Below are positions 1 to 64,000 of a DNA stretch of 64,000 bases, piece after piece. The translations under genes were made by a program, and so were the position numbers. Location of the stretch: positions 128,001 through 192,000 of the forward strand of contig CAXXXF010000015.1 in the NCBI GenBank assembly GCA_963667175.2, written 5' to 3'. The notes below the pieces were generated by a model that worked only from the letters and a program-made list of their open reading frames with translations, was not told where the DNA came from and ran no database searches. The stretch's first letter is position 1. The number at the start of each line of letters is the position of its first letter. The stretch is from Candidatus Latescibacterota bacterium. Lineage in GTDB: Bacteria; Latescibacterota; UBA2968; GCA-2709665.

Positions 1-1553
1 AGAGGGTTGCGAAACTCTGGTTGCAAAATCGGCGCGGACGGAAATTCGATACCGTAATATGAGAAATAAGTCCGAGTAGCGTCGTATTCTTGATCGGCAA
101 ATCCGTGATGTCTTACAGAGACTGCCCGGTTGCGAACCTCTTCAGGAATGATGAATTCCTTATACTCTGATCGTATCGAGAGCAACACACCAATCCACGG
201 AGAACTCGCAAGGGAGGTCAAAAAAGCAGCGAGATTGGTCGGCCAAATTGATCGGCCTTCTCCCTCGTTGAGGGCATCAACAATTACCACAGCGCGACAG
301 CCTGCGGCCTGGGCAGCGGCTTCCAGTGCTCCCACGAACTCTTCCGCACTCACTCCCTGCAGATCCAATTGCTGAAGTACCTGAATCCAAGGTGTCTCTT
401 TGGCGACAAAACGTTGACCCATCAGTAGAACTGTTGGCGCTCCAGATTCTATGCGGCCTTTAGCGAAGTCGCAAAGAAGATGCGTTTTTCCCGTGCCCGC
501 CTCACCCTGGAGCAACATGATTCGGCGACTTGCAATCGAATCAGCGTGCTTCAATACCGAATGGGTTTTTTTGAGTTCGTGTTGAAGTTGGTAAAGGCTT
601 TGCTTGGAGAAATCGCTGGCGGGCTGTGATTCACCATCGTCAATCTCGTCTACAGGACGATCCCGCCTGTGTTGTAACAGAGACTCTTCGGCTCTATCCA
701 CTTCTTCCAGAACCAACTCGATCTTCTCGACGATGTCGGTGAACGGCAAATCACCCATTGGGCTGGGTTCTATCTGCGTAATCGCTTGGAGAACTTCGTC
801 AACCGAGTTCGAGACAGTTTTGATAGTAACGGCTCCGCTCGGATTATTTTCAATTCTAACTGAACGTAGCACGTTGTGCAGCCGTCTTCGAATCGCGTTT
901 GCATTAGATTTAACATCCTCGAAAACGAACTCTGATCGACTGAATAATTCCAGCTTACGAGCGATCGGTAGTTCGATATGGACTTCTGGACTATATCTGG
1001 GACCAGCTGACTGCACAGCTTCATCGAGGCGTTTCTGGAACCAATCCGAGTCAAATCCGCGTTGGCCAAACCAGAAGTACAAACGCCCGATGTGTTCGCT
1101 CCGGGAAAGCTGATCAAGCAATTCTGAGCTTCCCCACCAAGCGAATTCAACGCACATGCTACTTTCTCGCGTCCATTCGCACCACTTTTCAACATGCTCG
1201 TCCCAACGTTGCATTGAGGACTTCTGTCCTTTGATCCGGGCGTCGGAACGATCAAGCGGGATACATACATAATAGCGGGCGAGCCCAGGATGCTTGTCGA
1301 GCGCCGTTCTTACTGACTTGTCCAACTGCGACCATTGAGAAGGCCCCATAGTTTGGAAGTACTTGCTTTGCCATCCCCACTCACCCCCATCATCAAACAC
1401 GCAAAAACACTCGACGCCTGCATCGGGAGTACCCTTTCGTTTGAATTCTGTCCCAGTTGGGCTCTCAGCGCGCGCCAACTGAGCGCACAACTCCTCGAAG
1501 CCGTCTGCTCGCGAGCCGTTTAGAGGTCGAATGTCTTGCCAGTCGATATTCAT
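1..1553 (-). CDS. Avs4-like (AVAST) STAND NTPase with N-terminal PD-(D/E)xK-type nuclease; 3' end outside window
   Basis: Manual translation from ATG at 1553, open to the edge: MNIDWQDIRPLNGSRADGFEELCAQL..PDAGVEC..WGWQSKYF; Walker A GEAGTGKT; Walker B VVIVDALNE; ..EFRNP at the edge. Absent from the ORF track because it has no stop in the window. Confidence 0.8.
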   Translation of the reverse strand, partial: MNIDWQDIRPLNGSRADGFEELCAQLARAESPTGTEFKRKGTPDAGVECFCVFDDGGEWGWQSKYFQTMGPSQWSQLDKSVRTALDKHPGLARYYVCIPLDRSDARIKGQKSSMQRWDEHVEKWCEWTRESSMCVEFAWWGSSELLDQLSRSEHIGRLYFWFGQRGFDSDWFQKRLDEAVQSAGPRYSPEVHIELPIARKLELFSRSEFVFEDVKSNANAIRRRLHNVLRSVRIENNPSGAVTIKTVSNSVDEVLQAITQIEPSPMGDLPFTDIVEKIELVLEEVDRAEESLLQHRRDRPVDEIDDGESQPASDFSKQSLYQLQHELKKTHSVLKHADSIASRRIMLLQGEAGTGKTHLLCDFAKGRIESGAPTVLLMGQRFVAKETPWIQVLQQLDLQGVSAEEFVGALEAAAQAAGCRAVVIVDALNEGEGRSIWPTNLAAFLTSLASSPWIGVLLSIRSEYKEFIIPEEVRNRAVSVRHHGFADQEYDATRTYFSYYGIEFPSAPILQPEFRNP

Positions 1554-1580
1554 GCCACGATATTCTCTACACTCGCGGTG

Positions 1581-3476
1581 TTACAAACTCCGCACATTCC
1601 CCAAGCCATGCTGCTCCAGGATTGCGGCAAGATTCGTCTTCGCGATGTCGTCCTCGAAGGCACTGTCGCGAAAGACGACAGTGCTGTCTCCTGCCGGCGA
1701 AAGTTGTTTGTGCCACTCTACGATTCCGCGGGCAAGCGACTCGACGTCCTCGCGCGCGATGGTCTCGTCGAGACACGCCATTAACGTCCCGGCACCGACG
1801 GAACGGACGGCCTTGCCAACAATGGTTCGTGTCTCGACGGGTACGCAAAGGTCGAGTCCAAGTTTCAATAGAAGCTCATAGAGAATGTCATCTTCACTTC
1901 GATCCGGCTTAATGTGGTCAATGCTGTCGAGTAGAGTATGTTCAAGATCGTCGCTTTCCGGCTCCCATGCACGGATGTTGGACGAGTCGAGCTTGAATAC
2001 GCGGAAGCCGAGGTCACCAGGAGAAGAAATTGCATTCCCATCGCATATCTTCTTTCCGGCGCGCCGTAGACGTTCCTTAGTGAGTTCGGCGATGTTGCCT
2101 GGTTTTCCGAGTTTGGCACAGAATTCAGCCGAGGGCATTTGTTCCGAATTAGCCGGATTCAATAATTCGGGAAGTTGAACCAAAATGAAGCGGCGATTGC
2201 CAGAATCCTCTGCGTTCTGAGCAATTACCGCGTGGCCGGTTGTCCCAGAACCTGCGAAGAAATCCAAAACCACGTCAGTTGGTCTGGCACAAATCTGGAT
2301 AAGTCGGCGAATCAACATTGTAGGTTTCGGATATTCAAAAACACCTTGCGCAGCAAATATATCGTCCACTTCCTTTTTCGCAGTTGCTGTATCGCCCGCG
2401 AACTTACGCGAAAATAACGTTACTGGAACAAGCCCGTCCTGTACATCACTTAGATACCGCTTGATCATTGGGTATGATTTCCCAGTGCCCCAGATTATCT
2501 CGTCTGCATCAACCTTTGCTTTCCACGTTTCTTCGCTAAATGCCCAGTAACGACCCGACGGGCGGGTCAATATCACGCCATTTGGTTTTTTAATCGTATA
2601 TTCTGCATTATATGGATTGTGCGCGGTTATCGGATCCGCCTTCCATGGTCCCTTGGGATCATTGTCGGGATTCTTATATGCTGAGGGTCCCTCTCGCGGA
2701 ATCAATATTCGGTCCCAATCTTCTTTGTTTTTCGCATAGACTACTACGTAATCATGGCTGATGGAAAAAGTCTTTGACGAGTTTTTCCGGGTGTGGACCT
2801 TTTCCCATGCAATCGTCGCAAGGAAATTCTCTGCGCCAAACACCTCATCTGCTACGCCCTTGAAGTTCGCGAGTTCGGTGTCATCGAGACTCACACAGAT
2901 CGCACCGTCGTTACGCAAAAGGTTCCGTGCCAGCGTCAGCCGTGGATACATCATGTTCAACCACTTGGTGTGGAATCGCCCCGAAGCGTCCGTATTTGAT
3001 GAGAGCTTTAGTTTCTGGTCGTCGACTTGGCCGGTCAACTCCAAGTAGTTCTGAATGTTGTCGCGGAAGTCGTCGGGATAGACGAAATCCTTGCCCGTAT
3101 TGTAAGGTGGATCGATATAAATGAGCTTGACCTTCCCGGTGTAGCTCTTCTGCAGGAGTTTGAGCACCTCCAGGTTGTCACCCTCAATCATCAAGTTTTG
3201 CGTGGTGTCCCAATCGACGCTGCCCTCAGGGCATGGGCGAAGCGTACCGGTTGAAGGCGTTAGCGCGAGTTGCCGGGCTTGACGTTTTCCGTGCCAGTTG
3301 AGACCGTACTTTTCCTCATGATTATCGACTTCGCCACCCAAAACTTGCTTGAGTACCTCGAAATTCACCTTTTCCTCTGTAAACGCTTCCGGAAACAACG
3401 CTTTAAGTTGCTCAATGTTCTTACCCACAACGTCTGCGGAGCGGGTCGAAGGGTCATTGGCGGTGATCCGTTCCAT
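1581..3476 (-). CDS. mod: Type III restriction-modification DNA methyltransferase (Mod)
   Basis: EKYGLNWHGK, NLMIEGDNLEVLK, IYIDPPYNTG, DFFAGSGTT motifs; likely start MERITAND at 3476. Confidence 0.93.
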   Translation of the reverse strand: MERITANDPSTRSADVVGKNIEQLKALFPEAFTEEKVNFEVLKQVLGGEVDNHEEKYGLNWHGKRQARQLALTPSTGTLRPCPEGSVDWDTTQNLMIEGDNLEVLKLLQKSYTGKVKLIYIDPPYNTGKDFVYPDDFRDNIQNYLELTGQVDDQKLKLSSNTDASGRFHTKWLNMMYPRLTLARNLLRNDGAICVSLDDTELANFKGVADEVFGAENFLATIAWEKVHTRKNSSKTFSISHDYVVVYAKNKEDWDRILIPREGPSAYKNPDNDPKGPWKADPITAHNPYNAEYTIKKPNGVILTRPSGRYWAFSEETWKAKVDADEIIWGTGKSYPMIKRYLSDVQDGLVPVTLFSRKFAGDTATAKKEVDDIFAAQGVFEYPKPTMLIRRLIQICARPTDVVLDFFAGSGTTGHAVIAQNAEDSGNRRFILVQLPELLNPANSEQMPSAEFCAKLGKPGNIAELTKERLRRAGKKICDGNAISSPGDLGFRVFKLDSSNIRAWEPESDDLEHTLLDSIDHIKPDRSEDDILYELLLKLGLDLCVPVETRTIVGKAVRSVGAGTLMACLDETIAREDVESLARGIVEWHKQLSPAGDSTVVFRDSAFEDDIAKTNLAAILEQHGLGNVRSL

Positions 3477-3536
3477 AAAGTCTTCCCTGTACAAAGAGTG
3501 GCGCGGAAACTTCGGGCACTCGAGTTTGGGTTTTCT

Positions 3537-4928
3537 TCAACTTTCGTCGGCGCAGATATCTGATTGTGAGTCAAAGCGACCTGTGACTGCCCTTGCCGCT
3601 TCGTCGATGCCGGGGAAAAGGATCTCACGGTTTATATTCAGTACGCTCAAGTCTTCAATGATAATATCTTTGTACTTTTGTGGCACCCCAAGCTCGAAAT
3701 GGTCATAGACTGGAGTTCCGGCGTTCAACTCCCGGATCTTACAGGGTTCAAACCGGTCGTGAAAAGCAGAAATGAGAAAGGCTCCCGATTGCGCGCGGAT
3801 ACGTTCGAAAGATTGCTGAGGTTCTACTATGAATACACGGAAGAGATCTTTTGGATTGATTTTTTCTTGAAAGTTTGGCTTCTCCTGACGGATCAAGTGA
3901 TAGAGGCGTTGTAAGGCCTTTGGGTACACAAGATCAGAAAGAGCCTCACCGTATCTACTCTTCTTTGTCAGCAAAAGTTGCTGATCGTCGTAACAGAGTT
4001 TGGCGAAGTTAGCGATGACGCTGATTGTGTCGCTACTGAATGGCTTAACCAAGTTCCGGCTGACCGCGAACACATGCATACGACCGCACCCTTTAGCTTT
4101 TTCACAGGCATGGAATAGTGCTACAAGCGGGTTGCGAGTTACATCAAGGAGTCGGGTCGGCAGTCCATGATGTTGTGCAAGTACCCACTGCCCAAGTGCA
4201 TATTTGATACTGTCGAATTCCTCAGGTCGACGTGACATGAGATCGATCAGCATGTTCCCCTCTACCTTACGTAATTTTCTGTTTCGCATTAATGACGGAC
4301 TAAGTTCCCAGGCGTCACAACTTTCTCCTCGGAAATAAAAGACGACGTCCTCTCTGTTTTCCTTTTCTCGTAAATCCCGGCACACTTCAAGCAGGTCTGC
4401 AATACTCCTTATTTCCCTTTTTATTGGTGCCTTCTTAGTCGCATTCCAAGTATCTTCAGGGAATAACTCTGCATTCCACAGATGCGTTAGTGATAGGTTC
4501 GCCCCAGACAACTGGGTACCTACAAGCCTTGCGTGTTCAAGTCTCGCATTAGAGAGATCAGCGTCCCGCAGGTCGGCCGTCAATAGGTCCGCCCTCCGTA
4601 GATTCGCAAACTTAAGAGTGGCACCGTTGAAGTTGGTTACGCCGGACGCGAGCGCCTGTTTGAGATTAGCGAAGGTGAGATCCGCACCTTCAAATTGGGC
4701 ATCCCTAAGGTCGGACCGCCTCAGGCAAACCCATCGCAGACTAGCGTTCGAAAGGTCGGCATCTTTGAGATCAATACAGGTAAGATCAACGACCTCCTCT
4801 TCGTTCATTCCAAACTGTGCTGGTATGTTTGCACCACACAAGTCCGGTGCAAAGTCTTCACTCTTGCGTCGGTTATTCCATTCAGCCACACCCTTGCGTA
4901 GCCATCTGATATGTTCACAATTAGCCAT
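3537..4928 (-). CDS. Pentapeptide-repeat + FRG domain protein
   Basis: N-terminal A(D/N)Lxx repeats; C-terminal YFRGES, AQHHGLPTRLLDVTRNPLVAL, RIRAQSGAF. Confidence 0.88.
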   Translation of the reverse strand: MANCEHIRWLRKGVAEWNNRRKSEDFAPDLCGANIPAQFGMNEEEVVDLTCIDLKDADLSNASLRWVCLRRSDLRDAQFEGADLTFANLKQALASGVTNFNGATLKFANLRRADLLTADLRDADLSNARLEHARLVGTQLSGANLSLTHLWNAELFPEDTWNATKKAPIKREIRSIADLLEVCRDLREKENREDVVFYFRGESCDAWELSPSLMRNRKLRKVEGNMLIDLMSRRPEEFDSIKYALGQWVLAQHHGLPTRLLDVTRNPLVALFHACEKAKGCGRMHVFAVSRNLVKPFSSDTISVIANFAKLCYDDQQLLLTKKSRYGEALSDLVYPKALQRLYHLIRQEKPNFQEKINPKDLFRVFIVEPQQSFERIRAQSGAFLISAFHDRFEPCKIRELNAGTPVYDHFELGVPQKYKDIIIEDLSVLNINREILFPGIDEAARAVTGRFDSQSDICADES

Positions 4929-5378
4929 AATGCGTTTCTCACTCCACCAATCGGAATTAACTGTGTAAGGGTGTAATCCACAAACAACGGGTGTAATTTC
5001 TACAAGTATGCCCCAGCTACCACGGCTGCGTCTGGGTTATTCCTGCCAAAACGTCTTGTCAGGGGAAGTCAGTGTCGTCGGTGCGGCGAGTTTTCACGTT
5101 CCTCCACTCCCTACGCGGCACAAGCCAGCGATCGGTACATAACCTCCCGTTCAAGTTAGGTTGACGTATTGCAGATTTCGTTCGGCTAACATCCGCCCGC
5201 CAGTAGTTCAACGACCGTCACAACGGTGACCAGTAAATCGCAAATGTACGCAGTTTCGCCCTCGGCTCCGGAATCGTCCTTGCCTCTGTCGACTGATTTC
5301 ACTTACGATCGTCGTCAGGACTCATTCGCCCCCTCAAATAATGCTGCAGTCACTACTGGCAGGGCAATTCAGGACAGT

Positions 5379-6137
5379 TCACAGTTTGGAGCGTGCGGAG
5401 TCAAGTCCGGTGCGCAGACGTGCGAGTTCCAGGTTGATCTCCACCTTCCGGGCGATTTGCTTTTCATTCTTGGCTGCGGTGTGCAGTTCGGTGATTCTGG
5501 TTTCGAGTTGCCAGTAGTCTCGTAACGCCGCTGAGCGATTCGTTGCCTCTTTGGGAGAAGTGGGGACCTTGAATTCGCCAGTGACCCGGGCTGCGTTCAA
5601 GGCCTCGACCGTGTCGATCCAACCCTGATAAAGGGTGTGAAGCGTTGCGCGGGGTTGTTGTTCAAGCGCGAGGCTATTGCGAAATGCGGCCGTCGATTCG
5701 TCCGAGCAGCCATTCAGATCACCTGAGGCGATTGTTTCGCCGTCGACCACGGTTTTTCCAGACTCGGCCTGCGACCAGCGCTTATGTACAAGAGAGATTT
5801 CCCGCGCATCCCCGTTTATCGCGACGAGGAGTACCGGATAAGGTACGGCCCGATGGACCAATTCGGCAAGTCTGCCGGCGCCTGACTCGGTACGAAGGTG
5901 CAGTTCCAGCACGGCGATCTCTAGATATTCTCGGCTCGCATCACGGAATTCCGCGACGCCAATCGTGGTAGGTTTGAGTGCCGCTACCCACCTGAGTTCC
6001 TCGATTCCTTCCCGTATGCGTCGCCGGTCGGCGGCGGTAGGCGCGCCGTTGTCGATCAGGAGCGACTTGGGCACCCTGCGGTCTACGAGCGCGTTGTCTG
6101 GTAACGCTAGCGCCGATAGCGGATCGAATGACTTCAT
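5379..6137 (-). CDS. DUF4391 family protein
   Basis: VDRRVPK, LVHRAVPYP, EKQIARKVEINLEL; position between SNF2 and mod; 4-bp overlap with helicase stop. Confidence 0.85.
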   Translation of the reverse strand: MKSFDPLSALALPDNALVDRRVPKSLLIDNGAPTAADRRRIREGIEELRWVAALKPTTIGVAEFRDASREYLEIAVLELHLRTESGAGRLAELVHRAVPYPVLLVAINGDAREISLVHKRWSQAESGKTVVDGETIASGDLNGCSDESTAAFRNSLALEQQPRATLHTLYQGWIDTVEALNAARVTGEFKVPTSPKEATNRSAALRDYWQLETRITELHTAAKNEKQIARKVEINLELARLRTGLDSARSKL

Positions 6138-9100
6138 CGCGATTCTTCCGCCAAAACAACGAGAAAGGCGACGACTTCGAAGTCATTGATTCCCGAAAAT
6201 TCGTTCCCGACAGCGTGGGTGCCGCCGGGCGAAAACAAGCTTGCGACCGCGCGTTCCTCCCGCTTTCCCACAATGGATGCGATAGCACTCGCCAGGAGGC
6301 GTTGCGGCTCCCGCATGTCTTTGTAACCTCGCGTGGCCGTGTCAAAGCGGGTGCAGGCATCCAGGTCGGGCAGATCGCGACCCAGACAGAGGCGTTTCAA
6401 CCGGTCGAGGATCTGTTTGGCCTGTGTGAAGGGAAGCAACTCAATCCCATCCTCGCCAACGTGGACCAGATAATGAGGCGAAAGTGGATAACCCGATTCG
6501 AACGGCCGCGCCGCTGCGTCGCCCTCGGCTCGCAAGCAATAGATAATGCCGGGAGCGATGTCTGCATCGGTTGTGGTTGTTACCGCGAAAACGCCTGGAG
6601 GCATCTCTTCAAGTGTTCCCGCTGAGTCCCGTATATAGTCGGCCAGGTCGATTCGGAAATCCGTGAGGGTAAGGTCGGCAATCGAGACTCCGGAGGAGAG
6701 ATCTTCCAGGTCGATGACCGCGTCCTGGAGCTTGAGGAGTTGCCGGCGCCGGTATTCGAGGTCGTTCATCGGATCACCGGATTGTTGCTCAATCAGATTC
6801 TCTTCGCCTGTTGCAGAAATGTCGAGCAGTACCATGCGGCCGCTCACCCGCTGTTCGAGGCGGAGGTACTCCTCGAGTTCCATGTTCGGCCAGAAATTGA
6901 CCAGTTGAATACGGTCGTTTGGCGAGCCAATCCGGTCGATTCGTCCGAAGCGCTGGATAATGCGCACCGGATTCCAGTGAATATCGTAGTTGATGAGCCA
7001 GTCGCAATCCTGCAGGTTCTGGCCTTCGGAGATACAATCCGTTGCAATGAGAAGATCGAGTTCTCCTTCAGCCGCGAGATCGTCGGGACGCTCCTTGGTC
7101 CGGGGCGCAAAGGCCGTGAGGATGGTTGCGAGTTCCTTTCGAAGCGGCAGCGTCGTCCTGTTTCCTCCCGCTCCCGTAACGAGTGCTGATTCCACGCCAA
7201 GCGTTGTTTGGGCCCAGGGCGCCAGTTCGTCGTAAAGGTACCGCGCGGTATCGGCAAAGGCTGTGAAGACGATTGTCTTTCTGTTATCCCGATTAATTGG
7301 ATCGCGACATTTCCGTTCGATCACCGCCCGCAGTTCGGCGAGTTTGGCGTCGCGTTCCGCCGTAACCTGCCTGGCCGCCGCGTGGAGCGTCGCGAGCCGA
7401 TTCCGATCTTCGACCAGTTCCTGCCTCCAGCGGATTCGGTCGACGTCCTTGAGCAGCACCTTCACCTTTCGTCCCACCAGCAGACTCTCGAAGGCGGGAT
7501 CCTCAATGTCGATATCCGCAATGTCGTGTTCTTCCAGTTCATCATCCTGCTTCTCAATCCGCTCAAGAATGGTCTCAACGTCTGTCAGTTGGCGCCGCAC
7601 GGTGAGTGCGAAGGAGGCGACGGAACTCTCCATGCGTTTCAATGCGTTGACGCGCAAGAGCTGAATCAGGCTTTCCTCGCGATCCACCTGATGGAAGAAG
7701 CCGTCGCCGCGTTGAAGTCGGGTGCTGTATTTCTCGTCATACGCGGGCCGTCTGTGAGGCAACACGTAACGAAGGGGCGCATACGCCGCAAGGTTCAGCC
7801 GGCGGATTTCAAGGTTGATATTCCGGATGGAGGGAAATACGCCGGCCAGGTCCACGTCCGGCTTGACGTTAATGGGCTTCAGGCGATCCGGAAAACGCCC
7901 CGTCTCCAGCGTTCCGTAGTACTTTTCGATGTGGCGACGGGAGCGCGCGATGGTGAGCCGGTCCAGCAACGTGAAATAGTCGAACCCCAGCATCTCCACG
8001 AGCGCCATCGGCGTGCGCTCACCTTCATCAAGCTCAAGCCATCGATTAAACTGCCTCTGCGCGAGTCGTGTCGTTGCGTCTATGCTGCCGATGCCTTCGT
8101 CGGCCAGGGCCGTATCGTTGCCCTCGGTCGCAAAGGCGATCTGATTGCGCAGATCCGCCATTCGGTTGTTGACCGGCGTGGCGCTAAGCATGAGCACACG
8201 TGTCTTCACACCCTCACGGATGATTTGCCGCATCAGACGGTCATAACGCGTCTCACCGCCCTTCCGCGGCGTGCGCTTGTTCCTGAAATTGTGGGACTCG
8301 TCAATGACCACGAGGTCGTAATTGCCCCAGTTTACGTGTGCGAGGTCGATATCGCCTGACATGCCGCCGTCGCGTGACAGGTCCGTATGGTTCAGGATGT
8401 CATAATTGAAACGGTCGTCGGCCAGGAAATTGCGGCGGTCGTTCGCCCGGTAGAGACTCCAGTTATCGCGAAGGCGTTTGGGGCAGAGAACCAGGGCTCT
8501 GTCATTGCGCAACTCATGATACTTGATGATTGCCAGCGCCTCGAACGTCTTGCCAAGGCCGACACTGTCGGCAATGATGCATCCGCCAAAACGATCGAGC
8601 TTTTCGATGGCGCCGACCACGCCGTCGCGCTGGAATTTGAAGAGCTTCTTCCACACTTCGGTATTTCGGATACCCGTGGCCGAATTGACAACCTGATCTT
8701 CGTCCAGTTCCTCACCCTTATCCCGGAAGAGGTGGTACAGCATCAGCGCGTAGATGCTGTGTGGGTCGCGTTCTGACGAAAGAGAACGCAGCCGTTCCAC
8801 CACACCGGTCTTCGCGGCTTCATGCGCGTCCATGGAGGACCACTGCCTATCGAACCACTCGCAAAGATGCGCGCTTTCTTCGGATGTCTCCGATGCCTGA
8901 ATCAGGTTGAGGGGATTCCCTGGCGCGAGGCCGAGTCCGTCCGTGGAAAACGAAAACGACCCGATCAGGGCCTGCTGCGGAATCCCGTCCCCGTTTCGCA
9001 GAACGATCGCTCCCTGCGGGACGGCGCGGTCGGCGCGTCGGATTTCAACTGCGTTTTCGATCCAGTCCGCGCAACGTTCGGCCAGCCAGCGGCCCTGCAA

Positions 9101-9328
9101 CCGGTTGCGGGCGGCTCTGTCGGCGTCGGCGCCGAAGAGGGAAAGATCCGTGTCAGCAGGCGGGAGGATGAGACGCGTATTCACCAAGCGTGAAAGATGC
9201 CTCGTGAGTTCCTCAAACGCATGGAGCGATAACGCTCCCGACGCGATGTCAATCCGGTTTCCGGGCTGCAGCAATGGTTGAATGAGATCGACCACCCGGT
9301 CCGTTCCGGTGTTGGAGACAATCCTCAT
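6134..9328 (-). CDS. SNF2-family helicase with degenerate PLD-like N-terminal domain
   Basis: ADSVGLGKT, VIDESHNFRN, LSATPVNN, SEGQNLQD, QRFGRIDRIGS; start 9328 (MRIVSN) or 9352. Confidence 0.9.
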   Translation of the reverse strand: MRIVSNTGTDRVVDLIQPLLQPGNRIDIASGALSLHAFEELTRHLSRLVNTRLILPPADTDLSLFGADADRAARNRLQGRWLAERCADWIENAVEIRRADRAVPQGAIVLRNGDGIPQQALIGSFSFSTDGLGLAPGNPLNLIQASETSEESAHLCEWFDRQWSSMDAHEAAKTGVVERLRSLSSERDPHSIYALMLYHLFRDKGEELDEDQVVNSATGIRNTEVWKKLFKFQRDGVVGAIEKLDRFGGCIIADSVGLGKTFEALAIIKYHELRNDRALVLCPKRLRDNWSLYRANDRRNFLADDRFNYDILNHTDLSRDGGMSGDIDLAHVNWGNYDLVVIDESHNFRNKRTPRKGGETRYDRLMRQIIREGVKTRVLMLSATPVNNRMADLRNQIAFATEGNDTALADEGIGSIDATTRLAQRQFNRWLELDEGERTPMALVEMLGFDYFTLLDRLTIARSRRHIEKYYGTLETGRFPDRLKPINVKPDVDLAGVFPSIRNINLEIRRLNLAAYAPLRYVLPHRRPAYDEKYSTRLQRGDGFFHQVDREESLIQLLRVNALKRMESSVASFALTVRRQLTDVETILERIEKQDDELEEHDIADIDIEDPAFESLLVGRKVKVLLKDVDRIRWRQELVEDRNRLATLHAAARQVTAERDAKLAELRAVIERKCRDPINRDNRKTIVFTAFADTARYLYDELAPWAQTTLGVESALVTGAGGNRTTLPLRKELATILTAFAPRTKERPDDLAAEGELDLLIATDCISEGQNLQDCDWLINYDIHWNPVRIIQRFGRIDRIGSPNDRIQLVNFWPNMELEEYLRLEQRVSGRMVLLDISATGEENLIEQQSGDPMNDLEYRRRQLLKLQDAVIDLEDLSSGVSIADLTLTDFRIDLADYIRDSAGTLEEMPPGVFAVTTTTDADIAPGIIYCLRAEGDAAARPFESGYPLSPHYLVHVGEDGIELLPFTQAKQILDRLKRLCLGRDLPDLDACTRFDTATRGYKDMREPQRLLASAIASIVGKREERAVASLFSPGGTHAVGNEFSGINDFEVVAFLVVLAEESR

Positions 9329-9554
9329 AGCGCTGTTTACGTCCCACGTCAACCAAACGACCTTGATCGGAGTAAGTTAGCGGGAAAACCAATATATGAA
9401 AATCGCTATCGTCGGTCAATTCAACCCTGCGCCAGATGTGTCGCATTTCGCGACAGTCAGGGCAGACGATTCGACAAAAAAACCCCGATGAGTTCGTTCA
9501 TCGGGGTCATCTGTCTGGCAGCAGGAGCGACACGCAGCCGTTATCTAAAGGAAG

Positions 9555-9678
9555 AAGGAAGAATGCAGAATGAAGAAGTAAAAGCAGGAAGTGCGCGGGG
9601 TCTGTCGTCGGGGATTCGATCTGAAGGAAGAAGGAAAAAACACAAGGAAGAATGCAGAACGAGGAAGTAAGAGCAGGA
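9555..9678. repeat. Imperfect 35-bp purine-rich direct repeat (AAGGAAGAATGCAGAA..AGCAGGA)
   Basis: Copies at ~9555-9589 and ~9644-9678. Confidence 0.7.
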
Positions 9679-9876
9679 CAAGCGCAGATCACCTCTATTC
9701 TCCATTCCGCGATTATTCCTTCTTCGTTATTGCGCCGCTAATCCGCTTGGCGCGGTCAATCCGGTCACGTCATTGACTGCGCACGCCAGTTTCCGGAAAC
9801 GCTCTGTTCGACTATCACATCCATCTGGTTCCATAATCGCCGCGCGGTGTCGTTGATCGCTGTCCCGAAGCGTACG

Positions 9877-10122
9877 CTATTCGCTGCGTTGACCCCGCCC
9901 CTTGATTCTGCGCCGCTGGTTTCTGACAATGGTGACGAGTTCCCGCGTGGAGACGTCCGCCTGGATCGACGGAACGTCCAGCGGTGACCCGGAGGGCCGT
10001 TCCGGCACGAGCGCGTAGGTCCTGCCGTCTTTTCGACGGATGAGGACCCTTCCCGTCGCCTCGGCTTTGTCCAGCACGCGCGAGAAATTCTGCCTGGCTT
10101 CCGAATAGGTATATACGTCCAT
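9877..10122 (-). CDS. Phd/YefM-family antitoxin
   Basis: MDVYTYSEARQNFSRVLDKA..GRVLIRRKDGR; starts just after the PIN gene stop. Confidence 0.85.
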   Translation of the reverse strand: MDVYTYSEARQNFSRVLDKAEATGRVLIRRKDGRTYALVPERPSGSPLDVPSIQADVSTRELVTIVRNQRRRIKGRGQRSE

Positions 10123-10123
10123 T

Positions 10124-10522
10124 CTATCCCTCCAATCTGACGAGCCTGACGCCCAATGAGCTTGCGGCCCGTCCAAGCGTTCGATCCAGCGTCAACAGTG
10201 GCGCGCCATGCCGCAAAGCGCAGTCCAGAAAATATGCGTCGTACGCGTACGCGTTCACCTGTGCCGCGATAGACAGGGCATTCGCCATGTCGACGTTCAC
10301 GTATTGAAGCGGAACGCTCTCCAGAATCTCCATGGCGCGCTGAGCATCCGCGACGCGAACGCGGCGTTGCTTGATCATTGCCGAGAAGGCATTGCCAATT
10401 TCCCAAGGAATGGACCCGGGACCGATAAGCGTATGCCCCGACGTAGCTGCGAGAATCGCATCTCTTTCCGGCTCAGCTACGATTACCGCAATGATTGCTG
10501 ACGCGTCGGTCACCACGTTCAC
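10124..10522 (-). CDS. vapC: VapC/PIN-domain toxin
   Basis: VTDASAIIA, WEIGNA, YAYDAYFL, LLTLD acidic PIN motifs. Confidence 0.88.
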   Translation of the reverse strand: MNVVTDASAIIAVIVAEPERDAILAATSGHTLIGPGSIPWEIGNAFSAMIKQRRVRVADAQRAMEILESVPLQYVNVDMANALSIAAQVNAYAYDAYFLDCALRHGAPLLTLDRTLGRAASSLGVRLVRLEG

Positions 10523-10680
10523 GATTGTCTCTCCAGGATTCCATCAATTGTACAATTGTCAGGGAAAATGTCAAGGGCAAAACGTCAATTCGTGGAAAAG
10601 CGGAGAGACGGGAGAAGATGACCCGCTGGCCCCCCAATATTGACGTCGCATAGCGATTTCAATACGCGTGCCCGGCCTTT

Positions 10681-10790
10681 GTAGGGGCGGTTCGCGAACC
10701 GCCCGCCCGTAACCGGCCAGCGATATGGCCTGACGACGTTAAAACGCAAGTTCCACGCCATTGCGAGGGCAACCACAAGGGTTGCCCCTA
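10681..10790. repeat. Inverted pair of GTAG-type REP palindromes
   Basis: GTAGGGGCGGTTCGCGAACCGCCC at 10681 and GGGCAACCACAAGGGTTGCCCCTAC ending ~10790. Confidence 0.7.
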
Positions 10791-10948
10791 CAATTGCAAC
10801 ATCGGCGCGACGGGCTTTTTTCGAACAAACCCGAAAGCCGACCTTGCATTTTTCGTAGATCAGGGTACAATAGTGATACAGAAAAGAGGAGAAGCCGTCC
10901 GGCATCCCTCCGAATCGTTCCCTCTACGTCTTTCATCCGGAGAATGAA

Positions 10949-12685
10949 ATGAGCCCAGGTGTCCGCAAGTTCATTGTCTTCGCCATCGCCCTGGTCGTAT
11001 CCTGGATCGTCGGCATCAACGTGGCCCCGACCTGGACCGTCGAGCAGATCGCCCTCGATGCCCACAGCGACAGAAACGGAATGCTCTATTACGTTTACCA
11101 GGGGGAGCCGGTCTATTTCAGCGCCGTCCCCGTCCAGGACGCCCTGCTCAACCCCGAGAGAATAGAAGGCTCGCGCGACGCCCCGGTCGTAAAGAAGGAG
11201 TTCGTCTCCGTGGTCAGGATGGAGGAGGGGACGCCCCGGACCTTCTACTACCAGCTGCTCGCCAAAAGCCACTGGGGTTTCTGGTCCCTGCTTCCCGCGG
11301 TGGTCGCCGTGCTCCTGTGCTGGCTCACCCGAGAGCCGGTCACCTCGCTCCTCGGCGGCATTGTGTCGGGCGCCCTGGTGTTGAGCCGCTACGACTTTAC
11401 CGGCGACGTGCTGATCCCCTCGCTGGCTACGACCAGCTCCGCCGGCGTGCTGCTTCTCTACCTGTGGCTGCTGGGCGGGTTGATGGGAATCTGGTCTCGG
11501 ACGGGCGCCGCGCAGGCGTTCGCCGAGTTCATGACCGTGCGCTTCGTGCGCGGCCCGAGAAGCGCCAAGCTCGTCTCCTGGATGCTCGGCGTCATCTTCT
11601 TCCAGGGGGGCACGGTCAGCACCGTGCTGGTCGGCACCACGGTCAAGCCGATCGCCGACAACGAAAAGGTCAGCCACGAAGAGCTCGCCTACATCGTCGA
11701 CTCGACCGCGTCGCCCATCGCTTCGCAGCTCGCCTTCAATGCCTGGCCCGGGTACATCCAGGCCTTCATCTTCGTCTCCGGGGTGGGCTTCCTCGCCACC
11801 GAGACGGACCGCATCGCCTTCTTCTTCCAGAGCGTGCCGTTCTGCTTCTACGCGATCTTCGCCGTGCTTGGCACCTTTCTCCTCAGCATCGAGAGGCCTC
11901 TGTTCCTCGGCAAGGGGCTCAAGGCGGCGATGGAACGCTCCCGCGCGACCGGCCGGCTCGACGCCGAAGGAGCGAACCCCCTGAGCGCGAAGGAGCTGCA
12001 GGCAAGCAACGTTCCCGAGGGGTATACCCCGCACGTGATGGAGTTCTTCCTGCCTCTGATTTCGCTCATCGGCATCGCCGTCGGCACGTTCATCGTCAGC
12101 GGCTCCCCCAACGTGCAGTGGGCTTTCGGCACGGCCCTGCTGCTCGCCGCGGGGATGGCCCTGGCCAAGGGGATGTCGCTCAGGGACCTCGTGTCGGGAT
12201 TCCACGACGGCCTCAAGGGGGTGGTGCTCGGCTCCGTCATTCTCCTGCTCGCCATCACCATCGGGGGGATAAACAAGGAGACGGGGGGCGGCATCTTTCT
12301 GGTCGAGCAACTCGGGGAGGCGATTCCCTACTTCCTGCTGCCTGTGCTGCTGCAGATCATGACCATGGTCATCGCCTTCTCCACGGGGACGAGCTGGGGC
12401 ACGTACGCGGTTGCCTTCCCGCTGGCCATGCCGCTGGCCTGGGCGGTGGCCGGGGCGCACGGGCTTTCCCATCCCGAACTCTTCATGACCCTCTGTTTCG
12501 CCGCGGTCATGGACGGCAGCGTGTACGGCGACCAGTGCTCGCCGATCTCCGATACCACGGTGCTCAGCGCGATGTGCACCGGCTGCGACCTGATGGACCA
12601 CGTCAAGACGCAGATCCCCCAGGCGTCCATCGCGGCCTTCCTGGCAGCGGTCTGCTGGACCGTCATCGCCTACTTCACCGCCTGA
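10949..12685 (+). CDS. Na+/H+ antiporter NhaC family transporter
   Basis: Multi-TM; LAYIVDSTASP, FSTGTSWGT, GDQCSPISDTTVLS, DHVKTQ. Confidence 0.9.
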   Translation: MSPGVRKFIVFAIALVVSWIVGINVAPTWTVEQIALDAHSDRNGMLYYVYQGEPVYFSAVPVQDALLNPERIEGSRDAPVVKKEFVSVVRMEEGTPRTFYYQLLAKSHWGFWSLLPAVVAVLLCWLTREPVTSLLGGIVSGALVLSRYDFTGDVLIPSLATTSSAGVLLLYLWLLGGLMGIWSRTGAAQAFAEFMTVRFVRGPRSAKLVSWMLGVIFFQGGTVSTVLVGTTVKPIADNEKVSHEELAYIVDSTASPIASQLAFNAWPGYIQAFIFVSGVGFLATETDRIAFFFQSVPFCFYAIFAVLGTFLLSIERPLFLGKGLKAAMERSRATGRLDAEGANPLSAKELQASNVPEGYTPHVMEFFLPLISLIGIAVGTFIVSGSPNVQWAFGTALLLAAGMALAKGMSLRDLVSGFHDGLKGVVLGSVILLLAITIGGINKETGGGIFLVEQLGEAIPYFLLPVLLQIMTMVIAFSTGTSWGTYAVAFPLAMPLAWAVAGAHGLSHPELFMTLCFAAVMDGSVYGDQCSPISDTTVLSAMCTGCDLMDHVKTQIPQASIAAFLAAVCWTVIAYFTA

Positions 12686-12709
12686 GAGGAAGCGGGCAGG
12701 CAGGCGCGC

Positions 12710-15625
12710 CTATTCGCGTGTCCGCCCCTTCTTTTTGAAAACTATCGAACGCCCTCGCCGCTTTTCCGCGACGTTCCGCGTATATCTGCAGTCCGGCCAG
12801 TTCGAACAGCCGATAAACGGACCATATTTTCCACGCTTCTCTTTCAGCCATCCGGAGCACGCCGGACATCCCTCAACGGCCTGCCGGCAATCCCGGCAAC
12901 GGTAGTCCCCATCGGCCTTCGCCAGCAATCCGGTCCCGCAATGGGGACACCCGGACTGTCGGTACTCGCAATACGGCCAATGCGAACAACCGTAGAATAT
13001 CCCCCCGTCCCGAGCGTTGCGCCGCCGCTGCAGCCTTCCATGGGTGCATTCGGGGCACGGCACGTCCCGTTCGGGTTGCTTTCCATGAACCTCTACGTCA
13101 TAGCCTTCCTTCATCAACTCCTCGACGAATGCCGACGGCGTTCCGTCATCGACAACGAGATAGACGCCGCGCCTTGCGCGAGTGACTGCGACGTAGAACA
13201 GGCGGCGCTCCTCGGCGTTCGGATATGCTTCCGGCTCAGCCAGAACGAGATCCAGCAGCGGGTCGTCGACGATCTCGGAGGGGAAGCCGTACTTTCCGGA
13301 GTACATGCCGAGCACCACCACGTAGTCGGCCTCGAGGCCCTTGGATCCGTGTGCCGTCATGAAAGAGAGTTTGAGATTGAAATGCGCGCGCGCCAGCGCG
13401 TCCATATTCTGAGGCCTGGTGTGCCTGTACCGGCCCAGCAACAGGACGGTCGCGTGCTCGTCGTCCTCGGCGACATGAGCGGCAATTGCGTTCAACGCCT
13501 CCGCCAAGGGATCGGGAGACGTGTCCCGGGCGAACAATAAATGCACGCATGGCTCGGCTGCATTGAAGATGGACGTTACGCGCTTGCGGATCTGGGCCGG
13601 GTTGCTGAGCACGAATCGGGTTGCGAGGTCGGCGATCCGATCCGTGCACCTGAACGTCGTTTCCAGGTTGACGCGTTCGCCCTTGCCGAAGCGCGCCGTA
13701 AACTCTCGCATGATGCCGATGTCCGAACCCGCAAATCGGAAGATGGCCTGCCAGTCGTCGCCGACCGCGAACAACTGCGCGGTGTCCGACGTGTCCAGCA
13801 ACGCCTTCAGCAGACGTGCTCGTCCGTCCGAAATATCCTGAAACTCATCGACGAGGATGTAACCGTACCGGTTGCGGTAACGGCCGCTCCGCACGTGTTC
13901 CGTCGCGTTGCTGATCATGTCGTGGAAATCGATCTGCCGCTTCCGAGCAAGCGATTCCTGGTAACGCTCATATACAGGAATGAAGACGGTCAGGAATGCC
14001 TCGGCCCGAAGGCGGTTTTGAGCCCCTGCAGCGCGGCGGGTCACTTCGTCCGAGGACAGCTGGGCGCCCTTGTAGTGATGGAGGAACGTCGCGACCAGAC
14101 GCGTGAGAGGTTCGATTCGACCCTGCTCTTCGAGGACGGAGAAGGTGTTCCGGGATGGGATCGGCGACAGCTTTACCCCATGCACGGCCAATTTTTCCTC
14201 CAGGTTCCGGGTCAGTCTGCCCGCGTCCTTTTCGTGGCTGTAGGTCTCCACGAGAACCGTGCCATGTTCCGCGTGCAGCCGTCTTTTCCAGTCCAATAGC
14301 CTGAGATATTCGTCGCGATCGATAAAGGGAGGCGTATCATTCGATTCCGAGAGCGCAAAATGCTCGATGTATATCCCCGCGCCCGGGAGGGTGAAGTCGG
14401 GCCGGTATCGCCTCTTGCCCGACGCGGCGGTTTCGTGTTCGTAGTCGCGTTCGTACTCATAGGACACACCATTGAGGTAAAGGAAATCGGCAATCTCGCA
14501 TGCTTCGAAACTCTTGAGCTTCTCGCCTTGCAGAGACCGGACCCCGTTGTCCCGTAGATAAGCCCAATACTCTCCCTGAGTCCGGAATTCGAACTCGCTT
14601 CGGTACGGAGCAAAATGCCCTGCGAACCATCTGAGCACGTCGTCTGCATGCCTGGGGTCGGCGACGAGATCGCCAACGATGGACTTCAGCAGGTCGAACA
14701 GGGCATGGTCATCCAGTGCAGCCTTTGCCACGGCCGGGCGTCTGCGTTCCGCCTCCCCGATGATCGACATGCCCAGGCTGTGGAACGTTCGAACCGTGAG
14801 TTCGGCGCCCAACTGCACGCCAAGGCGTTTCCGGACCCTTTCCTTCATTTCTTCCTGGGCATCTTTGGCAAATGCAAGCAGAAGCAGTTCCGATGGTCGC
14901 CGGTACCCCTTCCGAATGAGCCAGCCCGCCTTGGCCACGATGACTGACGTCTTGCCGCTTCCGGCGGCTGCGACGACCAGGTTGCGGTCGTCATCGACGA
15001 CAACCGCTCTGCGCTGCTCGTCCGTGAGCGGCCTGGCCTCGACCCGTTCGAAGAAATCCCTGGATCGCGCCAGCTCATTGGCCACGAACGTCTCGCATGC
15101 TCTCGCCCGAAACCCTTCGGAATCATCCGAGAAGTCCTGAATCGCCTTCAGCATTCGGATTTCTGCGACGTCGGATACCTGCTCGGGCCACTGAGAGGGG
15201 AACCGGGCGACCATGTCTTTGGCATCCTGTTCGATCGGGGAAAAGACGGTACGCGCCACGTACCTCGGCGGGTCCGTAAACTGTGCCAGGCGTTCGTAGA
15301 CGGTTTGAATCGTGCCGGCATGTGTATCCAGGGCGCTTCGCCACCAGTCGACTCTCGCGCCCGTGAGTGCGTCGCCGAACACCCGGGCGTCCGCCTTCGA
15401 CAGTCCGGAAACCGTTACATCGCCAGTGGCGCTACTTACCTGCAATCCTCCCCAGAACCACCCGTGCGTCGCCTCCGCGGTCTCGATTTCCGGAAAGGGG
15501 ATAACGATCGACCGGGACGGGTATTCCAGGATCAATGAATCACTGTTCAACGTGACCGCTCCGGCATGTCCCCGACGAAGGACCGGGAACACGTACGAGG
15601 CCAGGCCGGATCGTCCAACGCGCAT
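12710..15625 (-). CDS. UvrD/HelD (helicase IV)-like helicase with C-terminal topoisomerase-type Zn ribbons
   Basis: AAAGSGKT, LVDEFQD, VGDDWQAIFRF, HGSKGLEAD, EERRLFYVAVTRAR; CxxC and FYGCSxWPxC ribbons; start uncertain (15625-15682). Confidence 0.85.
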   Translation of the reverse strand: MRVGRSGLASYVFPVLRRGHAGAVTLNSDSLILEYPSRSIVIPFPEIETAEATHGWFWGGLQVSSATGDVTVSGLSKADARVFGDALTGARVDWWRSALDTHAGTIQTVYERLAQFTDPPRYVARTVFSPIEQDAKDMVARFPSQWPEQVSDVAEIRMLKAIQDFSDDSEGFRARACETFVANELARSRDFFERVEARPLTDEQRRAVVVDDDRNLVVAAAGSGKTSVIVAKAGWLIRKGYRRPSELLLLAFAKDAQEEMKERVRKRLGVQLGAELTVRTFHSLGMSIIGEAERRRPAVAKAALDDHALFDLLKSIVGDLVADPRHADDVLRWFAGHFAPYRSEFEFRTQGEYWAYLRDNGVRSLQGEKLKSFEACEIADFLYLNGVSYEYERDYEHETAASGKRRYRPDFTLPGAGIYIEHFALSESNDTPPFIDRDEYLRLLDWKRRLHAEHGTVLVETYSHEKDAGRLTRNLEEKLAVHGVKLSPIPSRNTFSVLEEQGRIEPLTRLVATFLHHYKGAQLSSDEVTRRAAGAQNRLRAEAFLTVFIPVYERYQESLARKRQIDFHDMISNATEHVRSGRYRNRYGYILVDEFQDISDGRARLLKALLDTSDTAQLFAVGDDWQAIFRFAGSDIGIMREFTARFGKGERVNLETTFRCTDRIADLATRFVLSNPAQIRKRVTSIFNAAEPCVHLLFARDTSPDPLAEALNAIAAHVAEDDEHATVLLLGRYRHTRPQNMDALARAHFNLKLSFMTAHGSKGLEADYVVVLGMYSGKYGFPSEIVDDPLLDLVLAEPEAYPNAEERRLFYVAVTRARRGVYLVVDDGTPSAFVEELMKEGYDVEVHGKQPERDVPCPECTHGRLQRRRNARDGGIFYGCSHWPYCEYRQSGCPHCGTGLLAKADGDYRCRDCRQAVEGCPACSGWLKEKRGKYGPFIGCSNWPDCRYTRNVAEKRRGRSIVFKKKGRTRE

Positions 15626-15844
15626 AGATTCCCGGGGGCCGGAATTGCGATGTTGGACACGTGTCAAGTCTGTCCTCCTCACATGCGAAGCACGTCAGTT
15701 GACGCGGCATCCTTCGCTCAGGCGTGGTCGTCAGGCGCTTTCCAAATACAATTCGGTAGCCTGTCTGTTTCAAGATGACGAGTCTTACTGCAAATGGTAC
15801 GCCAGGTCTTCGTCCTGTCCTAAAAAACCTTCGTCGTTCTTCCT

Positions 15845-15877
15845 CCTGTCTGCGAAGTCCCCTGCGTTGCAGGCAGG
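15845..15877. repeat. 33-nt CCTGYCTGC..GCAGGCAGG palindrome inside a partial MITE-B copy (~15815-15900)
   Basis: Flanks match the 47417-47635 element. Confidence 0.75.
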
Positions 15878-16060
15878 CCGATTCATTCCGGCTCGCAGCG
15901 CGGCAAGCGACCCTTCGCCGTAAATTCCATCACGAGTTTGCCGTTGACACGCTCTTTCAATTCCGCTTTCTTTCGGTGGACGTTTCCTCCCCGTTTGGGG
16001 AGTTGCCTCCGCAGCGTCACGGCGTTGCGACCCACGCCGTCTGACGCCGATATCCTTTGT

Positions 16061-16114
16061 GCCTTTTTGTGCGTTTTGTGGCCGATTTCATGGTTTTCTT
16101 TTTTCGAATTGAGG
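16061..16114. repeat. TTTTGTG-type dispersed repeat ending CGAATTGAGG (also 44911-44963 and 46065-46115)
   Basis: Three similar ~53-bp copies, each shortly upstream of a start codon. Confidence 0.75.
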
Positions 16115-16121
16115 CTCCTCA

Positions 16122-16922
16122 ATGGAAAGCGTTCGCGACAGGCTCTGGATCTTCACGTGTGTGGCCGGATCGGACAACGACTCGCTCACTTATGCCGGTT
16201 ACACGCAGGGGTCGCGGATGACGCCGGCCGAAGGCGCGTTATTCCTGGACGTACCCAACCTCCATATGATCCGGTGGCGCGGCCTGCCCGCGTACCCCTA
16301 CGAACAGGTCGCCGTCACGTTCTCCTCGCTCAAGCAGGTCACATGGTCCATCGTGGGCAGCGGCGGACAGGTGGAAGGGGACGAACTGCAACGCGTGCTC
16401 GGTCTGGCCGACACGCATCCCAATATCACCGGCGTCTATCTGGACGACTTCATGCGAAAGGACGGCAGAGGCGCCCTCAGCGTGGATGACCTCGCCGACG
16501 CGCGTCCGAGACTCAACGTTGGCGGCAGAAGGCTGGACCTTTGGGTGGTCCTGTACATCAGGCAACTCCACCTGCCCCTCAAGCCGTACCTCGAACACTG
16601 CGACGTGGTCAATCTCTGGACCTGGAATTCGGATGAACTGGCAGACCTCGAACGGAACTTGGAACGCCTGGAAGCGGTCAACCCCGGCGGTCGCGTCTCC
16701 CTGGGATGTTATCTCTGGGACTACCACAACCGGCGGTCCGTGTCGATCTCGCAGATGGAGCACCAGTGCAACCTGGGTCTCCGGTGGCTCAGGGAAGGCC
16801 GAATCGAGAGCATTGTCTTTCTCGGCAACACCTGCTGCGACGTTGGCATCGAGTCCGCCCCGTGGGCGCAGGCGTGGATCAGGGAGGTGGGCGAAATACC
16901 GCTCGAATCTGTCAAGGCGTGA
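16122..16922 (+). CDS. Hypothetical protein (possible TIM-barrel hydrolase-like)
   Basis: 266-aa ORF, GAGG RBS, host-like codon usage, PNITGVYLDDF motif. Confidence 0.7.
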   Translation: MESVRDRLWIFTCVAGSDNDSLTYAGYTQGSRMTPAEGALFLDVPNLHMIRWRGLPAYPYEQVAVTFSSLKQVTWSIVGSGGQVEGDELQRVLGLADTHPNITGVYLDDFMRKDGRGALSVDDLADARPRLNVGGRRLDLWVVLYIRQLHLPLKPYLEHCDVVNLWTWNSDELADLERNLERLEAVNPGGRVSLGCYLWDYHNRRSVSISQMEHQCNLGLRWLREGRIESIVFLGNTCCDVGIESAPWAQAWIREVGEIPLESVKA

Positions 16923-16952
16923 CCGGGAGCGGGAAACAATCGCCACAAAAAG

Positions 16953-16985
16953 TCTGCCTGCAGCGCAGTACGCTGCGCAGGCAGG
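16953..16985. repeat. 33-nt palindrome inserted in an inverted CACAAAA repeat
   Basis: TCTGCCTGCAGCGCAGTACGCTGCGCAGGCAGG; near-identical to 18459-18491. Confidence 0.8.
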
Positions 16986-17030
16986 CACAAACGGCACAAA
17001 AAGGGCTAAAGCAGTAAGGAGACGACCGAT

Positions 17031-18299
17031 ATGAAGAACCGGGAAGGGATTGGAAACAACCTCGACAAGTGCACCTACGTACCGAGCGACGGCCTGCATG
17101 CGTTTTACGCATCAGGACAGACCTATACGGGCGCGACCGGGGAACGCATCGTTGAAACGGTGACCTCCGAATGCCTTCAGTGGGTGACGCACGACGACGG
17201 ACGCACGACGCTGGACGCCTGTTACGACGGCACCTGGCTCAGGATATCGGAAGACAACGGATCACACTGGACCGACTGGGGACCGAGGGTAAGGTTCGAC
17301 GTCGGGATCGAGGAAGAGCAGCTGATGCCGGCGGGATTCAGCCTGGATACTCAGAGCGACACCCTGGTGCGGTTCTACCGGGGGCAGAAGGCCGATAAGA
17401 GTTGCTACGGATACATCAACCAGGGCGCCTACCGGGCGTATACGAGCGTTTCCGGAGACCAGGGAGCAACCTGGAGCGATCCGGAGCAGATCGTCGCCCG
17501 GGGTGACGGTTTCGACGCGGAACGCTGGGGTCCCGGCTTCGAATACGGCGTCCGCGGCGGAATCCTCAACGGGAACCACTGCATCTGGCTCGAGGACGGG
17601 TCGGTGCTGGCGCCATTTACGGAGTACGAACGACTGGACGGTACCAGACCCTGGCGCTTCCGGGTGGTCTGCGCGAGGGGAAACTGGAAGGACGATATGA
17701 GCGGGCTCGACTGGGAGTTCGGGGACTTTATCGAGGTGCCGCTTGAGAAGTCCCGCATCGGATGCTGCGAGCCCTCGATCACGCCGCTGGAATCGGGTGC
17801 GCTGTTCGTCACGATGAGGTGTCAGGGGAACGAGGCCGAGGGCACTTATACCATACCCTATACCGCCGTTTCGGAGGATGGCGGAATGAGCTGGACGCCG
17901 CCGGCGCCGCTGATCTACGACGACGGTTCGAACGTATGGACGCCCGCCTCGTGTACAGCCTTTTATGATTCCTCCGTGACGGGCAAGACCTACTGGATTG
18001 CCAATATCCTGGACGGCCCGGTCTACGGCCAGATTCCTCGATATCCGCTGAATATTTCCGAATTCGACACGGTCAACGCGTGTATCGTCAAGGACTCTGT
18101 CCGGCTCATTCAGGACCGGCCCGACGACGCGCACGAAAACGTGAGATATACCAACTTCGGGTGGTATGAAGACAGAAGAACGGGTCGGTTGATTATCACG
18201 CTTCCGGAGCAATATCGCCGCATGGGATGGGACGACATGGAGAAGCCCGAGGACTTCGCGGCGGATTGCGTGAAATATACAGTGGATATAGGCGGGTAG
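17031..18299 (+). CDS. Sialidase-family/BNR Asp-box beta-propeller protein
   Basis: Asp-boxes SEDNGSHW, SGDQGATW, SEDGGMSW; AGGAG RBS. Confidence 0.8.
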   Translation: MKNREGIGNNLDKCTYVPSDGLHAFYASGQTYTGATGERIVETVTSECLQWVTHDDGRTTLDACYDGTWLRISEDNGSHWTDWGPRVRFDVGIEEEQLMPAGFSLDTQSDTLVRFYRGQKADKSCYGYINQGAYRAYTSVSGDQGATWSDPEQIVARGDGFDAERWGPGFEYGVRGGILNGNHCIWLEDGSVLAPFTEYERLDGTRPWRFRVVCARGNWKDDMSGLDWEFGDFIEVPLEKSRIGCCEPSITPLESGALFVTMRCQGNEAEGTYTIPYTAVSEDGGMSWTPPAPLIYDDGSNVWTPASCTAFYDSSVTGKTYWIANILDGPVYGQIPRYPLNISEFDTVNACIVKDSVRLIQDRPDDAHENVRYTNFGWYEDRRTGRLIITLPEQYRRMGWDDMEKPEDFAADCVKYTVDIGG

Positions 18300-18458
18300 A
18301 CGTGAGAGGGGAGATAATCAGAAAAACCGCTCACACAAAGACACGAAGACACAAAGAAAAACAACTGCAATCAGCCGACAACTGTCGGCTTGAACCAGAA
18401 ACAGTCGACGTCTGCGCCGCGGCGTGGCATAACCTGATCGGGCGCGTCGAGGGCAGGA

Positions 18459-18491
18459 CCTGCCTGCAGCGCAGTACGCTGCGCAGGCAGG
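18459..18491. repeat. 33-nt CCTGCCTGC..GCAGGCAGG palindrome
   Basis: Seen directly; nested within a GAGGGCA..TGCCCTC stem. Confidence 0.8.
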
Positions 18492-18690
18492 TGCCCTCGC
18501 CGGAAGAGCGAGTAGACTTGAGGCGTGAGAGGTTGTTTGCCCCGTGCGGTTTCATTTCGCGCCGGAGGCACAATGGAAGAACCAATCGGGCAAGGTTGTC
18601 ATCTACCGTCTCCCGTGCTTTCAGGTTTTCCTTCTTCCTTCTTCCTTCTTCCTTCTTCCTTTGAAGTGATGGCTCTACGACAACGCGAAT

Positions 18691-20385
18691 TTACGACTCC
18701 CCGTACCTGGAGATGAGGTCCACAGTGGCCGCATCTCCTTTTTTCTGCGCCCAGGCCAGGGGCGTGGCCCATTCGGCGCCCGCGAGTTTCGGATCGGCGC
18801 CGCGTTCCAGATACAGCTGCGCGAGATCGTACTTGCCCCACCGGGCCGCCCAGCCCAGCGGCGTGGACTGAAGGAGGTCGTCGATCACGTCCAGATCGGC
18901 GCCGTGGTCGAGGAGGATGGTCGCAAAGGCGACGCGCTCCGGCTCGGTCATAATCGGCTCTCCCCAGACGATGCCGCAGGCCGCCAGGTGATGCGCGAGC
19001 CGGTACCCGAAACGCCCCACCAGATTGGGGCTGACGCCGTGGTCCAGAATCATTCGGAAGATCTCCGGATAGACCGAGCGGTCGAAGTCGCGAAACTTGC
19101 GGTGGGGATTCGTCCGCCACAGGCGCAGCGGCTGCTCGAGCAGGCTGAACCAGCGACCGTCATCGGGTTCCCAATCGAGTTGCCGCAGGCACATCCCAAC
19201 GATATTCGGGTCGCCGCCGCATCCCGCGGCCCATAGCAGTTTCTCCGCGATCGACGGATCGTTGTGGAGGGCGACGGCAGCGGCCGACGTCTCAGCTTCG
19301 AGACCGGCAGTGACGTGATCCAGGATCCCGCCGTATCGAAACAGCAGTCCCTTCATCCGGTCGTCCCGGTTGTTGTACGCCGCGCCCACGGGATTGGCGC
19401 TGGCATAGATGCTGGCATTGGGATCGGCGCCGTATTCCAGAAGGAGTTCGGCGATTCCATACCGGGAATTGCCCGCCGCATTGGCCAGGGGTTCGCCCCA
19501 CGAATACGGTTTGGATTCGTAGTGGTGGAGCTGATGCCGGTCGTCCGGGTGCAGACCCAGGTCGAGCAGCAGGCGCACCATGTCGATATCGTCGTTCCGG
19601 ACGGCGATCTGCAACAGGCCGTCCCGCTCGCTGTCGCTGGACTGAAAGCGATCGGGATGTTCCTTCGCGAACGCGCGGACGAAGTCTAGATCGCCAAGTG
19701 CGACCGCGGATTCGATTGATTGCTCGCATCCCGCCTGCAGCAGGATGCCCGCGCAGATCAGACACCCTTCGTTGAGCGGCCTGTTGCGCCCTCGTACATT
19801 GAGGACCGCGCCGTCCAGGGGCGATTGGCCCTCGGGCGTGAGATGGGTGACATCGGCGCCGCGATGGAGCAGTTCGCGAACGAGCCGGTAACGGCCGTGC
19901 GACGCGGCCGCGTGGATCACGCTGCCGCCATTGCGATGGCACGCGTCCAGCAAATCGGGCTGACGATCCAGGACGTCGAGCGCAGCCTGCTCCCGCCCCC
20001 CCCCGACGGCCTCGAACAGCGCGTCGTTCTCGTCGGTTATCGTGATATTCTTGCACGCGGCCAGCTTGCGTTTTTCGTCTTCTTCCCTGATCACGTGGAC
20101 GATTTCGTCCAGGCCGCGCTCCCGCGCCATGGTAAACGCGCCGGTGGCGTCGCGATGGGGATAGATGCCCGAGTTGTGGTCCGCGCCCGCTTCCATGAGA
20201 ACGCGGACCGCATCGATGTGCCGGTTCATTACCGCGTAGTGAATCGCGCGGTGTTCGTTGTTTTCAGCCATGTGCACGTTCACCAGATCGGGCCGCTCGC
20301 CAAGGATCTGTCTGATCCGCGACACATCGCCGCTGCCTGCCGCCTCACATAGATCTGCGACCCTGTAGGATCCGTTGCCGGCCAT
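18691..20385 (-). CDS. Ankyrin-repeat protein
   Basis: Repeats such as AIHYAV..LMEAGAD and TPLGWAARWG..LERGADP; AAAGGAGG RBS before ATG at 20385. Confidence 0.88.
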   Translation of the reverse strand: MAGNGSYRVADLCEAAGSGDVSRIRQILGERPDLVNVHMAENNEHRAIHYAVMNRHIDAVRVLMEAGADHNSGIYPHRDATGAFTMARERGLDEIVHVIREEDEKRKLAACKNITITDENDALFEAVGGGREQAALDVLDRQPDLLDACHRNGGSVIHAAASHGRYRLVRELLHRGADVTHLTPEGQSPLDGAVLNVRGRNRPLNEGCLICAGILLQAGCEQSIESAVALGDLDFVRAFAKEHPDRFQSSDSERDGLLQIAVRNDDIDMVRLLLDLGLHPDDRHQLHHYESKPYSWGEPLANAAGNSRYGIAELLLEYGADPNASIYASANPVGAAYNNRDDRMKGLLFRYGGILDHVTAGLEAETSAAAVALHNDPSIAEKLLWAAGCGGDPNIVGMCLRQLDWEPDDGRWFSLLEQPLRLWRTNPHRKFRDFDRSVYPEIFRMILDHGVSPNLVGRFGYRLAHHLAACGIVWGEPIMTEPERVAFATILLDHGADLDVIDDLLQSTPLGWAARWGKYDLAQLYLERGADPKLAGAEWATPLAWAQKKGDAATVDLISRYGES

Positions 20386-20455
20386 CTCTGTTCCTCCTTT
20401 GACTTGCAATTTATCGTTTTGTAAGGGGATTATATACAAAGATAAACAGGGTGTG

Positions 20456-20671
20456 TTATGGCAATTCAGCCAGAGCAAACACCAGCTCTTCGACAAGCGC
20501 ATTGGCCTGCTCGGCCGTCAATAGACATTGAAACTTCTGCGTTTGTGATCCGCCGTCGGTGCTTTCCGCCTCCAAGCGAAGATAAATGCGACCTGTCCCG
20601 TGATGTACGCCTATCCCAAGCTGAGTGAGGTGAGATAGTCGAATATGACCTGGCTTAGACATCTCGTCCAT
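20456..20671 (-). CDS. Small hypothetical passenger protein
   Basis: 71-aa ORF with GAGGG RBS inside the IS. Confidence 0.5.
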   Translation of the reverse strand: MDEMSKPGHIRLSHLTQLGIGVHHGTGRIYLRLEAESTDGGSQTQKFQCLLTAEQANALVEELVFALAELP

Positions 20672-20777
20672 GATTCCCTCGTTTCTCTTAGATGAGTTAA
20701 CTTCCGCGTTGCGCTTGGCCCCCTATTGCGTTAGATTATAACCGTAGCACATATCAACCACCCTCAAAGGGGGAGAA

Positions 20778-21275
20778 GTGCGGGCTTTGGTCTTTGCGCC
20801 TGTATGAGTGCGCAAGCACAAGAGCCGGACCCCAACGGATTTCAGCAACGCGGATTCATCCTGAATGGTATTGGGGAAAAGTGTTGGTTTACTCAGTCCT
20901 ATTTCAACAACAAGCCTCACTTCTGGAAAAAATCATTCCCGGATGCAGACGACCATGAACTCAGAATTTTAACATTCACTAACCCACGTTGCATGCGAGA
21001 CGACTTGAAAGGATTTGACGCCGATATTTCAAGAATGCTGAATTCTCACATGATCAACGTTAGGCTATCCAATTTCTACACAGGGACCTATGTTATAAAA
21101 GATGCTAATTTCGATACCAGAGAAATAAAGCCACATGGAAAATTCGAAGATCGAGGCCAGTGTATCCAGTCAAAGCAATATCCAAGCAAGGGCATTGCAG
21201 TTGAATAGCATGATCGAGAACAGAGCAATCAAGTCGGTTTACCATACAATGGCTATTCACGGATGTGGTCGATGA
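20778..21275 (+). pseudogene. Probably frameshifted secreted hypothetical passenger gene
   Basis: Core ORF 20804-21208; RBS+GTG at 20778 is out of frame; removing one base in GAATAGCATG extends the frame (VEYMIENRAIKSVYH..GCGR). Confidence 0.4.
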
Positions 21276-21288
21276 AAGGAGGCCTATC

Positions 21289-21447
21289 ATGGCAGTGAAG
21301 AAGGAGAGCCGCGCCAGAGGAAGGCCGGTTACAAAGACGATGCCGGGCAAGATCCCAGACACACCGGAGAATATCGCCAAAGCCATGTTCCGAACCGGAC
21401 CGAAACGGGAGGGTGAATGGCGATATATGAAGAAGAACACGGTGTAA
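21289..21447 (+). CDS. Small basic passenger protein (RGRP..IPDTPENIAKA)
   Basis: Strong AAAGGAGG RBS; 52 aa. Confidence 0.6.
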   Translation: MAVKKESRARGRPVTKTMPGKIPDTPENIAKAMFRTGPKREGEWRYMKKNTV

Positions 21448-21839
21448 AACAAGAGCGAACTCCGCTATGGAGCGTCAAGGCCAGCGATAGGGCGCTGTTT
21501 AATGGGTGTTCGGTATTCATATTCATAATCGTGATTGTTGCCGAAATTGTTACCAGGTGGCCTATATGCTGGCAACCTTTGACGAAAACCGCAAAAGACA
21601 TGATCCAGTTGGCTGCGCTCTCTATGATCGGGGCCTACTTTATCGTGGAGGCAAAGGACATGTTAGGCGGATTCAGGGACTGGGTTAAAGAAAGGAATCT
21701 CAGGATTAGACAGGAGCATTACGAGAGAGGTATACAAGAAAAAAACCGGGAATTCGAAAAGTGGGTTGAATCGGAACGCGAAAAAGGCACGCGTTTTAAC
21801 ACTCCACCTCCAATTGGCAATAACGGAGGCCAAACCTAA
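21417..21839 (+). CDS. Hypothetical membrane passenger protein
   Basis: Two hydrophobic segments, charged C-terminus; GGAGG RBS; convergent overlap with tnp stop. Confidence 0.55.
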   Translation: MAIYEEEHGVKQERTPLWSVKASDRALFNGCSVFIFIIVIVAEIVTRWPICWQPLTKTAKDMIQLAALSMIGAYFIVEAKDMLGGFRDWVKERNLRIRQEHYERGIQEKNREFEKWVESEREKGTRFNTPPPIGNNGGQT

Positions 21840-22774
21840 TCCACCAAATCCCGATACCTCAAACTCTTTCCAACCATACCGGCCACAATCCGTCCCATCT
21901 GCTCAACGGTATCCAGTTCACGGACGTTGTGCCTGCCAACGAATTCGTTGACGTATCTTTGCAGGTGCTGAACGCCCATCTTGTGGTATGTGCCATAGAT
22001 GCCGCGTTTGAACATCGACCAAAACGAATTGATACCGTTCGTGTGAACGTTGTAGTGGACGTATTCGCCGGATGAATGCTTGACAGTGCGATGCCTCATG
22101 CCCGTCATTCCCTGATAGGCTGAGGCATCGTCTGTGTACACGTCCGCGCCTTTGCTGGCGTGGCGCTCAACAAAGCCTTTGAGCGCAGGCCCGTAAATCG
22201 CCTCAGTCACTTCAGCGTCCCTGTCGTCTGTTTCGCGGTCACGAGCGCCGACCACTGCCGTCTTGCCCACTGTGCCCCTGCCTGCGTTCAGCTTGTCCTT
22301 TGCATGCTTATTTCGTTCCTTTCCGCCAACAAACGTTTCGTCTATTTCGACCGGCCCGGCAAACATTCCTCTATCCTCTGCCCACGCCTCGCGGATTCTG
22401 TGGGCCATGTGCCAGGCTGTTTTCTGCGTCACGCCTATATCCCTGTGCAGTTTCATGCTGAACGTACCTTTGAGACCGGTTGACATCAGGTAAATGGCAA
22501 TCGCCCACTTGCGATAACCGATCTTCGAGGATTCCATCAGTGAACCGGTTTTCGTAGAAAAGAACTTGCGGCAATCCTTGCAATGGAAGGGCATGCGGGG
22601 GTGACCGCCGTTGCGCTTGACGCGGTCGCTGTCACAGCGCGCACAACGCACGCCTTCCGGCCACCTTTGGGCAATGAACCATTGTTCGGCGACATCATCC
22701 GTTGGGAACAGGTCGAACAACTGAACCAGCGTGATACCCTCTCTGTGCGATTTTCCTGGTGCTTCGTGTGCCAT
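21836..22774 (-). CDS. IS1595-family transposase
   Basis: Zn ribbon CARC..CKDC, HTH (VTQKTAW), VEIDETFVGG, VYTDD, HTNGINSFWSMFKR. Confidence 0.93.
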   Translation of the reverse strand: MAHEAPGKSHREGITLVQLFDLFPTDDVAEQWFIAQRWPEGVRCARCDSDRVKRNGGHPRMPFHCKDCRKFFSTKTGSLMESSKIGYRKWAIAIYLMSTGLKGTFSMKLHRDIGVTQKTAWHMAHRIREAWAEDRGMFAGPVEIDETFVGGKERNKHAKDKLNAGRGTVGKTAVVGARDRETDDRDAEVTEAIYGPALKGFVERHASKGADVYTDDASAYQGMTGMRHRTVKHSSGEYVHYNVHTNGINSFWSMFKRGIYGTYHKMGVQHLQRYVNEFVGRHNVRELDTVEQMGRIVAGMVGKSLRYRDLVD

Positions 22775-22937
22775 GACAACCTCCTGTATTTCAATCGTTT
22801 ACTAATTACAGAAGAAAAGTAAACGAAAAGTGGCGGTTGTCACGGAAAAAACGTCTACTTTCGTATATAATCCCCTTTTGTAAACGTCCGCGGGCAACCA
22901 CCTGCGGTCGCCGCATAAAGACCTGCCCGGCTGAGAC

Positions 22938-23495
22938 TCACAACCCGTATTCCAGCGTGAGTTCCCTCTTCACGTCCGTTTTCTCGACGCTTTCCCTGAT
23001 GTCATCCATCATTGCCAGCCACCTGTGTTCTCTGAATTTCTCAAAGTCGAGGACGAATCCCGGGAGCGCCCTGCTCTCGATCCGGCCGGCCGGCTCCTGC
23101 CCGAGCACCTCGAACTTCCCGCCTCGAAGCTGGTACCACGTGGCCGGTTTGCCGTTCTCCACGAACAACGCCTCCTGGACGCCGGATGCTTCATAAATCT
23201 GGCGCTTCTTTCCCAGATCCGTAAATCCGTGCTTGGATTCGATTTCAAGCACGAAATTGGGCGGCCCCTCGTAGACCTGATGATCGTGGTTCTTCCTGCA
23301 GATCTGCCGGGGTCCGTTTCTTCGCACGATAACGCCCACGCTCGGATAGACCATAACATCCGTCTTGCCGGCGTAGCTGAGCCGTACCGGCGGGAAGAGG
23401 ACCACGTCCATACCTGTAGCAATCATGCGGTAGTAATTGATCACGGTAAGCACGTCCGTGTGGTGTCGCGATACATTCGCGTCGGGTATCCACAT
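22938..23495 (-). CDS. Uma2 (DUF820) family endonuclease-like protein
   Basis: GPPNFVLEIES..DLGKKRQIYEASGVQE; IESRALPGF. Confidence 0.8.
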   Translation of the reverse strand: MWIPDANVSRHHTDVLTVINYYRMIATGMDVVLFPPVRLSYAGKTDVMVYPSVGVIVRRNGPRQICRKNHDHQVYEGPPNFVLEIESKHGFTDLGKKRQIYEASGVQEALFVENGKPATWYQLRGGKFEVLGQEPAGRIESRALPGFVLDFEKFREHRWLAMMDDIRESVEKTDVKRELTLEYGL

Positions 23496-23507
23496 GACAA
23501 ACCTCCT

Positions 23508-25895
23508 CTATTCCCGCCTGAGCACGTCGACGGGATTGGCACGGGCCGCGTTCCGGGCAAGGTGAGCCACAGTTGCAATGGCGATAAGGAGGGTGATAGA
23601 CAGACTCAGGAGGAACGGCCAGACGGTGAGATCGATCCGGTACGCAAAGTTCCGCAGCCAGTCCTGTGTCAACAGATAGGCAACGGGACAGGCAACAATC
23701 CCGGCAATGAGCGCCAGCACCGGGAATTCCCGGGCAACCCGAAGCAGGAGATGCCCCTCGGAAGCGCCCACGACTTTGCGGATCGCGATCTCCCGCGTAC
23801 GCCGCTGTGCCGCAAATGCCGCGAGTCCCGCCGTGCCCAGGCAGGCGAGGAGGATGGCGACGATAGCAGACCGGAACGCGAGCGCCCCCTGGCGGTGCTC
23901 ATGACCGTACCTGGATTCCACGTAGTCTTCGATGTAGAAGCTCTCGAAAGGAACCGTCGGGACCAGTTGAGACCAGATCTCCTCAATGTCTGAAAGCGCT
24001 TCCCGCTCACGATCGCGTTTGATCTTCAGATGCAGATATTTCAGGTTCGGCCCCGCTGCCGACAACACCAGCGGGACCATGGGTTCTCTCAGCGAGCGTA
24101 CGTGAAAGTCCCGGAACACCCCCACGACCCGCGCGGGTCGCCTATTGAGCAGGAACGCCTGTCCCACGGGCCGGGTCCAGCCGAATTTCTCCGCCGCCGT
24201 CTCGTTGATCATGACCTCGGTCACGTCGTCCCAACCGGTTGTCCGTTCGGCGTACGCCCGCGAAAAATTCCTTCCCGCCAGAATCGGAATCTCATAACAA
24301 TCGAGGAAATCTTCATTCGCTCGAAAAACCCGCGCTTCAAACTCGCGATCCGGCGAATCGACGGGGGACACAAACCGGCGTTTCGGCCAGCTGTGCCCCG
24401 GCAGGTCCAGGCTGGCAGCCGCCGATATGATATCGGGATGGTCCAGAAACCGCTGTTTGACCGCGTTATAGCGGCTGTTCAGGGGCAGTCGCTCGGCATC
24501 GGGTCCGAAGATCTTTACGACAACCACTCCGTCCCGGCGAAATCCCAGGTCGCGCGTCCGCACCAGGTCCATCTGCAGGTAGACGACGAGCGTGGTCGCA
24601 ATCAGGACGGTTGATGCCGCGAACTGCAGAATCACCAGGATTCTTCGCACCCAGAGATCCCTCGGGAGTCCCCTGCGCAGGCCCCTGAATATTTCCACCG
24701 GCTGCTGGGCGGACACGTAGAAACCAGGGTAGATTCCGGATACGAGCCCGGTGATCACGGCAACGACGAGAATCCAGTGAATCTGTTCGACGACGTTGAA
24801 AACAAGCGGTTCGCCCATCAACGTCGAATACTGGGGCAGGAGCGCCCAGGTCAATCCAATAGACACCGGCAGCGCGGCAAAGGTATACAGAAGGGACTCA
24901 CACAGGAATTGACCGACCACGTCGCGGCGGTGTGCGCCGGCGACCCTGCGAAGGCCGGCCTCGAGGGCGCGGAGGGCCGACCTTGCGGTGGCCAGATTCA
25001 TGAAGTTGACGCACGCGATGATCAGGATGCTCAGACCGAGGACCGATATTGGATAGAGATCGCGAACGTCGCCGTACAACATCCCCGAGTCGCCCTTGAA
25101 ACCCTCCAGGTCAACTTTGGAATACAGATGAATGCGCGGCATGGGTTGGAGCCGGTAGGTCGCGCGGCCGGAATCCGTGGGAAACCGGACGGCAAGCGCC
25201 CGCTCCACCGCCTCGATATCCGCGTCCGGTCGCAGGCGGATGAAGATCGGCGCCGCACGGATCGCCCAGTTGCCCGACGTGAAACGCGTAACGCTGTCGA
25301 ACTCGAAACGCGTATTGGTGGGGAGGTCCTCCATGACAGCGACGACATTGAACCCCTGAACATGGGTTTCCCGCTGTACCTCCACCGACCTGCCCACGGG
25401 ATCCGTATCCCCGAACAACTTCCCTGCGAGGCTCCTCGTCAGCACAATGGACGCGTCACGGCGGGAAAGCGACGCGGCATCGCCGTGAACGACGTCGAGC
25501 CCGAAAAAGCCCAGGGCGTCGCCGTCGACGGGACAGAGCCGCTGGCGAAAGTTCCGGCCTTCCGCGCGAAACCAGGAGCTGATCTGGCGGTACTGGACCA
25601 CGTCCTCCACCTGGGGATGGTCACTGCGCAGACTCACGGCGACCTCTGCCGGCAGCGCGCTCTGCCATCGGATCCGGCCGCGCTGGTCGATGTTCTTTCT
25701 CATCACGCGGTAGACGCGTTCGGCATGGGGACGAAAGGCGTCGTAGCTCATCTCATAGCGGATATACAGCATGATGAGCATGGCGCAGGTCAATCCGATC
25801 ACCAGACTGGCAACGCTGATCGCGGTGTAGGTCTTGTTCCGAACCGCGTTACGAATCGCGAGTGTGAGGAAGTTGTATAGAATCGTTGTTCTCAA
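23508..25895 (-). CDS. MacB/FtsX-type duplicated ABC transporter permease
   Basis: ACVNFMNLATARS, QRRTREIAIRKVVGAS, ANPVDVLRRE. Confidence 0.9.
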   Translation of the reverse strand: MRTTILYNFLTLAIRNAVRNKTYTAISVASLVIGLTCAMLIMLYIRYEMSYDAFRPHAERVYRVMRKNIDQRGRIRWQSALPAEVAVSLRSDHPQVEDVVQYRQISSWFRAEGRNFRQRLCPVDGDALGFFGLDVVHGDAASLSRRDASIVLTRSLAGKLFGDTDPVGRSVEVQRETHVQGFNVVAVMEDLPTNTRFEFDSVTRFTSGNWAIRAAPIFIRLRPDADIEAVERALAVRFPTDSGRATYRLQPMPRIHLYSKVDLEGFKGDSGMLYGDVRDLYPISVLGLSILIIACVNFMNLATARSALRALEAGLRRVAGAHRRDVVGQFLCESLLYTFAALPVSIGLTWALLPQYSTLMGEPLVFNVVEQIHWILVVAVITGLVSGIYPGFYVSAQQPVEIFRGLRRGLPRDLWVRRILVILQFAASTVLIATTLVVYLQMDLVRTRDLGFRRDGVVVVKIFGPDAERLPLNSRYNAVKQRFLDHPDIISAAASLDLPGHSWPKRRFVSPVDSPDREFEARVFRANEDFLDCYEIPILAGRNFSRAYAERTTGWDDVTEVMINETAAEKFGWTRPVGQAFLLNRRPARVVGVFRDFHVRSLREPMVPLVLSAAGPNLKYLHLKIKRDREREALSDIEEIWSQLVPTVPFESFYIEDYVESRYGHEHRQGALAFRSAIVAILLACLGTAGLAAFAAQRRTREIAIRKVVGASEGHLLLRVAREFPVLALIAGIVACPVAYLLTQDWLRNFAYRIDLTVWPFLLSLSITLLIAIATVAHLARNAARANPVDVLRRE

Positions 25896-26320
25896 TGTTG
25901 CGCGTTAAGCGCCCGTTTGCGGAGTTCCTCCGCGGTAAGATTCTCCACGCGCGTGGCAATCCACCAGGTGATGCCCTGGCTGTCCCTGACGCCGGCGTTC
26001 CGGTCCCCGTAGAACTGGTCCGCGGGCGCCATGAGGGATTCCGCGCCTGCCTCGAGCGCGGACGCATAGGACGCGTCGGTATCTTCCACGTACAGATAAA
26101 GCGCGGCCGGCAGGGGCGGATACCCCTCCTGAGCGGCGCCCATCATCACCACCGAATCGCCGATCCGCACTTCCGCGTGCCTCGTAACCCCGTCCGGCCC
26201 GGGCACGCGTTCGGATTCTTCAGCCCCGAATGCGTCCTTCAGGAACGAAATAAGCGCTTCAATATCTTCAACGACGAGATACGGGGTGACAGTTCTGTAC
26301 CCAGGGGGAGGTGACGGCAT
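25892..26320 (-). CDS. VOC/glyoxalase (PhnB-like) protein
   Basis: TVTPYL, HAEVRIGDS, QFYGDRNAGVRD. Confidence 0.88.
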   Translation of the reverse strand: MPSPPPGYRTVTPYLVVEDIEALISFLKDAFGAEESERVPGPDGVTRHAEVRIGDSVVMMGAAQEGYPPLPAALYLYVEDTDASYASALEAGAESLMAPADQFYGDRNAGVRDSQGITWWIATRVENLTAEELRKRALNAQH

Positions 26321-26359
26321 GGTTTGTCTCCTTATGTTACGTGACCCGAACCCACGGTT

Positions 26360-27280
26360 TCAGGATTCCCAAACGTACACTTTCTTGTGGTAGACGGTCT
26401 CGAATCCGTTGCGCTGGAGATTGCCCAGCGAGGTCTTCAGCATCGCGAGGGTCTCGCTGCACGCCACCCGGCGCCCCAGTTCCGCGGCGCGATTCAGGCG
26501 CGCCCTGATAAGCGCGTTCTGTCCGCCCTTCTTTCTGTGGGCCTCGGCGGTCCCCGCCCATCCGAGATAGGCGAAGTCGCCATCGCAGGCAAGGATGGCC
26601 GCGCTGACGGGCGCGCCGGCCTCGTACGCCATGAAATGCTCGAATCCGGCCTGCTCGACGCTCTCGAAGAAAAACGAACTCGGCCAGGGCTCGAAGATGC
26701 GGACAACCGCATCCCGTTTTTTCTCGACCTCGCGGCGCGAAACGCGGCGCACTTCAAGAGGAGTCTGAAAGGGCGACACGGGTTCAACGGTACGAATCAG
26801 CGTGGGATACGTGGTTCCCGTAAATGGCGTGAGACCGTTGTCCTCCAGCCACCCGATGATTTCTTCTTCCTGTGGATTCGGGCTCAGCCAGAAGAAAAAC
26901 CGTTCGACCTCCGATTCCCTGAATACGTTCAGTATTTCCGATAAATCGGACCGCGAAACCCTCCCCCCGCATCCGAAAAAATACACGCCGTTTCGGTTCG
27001 CCGATGGAAAAGGCGATACGGCGGAAGGAGGATCCAATATGACGATCGCGCATTCGATTTGAACCTGGACCCTGGAATCCTGCGGAATGCAATCGAGTTC
27101 CTTCTGCCTGATCGCCATCAATCGTCGTGCAATCTCATCGGGTCTCATGTCGGTGGTCGGAGTGATGACGTGCGGTCTAAGGTGATTCGATTCACTGCCG
27201 TACCTCTTTTTCTCGTGTTTTTGTCGCGCTTTTTGTTTTCCTCGTCTTCTCGTGCCTTTCTCGTGCTTTTTGATTCTCAT
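26360..27280 (-). CDS. GNAT-family N-acetyltransferase
   Basis: AGTAEAHRKKGGQNALIRARL, SLGNLQRNGF; start uncertain. Confidence 0.75.
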   Translation of the reverse strand: MRIKKHEKGTRRRGKQKARQKHEKKRYGSESNHLRPHVITPTTDMRPDEIARRLMAIRQKELDCIPQDSRVQVQIECAIVILDPPSAVSPFPSANRNGVYFFGCGGRVSRSDLSEILNVFRESEVERFFFWLSPNPQEEEIIGWLEDNGLTPFTGTTYPTLIRTVEPVSPFQTPLEVRRVSRREVEKKRDAVVRIFEPWPSSFFFESVEQAGFEHFMAYEAGAPVSAAILACDGDFAYLGWAGTAEAHRKKGGQNALIRARLNRAAELGRRVACSETLAMLKTSLGNLQRNGFETVYHKKVYVWES

Positions 27281-27320
27281 CCTGTCTATCTTGTCTATCC
27301 ATGTAAGTTTGGATTTTGAA

Positions 27321-30200
27321 TCAGGGAGTCTGGTTTCTTTCCAGGAGCGGTTTCAGGAACTGTCCCGTGTACGACTGTGCTGCCTCGGCCACCGTCTCGG
27401 GCGGGCCCGCGGCAATCAGATGCCCTCCGTTGTGCCCGCCCTCGGGGCCGAGGTCGATCACGTGGTCGGCAGTCTTGATCACGTCCAGATGGTGCTCGAT
27501 GACCACAACCGTGTGACCGGCGTCGACCAGACCGTTGAGCGCGTCGAGCAGTTTCTGGACGTCGGCCAGGTGCAATCCCGTGGTCGGCTCGTCCAGAATG
27601 TAGAGATTGTGTCTGCCGCGTTTGATCTTGCCGAGTTCGCTGGCGAGTTTGACACGCTGCGCCTCCCCGCCGGAGAGGATGGTCGCCGGATGGCCGATTT
27701 TCAGGTAACCCAGCCCCAGGTTGTCGAGCACGCAAAGCTTGTGAGAAATGAGTCTGTTTCCGTCAAAAAACGCGACGCCTTCTTCGATGGACATGTCGAG
27801 GACGTCGGCAATGGTCCTGTCCCGGTAGGTAACCTCCAGCGTCTCGTCGTTGTATCGTGCGCCCTTGCAGGTGGGACACGGGACGGCAACGTCGGGCATA
27901 AAGGCGAAGCTGGTCTTGATCTCGCCTTCGCCCGAACATTCCTCGCAGCGGCCGCCCTTGACGTTGAAGCTGAACCGGGAGGCCGTGTAACCGCGTTCGA
28001 CGGCTTCACCGGTGGATGCGAAACACTTGCGGATGTTGTCGTAGAAGCCGATGTACGTCGCGGGGTTGGATCGAGGAGACCGGCCGATGGCGGACTGATC
28101 GATGTTGACCACGTCCGCCACGTGTTCATGGCCCGAGAGGTCGTCATGATCGCCGGAGAAGACGCGGCTGTCGTGAAACAGGTTGTAGAGTTTCTTGTAC
28201 AGGATTTCGTGAATGAGAGTACTCTTGCCCGAACCGGATGCGCCGGTGATGCAGGTAAAGACGCCCAGGGGAATCTCCACGTCAATGTTATTGAGATTGT
28301 TCGCGCGCGCGCCTCGAATGCGGATCGCGTGGGCGTTTTTCTCACGTCGACGGGCGGGAACGGCGATCGCTCTGGCGCCGCTCAGGTATTGCGCCGTTGG
28401 CGATCGCCTGCACTTGAGCACCTCGCCCACCGGGCCCGTTGCGACGACGCGCCCGCCATGCACTCCGGGTCCGGGACCCATTTCGATGATGTGATCGGCG
28501 GCGCGTATGGTCTCCTCGTCGTGTTCGACGACGATGACCGTGTTGCCGACGTCGCGAAGACGCCGCATGGTGCTGATCATCTTCTCGTTGTCTTTGGGGT
28601 GCAGACCGATGCTGGGCTCATCCAGAACGTACAACATTCCCATGAGCCCGGATCCGATCTGCGTTGAGAGGCGAATGCGCTGGGACTCGCCGCCGGAGAG
28701 CGTGCCGGTCGGACGGTTGAGGTTGAGATAGTCGAGGCCGATGCCGATCAGGAGTTCGAGGCGGACCGAGATTTCGTGGATGATCTGCGAGGCGACTTCC
28801 TTCCGTTTCGCCGGCAGGGTCAATTTCGTAAGAAAGGCCGAAAGTTCCGGCAGATGCATTTCGCCCAGGCTGTGGATGTTGTGACCGTCGATGGTGACCC
28901 GGAGACGCTGTTTCTTCAACCGCTCGCCGCCGCAGTCCGGACACAGATTCTCAACCATGACTTTGCGCAGATAGTCTTCCATGCCGCCGTGGGCCGTACC
29001 CTTTTGCCTGTATCGGCGGTACTGGCGTTCGATCTGGTTGATCACACCGTCGTAACGGAACTCGCGCCCGATGTATTTGGCGCCGACTTTGGCGTCCGGA
29101 GGCTGCTCGATGACGACCCGTTCGCCCCGCGTGCCGTACAGCAGCAAGTCCCGGACGTCGTCGGAAAGGTCCTTGTAGGGAGTATCCAGGTCGAAGTCGT
29201 ACTTCCTGGAAAGACTGTAAAGGATTCGGCCGCCCCACGTATTGACGTCGTACTTCAGCGCTTCCTTGACAAATGCCCCTTCACGCAGACTGCGGTCCTT
29301 GTCGGGGGCGACCAGGTCGGGGTGGGCCTTGAGATAGGTGCCCAGACCGGAACATGTGATGCAGGCCCCGGCGGGATCGTTGAACGTAAACATCCCATGG
29401 TGCATACGACCGGCGACCACGTGCGCGGACGAAGCCCCGAGTTTTCGGTGGAACGTCTCGGCCGCCGCCTCGCCGACGTCGGTGAGAACGCGAAAACTCA
29501 GGAACCCTTCCCCGATGACCTCGAGACCGTGCGTCAGCGACGTCACAATCTGTTTGTCGAGGCCCTCGCGGACGACAAAGCGATCCACGATCACCTCGAT
29601 CCGGTAATCTTCCTCTTCATCGAGGTCGATTTCCTCGCCCAGATCGTGTGTTCTTTCGTCGATGCGCACCCTGCGGTAGCCCTTGGTGCGAACGTCGTCG
29701 AACAGGTAGGCGTAATCTTCGCCATAGATCTTGAGCACCGGCGCCCGAACCTCAACTTCCACGCCGCCGGGCAGGGCCAGAAGGTGTTCCATCATCTGAT
29801 GAGGCGTCCAGACGCTGACTTCCTCCCCGGTGACGGGGCAGCGCGGCTGTCCGATACTTGCGAACAGCATTCGCAGATAGTCATAGAGGTCCGTCATCGT
29901 CCCCACGGTTGAGCGGGGATTCTTCATCACGGTCTTCTGTTCTATGGAGACGACCGGGGAAAGTCCGTTCACGAAGTCGACGTCGGGCTTCTTCAATTGG
30001 GAGACGAATCGCCGGGCGAAGGTGGAAAGCGATTCCATGAACCGCCGCTGACCTTCGGCATATACCGTGTCGAAAGCAAGGGAGGATTTCCCCGAACCAC
30101 TCACGCCGGTGACAACGACAAGCTTGTCGCGCGGGATTTCGAGGTGAATATTCCGCAGATTGTTCTCGCGGGCGCCTTTGACTTCAATCGTCGATCTCAT
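27321..30200 (-). CDS. uvrA: Excinuclease ABC subunit A (UvrA)
   Basis: [52 protein letters not shown]; start 30200 or 30212. Confidence 0.93.
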
Positions 30201-30295
30201 CGACAATCCCATCAGAAAAGCGAGGGAACGAAACTGCGAGAGAACGAGAAAACGAATATACGCCGCTCGTCTTCTCGTCTTCTCGTTTCCTCGCC

Positions 30296-31252
30296 CTACA
30301 GAAGTTCGACGCTGTCACCGTCATAATAGTAGGCTGGCTCTTCAACTTCAATCCGGCTCTTCTCGGTCAGGTGGATGGGACTCGACAGCTTCTGAATGAT
30401 CTCCTGCGTGACGAGCCATTCACAGGCCGCTTCGAGGCCGCCGCCCTGGATTTTCTTTTCGAAATAATCGCTGATTTCCGAGAGTTTGCGCACTTCAGAC
30501 GACTCCGAGAGATAGTCCAGCAGCGGGCGGAAGAGGTCCGGAGCCCATTGTTCGAGACTGCGGTTCACCAGATCAAGTACGCGTTTGACGGATTCCTGAG
30601 TCTTGGGCTGATTCACGAAATCCGTGTAGATGGCGTTGAATAACCGGGGGTTGTATTTGAGCGCCTGATGGACCACTTCCCGCCCGGGCGCTTCGTTGTG
30701 CAGGAGAACCTGGATCGAGGCAAGTTCGCGTACGACCTGCATGAGCCACCAGAAGCTGTACTCGAAGTCCTTTTTCAGGTAGAAGTACTTTTCCGCCTTG
30801 TAGAGCGACGGTATCAGAAAGGCTGAGTATCTCAACAGCTGAAATGCCCGGTCCCGCGTTCCGATGCGATCGATGGTATCGTACCATTTCGCCACGGAAT
30901 CGTCCTTCGTAAACAGAAGGGTGCTCTTCGAAAACGTAAAGTCCAGCCAACCGCCGCCCAGACCGCCTTCGATCCGGCGTTTGAAGACGTTGCGGGGAAC
31001 GCGTTGCGCATGGATGTTGACGTCGTCTTCGCAGAGCGTGACGTGTCCTTCTTTCACCCCATCCTGCATGATGATCCACAGATCGACGTCCGAATTCACC
31101 CAGACTTCATCGTAGGACAGACTGCCAAACAGAATCGCAGCGAGTACCGTCCGGTCGCTTTCGAGTTTTCCGACCAGAGATGACAGCGCGACCCGGTAGT
31201 GTTTCCGGATTTCGTCCGGCGTGGCAGGAGACATCGACAACTCCATCATCAC
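30296..31252 (-). CDS. Nucleotidyltransferase-domain protein
   Basis: [19 protein letters not shown] (GS..DxD) motif. Confidence 0.75.
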
Positions 31253-31570
31253 TATTTATTAAATAAGAACGCAATGGAGCACATGATATATAATACAGGT
31301 TCAAATCAGGTGTCAAGGTCAATTCAATGAAAACGCACGCATCCGTCCCGGGAAGGAGAAACCGCTTGAAGACAAGGTGGCGGACAATCAACCGGAAAAT
31401 CATATTACTGTAACGTAGCAGCCCGTCGATAACGTCCATCCGGGGTGGTCCGACACCCTGCGGTAACTTCAATGAGATATCTTATCCACCAAAGAGCGGC
31501 GTGCAGTGACCGGTCCCGACAACCGGCAGACGCATCAAGCCGCTTCCCACCACGTCCGACGGAGGAACCG

Positions 31571-33979
31571 ATGTTTCATCGAATCCGGTCACGGGGTCCG
31601 ACTCTCGTCCTGTTAATCTGTCTGCTTGCGGCATCCGGCGCCGAATCATCGGCCGGCGATTTCAGGCTCACGATTCTGCACAACAATGACGGCGAATCCC
31701 AGTTGATAAACGCAGGCGAAGGGTTGGAGGACTTTGGCGGCGTGGACCGATTCAAGGCGCTTGCAGACCGGCTTAAGGCCGAAGCGCGGATGGACGGCGG
31801 CGTGATCATGGTCTCGTCGGGGGATAACTTTCTCGCCGGCCCGGAATTCTACGTCAGCCTCCGGCGCCCCGAACCCGCCCCCTTCTACGACGCCCTTGCG
31901 ATGGACCTGATCGGGTACGACGCCGTATGCATCGGCAACCACGACTTCGACTTCGGACCGGACGTCCTGGCCAGGTTCATTTCCGGGTACAGCCTCACCC
32001 GCCCGCCGTTTCTCAGCGCCAACCTCGGCTTCGGGGACGAACCGGAACTGGCCGGTCTCGTCGCTTCCGGCCGGATTGCCGGGAGCACGGTCGTCAGCGT
32101 CGACGGCGAACACATCGGCATCGTGGGCGCCACCACCCCCGACCTGGCGTTCATCTCCAGTCCACGAAACGTGAGGCTGGACGGCCGGCTGCGGGAAGCC
32201 ATCCAGGCGGAAGTGACCGGGCTGGCGCGACGCGGCGTGAGTATCATCATTCTGATCAGCCACCTCCAGTCCATCAACAACGATCTGGAACTCGCCAGGC
32301 AATTGCGGGGCGTGGACGTGGTGATCGCGGGCGGCGGCGACGACGTCCTGGCAAATCCAGGCACGCGTCTTATTCCCGGCGACGAAGCCGAGATTTCCGG
32401 ACCGTACCCGATACTCGAACAGAGCGCTGATGGAAACGACGTCCGCGTTGTTAGCACCGCGGGGAATTATCGTTACGTTGGACGGCTCGTGGCCGGTTTC
32501 AATGCTGCCGGCGTCATTACGTCAATCGACCGGGACGCCAGCGGTCCGGTGCGGGTGGCCGGCGGCGATCAGCCGGATGCCGTAGACCCCGACGTCGAGG
32601 TCCGTAACCGTGTCGTCGCCCCGGTCATCGATGCCCTTGCTTCCCTTTCTTCCAACCCGGTGGGAACGTCGAGCGTTGTGCTCGACGGCGTGAAGAGTAG
32701 AATTCGAACCCGGGAGACCAATGAAGGCAACCTGGTGGCCGACGCCCTCCGGTGGCAGAGCGCACGGCTTGCATCGTCGTTCGGCGTTCCCGTTCCACAG
32801 GTCGGCATCGTGAACGGAGGGGGAATACGCAACGCCAGCGAAATTCCCGCCGGCGCACTATCCGAACTCACGACCTTCGATATGTTGCCATTTCCCGACT
32901 TCGTCGCCGTCGTGCCCGCCGTTCCCGCAACACAATTCAGGGAAATCATGGAAAACGCGGTCTCCAAGGTAGAAGACGCCTCGGGGCGATTCGCCCAGAT
33001 TTCGGGCTTCACGATGGTCTGGAATCCCGACGGCGTCGCCCAGGAACTGGATGAGAGCGGAAACGTCAAGCGACGCGGCGGCCGGATCGTGAATATTACC
33101 CTCGACACGGGCGCCGGCATCGTCGAAAACGGAAACGTCGTATCCGGCGCGCCGGACATTCACGTGGCAACCGTCGACTTTCTCGCCAGGGGCGGCGACC
33201 AGTACCCCTATCGGGGCGCCCGCTCCACGCGTCTGGGCGTGACCTACCAGCAGGCGCTTGTCAACTTCATCAGGGAAGCCCTCGGCGGCCGCATCACGGC
33301 GGCGGCTTATCCGGCAGGGGGACATGGCCGGATTGCCACCGGACAACCGGCGCCGACGGACCGCCCGAACGTCCGCAATCGTTCTGTCGTACACGTCTTC
33401 CTCACGGGAGACGGCGGGCCTGTACCGGACGCCCGGGTCGAATTCTCCCGTTCCGTCTCCGGCCGTGCGAAGGTCTACAGGTGGAGAGGAACGACCGATG
33501 CCGAAGGCCGCGCCACAATAGAAATCCGACCTGAAAACCGCCGAAGCGTCTCGGGCTACTACGCGGTCCGGGCGGTGGATATCGCGGGCCATGCGTTCTC
33601 CAGTTGGGAGAGCGTCCCGATCAACAGCGGGCGGGAAATCACACTCCTCCTGTCGGTGGGCGGCGTCGCCCGCGTGGAAGAGGAACAACCGCTGGCCGCG
33701 GAGACCCTGGCGCTTTACCCGAACGCCCCCAACCCGTTCAACCCGTCCACCCAGATTGTCTATCGGATCCCTGAGCCCGGGCAGGTCGACCTCAGGGTCT
33801 ACAACCTGCTGGGCCAGCAGGTCCGGGTTCTGGTACGGGATCACCAGGAACCGGGCCGGTACGAGGTCCCGTGGGACGGAAGGGACGGGTTCGGGCGTTA
33901 CGTTTCCAGCGGCGTTTATTTCTATCGACTGGCGCATCCGGCCGGCACACACACCAAACGCATGCTCCTGGTCAAGTAA
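31571..33979 (+). CDS. Secreted 5'-nucleotidase/metallophosphoesterase with C-terminal FlgD/T9SS-like domain
   Basis: Signal peptide, LHNNDGES, SSGDNF, IGNHDFD, NGGGIR; C-terminal PNPFNPST..YNLLGQQV..SGVYFYRL; GGAGG RBS. Confidence 0.88.
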   Translation: MFHRIRSRGPTLVLLICLLAASGAESSAGDFRLTILHNNDGESQLINAGEGLEDFGGVDRFKALADRLKAEARMDGGVIMVSSGDNFLAGPEFYVSLRRPEPAPFYDALAMDLIGYDAVCIGNHDFDFGPDVLARFISGYSLTRPPFLSANLGFGDEPELAGLVASGRIAGSTVVSVDGEHIGIVGATTPDLAFISSPRNVRLDGRLREAIQAEVTGLARRGVSIIILISHLQSINNDLELARQLRGVDVVIAGGGDDVLANPGTRLIPGDEAEISGPYPILEQSADGNDVRVVSTAGNYRYVGRLVAGFNAAGVITSIDRDASGPVRVAGGDQPDAVDPDVEVRNRVVAPVIDALASLSSNPVGTSSVVLDGVKSRIRTRETNEGNLVADALRWQSARLASSFGVPVPQVGIVNGGGIRNASEIPAGALSELTTFDMLPFPDFVAVVPAVPATQFREIMENAVSKVEDASGRFAQISGFTMVWNPDGVAQELDESGNVKRRGGRIVNITLDTGAGIVENGNVVSGAPDIHVATVDFLARGGDQYPYRGARSTRLGVTYQQALVNFIREALGGRITAAAYPAGGHGRIATGQPAPTDRPNVRNRSVVHVFLTGDGGPVPDARVEFSRSVSGRAKVYRWRGTTDAEGRATIEIRPENRRSVSGYYAVRAVDIAGHAFSSWESVPINSGREITLLLSVGGVARVEEEQPLAAETLALYPNAPNPFNPSTQIVYRIPEPGQVDLRVYNLLGQQVRVLVRDHQEPGRYEVPWDGRDGFGRYVSSGVYFYRLAHPAGTHTKRMLLVK

Positions 33980-34163
33980 CGATCGGCACAGACCTGACGC
34001 ACAGTCAAAGAACCGGGCGATCGACGTGCTGATCGCCCGGTTCAATTTGCAGAGACCACGCGGACTGGTTTGCCACGGGCATCTCCCGGGTTGGATGTGA
34101 ACGCCGGGCGGCCCTCGTGCACGCCACGTCGGACCGTCGACTTCCTTCCGGACTTCTGTTCAC

Positions 34164-34192
34164 TTGACGAAGCAGACCATTTCCGGTATATT
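34164..34192 (+). promoter_or_regulatory. Sigma70-type promoter
   Basis: TTGACG-17-TATATT upstream of the RAPP leader ORF. Confidence 0.6.
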
Positions 34193-34237
34193 TTGGTTCT
34201 ATCCAAGTTCGTTCTGCGCTGATCTGGAGACCGCAGG

Positions 34238-34531
34238 ATGTTTTTTTCCACCGGACGGATTCATCCGGTTGTTCTTTTCGCGGTGGCGATATTCGCGGCC
34301 TACCTCGCGGTATTCCTGCTTGCCGCCTTTCCCGAACACGATCACGATCAACAATGTCACGATCACGAACAGTGTACGGTCTGCACATGGTTCAATAGCC
34401 TCAGCGTCGTCTTGCCGGCAATATTGGCGGTGCAACTTTGCTTTCTTTATTTCCGGCAGTTCTTCTCCTCGTGTCGCGCACCGCGCAATTCCTTCCTGCT
34501 TCCCGATGGCCGCGCACCTCCCGCGTCCTGA
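34238..34531 (+). CDS. DUF2946-like metal-sensing leader peptide with C-terminal RAPP motif
   Basis: N-terminal hydrophobic segment, EHDHDQQCHDHEQCTVC, ends GRAPPAS; upstream of lipoprotein and TBDR. Confidence 0.75.
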   Translation: MFFSTGRIHPVVLFAVAIFAAYLAVFLLAAFPEHDHDQQCHDHEQCTVCTWFNSLSVVLPAILAVQLCFLYFRQFFSSCRAPRNSFLLPDGRAPPAS

Positions 34532-34550
34532 TCCATCCTCCCGTGTCTAA

Positions 34551-34729
34551 CAGCCCGTTGAAAAAGCCCATCCGGGCTACGTCCGGCCCTTGTGGCCGAA
34601 TAACTGCGTTGCCTGCCTGCGGCAGGCAGGCGCTCCCTCCCCGAATCCAGGGATTCGCGTCGGTCGCGCGCCTTGTCTTCGGCCACAATGACTCGGCCTC
34701 GCCTGCAGAGCGACTTTTTCAACGGACTG
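34551..34729. mobile_element. MITE family A (179 bp)
   Basis: TIRs CAGCCCGTTGAAAAA / TTTTTCAACGGACTG; flanked both sides by CTAA; inverted copy at 45867-46059. Confidence 0.85.
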
Positions 34730-35042
34730 CTAAGAGACACGTCCTTAAACGTTACAAGGTCGTTTCCACATCAGTAACTCCGGCTTGGGACTTTGTCCGA
34801 ATCCGTATGAGCAGGAGAGCGGAACTTTCCCGCGCCGCGGCGGGCTTCAGTCTGCCGGGATCGGCATCGTGCCATCCTCCGCTTTCTCCGCAGGGCGTCT
34901 GCTGCAGCAACGGCAGGGCTGTCGCCTGAGGCGTCGGCATGGCGCCAATATGTCGTCAGATCGGGTTCAGGTCATGCACGCAGGCGGCTGCCCATGCCAG
35001 GTACGGGGTGCGTTAAATAAGCTCTTATACAGGAGAAAATCG

Positions 35043-36293
35043 ATGTTCAGCACGCTGAGAACGAAAAAACCGCATCACTGGATCGCAGCCGTAGCTGCAG
35101 CGGTCATTCTGGCCGGTTGCGGCAAGGATGACCCCCTGACGACGCAGGAAGAACACTATGAAGCCGAAGGCCTCGTGCTCATCGACGGCGGCCAGCGGTT
35201 CTTCCGCTATTTCCAGGGCAGGATCGACTCGGGCGACGGCCGGGCGGAAGCCCTGGAGGTCGCTCACGGCGAAGTCACCAACAAGTGGAGCATCCGCTTC
35301 CTGGACGAAGACGGAAACGAAATGGCGCCTCCCACCGGCGAGGATTTCAGTTTCACGTGGGAAATTGAGGACAAGTCCATCGTCGAAGTCGTCCAGGAAG
35401 CGGGAGAAGCGGGCCAGTTCGTCTTCGCCCTGCGCGGTCTGGAACACGGCGAGACCACCATCACGCTTCAAATCTCGCACGAAGGCCACGTGGACTTTAC
35501 CACACGGCCCATCCCCGTGCACGTGGAAGAAGAGTTTGAGGCGGAAGGGCTTGTCATCATCGAATCGGGCTTTCGATTCTTCCGTTATTTCAAGGGAGAA
35601 ATCGACTCTGGCGAGGGCCGTGCGGAAGTCCTGGAAGCGCCGATCGGCATGACGCCTCACTGGCGCATCATGTTCCTGGACGAACACGGCGATGAAATAG
35701 ACCCGCCGGACGATCCCGAGTTCACCTTCGGCTGGACCATTGCCGATCCCGACATCCTCGAAGTCGTCCAGGACGAGGGGGACGAGGGTTCGTTCGAATT
35801 CCACCTGCGCGGCTTGCACGAGGGCGAAACCACCATTGTGCTTAAGGTCGAACACGACGGACACACGGACTTCAGCACCCAACCCATCCCCGTGCACGTG
35901 GAATCACAAGAGGGGCAACACGAGGAACCCGTGGGCGTGCGGCTCAAGGAGGAAGACAGCGGTGAGTTGCTCACGCAGGCGCCCTTAAAGGGAGAGGGTT
36001 CAGCCACCGAAGACCTGACGGTTGCCGCAGGCGACACCACCGACCACATCGCGACCGTCTTCTTTGACGAACACGACGTTGAGTTCCAGCCCGAAGCGCC
36101 CGACCATACGCTGGGCATTGCGGTGGCCGACACCTCGCTGCTCGGTATCGACCCGCCTGCAGCGCCCGAATACTGGGCTTTCAGGCTCATTGGCAAAAAG
36201 GCCGGCGCCACCACCATCGCGCTTTCCATTCTCCACGACGGAGAGACGGAGGAAGAGTTCGCGCCGGTCTCCGTGACGATCACCGCGCCGTAG
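35043..36293 (+). CDS. Acidic lipoprotein with three Ig-like repeats (HxGHxDF), putative metal-binding TBDR partner
   Basis: Lipobox ILAGC; AGGAG RBS; two clear ~125-aa repeats ending SHEGHVDF and EHDGHTDF, plus a diverged third. Confidence 0.8.
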   Translation: MFSTLRTKKPHHWIAAVAAAVILAGCGKDDPLTTQEEHYEAEGLVLIDGGQRFFRYFQGRIDSGDGRAEALEVAHGEVTNKWSIRFLDEDGNEMAPPTGEDFSFTWEIEDKSIVEVVQEAGEAGQFVFALRGLEHGETTITLQISHEGHVDFTTRPIPVHVEEEFEAEGLVIIESGFRFFRYFKGEIDSGEGRAEVLEAPIGMTPHWRIMFLDEHGDEIDPPDDPEFTFGWTIADPDILEVVQDEGDEGSFEFHLRGLHEGETTIVLKVEHDGHTDFSTQPIPVHVESQEGQHEEPVGVRLKEEDSGELLTQAPLKGEGSATEDLTVAAGDTTDHIATVFFDEHDVEFQPEAPDHTLGIAVADTSLLGIDPPAAPEYWAFRLIGKKAGATTIALSILHDGETEEEFAPVSVTITAP

Positions 36294-36490
36294 CAGAAAA
36301 CGCGGCGGGAGGGTTCTTCTCGCCCTCCCGCCCCTCTCCGGGTCAGGCTACGTCCCCATAGGCGTATAACCGACCCGGCGCTTTGGCATTTCGCAGGCAT
36401 GTCCGCAAATCCGAAGTTCGTCCGCCGCGCAGGCGGTTGCCCACGCGGAATTCGGGGCGAAGTGAGATTTCCATATACAGGAGGACATGA

Positions 36491-38737
36491 ATGTCCAGCA
36501 CGCTGAAAGCGAAAACACCCAATCCATGGATAGCCACGGCAGGCGTTCTTGCCGTGTTCCTGTCCGTGTCCTGTCTGGCCGGGCTCAGCTCGGCCGCTCA
36601 GGCGGTGTTGATCGAAGGGTATATCTTCGACAGCGAGTCCGGACTCCCCATCCGGAACGTGAACGTCCAGCCCGCGGAACCCGCCGCGGGCACGTCTACC
36701 GACGAAAAAGGCCGGTTCGTGCTTCACCTGTCTCCAGGTGTCTATCGGCTGTCCTTTACGCACGTCGGCTATCGGGAAATGCGCCGCGAACTGAACGTCT
36801 CGGGAACGAAGCATCCTGTTGTCTATCTGGAACTGGCGCGACTGGACCTCAAGCTGGATCCCATCGACGTCGTGGCCAAACGCGCTGAAACCCGGTTTGA
36901 CGAACTCAAGCAGGCAACCCGCGTGCTTTCGGGCGACGAACTCAAGAAGAAATATAGCATGACGTTGGCCGAGACCATGAAAAACGAACTCGGCGTGGCC
37001 ATCCGCAGCATGGGTCCGGCGCCCGCCCGGCCGGTCATCCGCGGCCTCAGCGGGGACCGCGTCCAGATCAACGTCGACGGCATCGAGTCCCAGGACCTCT
37101 CATCCACGTCCTCGGACCACGCGGTCACGGTGGAGACGTTCAACGCGGAACGCCTGGAAATCATCCGCGGACCCCGCACGCTGCTCCACACGACCACGGC
37201 CGGCGGCGGCGTCATCAACGTCGTCAAGCACAAGATTCCGGAAACGCGACCACGGCGTTTCTTCGGAAGCGTCGGCGCCTATGGAGAGACGGTCAACCGG
37301 GGCTATTTCTCGTCCGCCGCCCTCACCGCGCCCCTCGGGCCGTTGGCGCTTTACGCCGAATCCACGTACCGGGATACCAGGGACATCCGGACCCCGGTCG
37401 GCAGACTCGCCAATACCCCCATCAACACCAATACATATACACTCGGCATGTCCTATGCGGGCGACCTGGGCTACTTCGGGGCTTCTTTCGATCAGTTCGA
37501 AACGCAATACGGCATTCCGGGCGGATTCATCGGCGCCCATCCCAACGGCGCGGACCTCGATATCGTGCGGCGGGTCTTCGACGGGAAGGCGGTCTATCGG
37601 TTCGACGGCCTTAAGATAGACCGGGCCGAGGTAGGTTTCGCCAGGGCCTATTACTACCACGTCGAGTACGAGTCCAGCGGCAGCATCGGATCCGAGTTCC
37701 TCTTTCATGACTACAGCGGTGAACTCAAACTCTACCTGAACCCGGGAGATCAGGAACACAACACCGTTCTCACCTCCGGTTTTCAACACAGAAACCTGAA
37801 ACTGGGGGGGTTTGTCTTTACCCCTCCCACGCGAAAGCAGGATCTCAACGTCGGGTTGTATCACGAGACGACCTACCGCAATATCGAACTTCAGGCCGCC
37901 GCCAGGTACAACTATACCACCTTCGACCCGCGCCTCACCGCGTTCTCCAACACGAGCCTGGACGTAGACCGCGCCTTCCATACCTGGTCCGCGGCCTTCA
38001 GCCCGCTCGTGCCGGTCACCGACCAGCTGACAGCGGGCATCAGCCTCAGCCGTTCTCAACGCGCCCCCACCATCGAGGAACTCTACAACGAGGGACCGCA
38101 CCTGGCCGCATTCACCTTTGAGATTGGCAATGTGGAACTCAACGCCGAACGCAGTTTCGGCCTGGAGGCCTTCCTCCACTTTCTGCAACCGGGCTTCGAC
38201 CTGGTCGTCACGGGATTCTGGAACGAGTTCGGCAATTACATCGTGCCTCGAAATACGGGAAAAATCAACTATTCGAAGCTCCTCCCCATCTACGCCGCCG
38301 ACGGCATCGACGCGAGAATGCTGGGCGTGGAAAGCCACATGAAGTGGCGTCCGAACGCGCGCGTGGAACTGGAGATGAACCTGAGCCACGTGCGCGGGGA
38401 GAACCGGGACGAACGCATTCCCCTGCCCGAAATACCGCCGCTCAAGTTCGCTGGCAGCGCGACCTACAGGCACCCCTGGTTAAGCGCGGGAGGAACCGTG
38501 GAATGGGCCGCGGGACAGAAGCGCGTGGATACCTACGAAGATCCCACCGACGGTTATACCGTCTTCGGCGTTACCATTCAGCGCGACTTCCTCGCGAATC
38601 AGGCCCGCCACAGCGTTATCCTTTCCCTCGAGAATCTCTTCGACGTGGAATACCGGAACCACCTGTCGCGCGTCCGATCCGTGATGCCCGAAACGGGCCG
38701 CAGCCTGAAATTGCACTACAGGATGTATTTCTTTTAG
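36491..38737 (+). CDS. TonB-dependent receptor, ZnuD-like
   Basis: N-terminal carboxypeptidase-regulatory-like domain, RPVIRGLSGDRV, SSDHAV, EIIRGP, EELYNEGPHLA, C-terminal YFF. Confidence 0.88.
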   Translation: MSSTLKAKTPNPWIATAGVLAVFLSVSCLAGLSSAAQAVLIEGYIFDSESGLPIRNVNVQPAEPAAGTSTDEKGRFVLHLSPGVYRLSFTHVGYREMRRELNVSGTKHPVVYLELARLDLKLDPIDVVAKRAETRFDELKQATRVLSGDELKKKYSMTLAETMKNELGVAIRSMGPAPARPVIRGLSGDRVQINVDGIESQDLSSTSSDHAVTVETFNAERLEIIRGPRTLLHTTTAGGGVINVVKHKIPETRPRRFFGSVGAYGETVNRGYFSSAALTAPLGPLALYAESTYRDTRDIRTPVGRLANTPINTNTYTLGMSYAGDLGYFGASFDQFETQYGIPGGFIGAHPNGADLDIVRRVFDGKAVYRFDGLKIDRAEVGFARAYYYHVEYESSGSIGSEFLFHDYSGELKLYLNPGDQEHNTVLTSGFQHRNLKLGGFVFTPPTRKQDLNVGLYHETTYRNIELQAAARYNYTTFDPRLTAFSNTSLDVDRAFHTWSAAFSPLVPVTDQLTAGISLSRSQRAPTIEELYNEGPHLAAFTFEIGNVELNAERSFGLEAFLHFLQPGFDLVVTGFWNEFGNYIVPRNTGKINYSKLLPIYAADGIDARMLGVESHMKWRPNARVELEMNLSHVRGENRDERIPLPEIPPLKFAGSATYRHPWLSAGGTVEWAAGQKRVDTYEDPTDGYTVFGVTIQRDFLANQARHSVILSLENLFDVEYRNHLSRVRSVMPETGRSLKLHYRMYFF

Positions 38738-38810
38738 TCCCGAGCAGACAATCGAAGCAGATGCGCCACCCATCCGATGTTGGCAGCGTTGGTTGATCTC
38801 CGGCAATTCA

Positions 38811-38842
38811 AAGCCCCGGATCCAAAAGCCGATCCGGGGCTT
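38811..38842 (+). terminator. Hairpin/terminator after TBDR
   Basis: AAGCCCCGGATC..GATCCGGGGCTT followed by a T-rich tract. Confidence 0.7.
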
Positions 38843-38897
38843 GCACTTTTTATATTCAGGCTTTATCTTTCAGGGACAGAAAATCGTAACGAATACG
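38841..38897 (+). promoter_or_regulatory. Sigma70 promoter with candidate Zur-like box
   Basis: TTGCAC-17-TATCTT, then AAATCGTAACGAATACG resembling AAATCGTAATNATTACG. Confidence 0.4.
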
Positions 38898-38977
38898 TGG
38901 CAGATGATGGCAACGTGTGCCCGTGGGGATAGCGAGTAAAGGGAAGACGAACAGACACGACAAGGAAGGTTTCTCAG

Positions 38978-39916
38978 ATGTTGTCACACGAAGTTTTCCG
39001 CGAGCGGGCATGGCGGACCGACAGTATCGACGATTCCGCAGCCTGGCACTACACGCTGTCCGAGGATTGTCTTTCCAACCTCAGGCGCATCATCCGGCAC
39101 GCGCGGGGGCATACCGGACCGATCACGGAGATTTCCCTGCCGGACGTCACGTCCAATGGCTGCGGAGAATGCCTTCAGCCGGCACGTGACGCTCTGAGTT
39201 CTGGACGGGGGTTTGCGATCGTCGAACGGGCGCCTTGCGAAGTCGAGGATGCGCTCGCGATGTACTGGGCGGTCGGCAACTTCCTCGGAAGCCCCATGGC
39301 GCAGAATATCGAAGGAACGCTGCTGTACGACGTGCGGGACACGGGCATGGACGTGGCACAGGGCGCCAGGTTTTCAGTGACCAACGCAGAGAGCACGTTC
39401 CATAACGACAATGCCTTCGGCAAGCCGCTGCCCGACGTCGTGGGACTGCTCTGCGTGCGCACGGCAATTTCCGGCGGACAGAGTCAGCTGATCAGCGGCT
39501 ACGCCCTCCATAACGAGTTGCTGGAAAATCACGCCGACGTCCTTGAAATCCTGTATCGACGGTTCTATTTTGATCGTCGAGGACAGTTCGAAGCCGGGGA
39601 ACCGCCAACGTCTGAATTCCCCGTTTTTCAGTGGCACAGCGGGGAATTGACGCTCCGGTATTTATACTACTACATCCAGGTGGGTCACGAGCGCGCGGGC
39701 AAATCACTGACCGCGGATCAAAGAAGAGCGCTGGGCGTTGTGGAAGCGCTGCTGCGCCGCGAGGACTTCAGGGTGGAGTTCAATCTGCAACCGGGTCAGA
39801 TGCTGTTCACGAATAACCGCTGGATCCTGCACAATCGCACCGCATTCGAGGACCATCCCGACCCGGAACGCCGCCGGCATTACGTGCGGCTCTGGCTGCG
39901 CCGCCGCGGCCTGTAA
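38978..39916 (+). CDS. TauD/TfdA family Fe(II)/2-oxoglutarate dioxygenase
   Basis: FHND (HxD), NNRWILHNRTAF, RHYVRLW. Confidence 0.88.
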   Translation: MLSHEVFRERAWRTDSIDDSAAWHYTLSEDCLSNLRRIIRHARGHTGPITEISLPDVTSNGCGECLQPARDALSSGRGFAIVERAPCEVEDALAMYWAVGNFLGSPMAQNIEGTLLYDVRDTGMDVAQGARFSVTNAESTFHNDNAFGKPLPDVVGLLCVRTAISGGQSQLISGYALHNELLENHADVLEILYRRFYFDRRGQFEAGEPPTSEFPVFQWHSGELTLRYLYYYIQVGHERAGKSLTADQRRALGVVEALLRREDFRVEFNLQPGQMLFTNNRWILHNRTAFEDHPDPERRRHYVRLWLRRRGL

Positions 39917-39952
39917 TTGAGAAATTGGTATCCGTTTGCATGTAACCGGCGC

Positions 39953-40411
39953 TTACCCGTCCACAACCTCATAGGCGCCCGAATTGTACATATTCTCCCG
40001 GGTCTCCACCCGGTATACCCAGCAACGTCCATCGGTCGTCCCGCGGATCATCCGGTCGGCATAGTCGAACGCGAATTTGGAGGATGCCTCCATCCCGACG
40101 TTCGGCATCACGCGCAGGTCCACAATTCCCCTCCGGTGCATTTCCTCGAACAGCTCGCGCTCCGGGTCGTCTTCGTTGATCAGCATCGTGTGGTCGAACA
40201 TGTGCTCCAACCAGGCCTTCAGATCCTTGAGTTTGCCGAAATCCACCACAAAGTGATTCTCGTCCAGCTCGTTGCACGTAAAGTGGAACGTTATGACGCG
40301 GTTGTAGCCGTGGATGAACTGGCAGTGCCCGTCGTGATGCGCCTGTCGGTGCGAACACGGCAGATTGTGAAATGTCTTGGTGGACGAAAACCGCCCTTTT
40401 CCCCTGGCCAT
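39953..40411 (-). CDS. queD: 6-carboxytetrahydropterin synthase (QueD/PTPS family)
   Basis: CSHRQ..GHCQFIHGY, VVDFG, FDHTMLIN. Confidence 0.8.
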   Translation of the reverse strand: MARGKGRFSSTKTFHNLPCSHRQAHHDGHCQFIHGYNRVITFHFTCNELDENHFVVDFGKLKDLKAWLEHMFDHTMLINEDDPERELFEEMHRRGIVDLRVMPNVGMEASSKFAFDYADRMIRGTTDGRCWVYRVETRENMYNSGAYEVVDG

Positions 40412-40517
40412 AGACCCGTCCCGCATCGAAGTCAGACTTGGGTGAACACCCTAGAAAATATCGATTTCGCCCACTCTGTCAAGGTTTCCGCACCTGAAGA
40501 CCGAAAGGAACGCGCCG

Positions 40518-41360
40518 ATGATCATTGACACCCACACCCACTTCTACAATCCCGGCCGACCGGAAGGGGTGCCGTGGCCGCCGCAGGACGACACCCTGCT
40601 CTACCGCCGCGTGCTTCCTGAAAACTACAAGGCCGTTGCGGTTCCGGAGGGCGTGACCGGCGCCGTGGTCGTGGAGGCCAGCGAGTGGTTCGAAGACAAT
40701 CGCTGGATCCTCGACCTGGCCGAAAAAGAGCCGTTCATCGTAGGCTTTGTCGGCAATCTCGACCCGGACGCCGACGCCTTTCAGGACCGGCTTGCAAGCC
40801 TGGCGGACAACCCGCTTTTCCGGGGCATACGCCTTCACAGAAACGAGGTCCGGACCGTTGGCGGTCCGCTGTTTTCCAAACTCGAGTTGCTGGTTCGGCA
40901 CGACCTTTCCCTCGACCTCCTCATCGACGTCGAGCAGCTTCATTCCGCCGTCCGAATTGCCGAGCGGCTGCCGGACCTGCGCATTGTGCTCAATCACGTC
41001 ATCCACGTACCCATCGACGGCAAGACGCCGGACCCCGAGTGGATCGACGGCCTGCACAATATCGCGCAGTTCCCGAACGTCTACTGCAAGGTGTCCGGCC
41101 TCGTCGAAACCGCCCGACAACGACCCGCTCCTCCCGAGTTGAACTATTATGCGCCGACGCTGGACCACCTCTGGGAGATTCTCGGCGTGGACCGACTCAT
41201 CTACGCCAGCAACTGGCCCGTGTGCGAACACGGCGCCGACTACGCGACTGTGCAGCGCGTCCCCATGGAGTATTTCAGAGCCATTGGTGAAGAAGCGGTC
41301 GAAAGGGTATTCTGGAAGAACGCAAAAGCGGCTTACAGGTGGCCCGATCGCAAGCATTAG
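40518..41360 (+). CDS. Amidohydrolase family protein
   Basis: IIDTHTHF, VLNHV, CKVSGLV, YASNWPV. Confidence 0.88.
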   Translation: MIIDTHTHFYNPGRPEGVPWPPQDDTLLYRRVLPENYKAVAVPEGVTGAVVVEASEWFEDNRWILDLAEKEPFIVGFVGNLDPDADAFQDRLASLADNPLFRGIRLHRNEVRTVGGPLFSKLELLVRHDLSLDLLIDVEQLHSAVRIAERLPDLRIVLNHVIHVPIDGKTPDPEWIDGLHNIAQFPNVYCKVSGLVETARQRPAPPELNYYAPTLDHLWEILGVDRLIYASNWPVCEHGADYATVQRVPMEYFRAIGEEAVERVFWKNAKAAYRWPDRKH

Positions 41361-41462
41361 CAAATCACGAGGCGACGGGAACGCGCCGCGCGGACGGTCC
41401 TGCCGGGGACCGGATCTTTCGTCAGGGCTCTATTGTTCGTCCGGCCGGTTCGCGGACAGACG

Positions 41463-41819
41463 TTAACGTCGCCGGGTGAGCATGGGCCCGAGCGGACGTC
41501 CTCCAAGCAGATGCATATGCAGGTGGTAGACCTCCTGGCCGCCGTGGTCCCGGCAATTCACGATCAACCGGTATCCGTCATCGGAAAACCCTTCCTGTTC
41601 CGCGAGCCGGGCCGCCACGGTAAACAACCGGCCAAGCGCGGCCTCATCTTTGGACGATACATCGCTGACGGTGGGTATCACCTTGTTTGGAACAATCAGA
41701 ATGTGAGTCGGCGCCTGCGGATTGATATCTCGAAACGCCGTCACCAGCTCATCCTGATACGTGATTTCAGACGGTATCTCCTTCCGTATGATCTTGCTGA
41801 AGATGGTCTCGTCCGCCAT
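41463..41819 (-). CDS. hinT: HIT family nucleotide hydrolase (HinT)
   Basis: [33 protein letters not shown]. Confidence 0.9.
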
Positions 41820-41952
41820 GAATTCTCCTTTCGGCAATCACCTCCATTTGCTATCTTCCGTGGCCAACGCTGAACAAAAAAACAACGCGCAAACCACAAA
41901 TCAAGGAATTCTTTAACCCGAGTAGCTGTTGTCCCGGAGAGAAGGCGGGAAC

Positions 41953-42216
41953 ATGCTTCCTATCCTCGATCGACTCCTGGCCGCATTTGCGACAATCCTT
42001 CTGCGGTTCTACCGGTTATTTGTCTCTCCTTTTTTACATTTCGTTTTCGGTCCCGGCAGCGGGTGCCGGTTTTATCCCACGTGCTCCCGGTACGCGCGTG
42101 ATTGCTTTCGGCAACATTCCGTTCCTGTCGCCCTGTTTCTGTCGGTCTCGCGAGTGCTGAAATGTCATCCCTTTCACCCGGGGGGATTTGATCCCGTCCC
42201 GCCGAAGCGCCAATAG
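41953..42216 (+). CDS. yidD: Membrane protein insertion efficiency factor YidD
   Basis: CRFYPTCSRYA..RVLKCHPFHPGGFDPVP. Confidence 0.9.
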   Translation: MLPILDRLLAAFATILLRFYRLFVSPFLHFVFGPGSGCRFYPTCSRYARDCFRQHSVPVALFLSVSRVLKCHPFHPGGFDPVPPKRQ

Positions 42217-42468
42217 ACGCGACACCCGTCAACGCCGGGCGCCCTGCCCTCCGAAGCAAGACCATCGACGGCTTCGGGACCACCCTGGCGATGCCCGGCT
42301 TTGGCCCGCGTGTCCGTTCAGACCTCCCCGTACCTTCGCTTGCTGCGGCCAGCGAGGCATTTCCCCCGCCTTTCGATACGGCGCCCCTCATCTGAGCGCC
42401 GGAGGGCCTTCAACCTTCCTGACCCGGACGCTGTCCAGCTCACACTTCCCACCCCCTCCGCCACCCTC

Positions 42469-42498
42469 TTGACTTGATATCGAAAAATCATTATCGTT
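42469..42498 (+). promoter_or_regulatory. Sigma70 promoter overlapped by Fur/Zur-family box
   Basis: TTGACT-17-TATCGT, overlapped by GAAAAATCATTATCG. Confidence 0.5.
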
Positions 42499-43019
42499 AA
42501 TTTCGTGAGGGTCGCGTCCTCTTTCCGCTCCTGCCGTGAGCGCGACGCCATCGACATCATTCGCGGACCACCCCCACGTCACGGATCGGTTGGTCGATCA
42601 CGACGGCGACGCGATTCCACTCGACGACGGCTGGGTGGGGTCAGCCGGTCGAAGCAGGTCCTCCAGTCCTCCCCGGAGATGCCCGGGTTTTCCCGCCACT
42701 TGATCGTGATTGTCTCGCAATCCTCGCATGCCGGAATCCGTCACGGCCCAACGGCAAGAAACGCAGATCGTGCGGACGTTTGTTGTATAAGTGGAGTTCT
42801 CACGCACGGCACAACCTTCATCTTTCCCGTAATAATGAACCGGGTAAAGTCCCGGTTTTACCGATCGTGTGGAGTGCGTCTCGCTCTACACGTCGGAACC
42901 GGAGACAGGTGTATACGGCGGGAGCGACGTCCGAAGTCCCTCCGCGCAAGCATTCCGGGGCGTGCGCCGCCATCCGGACCTATACTTGGTCCCGCTGTTT
43001 CACAGGGAGAAGAGAGAGC

Positions 43020-43328
43020 ATGTTGATCAACACGTCACTACGCCGCCCGAACCTCGAACGGGTACGACGCATCAAGGAGGCATTGCGCGAAGCGCTAGGA
43101 CTCTCCCCTGACGCGACGGTCACGGTCACCGAGCTGGCTTGTCTCGAAGAAGGCTGCGCCCCCGTCGAAACCGTGATCGGCCTGCTTCGGCCCGATGCGC
43201 CACAGCTTCAGCATAAGTTACACAAACCCATAGACGCCGTTGACGCCAGGGACCTGATCCAGGTCTGCAAGGCGTGGGGGTTCGACGTCCGAATTTCAAT
43301 ACTCGCACATCGGCTCCGGGAGAACTAG
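43020..43328 (+). CDS. Small conserved protein (ELACxExGCxPxET) typical upstream of COG0523 genes
   Basis: VTVTELACLEEGCAPVETVI motif; abuts cobW-like gene. Confidence 0.7.
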   Translation: MLINTSLRRPNLERVRRIKEALREALGLSPDATVTVTELACLEEGCAPVETVIGLLRPDAPQLQHKLHKPIDAVDARDLIQVCKAWGFDVRISILAHRLREN

Positions 43329-43592
43329 ATGAACACGCCGCGAAAAGTGCCTGTTTCCATCCTCACCGGCTTCCTCGGCTCTGGCAAGACGACCCTGCTC
43401 AACCGGATCTTGAGTGAGGAGCACGGCAAGCGCATTGCCGTGATCGAGAACGAGTACTGCGAGGTCGGCATCGATCAGGCGCTCGTCATCGACGCTGACG
43501 AAGAGACCTTCGAGCGCAATCAGCTCGTCTTCAACGGCCGCTACCTCGATGAGCAGAGCATGCGGCGGGGGTTCGAAGCATGTCTGATGTGA
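43329..43592 (+). pseudogene. COG0523/CobW GTPase with large in-frame internal deletion
   Basis: N-terminal TGFLGSGKTT..IAVIENE..GID joined directly to C-terminal NQLVFNGRYLD..GFEACL; only 87 aa. Confidence 0.8.
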
Positions 43593-44623
43593 ACGTCGAC
43601 AGACCCAGGGGCGTTCTTCGCCGGGGTTGGTCTGCAGCGGTCGGCGACTATGCCATCGCCGGGGGTTGGAGCCTGCGCGGTGAGGCGCTGATGGTCGGTG
43701 ACGCTGCGGGTGGCGTCTACGCCTTCGACGGCAAGTCCGGCGCGACCGCCTGGGCACGGCGGGAGGTTCATGACGGTGGTGTGCTCGCAATGGCGATCCA
43801 CCCAGGCGGAACCGCGTTCGCGACGGCCGGCCAGGACAGCCGAATCTTAATCTGGACCGCCGCCGAAGGTCAGGTAAGCCGGGCTATCGACGTCGGAAGC
43901 GGCTGGGTAGAAAACGCGGCGTGGTCGCCGGACGGCCAGTGGTTGGCGGCATCCTGCTCCCGGGAGGTCCGCGTATATGACGCCGACGGCGTGGAAGTTT
44001 GGCGATCTGATGATCATCCCAGCACCGTCAGCGCGATTGCCTGGTCGAGCTCAGGGGAGCTGGCGACGGCCTGTTACGGTCGAGTGACGTTCTTCGACGC
44101 GGCCACCGGCGAGCCACGCCAGAAGCTGGAGTGGCAGGGCTCCCTGGTGTCGATGGTCCTGAGTTCGGACGGCGATATCGTGGCCTGCGGCAGCCAGGAC
44201 AACTCGGTGCACTTCTGGCGTCGCTCCACGGAGGAGGACTCCATGATGTCGGGATATCCTGCCAAGCCGTCGGCACTGGCTTTCGACGACACCGGCGCCC
44301 TCCTAGCCACCGGGGGAGGGGAGGCGGTGACGGTCTGGAGCTTCCACGGAAGTGGTCCCGAAGGCACGCGGCCCGGCGTTTTAGAGCTTCATGTTCAGCC
44401 CGTCACGACGCTTGCCTTCGATCGCCGCTCGATGCGCCTGGCATCCGGAGGCCGTGACCGTGCCGTGGTCGTGTGGTCGCTTCAGAGAGATGGAGAAGGC
44501 GGTCCGATAGGGGTCGCGGTTGTGGAGGGCGCAGTGGCCGAATTGTACTGGCGGCCAGACGGCCGCGCGCTTGCCGCGCTCGACGCGCGGGGTGGCGTGA
44601 CGGTTTGGCGGACTCGATCTTGA
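43580..44623 (+). CDS. WD40-repeat protein
   Basis: ATAGQDSRILIW, AWSPDG, CGSQDNSVHFW, ASGGRDRAVVVW. Confidence 0.88.
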   Translation: MSDVNVDRPRGVLRRGWSAAVGDYAIAGGWSLRGEALMVGDAAGGVYAFDGKSGATAWARREVHDGGVLAMAIHPGGTAFATAGQDSRILIWTAAEGQVSRAIDVGSGWVENAAWSPDGQWLAASCSREVRVYDADGVEVWRSDDHPSTVSAIAWSSSGELATACYGRVTFFDAATGEPRQKLEWQGSLVSMVLSSDGDIVACGSQDNSVHFWRRSTEEDSMMSGYPAKPSALAFDDTGALLATGGGEAVTVWSFHGSGPEGTRPGVLELHVQPVTTLAFDRRSMRLASGGRDRAVVVWSLQRDGEGGPIGVAVVEGAVAELYWRPDGRALAALDARGGVTVWRTRS

Positions 44624-44688
44624 CGCTCAAGGGCACGGGACTTTCGCCGCCGACCGAACGCCTCTCTCTTTTCAACCAAAAATAGTAC

Positions 44689-44716
44689 TTGCCCATGAGA
44701 AAAAGTATCATATGAT
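44689..44716 (+). promoter_or_regulatory. Candidate promoter with 7-1-7 Fur-family box
   Basis: TTGCCC-16-TATGAT; spacer holds TGAGAAA-A-AGTATCA. Confidence 0.45.
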
Positions 44717-44720
44717 TCTG

Positions 44721-44878
44721 GTGTTCTGTCCCGATAATAAGTTGCCTGAATTCGGCCGTCGAGACGAGATGAATCGGCCGAAGAATGGTGAGGGAGCGCC
44801 TGCCTGCCGCAGGCAGGCAACGCCGTATTTCGGTCACAAGGGCCGGACGTAGCCCGGATGGACTTTATCAACGGGCTG
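44721..44878. mobile_element. Chimeric MITE: partial family B (inverted) joined to right part of family A
   Basis: 44721-44794 matches the reverse complement of parts of 47417-47635; 44790-44878 matches 45958-46059. Confidence 0.7.
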
Positions 44879-44979
44879 TTATGGTAGGGTATCTCTGAAT
44901 CGTCACTTGCGCCTTTTGTGCTTTTTGTGGCCAATTTGACGGTTATCTCTTTTCGAATTGAGGCTATTCGGAGACTGCG

Positions 44980-45642
44980 ATGTCACTTTTGACAGTCACG
45001 AACCTCGTAAAGGCTTACGCTTCGCCTGAAGGTTCACAGAGCCGCATCATTGATGTTCCCCATTTTGAGATAGACGCAGGAAAACAGATTGCGCTCAGAG
45101 GGAGCAGCGGCGCTGGAAAAACGACGTTTCTGAATCTGATCGCTGGAATTCTACAAGCCGACGACGGATGCATTGTGCTCGCCGGCGTGGAGACGACCGC
45201 TCTCTCAGAATCCGAGCGGGACAGGCTGCGTGCCCACCACATCGGGTATATTTTCCAAACATTCAATCTACTTGCCGGCTACACAGCTTTAGAGAACGTT
45301 ATGCTCGGAATGATGTTCGGAAAAGGAATTGAAGCCAATTTTGCCCAACATCTGCTTGAACGGGTCGGACTTGGCGATCGAATGCAGTATCGCCCTTCGC
45401 AGCTATCGGTCGGGCAGCAACAACGTGTTGCGGTTGCCCGCGCCGTAGCCAATCGACCCCGTCTCGTACTCGCCGATGAACCGACCGGCAATCTGGATTC
45501 TCATCATGCCAGCGAAGCGGTGACACTTATCCGCGATATTTGCTGCGAAAACAGTGCATCGCTGCTTATCGTCAGCCACGACTCAAGCGTTCTGGGCCAG
45601 TTTGAGGAGGCAAAGGATTTCGCGCAAGTAAATCGCGTATAA
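44980..45642 (+). CDS. ABC transporter ATP-binding protein (LolD/ZrgB-like)
   Basis: GSSGAGKTT, LSVGQQQRVAVARA, LADEPTGNLD. Confidence 0.92.
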   Translation: MSLLTVTNLVKAYASPEGSQSRIIDVPHFEIDAGKQIALRGSSGAGKTTFLNLIAGILQADDGCIVLAGVETTALSESERDRLRAHHIGYIFQTFNLLAGYTALENVMLGMMFGKGIEANFAQHLLERVGLGDRMQYRPSQLSVGQQQRVAVARAVANRPRLVLADEPTGNLDSHHASEAVTLIRDICCENSASLLIVSHDSSVLGQFEEAKDFAQVNRV

Positions 45643-45866
45643 CGTAACTCATTCACGAAAATTCCACGTTTTCTTGAATGATTGGACGATCTCTACGCCC
45701 CGTTTCGGAAGATTTCTCCGCGGTGTCGACGTTCCGGATTTTTCGATGGAAGGCAAATTGCCGCAAGAGGCACAGAAACAGCGAATCTGTTACAGGGCGT
45801 TTCGCCGAGAGACAAGGAATACCTTGTAGGGTCACGGCGTTACGACACACGCCGTTTGGTGTCTAA

Positions 45867-46059
45867 CAGTCCGTTGAAAAAGTCGCTCTGCAGGCGAGGC
45901 CGAGTCATTGTGGCCGAAGACAAGGCGCGCGACCGACGCGAATCCCTGGATTCGGGGAGGGAGCGCCTGCCTGCCGCGCTTCGCTTGGCGCAGGCAGGCA
46001 ACGCCGTATTTCGGTCACAAGGGCCGGACGTAGCCCGGATGGACTTTATCAACGGGCTG
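45867..46059. mobile_element. MITE family A (193 bp, inverted)
   Basis: TIRs and CTAA flanks; 14 bp longer than the 34551 copy within the palindrome loop. Confidence 0.85.
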
Positions 46060-46135
46060 CTAACCCTTTTGTGCTTTTTGTGGCCAATTTAGCGGTTATC
46101 TCTTTCGAATTGAGGTTAATGGGGATCGGAGAAAC

Positions 46136-47416
46136 GTGTTTGAGTCGAAAATGAAGAGACGGATTGGGTTGTTTTTCATCGTTCAACGCAGTCTTCGACA
46201 ACACGCGCTTTCGACCCTCATCACAACGTTGTCAATTGCGCTCGGCACGGGGCTTGTGATGGCGGTTATCGCCATCAGAACGCAATCCGTCTCGGCATTC
46301 ACGGGCGGTCCGATTGGCTTTGACGCGGTCTTGGGAGCACGCGGCAGTCCGTTACAATTGGTGCTGAACACCGTATTTCATCTCGAAACCTCGCCGGGGA
46401 ATATCCCCTGGACGATGTATCAGGCGGTGAAAGACGATCCGCGTGTCGAGCTCGCCATTCCTTACGCGCTTGGAGACAATTATTATGGTTTCCGTATTGT
46501 CGGTACGGCAGTGGAGTTGTTCACGGAGTTTGAATACCGCAAAGGGGTTCGATTTCGGACGCATGGGGATGGACGTTTTTTCGATCCCAACCGGCAGGAA
46601 GCCGTCCTTGGCAGCTACGTCGCGCAGAAGTTGAACTTAAGGGTGGGGGATACGTTTCATCCGTATCACGGCCTGGTGTTCGATGAATCCATGCGGCATG
46701 ATGAACGATATGTTATTGTTGGTGTGCTCGAAGCGACCAATTCACCGTCCGACCGTGTCATCTGGATACCAATCGAGGGCGTTTATCGACTGGAGGGGCA
46801 TGTGTTGCGGGGCGGTGGTGAAGACTATGTTGCCCAACCCGGTCGAGAGATCCCCGACGTCCACAAAGAGGTCAGCGCAGTCATGCTGAAGTTTCGCAAT
46901 CCGCAGATCGGTTTCATGATGGATGCAATGATCAACAAACAGGGGAAGGCGGCAACGTTGGCATGGCCCATCGGAGCTGTGATGGCTGGCCTGTTTGACA
47001 AAATCGGTTGGATGAAACAAATCCTGGCACTCGTCTCTTATCTGGTTGTCCTTGTTGCGTCGGGTTCAATTCTCGCAAGCATCTACAACTCCATCAACGA
47101 GCGGCGGCGCGAATTTGCCATCTTGAGATCACTTGGCGCACGTCGTAAGACGGTGTTTACGGTAATTGTGCTGGAAGCTGCATCGATCGCGGCGTTAGGA
47201 GTCATCATAGGATTTATAGTTTACGGTGCGATTTTCACCTCAGCATCAGCAATTGTCCGCACCCAGACGGGTATCGTCTTGGACCTGTTGGAATTTCATC
47301 TCGCGTTCGTACTCGTGCCGGTTTGCGTCGTACTTCTGGGTGTGATCTCTGGCATTGTGCCCGCCTTCAAGGCGTATCAGACGGACGTCGCAACGAGTTT
47401 AACACCCATAGGCTAA
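46136..47416 (+). CDS. ABC transporter permease (FtsX/MacB type, ZrgC-like)
   Basis: DAVLGARGSPLQLVLNTVFH, LGDNYYGFRIVGT, NERRREFAILRSLGA. Confidence 0.88.
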   Translation: MFESKMKRRIGLFFIVQRSLRQHALSTLITTLSIALGTGLVMAVIAIRTQSVSAFTGGPIGFDAVLGARGSPLQLVLNTVFHLETSPGNIPWTMYQAVKDDPRVELAIPYALGDNYYGFRIVGTAVELFTEFEYRKGVRFRTHGDGRFFDPNRQEAVLGSYVAQKLNLRVGDTFHPYHGLVFDESMRHDERYVIVGVLEATNSPSDRVIWIPIEGVYRLEGHVLRGGGEDYVAQPGREIPDVHKEVSAVMLKFRNPQIGFMMDAMINKQGKAATLAWPIGAVMAGLFDKIGWMKQILALVSYLVVLVASGSILASIYNSINERRREFAILRSLGARRKTVFTVIVLEAASIAALGVIIGFIVYGAIFTSASAIVRTQTGIVLDLLEFHLAFVLVPVCVVLLGVISGIVPAFKAYQTDVATSLTPIG

Positions 47417-47635
47417 TTCCCCGTCCCAAAAAATCCTCGCCATTCTTCCGCCTGCCTGCGCAGTGCCCTGCGCTGCAGGCAGGCAGATTCATCCCGTCTC
47501 GCTGCGTTCCGCCTCGCTCGCCGACCCTACGCAGGGCGCCTGCGATCAGGCGCTGGGACCTGAGCCTGTCCAGGGATGCGAGCCGGGCTACTCTGCGGCC
47601 GAATTCAGGCGGATTATTTCCCGGACGGAACACTG
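47417..47635. mobile_element. MITE family B containing a 33-nt palindrome (47451-47483)
   Basis: Imperfect TIR (CCGTCCCAAAAAATCC / GGATTATTTCCCGGACGG); CTAA on both flanks. Confidence 0.65.
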
Positions 47636-47691
47636 CTAATCGTGCGATACAACACCAACGTCAAGTCAACGTTGCAGACAGGGAGATCATC

Positions 47692-48237
47692 ATGAAGATC
47701 CAAAGAAGGCTCTTGATATGGACGGCAATTCTAGCGCTTACTATTGCTCACGCCAGTTGCGAGAAAGAGGGGGAACATCGCCACGAACACGAGGAAACAC
47801 ACGAATCCAGCGCACATCATGAACATGTGGCGCCTCACGGCGGGACCCTGGTTGTTTTTGGCGATGAGTTCGCGCACATTGAGTTTGTGCTGGACCAGAC
47901 AACGGGAAAACTCACAGGCTACGTGCTTGACGGCGAAGCGGAAAAATCGGTGAGGCTCTCACAGAAGACAATCGAACTCAAGGTACATCGAGAAGACGTC
48001 GAGTCCGACTTTCCTGTGCAACTTTCAGCGATTGCAAACGTCCTGACCGGAGAGACCGAAGGCAATACCTCCCAATTCGAAGCCCAATCGGACGCACTGA
48101 AGGGAGCATCGGAATTTCATGCGGAAATTGTCTCTATTGAAGTAAAGGGGCAGGTGTTCACTCACATTGACTTTGAGTTTCCCGAAGGCAACGAGGGAAC
48201 GCACAGTAAGCATGGCGGACATTCGTCAGGAGATTGA
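47692..48237 (+). CDS. His-rich putative metal-binding lipoprotein
   Basis: Signal peptide + Cys, HRHEHEETH..HHEHVAPHGG..HIEFV. Confidence 0.8.
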   Translation: MKIQRRLLIWTAILALTIAHASCEKEGEHRHEHEETHESSAHHEHVAPHGGTLVVFGDEFAHIEFVLDQTTGKLTGYVLDGEAEKSVRLSQKTIELKVHREDVESDFPVQLSAIANVLTGETEGNTSQFEAQSDALKGASEFHAEIVSIEVKGQVFTHIDFEFPEGNEGTHSKHGGHSSGD

Positions 48238-48242
48238 GAAAT

Positions 48243-49343
48243 ATGGTTGGCGTATTCTCTTTTTGCGGATCACGTTTTGCCTTCTATGCAACGGTTTTTG
48301 GGTTAGTCCTCGGGATATTTGGCTTTGCCTCCGCTCAAAACGACCCGTCTGCGAGGTTAAAGACATTCACGCTGGACAAAGAGAGAAATGCGTTCATGTT
48401 TGGGGGCGGTCAGTTCAGGGCGACAGCCGAGCGTATCAATGGCAGCATTGTACTCGACCCCGATGCGTTGCAAAAGACGTTTAAGGCGACGTTCCAACTT
48501 GATATGAAACGTCTGAAAATGCAGACCGGCATTGATAAGGGGGCACAGAAGGTTTGGTGGAACGCTGACGTTTATCCGCAAGCGATCCTTCGGATTGAAA
48601 GCCTGAATGTTTCCCAGGACGTCCGACTGGTCGATGCTTTGCCCGTCACTGCCGATGCCGAGGCGACGTTTGAGTTCCATGGTGTCAAGAAGCCGGTGAA
48701 ATTGAAAGAGTTACAGTTCACCTATTTTTCAAGAAGCAGTCGGTTCGCCCAATGGTTACCCGGCGAAGTTCTACGGCTCGTCGGCGATTTTGAAATCCAA
48801 TCCTCGGACTACAACATTGAAGCTGAGCCGGAACGAACCGCTCCAATGCCGATCGATTTTGTTCTGTTTGCTATTGACAGGACCGACGCTGATGCCGCCC
48901 CTGCTGAAATGATCGGTGAGTACTTACGCGTCCCATTCAGTTTCTTGAGTGATTACTGGCTGGATGAGCCGGATTGGAGGCAGTTGGCAGATTCGGAATA
49001 CGTCGGCTCGCTCTCTTACGACTCCGAGATCCCCGATAAAGTGAAGCAACTCGATGAGAAAAAGGTCGCAATCACAGGATATATGCTGCCGATCGACGTT
49101 GACGGGGGAGAAGTGAAACGGCTCCTGCTGCTCCAGTCGACGATGTCGTGCTGTTTCGGAGTTGCACCTCGTATCAATGAGGTTATCTACGTCGAATCCT
49201 CAAGAAAGCAGAAGATTCAAATGGTGATGGACGTGCCAATCACTGTTTTTGGCAGACTGTCAGTCGGTCAGCAGTTTCGGGAGGATTTGATGCTGATGGG
49301 CGTTTATCAATTGGAGTTGGATGAGGTAAAACGTGCACGCTGA
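48243..49343 (+). CDS. YceI-like + DUF3299 fusion protein
   Basis: N-terminal YceI-like (GSIVLDP..FEFHGVKKPV); C-terminal LDEKKVAITGYMLP..SCCFG.P..NEVIYV. Confidence 0.7.
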   Translation: MVGVFSFCGSRFAFYATVFGLVLGIFGFASAQNDPSARLKTFTLDKERNAFMFGGGQFRATAERINGSIVLDPDALQKTFKATFQLDMKRLKMQTGIDKGAQKVWWNADVYPQAILRIESLNVSQDVRLVDALPVTADAEATFEFHGVKKPVKLKELQFTYFSRSSRFAQWLPGEVLRLVGDFEIQSSDYNIEAEPERTAPMPIDFVLFAIDRTDADAAPAEMIGEYLRVPFSFLSDYWLDEPDWRQLADSEYVGSLSYDSEIPDKVKQLDEKKVAITGYMLPIDVDGGEVKRLLLLQSTMSCCFGVAPRINEVIYVESSRKQKIQMVMDVPITVFGRLSVGQQFREDLMLMGVYQLELDEVKRAR

Positions 49344-49410
49344 AACGCCATCCCTTTCAACCGGGCGGATTTGATCCCGTCCCCTCGAAAAGCCCATAAA
49401 CCGGTCTTCC

Positions 49411-50220
49411 ATGTTCGGAATCGCCCAGATCCACTGGAGTGCCGACCCCGAGATTCTCCGCATCGGTCCGGTCGTCCTGCGCTGGTACAGCCTGTGCTTT
49501 CTGGTCACCTTCGTCCTCGGCTATTGCCTGATGCGCCGAATGTTCCGGTTCGAAGGAAAACCCGCAAAGGACCTGGACAGACTGGTAAACCATATGGTTC
49601 TCGGCACCCTCATCGGCGCACGTCTGGGACATTGTCTGTTTTACGACCCTGTATTCTACCTGACAAACCCGATCGAGATCTTCAAGATCTGGCGAGGCGG
49701 CCTTGCCAGCCACGGCGCAGCCATCGGCATTTTTTCCGCACTCTATCTGTACGCCCGAAACCGGCCGGATCAATCCTATCTCTGGATACTTGACCGCGTT
49801 GTCGTGACGGTTGCCCTTGGCGGGTTCTTCATCCGCATCGGCAACTTCTTCAACTCCGAAATATACGGCATCCCGGCTGAACTGCCCTGGGCGATCGTCT
49901 TTTCACGCGTCGATGCCGTCCCGAGGCATCCGGCGCAACTCTATGAATCGCTCGCCTACGGACTGATCTTCCTCCTCCTCTACGCGGTCTATTCCAGACA
50001 GCGCGCCGAGACGCCATCCGGACTGCTTCTCGGTCTGTTCCTCGTAACCGTGTTCTCATTCCGGGTGATCGTTGAATTCGTCAAGGTCCGCCAGGCCGCT
50101 TACGGTCACGGCTTCCCCCTCAGCGTGGGGCAGTGGCTCAGCTTCCCGCTCATCATCCTGGGCATCGTCCTTCTCGTGAATGCATCGAGGAATGCAGGCT
50201 CGAAAGCCCCGACGCCGTAA
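49411..50220 (+). CDS. lgt: Prolipoprotein diacylglyceryl transferase
   Basis: LRWYS, GARLGHCLFY, IWRGGLASHG, RIGNFFNSEIYG, RHPAQLYE. Confidence 0.95.
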   Translation: MFGIAQIHWSADPEILRIGPVVLRWYSLCFLVTFVLGYCLMRRMFRFEGKPAKDLDRLVNHMVLGTLIGARLGHCLFYDPVFYLTNPIEIFKIWRGGLASHGAAIGIFSALYLYARNRPDQSYLWILDRVVVTVALGGFFIRIGNFFNSEIYGIPAELPWAIVFSRVDAVPRHPAQLYESLAYGLIFLLLYAVYSRQRAETPSGLLLGLFLVTVFSFRVIVEFVKVRQAAYGHGFPLSVGQWLSFPLIILGIVLLVNASRNAGSKAPTP

Positions 50221-50274
50221 GATCGGAGCGCCAGACACCACTGTCCCGAACGTACCTCAGAAAGGTGGAATTCG

Positions 50275-51030
50275 ATGAACTCGTACACCGCGATTGCCGG
50301 CGCCCTGCAGAAATCTCTAAACCTTGCCCTGCCTCCCATTGCCGTCTGTATTTCGGACGCAGTGCCCGAAGGCGTACCGGAATACGATGGCCGGGCGCCC
50401 GCCGGCTGTCTGTTCTGGCAGGAGGCAGGAAAAGGCCGCTTTTCCACCCGAACCACCCACCATGAACTGTGCGCCATCGGCGTACACACACACCATATGG
50501 CCAACCCTCCGGCCTCGTACGAAGCGGAACTGGGCGACGTTCTGAAAACCATGGCCGGGATGGATTACGTTCGCGAAGAGGACGTTATGGAGATTCCTGT
50601 GCTGGATAACGAAACCAGGCACGTCATCTACGCCCCTTTGAACGAAACGCCACTCGATCCGTCTGTAGTGCTTCTGTTCGCCCATTCACGTCAGAGCCTG
50701 ATTATTACCGAAGCCGTCCAGCAGGTCGAACCGGCCGTCCCGCCCGCAATGGGCAGGCCCGCCTGCGCCGTGGTTCCCCATGCCGTCAAGACCGGGCGGG
50801 CCGCGCTCAGTCTTGGCTGCTGCGGCGCCAGGGCATACCTGGATGCCCTCACGGACGACGTCGCCGTATGGGCGCTGCCTGGCGACAAGGTACATCTGTA
50901 CGCAGCACGCATCGACGTGTTCGCCAGAGCCAACAACGTCCTGGGCGAATTCCATTCCCTGCGTCGAAAAGACGTCGAAGCCGGTCTTGAACCCACGGTT
51001 TCCGAGTCACTTTCACGGTTGGAGAACTGA
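50275..51030 (+). CDS. DUF169 family protein
   Basis: PPIAV, GCLFW, CAIG, GRPACA, SLGCCGAR. Confidence 0.8.
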   Translation: MNSYTAIAGALQKSLNLALPPIAVCISDAVPEGVPEYDGRAPAGCLFWQEAGKGRFSTRTTHHELCAIGVHTHHMANPPASYEAELGDVLKTMAGMDYVREEDVMEIPVLDNETRHVIYAPLNETPLDPSVVLLFAHSRQSLIITEAVQQVEPAVPPAMGRPACAVVPHAVKTGRAALSLGCCGARAYLDALTDDVAVWALPGDKVHLYAARIDVFARANNVLGEFHSLRRKDVEAGLEPTVSESLSRLEN

Positions 51031-51142
51031 TTGACAACACCGATTTCACGGTGTGCGACTCTTTCGCTTGAAACAGCACGGATGCATGGTATATTGAGAG
51101 AAAATTCCCGCGTCCGCACCTTCACGTCAGACGGAATCCTCA

Positions 51143-51865
51143 ATGCGTTCCACGTCGAAAGAACCAACTCCGGACCTGCGCGAAAAAGGCAAACCCATCA
51201 ATGGACAGACGCAGGCCAGCAACCGACGGCTCTATATGCAGCTGCACGTATTCGGAAACTGCGCGTGCGCGCGCACGCTTGCCCATGCGCTCCGAGATTC
51301 CGGCGTCGACGCCGTCCTGTACGCGGACCTGAACGACCCGTCCGGCGTCGGCATTCTTACGCTATCCGAGTCTCCGGACGCCTTTACGGGGGAAGTCCGC
51401 ACATTGTTGAATACCAGTCCCTTCGCCGAACTTCAACGCCATCCCGACCTTACGATGTTCGGAAGGACCTACGCGCACGGGTACGAGCCCGATCTTGACG
51501 AGGCGCTGTTGAAAAAGCCACGCCGCAAGGTCCTGAACCCGGACTGGCCCTGGGCCGTGTGGTATCCGTTGCGACGCAAACCCGAATTCGGACTGCTGCC
51601 GGGCGAGGATCTGCGCGGGATTCTGGGTGAACACGCCAGAATTGGACGGACCTACGCCGAGGCCGGTTTTGCCCAGGACGTCCGCCTTGCCTGCTACGGC
51701 CTTGACCGCAACGACAATGACTTCGTCATCGGCCTGCTGGGTCCCGAATTGCATCCGCTCTCGCACGTTGTCCAGGAAATGCGGAAGACCCGGCAGACTG
51801 CGCAATACGTGCAATCGCTGGGACCGTTTTTCGTAGGTAAAGCCATCTGGCAAACCCCTCAATGA
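51143..51865 (+). CDS. Chlorite dismutase/HemQ family heme protein
   Basis: WAVWYPLRR, EHARIGRTY, GLDRNDNDFVIGL, GPFFVG. Confidence 0.82.
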   Translation: MRSTSKEPTPDLREKGKPINGQTQASNRRLYMQLHVFGNCACARTLAHALRDSGVDAVLYADLNDPSGVGILTLSESPDAFTGEVRTLLNTSPFAELQRHPDLTMFGRTYAHGYEPDLDEALLKKPRRKVLNPDWPWAVWYPLRRKPEFGLLPGEDLRGILGEHARIGRTYAEAGFAQDVRLACYGLDRNDNDFVIGLLGPELHPLSHVVQEMRKTRQTAQYVQSLGPFFVGKAIWQTPQ

Positions 51866-51913
51866 CCCTGGTGAAAAGACACGTAGAGGAATCTTGAATC
51901 ACGGCAGGCCGAC

Positions 51914-53167
51914 ATGATTCGCAAGATCGAAGTCCTCCGTTACGGCTGCCTGCGTTTCATCAGCCGACCGCTGGATGCGTTCCACGTTCTGGTTGGGCCC
52001 AATGCCAGCGGTAAAACCACCCTGCTGGATGCCATCGCTTTCCTCGGCGATCTCGTCTCCGACGGGCTGGAGGAGACCGTCGAAAAACGCACGGCCGACC
52101 TGCGCGATCTGGTCTGGCGCCGTACCTTCGATCCGTTCGAACTGGCCATCGACCTGAGTATACCGGAACAGAAGACCGACCTTTTCGACAACCGGCAATA
52201 CGATCGGTGCCGGTACGAAGTCACCATCGGGCCGTCAGCTGAAACGGGTGAGACCTCCATTCTGGCCGAACGCGTTCTGCTTCTCCCCGACGCTCCCCAT
52301 GAAGAGCCCGAGTGCGAACAGCAGACGCTTTTCCCGGTCGACCGCCCGATGCCCGACACGCTGGCCCTGCCCCGCGTCAGAGGCGCCAGGACCATCGTGC
52401 ACAAGGTTCACGGGAGCAATGACAACTTCCACTACGAGACCGGTACCGGATGGGACCACTCATTCAAGCTGGGTCCGCGGCGGTCCGCTCTGGCCAATCT
52501 GCCCGAAGACGAGACCCGATATCCCGTAGCGACCTGGCTGAAGGGCGTACTCAACAGCGGAATCCAGCGCCTGGTGCTGAACAGCGCCAGTATGCGTCGT
52601 CCCAGCCCGCCCGGCCGCCCCTCCGGGTTTCAGCCCGATGGATCCAATCTGCCCTGGGTGATCGCCGCCCTGCGTGCCAGCGCACCCGACAGGTTCACGG
52701 CGTGGATCGATTGTCTGCAGTCCGTTCTTCCCGACCTGAGGTCCATTCGCACGATCGAACGTCCTGAGGACCGGCATTGCTATCTGGTTTTCCAGGATCA
52801 AAACGGACTGGAAGCGCCCTCCTGGGCGATTTCAGATGGCACCCTTCGCCTTCTGGCCCTTACACTTCCGGCATACCTGCCGGATTTTGGCGGCGTCCAT
52901 CTGGTAGAAGAACCCGAAAACGGAATTCATCCCCGGGCCGTCGAAACGGTTTTTCGTGCGCTCTCCTCCATAGAAAACGTCCAGGTCCTCTTAACCACAC
53001 ACTCCCCCGTCGTTGTGGGCCTGGCGGAAGACAGTCAGGTCATCTGTTTTTCCAGGACGCAATCCGGCGCCGCCGACCTGGTCCTCAGTACTGAAAATCC
53101 AGCGCTTCGCGAATGGCCGGGCGAGACCGACCTGGGCGCCCTGTTCGCCGACGGCGTGCTGGGATAG
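51914..53167 (+). CDS. AAA_21/ABC-type ATPase resembling MADS MAD3
   Basis: LVGPNASGKTT, ISDGTLRLLAL, VEEPENGIHP, LLTTHSP, C-terminal LGALFADGVLG. Confidence 0.75.
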   Translation: MIRKIEVLRYGCLRFISRPLDAFHVLVGPNASGKTTLLDAIAFLGDLVSDGLEETVEKRTADLRDLVWRRTFDPFELAIDLSIPEQKTDLFDNRQYDRCRYEVTIGPSAETGETSILAERVLLLPDAPHEEPECEQQTLFPVDRPMPDTLALPRVRGARTIVHKVHGSNDNFHYETGTGWDHSFKLGPRRSALANLPEDETRYPVATWLKGVLNSGIQRLVLNSASMRRPSPPGRPSGFQPDGSNLPWVIAALRASAPDRFTAWIDCLQSVLPDLRSIRTIERPEDRHCYLVFQDQNGLEAPSWAISDGTLRLLALTLPAYLPDFGGVHLVEEPENGIHPRAVETVFRALSSIENVQVLLTTHSPVVVGLAEDSQVICFSRTQSGAADLVLSTENPALREWPGETDLGALFADGVLG

Positions 53168-53283
53168 AACCGCGTGCGTGGAAGGGGCGAGAGCGGGCGG
53201 ACCCACCGACGACACGACCGCCCGGGCGATTGTATTCCAACTACGTCACTGTGGAATAACAAGGGCATTCGAGGACACGCCCC

Positions 53284-54453
53284 ATGAATGAACTCACTCT
53301 GAAATACGGTTGCAACCCACACCAGAAGCCCGCGAGAATTTACAACGAACACGGCCCGCTGCCCTTCCGTGTCCTGAACGGTTCGGCCGGCTATATAAAC
53401 CTTCTCGATGCGCTCAATTCCTGGCAGCTTGTAAAGGAACTCAGGGAGACGCTCGGCACGCCCGCCGCGGCTTCCTTCAAACACCTCAGCCCCGCCGGCG
53501 CCGCCGTGGCGGCGCCTCTCAGCGAAGACGTGAGAAAAGCTCTGTTTGTGGAAGACCTGGACCTTTCGCCGCCGGCCGTGGCGTACGCCCGCGCCCGGGG
53601 CGCCGACCGGCTTTCTTCGTACGGCGATTGGGCGGCCCTGAGCGACACGGTTGACGTCGCCACCGCCAGGCTTCTTCGCCGGGAGGTCTCCGACGGCGTG
53701 ATTGCGCCCGGATATCATCCGGAAGCCCTGGAAATATTGAAGCGGAAAAAGGGAGGCGTCTACCCGGTCCTTCAAATCGATCCGGATTACATGCCCCGGG
53801 AGACCGAGCGTCGTGAGGTATTCGGACTCACCTTCGAGCAGCAGTCCAACACCCGGTCCACCGGCCCTGAGATATTGAAAGACGTCGTCACCCGCAATCG
53901 GGAAATCCCGCCGGAAAAGGCCCGCGATATGCTGGTGGCCACGATAACGCTCAAGTTCACCCAGTCCAACTCCATCTGCTTCGCACTGCAAGGTCAGGCA
54001 ATCGGCGTGGGCGCGGGCCAGCAAAACCGTCTTGCGTGCACGGACATTGCCGCCAGGAAAGCCGAAGCATGGTTTCTGCGCCAGCACCCGGCGGTGCTCG
54101 ATCTGAAATTCAGACGGGGCGCCAGGCGGCCCGAGAAGATAAACGCCATCGAACGCTATCTCAAGGGGGACATGACTCCCGAAGAACAGAGCGTCTGGCG
54201 CGCTTCATTCCGCAAAGCGCCGCCGCCGCTCCGGGAATCGTCCAGGCGGGAATGGCTGCATCGCCTCAAGGGTGTCACTCTGGGCTCCGACGCGTATATT
54301 CCCTTTCGCGACAACATCGACCGCGCCGCCCGAACGGGGGTGGAATACGTGATTCAGACGGGCGGTTCCGTACAGGACGATGCCGTAACCGCCGCCGCCG
54401 ACGAATATGGCATGGTCATGGTCAACACCGGCATCAGGCTCTTTCATCACTGA
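53284..54453 (+). CDS. purH: AICAR transformylase (PurH C-terminal domain only)
   Basis: LKYGCNPHQ, SFKHLSPAG, KFTQSNS, GAGQQNR, GSDAYIPFRD, RLFHH; no IMP cyclohydrolase domain. Confidence 0.9.
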   Translation: MNELTLKYGCNPHQKPARIYNEHGPLPFRVLNGSAGYINLLDALNSWQLVKELRETLGTPAAASFKHLSPAGAAVAAPLSEDVRKALFVEDLDLSPPAVAYARARGADRLSSYGDWAALSDTVDVATARLLRREVSDGVIAPGYHPEALEILKRKKGGVYPVLQIDPDYMPRETERREVFGLTFEQQSNTRSTGPEILKDVVTRNREIPPEKARDMLVATITLKFTQSNSICFALQGQAIGVGAGQQNRLACTDIAARKAEAWFLRQHPAVLDLKFRRGARRPEKINAIERYLKGDMTPEEQSVWRASFRKAPPPLRESSRREWLHRLKGVTLGSDAYIPFRDNIDRAARTGVEYVIQTGGSVQDDAVTAAADEYGMVMVNTGIRLFHH

Positions 54454-54497
54454 CCTTGATTCGTCAATTTTCGCTAACGTCAAATCGAACGTACGCA
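54453..54497. repeat. 45-bp direct repeat, copy 1 (copy 2 at 58206-58250)
   Basis: ACCTTGATTCGTCA..AAATCGAACGTACGCA; 41/45 identical by manual alignment. Confidence 0.85.
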
Positions 54498-54555
54498 AGG
54501 TGACGTTGAGATGACCGAAATTCTCCAAAAGAGTGAAAAAGTGCCAAATTTCCCG

Positions 54556-54584
54556 TTGACGACCGCGCGAACGGGCCTTATATT
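54556..54584 (+). promoter_or_regulatory. Sigma70-type promoter
   Basis: TTGACG-17-TATATT. Confidence 0.55.
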
Positions 54585-54673
54585 TATCGTCCGACACGGC
54601 GTCAGGACGCCACAAATCCAGGATAAGCCGGTGTACCTGAGGCATACACCGCAGCAAATGGAGATTTTCGGAC

Positions 54674-55510
54674 ATGCAATCCAGAGGATCGATTGGCGAC
54701 ACAGAAATCTATCTGCGCGATATCCGAAAATTCACGCCGCTGAGCAGGGAAGACGAAGCCGACGTGATCGCTGACGCCCAGAAGGGAAACCGCAGAGCTC
54801 TTGACCGTCTCATCACCGCCAATCTCCGATTTGTCGTCCGAATCGCTCGGGAATACAGCGGACGGGGTCTTCCCCTCTCCGACCTGATCGCCGAGGGCAA
54901 CCTGGGTCTGATTCGAGCCACACGGACATTCGATCTGGCGCGCGGGCACAAATTCATCACGTACGCGGTCTGGTGGATTCGTCAGGCGATACTGTCGGCA
55001 CTCAACAAATATTCCCATCCGGTTGTGTTTCCGGTGAATCAGATCGACGACCTCGACATCATCAACAGGACCAAGAACGCCCTCTCGCAATCGCTGGGCC
55101 GGATTCCCGATCTGGGCGAGCTTGTCGAGAAGACCGGCATGCCGCTCCGAAGGCTGCGCCGCGCCCTCGAGGCCAACCGGTCTACCGTATCGCTGGACAG
55201 CCCCACGCACGAAGGGTCTTCCGGCGTATACGCAGACACGCTTCCATCCCAGGACTCCCGCCCTGACGAACAATTCGAGGATGCCCGGATCAAGAAGCTG
55301 TTGAAGGAATGCCTGAATCGGTTACCGCGACGCGAAGCGCGGATACTGAGTCTGTATTTCGGTCTGGATTCCGATAAGCCGGAGCCCCTCGAACGGATCG
55401 GCAGACGCCTGCAGATCAGCAGGGAACGCGTCCGACAACTGAAAGACAGGGCGCTCAACAGGCTCCGGCTCAACTTCGTGCAGGAAAACATGATTTCGCA
55501 GACGGAATAA
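54674..55510 (+). CDS. RpoD/SigA-family alternative sigma factor (no region 1.1)
   Basis: ANLRFVVRIA, DLIAEGNLGL, KFITYAVWWIRQAI, SRERVRQL. Confidence 0.92.
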   Translation: MQSRGSIGDTEIYLRDIRKFTPLSREDEADVIADAQKGNRRALDRLITANLRFVVRIAREYSGRGLPLSDLIAEGNLGLIRATRTFDLARGHKFITYAVWWIRQAILSALNKYSHPVVFPVNQIDDLDIINRTKNALSQSLGRIPDLGELVEKTGMPLRRLRRALEANRSTVSLDSPTHEGSSGVYADTLPSQDSRPDEQFEDARIKKLLKECLNRLPRREARILSLYFGLDSDKPEPLERIGRRLQISRERVRQLKDRALNRLRLNFVQENMISQTE

Positions 55511-55524
55511 AACGACACCCACAC

Positions 55525-55558
55525 AAAAAAAGGCGGCCTGAGTGGCCGCCCTTTTTTT
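55525..55558. terminator. Bidirectional rho-independent terminator
   Basis: A-tract, GGCGGCC..GGCCGCC stem, T-tract between convergent genes. Confidence 0.85.
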
Positions 55559-55600
55559 GTACATACGTTACCCGCTTACTGCCCCGAATAACCCCGTCGG

Positions 55601-56779
55601 TTACTTGGTCATCTGCTGCCTCAACAGCTGCATCTCCCGCTGGAGACGAAGGACTTCACGATACAGGACCTCGTTGCCCCGCTGGATTGAAAGCTGAGAC
55701 GAGGCCGAAAATGCGTCGAAGCCAGCGGGCGGGAATCCACCGGATTCCGGCGAAAGCTCGCCCACCTCGACGCGGGGCGTGTCCGGCTGCTCACCCCGCT
55801 TGATCTTCATCCGGACCTCGGTTCCGGGCGTTGTGGAAAGGACCAGGCTCTGCAGATGTTCGGCGCTCTCCACCTGCTGGTTCTGGAACGCAATAATCAG
55901 ATCGCCCTGCACGATACCACTACTGGCCGCAGGTCCGTCGGGCGCAATGCTGTCGACGCGCACGCCGTGGTATTCGGGAACGTATTCTCCCGTGACACCC
56001 AGCCATCCGTATACGGTCCGTGAACCGTTCAGGAGACGTTGCGCGATACGAATCGCGCGGTTGATGGGTACCACAAATACAGTGGTTTGAATCTCCAGCG
56101 CCATTCGGGCGCCCGGCGCCGCGTCGAGCGGGGCGCCGGACCACGGTTCCGGCCTTAACGACGCCCAAACAAGACCCAGGGTCTCCCCGGAGCTGCAAAA
56201 CACCGGCGCGCCGCCAAAACTGAGGCGCACCGGCGCCCCAATGTAAATCAGGTCCTGTGTGCGGTCAACATTGTGAACCGAGCCAAACGAAGGCACCAGA
56301 TTTCCGAAGCTGTTGCCAAGTATAAACGCGCAGTGGCCCACGCGAACCCGGTCGGAATCCCCGATCGCAATGGGTTGCAGACCTTCCGCTTCGACCCGGA
56401 TAACCGCCACTTCCGAAACCGGATCCGATGCCACGAAACGGGCCGGGAGACGACGCTCCGTACTCAGGGTTACCCAGATCTCCTCGGCGCCTTTAACAGC
56501 ACGATGGACCGTAATGATGTTGCCCGTGGTATCCAGGACGAATCCGGTGCCATGCATGAATCCCTTGCCGTACTGCAGTCCTTCGACCGACCCCGCATGG
56601 GTAAAGCTGGTATGGACGCGCACGACTCCGGGCCTGTTCTTTTCCAGGATCTCGGCTCTCTCTTCGTCGATGCCCTTGAGCACGCCGCCGCCGACGCACT
56701 CCTTCGCACCCGGCCCGGCCAAGAGTAACCCCGTTAAAAGGGGAACCGTCCACAGGGGTCTGTACCGTCGTGTTTTCAT
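55601..56779 (-). CDS. HtrA/S1C trypsin-like + PDZ protein, catalytic triad degenerate
   Basis: GTGFVL, IGDSDRVRVG, YGWLGV..GPAASSGI.QGDLI. Confidence 0.8.
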   Translation of the reverse strand: MKTRRYRPLWTVPLLTGLLLAGPGAKECVGGGVLKGIDEERAEILEKNRPGVVRVHTSFTHAGSVEGLQYGKGFMHGTGFVLDTTGNIITVHRAVKGAEEIWVTLSTERRLPARFVASDPVSEVAVIRVEAEGLQPIAIGDSDRVRVGHCAFILGNSFGNLVPSFGSVHNVDRTQDLIYIGAPVRLSFGGAPVFCSSGETLGLVWASLRPEPWSGAPLDAAPGARMALEIQTTVFVVPINRAIRIAQRLLNGSRTVYGWLGVTGEYVPEYHGVRVDSIAPDGPAASSGIVQGDLIIAFQNQQVESAEHLQSLVLSTTPGTEVRMKIKRGEQPDTPRVEVGELSPESGGFPPAGFDAFSASSQLSIQRGNEVLYREVLRLQREMQLLRQQMTK

Positions 56780-56812
56780 CCTACGAGTCGACTTTCTCTC
56801 CCCAGAGATTCA

Positions 56813-57415
56813 CTAAAAGGACACCCGGCGCACGTTTGCCAGGTGTCTACCCGGCCGCTTAAGAACCATGGACGCGCCCTTTACGGAATCCGCCCGTCCG
56901 GTCCGATGAACCTGTTCTGAAAACAGTAACGAGGCTTTCTGTGGAAGCATCTTTAACGCGCCACGCCGGTCCCCGGCAGGAAACGGGGCAAACGCGGGCG
57001 CAACCACCGTCAATTGACGTACGTGATCATTGGCGACCGCGCGTGTTTCCGGCGCCTCGTCGAGTGCCGTGGTCATGCCCAGCGCCATCAGCACAACGGC
57101 CGCCGCCGATGCAACCGCTCTTGGTATGGTCGGAAAAAATACGTCGGGCAGTCTGTTCCAGAACGAAGGCTTTTGTGCCGCCTCCATCATCAGACGGCTC
57201 CGAAGCGCAAAATCGAAGCCTGCGGAAGGTTTCTCACGCGACATCCGGGCCAACCGCCGGGTCAGGTTCCTGACGCCTTCCAGCGAATTTGCGCAGGCAG
57301 CGCACGCTTGCGCATGGCTTTCCATCTGCGCCCGCTTTGTACCTGCGACCTCGTTTTCGAGATAGTCCGATAATCGGGCCGCAAACTCGCCGCAAGTGAT
57401 GTGACCCTCACCCAT
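56813..57415 (-). CDS. Zn-finger (zf-HC2) anti-sigma factor
   Basis: C..LSDYL..HAQACAAC; single TM; GGAGG RBS. Confidence 0.85.
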   Translation of the reverse strand: MGEGHITCGEFAARLSDYLENEVAGTKRAQMESHAQACAACANSLEGVRNLTRRLARMSREKPSAGFDFALRSRLMMEAAQKPSFWNRLPDVFFPTIPRAVASAAAVVLMALGMTTALDEAPETRAVANDHVRQLTVVAPAFAPFPAGDRRGALKMLPQKASLLFSEQVHRTGRADSVKGASMVLKRPGRHLANVRRVSF

Positions 57416-57481
57416 GTTCTTCCTCCAATGTTCCCACTCGTTGACCAATTTCCGTGCGGTTCGGCAGACGGTATCAGGCTT

Positions 57482-58087
57482 TCAGACCACCAACCCGACG
57501 TCCCTTCCTTCGTTTTTCAGCTTTTGCTGCAGTTTCAGACGAGCCCGGTTCACGCGGGACTTGACCGTACCCACCGGACACCGGCTGATCTTTGCAATCT
57601 CCTGGTACGACAGTCCCTCGACGTCCCGAAGCAGGATGACCTGCCGGTAGTTTTCCGACAGAGACATGATGGCCTGATGAATCTGTACATCCGCGATTGA
57701 AGATTCGGTGATCCGATCCGGCCGGTACGACTCGTCGGGCAGTTCAATCCCTGTCTCGTTCTCGTCGTCCCGGTGAAGCGGAAACAGCCGCCAGCGTTTT
57801 CGACGCCTCAATTCGCTCTTGGCCAGGTTGCCGGCAATTGTAAACAACCAGGTGGAGAAATTCGCGATCGCCCGATATTCGTTCCGTTTGCGATACGCCC
57901 TGAGGAAGGCCTCCTGTACGATATCCTCCGCTGTCTCCCGGTCGCCGACGAATCGAAAGACAAAATTGTATAACCGACCTCTGTAACGATTGACAATCTT
58001 TCCATAGGCTTCAATATCGCCATTCGCAACGTCCGTCAGAATATCAACGTCCGAAACCGTACCGTTTTCCGTGCCCGCCATAAGCAT
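57482..58087 (-). CDS. ECF sigma factor
   Basis: AEDIVQEAF, FSTWLFTIA, GLSYQEIA, GTVKSRVNRAR. Confidence 0.93.
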   Translation of the reverse strand: MLMAGTENGTVSDVDILTDVANGDIEAYGKIVNRYRGRLYNFVFRFVGDRETAEDIVQEAFLRAYRKRNEYRAIANFSTWLFTIAGNLAKSELRRRKRWRLFPLHRDDENETGIELPDESYRPDRITESSIADVQIHQAIMSLSENYRQVILLRDVEGLSYQEIAKISRCPVGTVKSRVNRARLKLQQKLKNEGRDVGLVV

Positions 58088-58205
58088 TGACTTCCCCCCT
58101 TTCACCTGCCACGTCCTTGGGAATGGGGTCTGCTAAACCCTCAATCCAGACGATTGCCGAACAGCTTTTAAACCCTCTGGTTTGAGAAAGGTTCCCGAAA
58201 AGCCA

Positions 58206-58250
58206 ACCTTGATTCGTCATTTTTCGGTGACGTTAAATCGAACGTACGCA
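58206..58250. repeat. 45-bp direct repeat, copy 2
   Basis: See 54453-54497. Confidence 0.85.
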
Positions 58251-58540
58251 GGTTAATAAAGGCGATTTAACATCCGATTTCCAGGATACATCCGGTCACT
58301 GGACGTGAACGGAAAAAATGTACAATTCAACGACGTTTTCGTCCCGGTTCGGAAGGGTTTGTCGCGTCGCCGCGTTGCTGCTTTTGGAGAATCTCCACGC
58401 TTTCGATGGGGTTTCTCCGCTTGACATCCGGCGCCGTTGTGGGTTAATTATAGCCGTTCCAACCAGGAATCGCAAGACCCGCACGTACCCACGTCGAATC
58501 TGCCATTTCAACCGTTCAAAACCGAATGAAGGGGTTTTCA

Positions 58541-60541
58541 ATGGCGGCACATCCAGACCGGACGATAGAACGGGGCGGGCGATATTTCCCGCCTCAGAAA
58601 CTCGGTGAACAGGCCCACGTCAGTGGTTTCGAAGCATACGAGCGGCGGTATAAGGAATCCATCAGGGACGTCGAGGCATTCTGGGCCGACGTGGCGGGAG
58701 ATTTCCACTGGTTCAGAAAATGGGATAACGTACGCGCGTATAACTACAACCTTAATGAGGGACCCATCTCCATCCGATGGTTTGAAGGCGCGAAAACCAG
58801 CATCGCGTACAACTGCCTCGACCGTCACCTGCAACCACGCGGAGACCAGATTGCCATCATCTGGGAAGGCAATGAACCGGGTGAAGACGGAAAGCTGACC
58901 TACCGGGAACTCCACGAGCAGGTCTGCAAATTCGCCAACGTGCTGAAGTCTCGAGGCGTGGACAAGGGTGACCGGGTTTCCATCTATATGCCAATGATCC
59001 CCGAACTGGCCATCGCGATGCTCGCATGCGCCAGGATCGGCGCCGTACACTCCATCGTATTCGGCGGCTTTTCCGCCGATGCGCTTGCCGACCGAATTGT
59101 CGATTCCACCTGCCGGGTTGTCATTACTACCGACGGCATGTTTCGGGGCGACCGGCCGATGGAGCGCAAGGCTTTCGCCGACCACGCCATGGCCAATGCC
59201 GATGCACGCATGAACGGCAAATCCGTGGAAACCTGCATTGTCGTCCGCCGCGTGGGCGAACATCAGGGTGTTTCATGTCCCATGCAGGACGGCAGAGACA
59301 TCTGGTGGCACGACGCCATGGCAACCGCCAGTCCGGATTGTCCCTGCGAAGAGATGGACGCTGAAGATCCGCTATACATCCTGTATACCTCCGGGTCCAC
59401 CGGCAAACCCAAGGGCGTGCAGCACAATGTCGGCGGATATATGGTATACACCGCCTATTCCCACAAAAATGTCTTCGACTATCATGATGGCGACGTTTAT
59501 TTCTGCGCCGCCGACATCGGGTGGGTCACAGGACACTCGTACATCATCTACGGTCCATTGGCGAATGGCGCAACCACCGTCATGTTCGAAAGCACACCGG
59601 TCTATCCCGATCCGGGGCGCTATTGGCAGGTCATCGACAAATACAAGGTCAATCAGTTCTATACGGCGCCTACGGCGATCCGGGCAGTCGCGAAAGAGGG
59701 GGAAGCGTGGCCGGCCAAATACGACCTCTCTTCGCTGAAGCTTCTGGGGACCGTTGGCGAGCCCATCAATCCGGAAGCCTGGATGTGGTACCACAACAAC
59801 GTGGGGCGGGGCCGGTGTCCCATAGTCGACACCTGGTGGCAGACCGAAACCGGCGGTATTCTCATCACCCCGCTTCCGGGCGCAACGGCCACGAAGCCCG
59901 GCTCTGCTACCTTTCCCTTCTTCGGTATCCGACCGGTCGTCCTCGATCCGGAGACCGGCAGGGAACTGGAAGGGAACGACGTCCAGGGCGTTCTGGCGAT
60001 CGCGGAACCCTGGCCCGGCCAGATGCGCACCGTGTACGGCGACCACAACCGATTCGAGGAAACCTACTTCCAGCAATACAAAGGCTATTATTTCACCGGA
60101 GACGGATGCCGCAGGGACGAAGACGGCTATTACTGGATCACCGGTCGGGTGGATGACGTCATCAACATTTCCGGTCACCGCATGGGCACGGCCGAGGTGG
60201 AGTCCGCCCTTGTCTCTCACGAGGGCGTGGCGGAAGCGGCGGTGGTGGGTTTCCCGCACGATATCAAGGGCCAGGGAATCTACGCCTACGTAACCCTGAA
60301 CGTGGGCGTGGAATACGTCGATGCGTTGAAAGACGAACTGAAGTCCTGGGTTCGAAAGGAGATCGGTCCCATCGCCACACCCGACGTGATCCACTGGGCG
60401 CCGGGGCTGCCCAAAACCCGATCAGGCAAAATTATGCGCCGTATCCTGCGCAAAATAGCCGCTGACGACACCGGCGATCTCGGTGACACGTCCACGCTTG
60501 CGGAGCCGGCGGTTGTGGATCAGCTTCTGGAGAATCGGTAG
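58541..60541 (+). CDS. acs: Acetyl-CoA synthetase
   Basis: [44 protein letters not shown]. Confidence 0.96.
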
Positions 60542-60561
60542 CAATCAGATTTGAATGCAGA

Positions 60562-60597
60562 ACGTCAAGAGGGAGCCGGATGGCTCCCTCTTGACGT
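60562..60597 (+). terminator. Long hairpin after acs
   Basis: ACGTCAAGAGGGAGCC..GGCTCCCTCTTGACGT, 16-bp perfect stem. Confidence 0.75.
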
Positions 60598-60621
60598 ATT
60601 TACGTGACGCATCGTACCGGC

Positions 60622-61329
60622 ATGAACCCCTCACCCCTGAAATCTCTTCTCCTGCTCTCCGGCGGCATGGATTCCACCACCCTGCTATGGTGGATGCGGG
60701 ACCGCGGCATCTCGGAAATCCACACCGTTTCGGTCGACTATGGCCAACGCCACGCAGTCGAACTCGAATCCAGCGCGACGCTCTCCCGGATGGCCGGCGC
60801 GTCGTCCCACCGCTGTCTGAAACTCGACCTTCGGCAGATTGGCGGGAATCCGCTCACGGACACGGGACAGGCGGTTCCCGCAGCGAAGCAGAGTCGACAG
60901 ACGCTAACCGTTGTCTCTTTCCGCAACATGCTCTTCGTGACCCTGGCTGCCGCCTGGGCAGAGATGAAAGGTTGCAGAAATCTCTATCTCTCGCCGGTCC
61001 GGAATGACTTTGAGATTTACCGGGACTGCCGTCGAGAATTTTACGATATGCTTGAAAAGACCCTGTGCCTGGGCGCCACGCGGCCCACGGACTACCGGAT
61101 CCACACCCCGTTTGTGGAGAAATGGAAAGACGAAGTCGTGAGCATGGGGCTGAACCTGGGCGTGCCCTACGCCGAGACCCACACCTGCTACGAAGGCAGA
61201 CGCCCCGCCTGCGGCCGCTGCGACGCCTGCGTGGAACGCGTCGCCGCATTTCGCGCCAATCGCGCCGTGGATCCGCTGTCCTACGAAATCGAAATCGACT
61301 GGACAGGATCCTGGAAACCCCGTCGATAG
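60622..61329 (+). CDS. queC: 7-cyano-7-deazaguanine synthase
   Basis: LSGGMDS, DYGQRH, FRN, DCR, TCY..CGRCDAC. Confidence 0.9.
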   Translation: MNPSPLKSLLLLSGGMDSTTLLWWMRDRGISEIHTVSVDYGQRHAVELESSATLSRMAGASSHRCLKLDLRQIGGNPLTDTGQAVPAAKQSRQTLTVVSFRNMLFVTLAAAWAEMKGCRNLYLSPVRNDFEIYRDCRREFYDMLEKTLCLGATRPTDYRIHTPFVEKWKDEVVSMGLNLGVPYAETHTCYEGRRPACGRCDACVERVAAFRANRAVDPLSYEIEIDWTGSWKPRR

Positions 61330-61359
61330 GTGTCCTCGCGTGCCGTTTCTCCGGCCGGA

Positions 61360-62403
61360 CTACGCATTCTTCAGCGCCGTCACTGTTTCGATCAGGCGAC
61401 GGTCCGCGTTGTATCGTAGCTGCAGGATCTGGTCGAGTTGCTCAGGGCTGGCGTTTCCGGACGTCAGCTGATAGACCTCGAGTCTGTCCGCCAGCGCGTT
61501 CATGACCATATCGAGAAGGATGAGGTCCGAAGCGTCGTCCTCGACCATACACTCATCCGCCAGCACGCGCCGAACCACCTTCAGGCGATCCCGCAATGCT
61601 TCCTCGTCTATCTGCTCGACCTTGGACCGACTGACAAGGGGGGTGGAAAGCGTCGCCAGAAATCCTTCACTCAGATATTTGCGGGCTTTCTCTTCGGTCC
61701 AGGTGTCCGACAGGATTTCCACAACGGACTGCGGAATCCGATCGGCCCGATCCCGGTTTTCAGCAGACCCGCCGCCTTCGTTCTGCCGGCGCGGCTGTCG
61801 GCGCCGTCGCGTTCGGCGATGCTCCTGTGCGCCTCTGGACTGGGGCTCCGGCGTCCTTTCAGCCGGGGTATCGGACGGCGCGTCCGCCGCCGGTTCGGGA
61901 GGCGGCGGCGCAGGCTTCGTGGTCTCCGGCATGGCCTCGGCAACGGGTTCCCCGGCCTTCGCCGGCTCAGGGGACACCGTTTCTGTTGCCTCGGCTTCCG
62001 GAGGCGCCGCGGCACTGTCAGCTTCTTTTTCGGTTTGACTCTGCTGCTTGTCGTCCGCTTTCGCCCGTGTCGTGCGCTTCGTGGACTTTGTCGATTTCCG
62101 GGGCCGTTTCGCGGGCCGCCGCGAAATCACGCGTTTCTCGGAAACATCCGCCGTTTTCTCGGCTGACTGACCTGTATCTTCCTGGGGGGCGGCTTCGGTC
62201 TCCTTACTCTCTTCCTCCGCCGGCGCCGTGCGGCTTCGAGTCGTTCTCTTCGGTTTCTTGCTGCCGCTCCGGGTACGCTTGGCGGGCCGCCGCGAGACCA
62301 CGCGTCTTTCGGAATCCCTGACGTCTTCCTTCTTCTCCGTGCCCGAGGCTTCCGATACGGGTTGATCATTCTCCCCGGAAGGAGAATCCTGAATAACGTC
62401 CAT
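61360..62403 (-). CDS. Hypothetical protein with long disordered, repeated basic N-terminus
   Basis: GGAGG RBS; SxxRVxSRRPAKR repeated twice; helical C-terminal domain. Confidence 0.7.
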   Translation of the reverse strand: MDVIQDSPSGENDQPVSEASGTEKKEDVRDSERRVVSRRPAKRTRSGSKKPKRTTRSRTAPAEEESKETEAAPQEDTGQSAEKTADVSEKRVISRRPAKRPRKSTKSTKRTTRAKADDKQQSQTEKEADSAAAPPEAEATETVSPEPAKAGEPVAEAMPETTKPAPPPPEPAADAPSDTPAERTPEPQSRGAQEHRRTRRRRQPRRQNEGGGSAENRDRADRIPQSVVEILSDTWTEEKARKYLSEGFLATLSTPLVSRSKVEQIDEEALRDRLKVVRRVLADECMVEDDASDLILLDMVMNALADRLEVYQLTSGNASPEQLDQILQLRYNADRRLIETVTALKNA

Positions 62404-62534
62404 ATACCTCCCTTCGAGCCGTAAACGTCGCGTCACATGCGAATTCGTCCACAACCCTCCACAATGTTGAATCCGACCGAAAACATCAAGCGAGTCCGAT
62501 AATATAAGCAAATGTTATCTTCGTTTACCAGATG

Positions 62535-62563
62535 AAAAAGGGTCGGCCAGTATCGGCCGACCC
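62535..62563 (-). terminator. Terminator after groEL
   Basis: GGGTCGGCC..GGCCGACCC followed by TTTTT on the minus strand. Confidence 0.75.
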
Positions 62564-62594
62564 GTCTACTTCCGCGGGATGTTTCGGTCGTGGA

Positions 62595-64000
62595 TTAGTG
62601 ATGTTCGTGGCCGTGACCCGGTGGTGGCTCCTTTTCCTCTTCCGGGACTTCCGTGACAAGCGTTTCCGTTGTCAGCAGAAGCCCGGCGATGCTGGCCGCG
62701 TTCTCAACTGCAGAACGCACAACCTTGGTGGGATCGGCCACGCCCGATTCAATCAGGTCTTCGTAGGTTTCGGTGAGCGCGTTGAATCCGAAAGCGCCTT
62801 CTCCCTCGATGACCCGCTGCACAACGAGGCTGCCCTCGTGGCCCGCGTTATCGGCAATCTTTCTCAGTGGCGCCTCCAGTGCCTTGCCCAGAAGGTCCAC
62901 ACCTGTCTTCTGGTCGCCGCGAACCCGGCTGCGAACCTTATCCAGCGAAGGAATGCACCTCACGAGGGCCACACCGCCGCCAGGCACGATTCCCTCCTCA
63001 ACAGCCGCCCGGGTCGCGTGCAGAGCATCTTCCACTCTCGCCTTTTTCTCCTTCATCTCGGTTTCGGTCGCAGCGCCGACGTTTACCACCGCCACGCCGC
63101 CGGCGAGCTTGGCGAGTCGCTCCTGAAGTTTCTCCCGGTCATAGTCCGAGGTGGTTTCCTCTATCTGCAAGCGAATCTGGCTGACCCGCCCCTGGATGTC
63201 GTCGGTGGCCCCGGCGCCCTCCACGATCGTCGTATTGTCCTTATCGATGACGATTCGCTTGGCCTGCCCCAGGTCGTCGAGCTGTATATTCTCCAGCTTG
63301 ATTCCCAAATCTTCGGAAATCACCCGGCCGCCGGTGAGAATAGCGATATCCGCAAGCATTTCCTTCCGACGGTCGCCGTACCCGGGAGCCTTTACCGCTG
63401 CCGCTTTGATGGTCCCCCGAACCTTGTTCACGACAAACGTCGCCAGCGCCTCACCCTCCACGTCTTCGGCGATTACCAGGAGCGCCTTGCCGGCTTGCGC
63501 AGTTTTCTCCAGCAAGGGAAGAAGATCTTTCATATTGGAAAGCTTTTTCTCGTAGATCAGCAGATACGCGTCTTCCAGAATCGCTTCCATGTCGTCCTGG
63601 TCGGTCACAAAATACGGCGAAATATATCCCCGATCGAATTGCATGCCCTCCACCACGTCCAGCGTGGTTTCGATCGATTTTGCTTCCTCGACGGTTATCG
63701 TGCCGTCTTTGCCTACCTTCTCCATCGAATCGGCGATAATTTCTCCTATGCTGCTGTCGTTATTGGCAGAGACCGTCGCCACCTGCGCGATTTCCTTACG
63801 GCCCGTGACCTCCTGGGACTGTGCCCTTAGCGCGTCGGTCACGTCCCTGACACCCTCGTCGATTCCCCGCTTGATGTCCATGGGGTTTGCGCCGGCCGTC
63901 ACGTTCTTGAGCCCATCGCGATAGATGGCTTCCGCAAGGACTGTGGCAGTGGTGGTGCCGTCGCCCGCAACGTCGGACGTCTTGGAAGCGACCTCTTTCA
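62595..64000 (-). CDS. groEL: Chaperonin GroEL (5' end outside window) with His-rich tail
   Basis: [43 protein letters not shown]; ends [10 protein letters not shown]. Confidence 0.96.

Follow-up and report, generated by a model that had tools for sequence, protein, structure and literature searches.

A putative family of gene-less 19–36-nt mobile hairpins nested in other repeats of a Latescibacterota genome

The genome of a sponge-associated Latescibacterota bacterium carries short hairpins of the form CCTGCCTGC...GCAGGCAGG, 19–36 nt long, that probably constitute a family of gene-less mobile DNA, inserted whole and precisely and mobilised in trans by a nuclease or recombinase. Their hosts are MITEs, copies of insertion sequences, spacers and also other units. 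Comparison of filled with empty sites indicates that the whole unit is inserted between two target bases without target-site duplication, with a strong preference for a purine-pyrimidine step in symmetric, G+C-rich surroundings. Much of the present number of units is due to hitch-hiking on multiplying host repeats, and pairs of units recombine, deleting the DNA between them. In size the unit seems to rank with the smallest mobile elements, and we found no published description of the family in the literature.

Hairpin units in the window

We refer to the whole 64,000-nt stretch of DNA that was analysed as "the window." An earlier note on this DNA had listed seven hairpins with 9-bp arms, five of them 33 nt and two 19 nt long. 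Read directly from the letters of the window, all seven are present where the note had placed them, with the lengths that it gave (Table 1), although the units at 15845 and 16953 each have one arm mismatch. The loops of the five 33-mers had been described as differing; there are four distinct loops rather than five because those at 16953 and 18459 are identical, and the sequences of these two units differ only in the first base. The assignment of the seven units to host repeats (MITE-A for three, the MITE-B type for two, the CACAAAA repeat for one and the tip of another hairpin for one) proved correct, and the proposed empty MITE-B site near 44770-44785 is real, being one base off the usual empty form, ..GAATCGG^CGGAAGAA... 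Across the window we counted 14 exact 9-mer arms where 0.49 would be expected, and none of 100 shuffles reaches 14; the arms at 12696 and 22277 are solo arms.

Table 1. Hairpin units, their hosts and neighbouring features; positions are those of the window, and C15 coordinates are given in brackets.
Feature	Positions	Strand	Context
33-nt unit, left arm CCTGTCTGC	15845-15877		In TTCTTCCt^CCGATTC repeat (MITE-B)
33-nt unit, left arm TCTGCCTGC	16953-16985		In CACAAAA spacer, upstream of BNR-repeat gene
BNR-repeat gene	17031-18299		Start codon 45 nt after unit 16953
Host hairpin GAGGGCAgga^TGCCCTC	18449-18499		Flank stem 8 bp
33-nt unit	18459-18491		At tip of host hairpin GAGGGCAgga^TGCCCTC
Full MITE-A copy	34548-34732 (C15:162548-162732)	+	Only middle site filled
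19-nt unit CCTGCCTGC-G-GCAGGCAGG	34612-34630		MITE-A site 64
Empty MITE-B site, TTCTTCGG^CCGATTC on minus strand	44771-44785	-	Junction between 44777/44778
19-nt unit	44799-44817		Site 64 of truncated MITE-A abutting MITE-B piece
Full MITE-A copy	45864-46063 (C15:173864-174063)	-	33-nt unit replaces usual 19-nt unit at site 64
33-nt unit, inner part CGCGCTTCGCTTGGC	45966-45998		MITE-A site 64
33-nt unit, inner part GCAGTGCCCTGCGCT	47451-47483		MITE-B site TTCTTCCG^CAGATTC

Length classes and structure of the units

Genome-wide, there are 352 units, compared with 24 of flat length distribution in a reversed-pattern control, and 572 exact arms. The units begin with 5' CCTG(C/T)CTGC and end with GCAG(G/A)CAGG 3'. 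The genome-wide length histogram that had been proposed as a check turns out to be discrete rather than continuous, but it holds more classes than the two first noticed: 19 nt (51 units), 20 (16), 21 (11), 27 (20), 28 (32), 30 (37), 31 (10), 33 (83) and 36 (15). Composites of 40–63 nt are nested insertions, in which whole units sit at G^C within other units.

The earlier note also held that a 19-nt unit later gains a separate mobile insert of 14 nt, giving the 33-nt form. Site 64 of the repeat MITE-A does carry either form, and a 33-mer minus 14 nt is a 19-mer with the observed central base. However, 103 of the 117 genome matches to the inner 13-mers lie between arms, and the other 14 are single and scattered and make up no family; no free-standing insertion of the 14-nt segment turned up in this genome; the inner segment is armless and does not obey the G^C rule; the composites contain whole units, not bare 14-mers; and the differences among the 33-nt forms are substitutions and compensatory pairs, the pattern expected of a lineage that diverges. 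We therefore regard such a second insertion step as very improbable.

The outer arms are fixed, and compensatory changes maintain the inner stem in the 33-nt forms. In an alignment of 24 rows, hand-picked from 12 genomes, the covariation score is 0.124, whereas shuffles give 0.056 and none of 500 matches the observed value. Pairs 10-22 and 12-20 vary on both sides, with CG in 14 rows and AU in 9 at the former. Since the inner stem is kept in this way, the mobilising protein probably recognises the folded hairpin or cruciform. No strand asymmetry was found (G.T 35 versus A.C 21, with equal folding energies), so nothing suggests a single-strand intermediate. Inspection of 166 solo arms revealed no long parent element with these arms at its ends.

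Filled and empty sites

The units form 292 blocks at 114 distinct sites. Exact empty paralogues, in which the two flanks abut exactly, exist for 24 of these sites, at 251 empty places altogether. At these 24 sites there is no target-site duplication, and no bases are lost. Clearly different unit types occupy 24 of the 35 sites that have at least two filled copies, and a single host site can be occupied, across repeat copies, by differing types in both orientations. For example, the site cttctg^cgactcc has 12 filled copies in 6 forms and 23 empty copies; the host site of unit 18459 is filled elsewhere by units of 20, 33 and 63 nt; and the MITE-B site that hosts unit 15845 is filled in 9 copies and empty in 13 across the genome. 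A 1.8-kb IS-like element has 12 copies that are empty at both of its sites and one copy, 95–97% identical, that bears inserts of 30 and 54 nt.

An orthologous empty site was obtained in one case, for unit 16953. Six of 13 orthologous loci could be anchored and seven could not; four of the six, in the sister species G012, G006, G002 and G001, show an empty junction, ..ACAAAAAG^CACA.., and the remaining two are also without the unit, in a diverged spacer. Together with the exact paralogous empty sites, this bears out the idea of an ultra-small inserting unit. The hosts of units 15845 and 18459 are wholly absent at orthologous loci. In the contigs of four runs, in which rare alleles are invisible, there is no sign of current activity at 16953: contigs of all four carry the unit, those of runs X2, X3 and X4 reach into it, and no joint skips it.

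The repeat MITE-A hosts units at three separate sites. Its empty reference form is 169 bp long (C11:46058-46226), and each of the sites, at positions 32, 64 and 100, can be empty or filled. The copy at 34548-34732 has its insertion at reference position 64 and is empty at 32 and 100. Among 61 copies, 7 of the 8 possible combinations of filled and empty sites occur; given also the differing unit types at one site, the motif is no constant component of a single MITE lineage. Site 64 carries the 19-nt form in 42 copies and the 33-nt form in 3, in agreement with the earlier claim that MITE-A occurs with both, and it is empty in 25; the type of unit 45966 recurs at this site in two further copies (C13:186751 and C12:239617). 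Each site nearly always has its own type (28 nt at 32, 19 nt at 64 and 30 nt at 100), a pairing that could reflect repeated insertion, but equally inheritance with the MITE plus loss, or gene conversion. The MITE-A backbone tree is too weak to choose between these: 203, 72 and 22 of 300 shuffles gave no more changes than were observed.

This almost one-to-one pairing is what would be expected if units were old, fixed parts of a few repeat lineages, with empty sites arising by precise loss (through replication slippage or cruciform processing) and gene conversion, and with no insertion mechanism. The same account would cover the 28-nt unit found at the identical MITE-A site in the species G002 and G006, and the large contribution of hitch-hiking to copy number. 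It would also fit the clear promotion of deletions by units, of which the chimeric units at deletion junctions within MITE-A and within an IS630-type gene copy are examples. However, precise loss requires flanking direct repeats, and the flanks have just one base in common. In the IS-like element the single filled copy, set against 12 empty ones, is the most diverged; the 16953 site is empty in four species; one site can hold differing types in both orientations; and complete units are nested in units. In addition, other phyla and phages have the same core in unrelated surroundings. We consider an origin as fixed parts unlikely.

Target and insertion

The junction step is G^C at 65 of the 114 sites and R^Y at 87. 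The verified-empty sites divide into G^C (18), G^T (3), A^C (1), G^G (1) and A^T (1). Both sides of the junction are constrained, in a symmetric target S-S-G^C-S-S, and consequently the flanking G and C usually lengthen the hairpin by one pair.

There is no enzyme gene inside the unit and any mobilisation must therefore act in trans, as the earlier note had supposed. We infer that a structure- or sequence-specific nuclease or recombinase moves the units, and that it may cut the foot of the extruded hairpin and join the unit into a flush break. Cutting and joining of this kind would account for both the absent duplication and the two-sided target.

A neighbouring possibility, which overlaps with the account just given and differs from it only in who makes the break, is that units are filler at double-strand breaks. 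Small hairpin or duplex DNA, present in abundance, would be ligated into flush cuts made by some nuclease, for example a restriction enzyme or a homing GIY-YIG enzyme, and the target would reflect the cutting preference of that nuclease. The absence of duplication, the flush and symmetric R^Y junctions and the presence of units at deletion junctions are consistent with filling, and redundant tRNA fragments of other phyla are split by the 20-mer beside a homing-type GIY-YIG gene, at a possible cut site of that enzyme. However, no source of free units is known, and a loss of zero bases at 24 verified sites is unusual for end joining. We regard filling as quite unlikely.

Search for the enzyme

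Several enzymes had been suggested as the mobilising activity, namely RAYT/TnpA, GIY-YIG nucleases and recombinases. In the Latescibacterota family, none of Y1/RAYT, small GIY-YIG, serine recombinase, reverse transcriptase and PDDEXK_2 tracks unit number, although GIY-YIG is linked to the core in some other phyla.

If the units were REP/REPIN-type elements, a RAYT (a Y1 HUH transposase) would act on them as single-stranded hairpins. The genome has three Y1_Tnp matches of RAYT-like length (201–210 aa), all five genomes having at least 71 units have at least two Y1 matches, and the lack of target duplication resembles IS200/IS605. One gene, C7:62896-63498, even has units on either side, at ~235 and ~420 nt. 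However, these units sit in ordinary copies of another MITE, and the twin copy of the gene is without them; the Y1 gene C3:192478-193107 has no unit within 2 kb, only one solo arm ~2.3 kb away. Thus, none of the genome's Y1 genes (the C3 gene and two C7 copies) is a RAYT gene flanked by its own units. Moreover, Y1 matches occur in genomes free of units (2 in G004, 32 in G017 and 75 in G038) and are missing from unit-bearing G006 (30 units) and G012 (14). The conserved tetranucleotide head of REP sequences, 5' of an imperfect palindrome, is GTAG or similar; the units have no GTAG-type head and are single hairpins, not REPIN-like doublets. Finally, the target is two-sided and symmetric instead of a one-sided 4–5 nt, and strand asymmetry was not found. 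Mobilisation by a RAYT is, in our view, distinctly unlikely.

The sole candidate with a direct link is a small GIY-YIG nuclease like those beside the 20-nt core in candidate-phyla bacteria and a phage. Outside Latescibacterota, the core sometimes lies beside small GIY-YIG genes and within tRNA fragment copies. Five small records from other phyla or a phage contain 17 core copies, of which 3 have such a gene ≤150 nt away, and two unrelated records have a common order: a tRNA fragment split by the 20-mer, a GIY-YIG ORF and a second tRNA copy. In a set of 137 loci from other genomes and phages, with 200–300 nt of flank each, a GIY-YIG gene is present at 3. The genomes of the Latescibacterota family offer no support for this candidate. 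Unit-rich G009 (105 units), G015 (109) and G011 (71) have no small GIY-YIG match, and G004, G017, G018, G020 and G021 have a match and zero units. The genome has a single small GIY-YIG gene, C3:540593-540880; the 31-nt inverted repeats that border it are of another kind, and no unit lies within 1.5 kb. A GIY-YIG enzyme might act from a phage, or might have been lost in the Latescibacterota genome.

Distribution within and beyond the phylum

Inside one genus, copies range from 0 to 165. Among 168 genomes of the phylum, six or more copies are confined to family f1, with the exception of one f2 genome with 8. Such a patchy distribution is typical of mobile DNA. The 19–20-nt core is a separate form that is also present in other phyla; it is found unchanged in many phyla and in phage contigs.

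A broader reading, which we offer tentatively and hold to be possible, is that the palindrome CCTGCCTGC(N1-2)GCAGGCAGG is a mobile element of bacteria at large and of phages that travels between phyla with tRNA-homing small GIY-YIG cassettes and is inserted by an undescribed, flush and duplication-free hairpin reaction, and that it escaped, diversified to 28–36 nt and bloomed to >300 copies in one sponge-associated Latescibacterota family. If this is true, the palindrome is among the smallest mobile elements known.

Comparison with known elements

Mobile GC clusters and other palindromic hairpin elements of fungal mitochondria are G+C-rich, non-coding hairpins of 30–40 nt that nest and vary between strains; we know of no enzyme for them. 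They insert in A+T-rich DNA, often with short flanking repeats. Compared by description, they share with the units a small size, non-coding nature, nesting and G+C-rich hairpins, and differ in being organellar. Classical DDE-derived MITEs are likewise non-autonomous, with inverted terminal repeats and high copy number. However, the units have no target-site duplication, are 5 to 10 times smaller, and have no arm-bounded parent IS among the solo arms. Miniature derivatives of IS200/IS605 (PATE) share the lack of target-site duplication; their insertion 3' of a fixed, one-sided target of 4–5 nt and their hairpin near each end are not features of the units.

Among close parallels are SDR1-8, small dispersed repeats of Nostoc and related cyanobacteria, which Elhai et al. 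reportedly described in 2008 (Genome Res 18:1484) and for which they are said to have favoured an RNA intermediate. By description, SDR1-8 are gene-less repeats of ~20–30 nt, found inside MITEs, other short repeats and their own copies; they have a common hairpin kept by compensatory changes, are patchy among relatives and have no assigned enzyme. The Latescibacterota units behave similarly: they are gene-less and <40 nt, sites that are identical apart from the unit may have or lack it, and units nest in MITEs and in their own copies (the composites). They too have a common hairpin kept by compensatory changes, as seen in the 24 hand-picked rows. They differ in sequence and phylum; in addition, their 9-nt arms are fixed, their target is G^C and their lengths fall into several classes. 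With regard to an RNA intermediate, one genome with 109 units has no reverse-transcriptase match. The passages of PMC5861425 that treat SDRs report them from Nostocaceae only, in contrast to the unchanged 19–20-nt core of many phyla and phages; the SDR work of Elhai et al. is cited in passages of both PMC5861425 and PMC3116915. REP/REPIN elements and their RAYTs are presented in the relevant passages of Bertels and Rainey (2011, PMC3116915) as short extragenic palindromes in hundreds of copies, mobilised in trans without target duplication, all of which resembles the units; the differences are those given above for head, doublets, flanking RAYT, tracking of Y1 genes and target.

Significance

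If the units really move, they lie at the lower size limit of mobile DNA, with the information for recognition, excision or copying, and insertion all contained in ~19 bases. Clean filled/empty pairs, a symmetric G^C target and no duplication fit none of the tested chemistries (Y1, serine recombinase and reverse transcription), which would imply a new reaction or a new use of a nuclease. Because identical cores occur in distant phyla and phages, the question of mobility is testable, and the small GIY-YIG cassettes supply concrete candidate proteins. Units also reshape promoters and gene ends, as at 16953, 45 nt upstream of a start codon, and they interrupt insertion sequences and cause deletions between copies. 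In addition, short-read assemblies fragment at unit positions.

Hairpins of discrete lengths in the window and across the genome

Short hairpins of 19-36 nt with fixed 9-nt arms, referred to here as "units", make up a family of insertions that are precise, nested, and free of target duplication, with fixed ends and a symmetric G^C target. The genome that carries them (G000) comprises 5.52 Mb in 18 contigs, with ~59.5% G+C, and the window occupies C15:128001-192000 (contigs of G000 are numbered C2, C3, etc.). DNA near-identical to the window is present in runs labelled as sponge metagenomes. The earlier note described seven hairpins in the window; their positions and lengths (five of 33 nt, two of 19 nt) stand, but two of the left arms are imperfect (see table). 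The inner sequence is identical in units 16953 and 18459. Exact copies of the 9-mer arm number 14 in the window, where 0.49 would be expected, a count reached in none of 100 shuffles. At gathering scores, no Rfam family matched the window.

Genome-wide, there are 572 exact arms and 197 exact-arm hairpins, with loops of 15 nt (75 hairpins), 1 nt (48), 2 nt (16), or 18 nt (14), and smaller classes with loops of 13, 40, and 45 nt. A relaxed pattern, with 7-nt arm cores in which common C/T and G/A variants are permitted, finds 352 units; the same pattern reversed finds 24, with flat lengths. The distribution of unit lengths is discrete; a continuous one would have counted against the mobile unit proposed in the earlier note. 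Longer blocks consist of complete units within other units, e.g., a 30-nt unit flanked by the CTCGG and CGCAGG of a 33-nt unit, or a 33-nt unit within the loop of one of 30 nt.

Features of the hairpin family and of associated loci (window positions, or contig:position in G000 unless stated)
Feature	Location	Length	Sequence or remark
Unit 15845	window 15845		left arm CCTGTCTGC, one mismatch
Unit 16953	window 16953		left arm TCTGCCTGC, one mismatch
19-nt class		19 nt	CCTGCCTGC-N-GCAGGCAGG
20-nt class		20 nt	centre CG
28- and 30-nt classes		28 and 30 nt	arms CCTGTCTGC...ACAGGCAGG
33- and 36-nt classes		33 and 36 nt	further main unit lengths
Stretch caught by catalogue pattern	window 50328-50429	102 nt	CCTGCCT to AGGCAGG; probably paired by chance rather than a unit
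CACAAA(A/G)-type repeat runs	window 16901-17030 and 16040-16110		directly upstream of start codons
Intergenic spacers compared with L127-L139	window 18300-18690 and 15683-16121
Tandem array	C15:369088-370810 (outside window)	period ~250 bp	20-nt unit in CCCCTCTCC...GGAGAGGGG hairpin in each repeat
Wider cluster of unit sites	C15:356-404 kb		CCCCTCTCC...GGAGAGGGG type
MITE-A, empty reference copy	C11:46058-46226	169 bp	three separate sites, at positions 32, 64, and 100
IS-like element	C4:188349-190147 and 12 others (e.g., C11:38576-40286)	~1.8 kb	ORF family unnamed; unit-bearing copy is the diverged one
IS630-type transposase gene, two copies	C2:117842 and C16:486971		unit at identical codon position
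Putative GIY-YIG cassette of G000	C3:540512-540972		31-nt inverted repeats, each with hairpin TTCCGGC-GGAA-GCCGGAA
WWE3 genome locus (L207)	425600-427200
Phage contig locus (L208)	1-1600

Filled and empty sites

The 30-35 nt on either side of each unit were searched separately, followed by places where the two flanks abut. Candidate empty places were found for 117 of 292 blocks; after clustering, exact empty copies were present at 24 of 114 distinct sites, with 251 such places in total. Clearly different unit types occupy the same site in 24 of the 35 sites with at least two filled copies. Descent alone is hard-pressed to explain different unit types at one site.

Two host elements illustrate the comparison. 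The MITE-A repeat has 83 full-length copies. Among 61 clean copies, with each site scored in order as empty (E) or filled (F), the states are EEE (23), EFE (18), FFE (8), EFF (6), FFF (3), EEF (2), and FEF (1). Filled states are no more clustered on a tree of the MITE-A backbone than shuffled labels, on a 169-nt alignment that gives little resolution. The second host is the IS-like element, of which 12 copies are empty at two sites and one copy, 95-97% identical, carries inserts of 30 nt and 54 nt. Both inserts lie within a 552-aa reading frame, and both lengths are multiples of three.

Empty alleles are also seen between species. Four sister species have the orthologous spacer without unit 16953, reading ..ACAAAAAG^CACA.., and two more orthologous loci likewise lack the unit in a diverged spacer; 7 of 13 loci were not anchorable. 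For units 15845 and 18459, the comparison is uninformative, as the entire host repeat is missing from the sister species. Metagenome contigs, which cannot reveal rare variants, contained no empty allele at 16953.

Junctions, targets, and deletions

Target bases are neither duplicated nor lost at insertion. Of 114 sites, 65 have a G^C junction and 87 a purine^pyrimidine one; A or T is almost never found at positions -2 and +2, and the sequence logo is symmetric. An alternative reading of the G^C junction is a 2-bp GC duplication. Junctions verified as G^T, G^G, A^T, and A^C contradict this, meaning that the terminal C and G are part of the unit. Insertion at hairpin tips is a genuine but minor tendency, seen at a minority of sites; as a general rule it fails, with a flanking stem of ≥6 bp at only 6 of 114 sites, versus 1.0% of control SG^CS sites.

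Units also mark deletions. In some MITE-A copies, the DNA from one site to another is missing and a single unit, sometimes chimeric, takes its place. One IS630-type gene copy (C2:117842) ends at a unit, truncated, with the DNA downstream of the unit gone.

The 33-nt form is a single element

A separate 14-nt insertion step, by which a 19-mer would become a 33-mer, was proposed in the earlier note. This step is not supported: the inner 13-mers lie between arms in 103 of 117 genome matches, arguing that the 33-nt form is one element rather than a 19-mer plus a mobile 14-mer. In an alignment of 24 33-mers picked by hand from 12 genomes, the nine outer pairs hardly vary. Changes on both sides are seen at two inner pairs, namely 10-22 (CG in 14 rows, AU in 9) and 12-20 (CG in 8 rows, AU in 5, unpaired in 10). 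The covariation score across these hand-picked rows is 0.124, versus 0.056 for shuffled alignments, and was reached in 0 of 500 shuffles. No single functional strand is singled out; folding energies are equal, and G.T (35) exceeds A.C (21) only slightly.

Spread within the phylum

The units represent a lineage-specific bloom, spread partly by hitch-hiking. The 292 blocks in G000 fall at 114 sites, 79 of them single, and much of the unit number in this genome is due to hitch-hiking within host repeats. G000 itself has 165 exact-arm units, and 14 congeneric species have 0-105. In the family, two further genera have 109 and 99, and another four genomes have none. Across 168 genomes of the phylum, ≥6 copies are found only in G000's family and in one sister-family genome (8 copies); ten other genomes have 1-2 copies each. 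The reversed-pattern control is 0 in every genome counted. The dominant 33-nt subtype varies between genomes.

Intergenic spacers of the genus turn over very fast: across the orthologous loci (L127-L139), their lengths vary between 44 and 838 nt, and they contain different MITEs in different species. The CACAAA(A/G)-type runs are also present in orthologous spacers of sister species, and could belong to a promoter or leader in this genus.

Occurrence in other phyla and in viral contigs

Scanning a single genome from each species for the unit core yielded at least 122 stretches. Most of the 80 loci examined contain a single exact 20-mer or 19-mer in unrelated, often A+T-rich flanks. The hosts include Patescibacteria, Bacteroidota (named isolates among them), Omnitrophota, Planctomycetota, Gammaproteobacteria, and a Bdellovibrionales genome with 28% G+C. 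By a rough estimate, ~0.5 exact 20-mers would be expected by chance in 596 Gb. Viral contigs contain 57 stretches with the core, including six copies in one 29.5-kb contig. Another viral contig, of 11883 nt (L197), has 19 related palindromic units of 17-33 nt, some adjacent or overlapping, and encodes a terminase and an SU10-type portal. Pfam searches of 84 ORFs from five unit-rich phage contigs identified only structural and packaging proteins (terminase, portal, capsid), with no nuclease or recombinase.

Candidate mobilising enzymes and known systems

The units are probably mobilised in trans, by a protein that would recognise the folded palindrome and would join it into a flush break. The earlier note suggested looking for RAYT/TnpA, GIY-YIG, or recombinase genes flanked by the motif or co-occurring with it; none tracks unit number in the family. 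Y1/RAYT genes are not flanked by units and show no phyletic match. PDDEXK_2 nucleases are found in 0 of 22 family genomes (some closed, such as G009, G015, and G016), and serine recombinases (IS607-like model) in two of 22, G017 and G020, both of which lack units. Movement through an RNA intermediate would call for a reverse transcriptase; matches are present in 11 of 22 genomes, with none in G015 (109 units), G006, G012, or G001. A parent insertion sequence with the same ends would appear as a long element bounded by arms, and none was seen among 166 solo arms. Separately, G007, G009, G011, and G016 have Y1_Tnp matches within open frames whose size, 1200-1441 aa, is unusual for the domain; frames of this kind were not found in G000.

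With regard to described systems, the units work like the small dispersed repeats of Nostoc and fail the tests that define REP/RAYT, IS200/IS605 derivatives, and DDE-type MITEs. The closest described systems are those Nostoc repeats, cited in passages of PMC5861425 and PMC3116915, together with REP/REPIN elements. Literature searches, with Elhai et al. 2008 outside their scope, found no paper with the four 19/20-mer sequences and no description of comparable bacterial elements.

Small GIY-YIG nucleases are the one candidate that is physically linked, and only outside G000's family. Within that family, G000's sole small GIY-YIG gene (95 aa) is framed by other repeats, with no units nearby, and looks like a separate type of cassette; the presence of such genes across the family does not follow unit number. 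Outside the family, three of 17 core copies in five small records lie ≤150 nt from a small GIY-YIG gene, and such a gene is found at only 3 of 137 loci with short flanks (200-300 nt).

tRNA fragments recur at some of these loci. A WWE3 genome (L207) and a phage contig (L208) have a common gene order: (i) a copy of a tRNA gene's initial 33-34 nt, with the D-arm split by the exact 20-mer; (ii) a GIY-YIG ORF of 79-96 aa, at L207:567-803 and L208:553-816; (iii) the same tRNA start repeated, intact in the WWE3 genome. At two further loci of this WWE3 genome (L210 and L211), the 20-mer interrupts short duplicated pieces of tRNA-Ile (5' end) and tRNA-Ala (3' end), which adjoin intact tRNA genes with no nuclease gene between. 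A tRNA motif adjoins the core at 6 of 137 foreign loci versus 4 of 134 control windows, by a crude pattern that missed known cases. In the phage contig, the downstream tRNA is seemingly interrupted too, by ~500 nt with an HNH-type ORF.

Follow-up and report, generated by a model that had tools for sequence, protein, structure and literature searches.

In the window analysed here, a 64,000-nucleotide stretch of DNA, a gene for a TonB-dependent receptor looks, from sequence comparisons, to have taken over by recombination the leader, ribosome-binding site and codons 1-25 of the neighbouring lipoprotein gene family. The segment shared by the two genes would be a recombination scar whose native place is the 5′ end of the lipoprotein family, a reading given a probability of roughly 0.55, and such a takeover would explain the shared sequence without recourse to a riboswitch. 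Coordinates of the relevant features are in Table 1.

Table 1. Features of the uORF-lipoprotein-receptor locus (positions are those of the window)
Feature	Position	Strand	Remarks
Promoter, sigma-70-type TTGACG-17-TATATT	34164..34192	+	Before uORF; likely the operon promoter
CruR-like uORF, 97 aa	34238..34531	+	Two hydrophobic segments; His/Cys-rich loop, CTVC (CXXC); C-terminus ...LLLPDGRAPPAS
C>G stretch	34420..34580	+	uORF 3′ end and just past; candidate Rho-loading zone
Dispersed repeat, ~185 nt, MITE-like	34548..34733		Inserted 17 nt past uORF stop codon
Leader copy 1	34897..35087	+	Distal uORF-to-lipoprotein intergenic region plus lipoprotein codons 1-15; nhmmer E 7.8e-40; motif at 34979; SD-containing TATACAGGAG at 35026-35035
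Start-codon hairpin candidate, copy 1	35035..35048	+	GAAAA-UCGA-UGUUC; 4/5 pairs form
Lipoprotein, 416 aa, lipobox LAGC	35043..36293	+	Three tandem Ig-like domains, invariant His residues; ATG 35043
GC-rich hairpin GGCGGGAGGG...CCCTCCCGCC	36304..36332	+	After lipoprotein stop; 5′ junction of leader copy 2
Leader copy 2	36341..36534	+	150 nt leader plus receptor codons 1-15; nhmmer E 4.7e-52
Start-codon hairpin candidate, copy 2	36483..36496	+	GGACA-UGAA-UGUCC; 5/5 pairs form
TonB-dependent receptor, 748 aa	36491..38737	+	CarboxypepD_reg, Plug, barrel (Pfam); ATG 36491
Chimeric receptor signal peptide	36491..36565	+	Codons 1-25 (MSSTLKAKTPNPWIATAGVLAVFLS) lipoprotein-type; from VSCLAGLSSAAQA on native receptor

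That the same module of leader, ribosome-binding site and first codons precedes both genes was the starting point of an earlier note on this DNA, and its particulars stand. CGCAGGCGGCTGCCCATGCC... begins at 34979 and CGCAGGCGGTTGCCCACGCG... at 36428, with TATACAGGAG at 35026 and 36474, 47 and 46 nt past the motif starts. The N-termini are alike (MFSTLRTKKPHHWIA in the lipoprotein, MSSTLKAKTPNPWIA in the receptor) and the mature proteins unrelated, the lipoprotein having no Pfam or NCBIfam family above threshold and the receptor having CarboxypepD_reg, Plug and TonB barrel domains. The extent, put there at a leader, ribosome-binding site and some 15 codons, was underestimated: sharing runs through a leader of ~150-190 nt and ~15-25 codons. 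Alignment of the copies is significant, with a repeat search giving a direct repeat of 61 nt at 79% identity within the window, genome-wide BLAST giving 71% over 108 nt (E 2.9e-8) for the paralogous copy, and an nhmmer profile of 20 genus copies matching both segments at the E values of Table 1. The profile also matches a copy on another contig, before a lipoprotein paralogue (G000:C1:43456-43647, E 5.5e-48), which makes three full leader copies in the genome. In the genus sample the module is seen 31 times (33 leader rows were collected from the loci at hand, 31 of which entered the leader tree).

Two exact matches to the 19-nt motif (Y at two positions) lie in the window, and four at up to 3 mismatches, whereas shuffled sequence has a mean of 0.12 and 0 of 100 shuffles reach four; a 33-nt pattern from the Shine-Dalgarno (SD) sequence to codon 5 has two matches against 0.00 expected. 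The N-regions of signal peptides are generally Lys-rich with hydrophobic residues next, and some resemblance is to be expected on that account. Nevertheless chance, low complexity or convergent signal-peptide composition has a negligible likelihood as the source of the shared segment and was rejected, given similarity across 150 nt of noncoding DNA with profile E values of 1e-40 to 1e-52, a motif count that none of the shuffles reproduces, and the existence of intermediate fusion forms.

As read from related loci, the ancestral state is a lipoprotein gene, a 65-nt spacer with a hairpin, and a receptor gene with its own N-terminus. An arrangement of this type is found in most relatives and in all other genera examined. 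In seven leaderless loci of the genus (L036, L037, L038, L040, L041, L044, L053) the receptor N-terminus is native, MADLFRI..PGDGSSHRSAIR.., and the spacer from lipoprotein stop to receptor is 65 nt (23 nt in L053); in seven loci of other genera (L045, L046, L048, L049, L050, L052, L060) it is 28-85 nt, a count that leaves out L055 and L057, where start calls came out as overlaps. The GC-rich hairpin of the window also follows the lipoprotein stop in leaderless loci, with 26 nt then leading to the native receptor ATG; in the window, past the 3′ arm of the hairpin, the sequence turns into leader sequence. The outgroup lipoprotein (L046) starts MFFKMKTLHHRIAAAAVLALFVAGCGKDDP and outgroup receptors start otherwise, from which the lipoprotein is taken to be the ancestral owner of the N-terminus. 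The lipoprotein is found in 44 of 53 genomes of the order and is paired with the receptor in all 14 loci outside the leader-bearing group with gene maps inspected; its AF2 model (mean pLDDT 82.5) is all-beta with three repeats, and Foldseek relates it to generic Ig-domain arrays only.

Intermediates are present at four loci (G005, G008, the second locus of G009, and G004), where the leader and MFSTL..AVFLSG[R]G[R/K]E.P run into a native ..DG.S.RRS..R.. receptor, lipoprotein codons 1-31 being joined in frame to the receptor's own N-terminus. None of the four retains the lipobox Cys. Judged against lipoprotein N-termini (MF..LKMKT..HWIATAAVLAVFLSGCGK) and native receptor N-termini (MADLFRI..PGDGSSHRSAIR..ALALLSVACLAGIGSAAQAVL), the chimeric receptor form of the window is, on its sequence, a trimmed version of the fusion intermediate; it retains the lipoprotein hydrophobic stretch, and the G010/G014 form retains the native one.

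The trees are discordant. Receptor-attached leaders (n=8) form one clade (SH-like support 0.949) nested in lipoprotein leaders (0.921), and the window's lipoprotein leader, copy 1, is in a separate clade, ‘clade II’ (0.975); the two copies in the window are of different leader lineages. Bodies of the leader-bearing receptors (n=6) are not a clade, their monophyly being rejected by an AU test (delta lnL 44.7, p 0.0045) run after the FastTree tree had been viewed, and deep nodes in both trees are weakly supported (0.2-0.7).

The source segment would have comprised the distal intergenic region after the CruR-like uORF, the Shine-Dalgarno sequence, the start codon and the early lipoprotein signal peptide. 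Within a single lineage of the genus this lipoprotein 5′ end would have become fused in frame to the downstream receptor gene with deletion of the lipoprotein body, two or more trimming events at separate points appear to have shortened the long double signal peptide that resulted, and the module would then have spread between paralogous lipoprotein-receptor loci via homologous recombination. Transfer between loci would account for the window's receptor leader differing in lineage from that of the adjacent lipoprotein; we infer that fusion came first, with trimming and transfer afterwards. At present the receptor may gain the lipoprotein's strong translation start, with AGGAG(G) 6-7 nt before the AUG (the replaced ancestral spacer of 65 nt has GGAG 11 nt from the ATG), together with the beginning of its export signal. 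Counted against a recombination scar are the orthologous identity of receptor leaders between the window and L028, which at 0.78 exceeds the four-fold identity of 0.64, and an unconventional promoter that may lie within the leader. Weak constraint on the leader may also be masked, with the four-fold yardstick possibly too strict, since four-fold sites were taken at invariant residues only and are perhaps held by codon bias.

The earlier note had proposed that a module, either a conserved cis-regulatory RNA or one that binds a protein, was copied in front of each gene. Its remark that this is no known riboswitch agrees with the Rfam search, in which neither copy contains a match at E<=1, but the proposal itself, and with it upkeep of the element by selection, fares poorly, with consensus fold, z-scores, conservation and dispersal mostly negative. 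Consensus structure by RNAalifold is almost nil (-3.4 kcal/mol for 20 copies; -16.3, with a covariation term of -0.25, for 22 clade-I copies), and single-sequence fold z-scores of the leaders are -1.9 to +1.1. Majority fractions in noncoding 12-nt windows are 0.68-0.87, none of them above the four-fold null of the attached gene (88 sites, majority fraction 0.867, 95th percentile 0.925). Conservation of the motif in relatives, also anticipated, holds within the genus only: the leader profile has no matches outside it, where nothing is alignable. The motif is not dispersed through the rest of the genome, there being three genome sites at up to 2 mismatches, the third inside a ComEC-like ORF.

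As for the ‘translational module’ of that note, a weak form stays open through a start-codon hairpin with two compensatory changes, and no broader structure goes with it; the covariation sought is likewise confined to two compensatory double changes in the one 5-bp helix. The fuller version, in which leader plus start are a functional post-transcriptional control unit with hairpins at the SD, AUG and codons 2-6 setting or switching initiation, is unlikely. There a copy on both cistrons would couple lipoprotein and receptor output, recombination being the route of spread and selection the reason for retention. The start-codon hairpin does hint at RNA-level selection on translation start. In GAACA-N4-UGUUC, 5 bp join the last G of the SD to codon 2 and the UG of AUG; among 25 distinct leaders 88.8% of cells are paired, with two pairs changed on both sides (4 cells, a number that 0/500 shuffles reach), though compensatory events are two, three at most, and in such a test related sequences can exceed all shuffles even without structure. 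The double changes cost amino acids, F2L in one paralogue and F2S in the window's receptor clade (an A-U to G-C double change in the copy 2 hairpin giving the Phe2Ser difference), and alteration of residue 2 is the argument for pressure at the nucleotide rather than the protein level. Against this, the hairpins are just 5 bp, 45-nt start regions fold at a total of -2.8 to -12.7 kcal/mol, and the helix forms 4/5 pairs in the window's lipoprotein copy and is broken in the G014 receptor copy. A second hairpin, UUCAG-N4-CUGAA (codons 2-6), is 89.6% paired, and in the genus consensus both are overlapping perfect 14-nt palindromes, mutually exclusive as RNA structures; however, its covariation is weak (1 double change, reached by 93/500 shuffles), it is lost in fusion-type leaders, and start regions in other genera differ and have no palindrome. 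Between the window copies the first 15 codons have 6 non-synonymous and 3 synonymous changes, which is unlike protein-level selection, and no part of the leader is better conserved than SD-to-codon-16 (0.87-0.92), but that conservation is within the synonymous-site null (95th percentile 0.925).

A DNA-level alternative, quite unlikely, is that the leader holds its own promoter and operator, e.g. for an alternative sigma factor or a metal-responsive repressor, and that copying made a second co-regulated transcription unit. The leader copy starts directly past the GC-rich hairpin at 36304-36332, which could terminate the upstream transcript; however, a full terminator is unlikely because the hairpin has no U-tract and is present between both genes, 26 nt before the ATG, in leaderless loci. 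The blocks GGCGG(A/C/T)TG..CA.G and TTCGGGGCGAAGTGAGAT, ~60 and 35 nt before the SD, are prominent by eye in alignments but no better conserved than synonymous sites, nor, by site counts alone, do they seem to recur before other genes; at up to 1 mismatch block B has 1 genome site and block A has 8. A scan of five leaders (the window's two, one of L041 and two of L028) gave no sigma-70-like promoter, while that scan detects the uORF promoter TTGACG-17-TATATT in the window and in L041, and the organism therefore uses canonical promoters. That site is the sole promoter-like one in 33900-36600, and its hexamers also stand before the uORF in three other genera (L046, L048, L049) and in the majority of genus copies. 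The window does contain an ECF sigma/anti-sigma gene pair, at 56816-58105; no regulator gene adjoins the locus and the receptor is without a signalling (STN) domain.

Returning to the recombination scar, the duplicated piece had been suggested to relay a RAPP-peptide or metal signal, which most likely acts farther upstream, where the CruR-like uORF ends in a C-rich stretch. Transcription would most likely start from the sigma-70 promoter before the uORF, with metal control most likely acting, in the manner demonstrated for Bordetella CruR, at the uORF RAPP arrest site and the C-rich stretch following it rather than at the duplicated piece. The uORF is conserved upstream of the lipoprotein gene throughout the order and retains CxxC and GRAPP/GRSPP. 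GC skew at 34420..34580 is -0.22 to -0.41 (80-nt windows); in the leaders G exceeds C (+0.12 to +0.16). Between uORF and leader, 34532-34900 has 218 blastn matches in the genome, and the closest relative lacks the dispersed repeat that lies there, its intergenic region being 329 nt long and that of the window 511 nt. For the receptor the best NCBIfam model is ZnuD, far under cut-off (202 bits versus 950), and the TonB-copper model gives 60 bits (cut-off 472).

Like Rfam riboswitches and structured leaders, the module lies directly upstream of transport genes and is ~150 nt long; unlike them, it has no Rfam match, no consensus structure or covariation past a 5-bp helix, a distribution limited to one genus and conservation not above that of synonymous sites. 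In attenuation of the tna operon type a ribosome stalled at the leader peptide end blocks Rho. This is most likely how the uORF would control the leader-bearing genes, though the duplicated leader is G-rich, not C-rich, and the receptor copy has no preceding uORF.

The CruR paper invokes tna-like logic and places the mapped rut region in a C>G bubble at the 3′ end of the uORF (PMC9426467). CruR (DUF2946) is described there and in related papers as a uORF controlling cruR-bfrG/crtA-bp2921 of Bordetella pertussis, an operon for a TonB-dependent copper transporter (Roy et al. 2022, PMC9426467; also PMC12914433, PMC12992588). By analogy, the uORF context here matches that copper-sensing model (PMC9426467, PMC12992588), with shared features being a uORF with CXXC and RAPP in the same architecture (PMC9426467), a promoter before it, a C>G stretch at its 3′ end, an intergenic region too long for translational coupling and a downstream TonB-dependent receptor. 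However, the likeness is of the operon and not of the duplicated piece, a second intergenic-leader copy before the receptor being absent from the CruR literature passages at hand. The uORF protein here has 97 aa versus the 145 given for CruR, looks to be a two-segment membrane protein with an extra His/Cys-rich loop, and matches Pfam DUF2946 weakly, below threshold (E 0.042, 15 bits; cut-off 23.7). A three-domain lipoprotein gene intervenes between uORF and receptor, the receptor need not belong to the CrtA family, and copper response and Rho dependence are presumptive.

For the duplicated piece itself the nearer parallels are lipoprotein families, the Borrelia ‘upstream homology box’ loci and the Mycoplasma vlp genes, which reportedly share a 5′ flank and signal-peptide start by recombination. 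In these, promoter-proximal DNA, ribosome-binding site and signal-peptide start are said to recombine as a unit while mature parts differ, all the products being lipoproteins and antigenic variation often being involved. Here, by contrast, with no apparent variation system, the unit would have passed, with loss of the lipobox, from a lipoprotein to a beta-barrel receptor.

The 5′ end of the TonB-dependent receptor gene is read here, with a probability of roughly 0.55 and from comparison of sequences, as the scar of a capture from the family of the lipoprotein gene that precedes it, a scar that would now do nothing more than provide an ordinary translation start and an export signal. An earlier note had reported that the two unrelated genes share a leader, a ribosome-binding site and first codons, and all the strings that it quoted are present where it placed them. 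Alignment confirms the sharing and extends it beyond what was first noted, to about 34897-35087 (before and into the lipoprotein gene) versus 36341-36534 (before and into the receptor gene), with the best-matching stretch at 34979-35086 versus 36428-36534 and a 61-nt core of 79% identity in a repeat search. A 19-nt motif and a 33-nt pattern running from the SD to codon 5 are each present exactly two times, where shuffles lead one to expect 0.12 and 0.00 occurrences, respectively. A BLAST search covering 41 related genomes and then a profile made from 20 leaders identify the unit (some 190 nt of noncoding sequence and about 18 initial codons) as a genus-wide feature, with three copies in the window's genome, the third of which precedes a lipoprotein paralogue on another contig, C1. 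The lipoprotein served as query to fetch 30 loci across the order, of which the profile scores none but those of the window's genus; other genera have a different sequence upstream of the lipoprotein gene. From the fetched loci 33 leader rows were gathered and 31 entered the tree. At one fetched lipoprotein paralogue (L031:1406) there is CTG where others have ATG and the SD is altered (ACAGGAAT); that paralogue may be decaying.

Features of the locus, with their coordinates in the window
Feature	Coordinates	Length	Characteristics
CruR-like upstream ORF (uORF)	34238-34531	97 aa	...EQCTVCTWF... (CXXC); end ...LLLPDGRAPPAS* (...GRAPPAS)
Dispersed repeat	34548-34733	about 185 nt	17 nt after the uORF stop; 218 genome-wide blastn matches
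Lipoprotein	35043-36293	416 aa	lipobox LAGC; no Pfam or NCBIfam family
TonB-dependent receptor	36491-38737	748 aa	CarboxypepD_reg, Plug, barrel

The similarity runs across the noncoding/coding boundary and stops within the signal peptide. At seven loci of the genus that are leaderless, the receptor follows 65 nt after the lipoprotein stop codon (23 nt in one), the spacer opens with a hairpin, GGCGGGAGGG...CCCTCCCGCC, and the receptor has an N-terminus of its own (MADLFRI..PGDGSSHRSAIR..ALALLSVACLAGIGSAAQAVL). Lipoprotein-receptor spacers in other genera are likewise leaderless, at 28-85 nt, for loci with a callable start, two loci being without a call. A short spacer followed by a receptor with its own N-terminus is the ancestral state. 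Because outgroup lipoprotein N-termini (e.g. MFFKMKTLHHRIAAAAVLALFVAGCGKDDP) resemble the shared peptide, that peptide would first have been owned by the lipoprotein. Four loci are intermediates, in which the leader and lipoprotein codons 1-31 are followed by native receptor from about codon 11, and the lipobox Cys is replaced (LSGRG, LSVRG, PSVPG). The window's receptor is lipoprotein-type over residues 1-25 and native from VSCLAG on, and its 5′ junction is at the 3′ arm of the hairpin that comes after the stop codon of the lipoprotein gene. In two related genomes (G010 and G014) the join is at another point and the native hydrophobic stretch is retained, and since the join differs between these and the window, separate events of trimming of the receptor N-terminus are suggested. 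What the receptor would have taken from the lipoprotein family, by fusion and recombination, is the leader, the ribosome-binding site and the beginning of the signal peptide. The route would run from an in-frame fusion of the lipoprotein 5′ end to the receptor, through a lost lipobox and a shortened double signal peptide, to spread of the module by recombination between paralogous loci. Fusion intermediates of this kind are still extant in sister species. A leader and N-terminus common to unrelated genes can, then, arise without a riboswitch.

Trees of the module and of the gene body tell different stories. With FastTree on the 31 leaders, all eight that are receptor-attached form one clade (support 0.949), nested among lipoprotein leaders (0.921), and the window's lipoprotein leader falls in a different clade (0.975); with the window's two leaders in different clades, neither copy arose by local duplication of the other. 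The six leader-bearing receptors are scattered in the tree of receptor bodies (371 residues), and their grouping together is rejected by an AU test (delta lnL 44.7, p 0.0045), a test that was run after the FastTree version of the tree had been seen and for a tree whose deep nodes are weakly supported. Because the receptor-attached leaders are monophyletic and the bodies of the leader-bearing receptors are not, module and gene body differ in history, a difference that speaks for recombination between the paralogous loci.

The earlier proposal of a conserved cis-regulatory RNA finds no backing in an Rfam family, a consensus structure, distant conservation or constraint above that of four-fold sites. 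Rfam cmscan of 30000-42000 at E<=1 gave nothing covering the repeat, in agreement with the earlier remark that no known riboswitch was recognised; its two weak matches, wcaG (37762-37873, minus strand) and Entero_5_CRE (36297-36370), are both far below gathering scores. RNAalifold consensus folds are almost without structure, for 20 copies (-3.4 kcal/mol) and for the 22 clade-I copies (-16.3 kcal/mol, covariation term -0.25). Single-sequence folds of seven leaders, with z-scores of -1.9 to +1.1, are no better than shuffles, and neither is the covariation of a GC-rich hairpin at the leader's 5′ boundary. Conservation was assessed on 20 lipoprotein-attached leaders, leaving out the eight receptor-attached ones, two distant copies and truncated rows. 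For the 88 four-fold sites of the attached gene the mean majority fraction is 0.867 and the null 95th percentile 0.925, a level exceeded neither by any 12-nt window of the leader's noncoding part (0.68 to 0.87) nor by any window from the SD to codon 16 (0.87 to 0.92). Pairwise, between the window and one fetched locus (L028), four-fold identity is 0.64-0.65 and leader identity 0.62-0.78. The genus is young, and alignable leaders are expected even without selection. There is a warning here for annotation: such repeats are not to be called regulatory RNAs when synonymous sites are unsaturated between close taxa.

That the leader nevertheless acts as an RNA-level translational element is unlikely, with one positive lead in the start region. 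Through a 5-bp helix, GAACA-N4-UGUUC, the SD's last G is joined to the UG of the AUG and to codon 2; over 25 distinct leader copies, 88.8% of the helix's cells are paired. The helix carries two double changes, one from A-U to G-C in the receptor copy of the window and of a related genome (G009), giving Phe2Ser, and the other in one paralogue, giving Phe2Leu; the resulting four double-changed cells were reached by none of 500 shuffles. A second palindrome, UUCAG-N4-CUGAA, overlaps this helix in the consensus, with weak covariation. The helices are short, the 45-nt start regions have small total folding energies, and there are only two or three compensatory events; as an RNA-level signal the start-codon helix is a lead only. 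Very unlikely is the most elaborate proposal, that leader and start codons (roughly 190 nt) constitute a portable post-transcriptional cassette in which mutually exclusive mini-hairpins involving the SD, the AUG and codons 2-6 set initiation, with the same cassette on both cistrons matching their output, possibly in a metal-tuned manner, and with its spread by recombination being under selection. If true, CruR-type operons would have in this cassette a modular translational regulator of a new kind, downstream of the RAPP arrest uORF.

An internal promoter or operator within the leader is quite improbable. Sigma-70-like -35/-10 hexamers at 16-18 nt spacing are absent from the five leaders scanned, though the same scan picks up the uORF promoter both in the window and in a fetched locus (L041), and none of the sigma-54, ECF and Bacteroidota-type promoter consensus sequences, compared by eye, fits in spacing. 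Eight one-mismatch sites of GC-rich block A apart, no recurrence of the consensus blocks and palindromes is seen in the genome. The 19-nt motif was also considered as a regulon signal and rejected: there are three genome sites at <=2 mismatches, the third being within a ComEC-like ORF. Within the window, the leader profile misses two sites that have 3 mismatches, at 18482 and 22888 on the minus strand.

No family name exists for the lipoprotein. Its AF2 model (pLDDT 82.5) has three tandem all-beta Ig-like domains, for which Foldseek yields generic Ig-like arrays only, and a protein atlas search returned unnamed clusters only. Many His residues are invariant in 23 orthologues, and each domain starts with EEH..AEGL and ends with H.GH.DF...PVHV. 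The lipoprotein could, to judge from these motifs, be a metal-binding partner of the receptor. The best NCBIfam model for the receptor is ZnuD, far below cut-off. In several relatives a second type of locus occurs (L026, L028, L031, L032, L033 and L042), where one more lipoprotein paralogue is joined by a small gene with a T9SS-like C-terminal domain and by another copy of the uORF, whose promoter hexamers are degenerate; in G009 the second-locus receptor is interrupted, being found by tblastn as two pieces in different frames. Downstream in the window (38978-41360) are genes for a TauD-family dioxygenase, a 6-pyruvoyl-tetrahydropterin-synthase-like protein (minus strand) and an Amidohydro_2 protein, whose synteny with the receptor extends to several relatives. 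Farther away are ankyrin-repeat and WD40-repeat proteins and an IS1595-family transposase (18694-20502, 43580-44620, 21839-22774). Sequencing runs with the locus are mostly labeled as sponge or coral metagenomes.

What lies upstream of the lipoprotein gene may be more interesting than the repeat itself, as it joins the locus to the CruR-like RAPP-uORF operons. The uORF encodes what is apparently a two-segment membrane protein with a His/Cys-rich HDHDQQCHDHEQC loop. Its match to Pfam PF11162 (DUF2946), between residues 32-95 and profile positions 50-117 of 117, is below the gathering score (E 0.042, 15.0 bits vs a cut-off of 23.7). Across the order, the homologues found ahead of the lipoprotein gene keep both the CXXC and the RAPP motif (RSPP in the most distant), and the order of genes is uORF, always then the three-domain lipoprotein, then the receptor. 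The promoter before the uORF, TTGACG-17-TATATT (from 34164), is conserved into three other genera. Between its -35 and -10, many relatives have an inverted repeat, GAAAC-N5-GTTTC (e.g. L041:835-863), only partly kept in the window, and other genera have AATCATAT; the inverted repeat could be an operator. Pairing of the RAPP codons (CCTCC) with the SD as a long-range switch, considered by eye, was rejected, CCTCC not being kept in other genera.

A C>G stretch covers the 3′ end of the uORF, with GC skew of -0.22 to -0.41 across 34420-34580. The region from uORF to lipoprotein gene is 511 nt in the window and 329 nt in the closest relative, from which the dispersed repeat is absent; in the window this insertion lies inside what would be the expected zone of Rho loading. 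Further pieces of the repeat are at 31416-31444 and, on the minus strand, near 44700-44850. Of the region between uORF and lipoprotein gene, the duplicated leader makes up the distal, G-rich portion, and a metal signal, if there is one, is more probably read at a point upstream of the leader, which tells against the earlier suggestion that the leader relays a RAPP or metal signal.

For CruR of Bordetella pertussis it is published that the nascent peptide senses copper, by which RAPP arrest is relieved and Rho can terminate transcription ahead of a TonB-dependent transporter (PMC9426467). RAPP uORFs before TonB-dependent receptors are reported to be widespread (PMC12992588, PMC12914433). By analogy, the window's locus appears to be a variant of this copper-sensing operon: the Bordetella case has the same architecture of CXXC, RAPP, long intergenic region after the uORF, C>G 3′ end and receptor downstream, the window's receptor being in the same orientation as the uORF with the lipoprotein gene between them. 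Compared with that case, what differs in the window is the lineage and the gene order, of uORF, three-domain lipoprotein and receptor.
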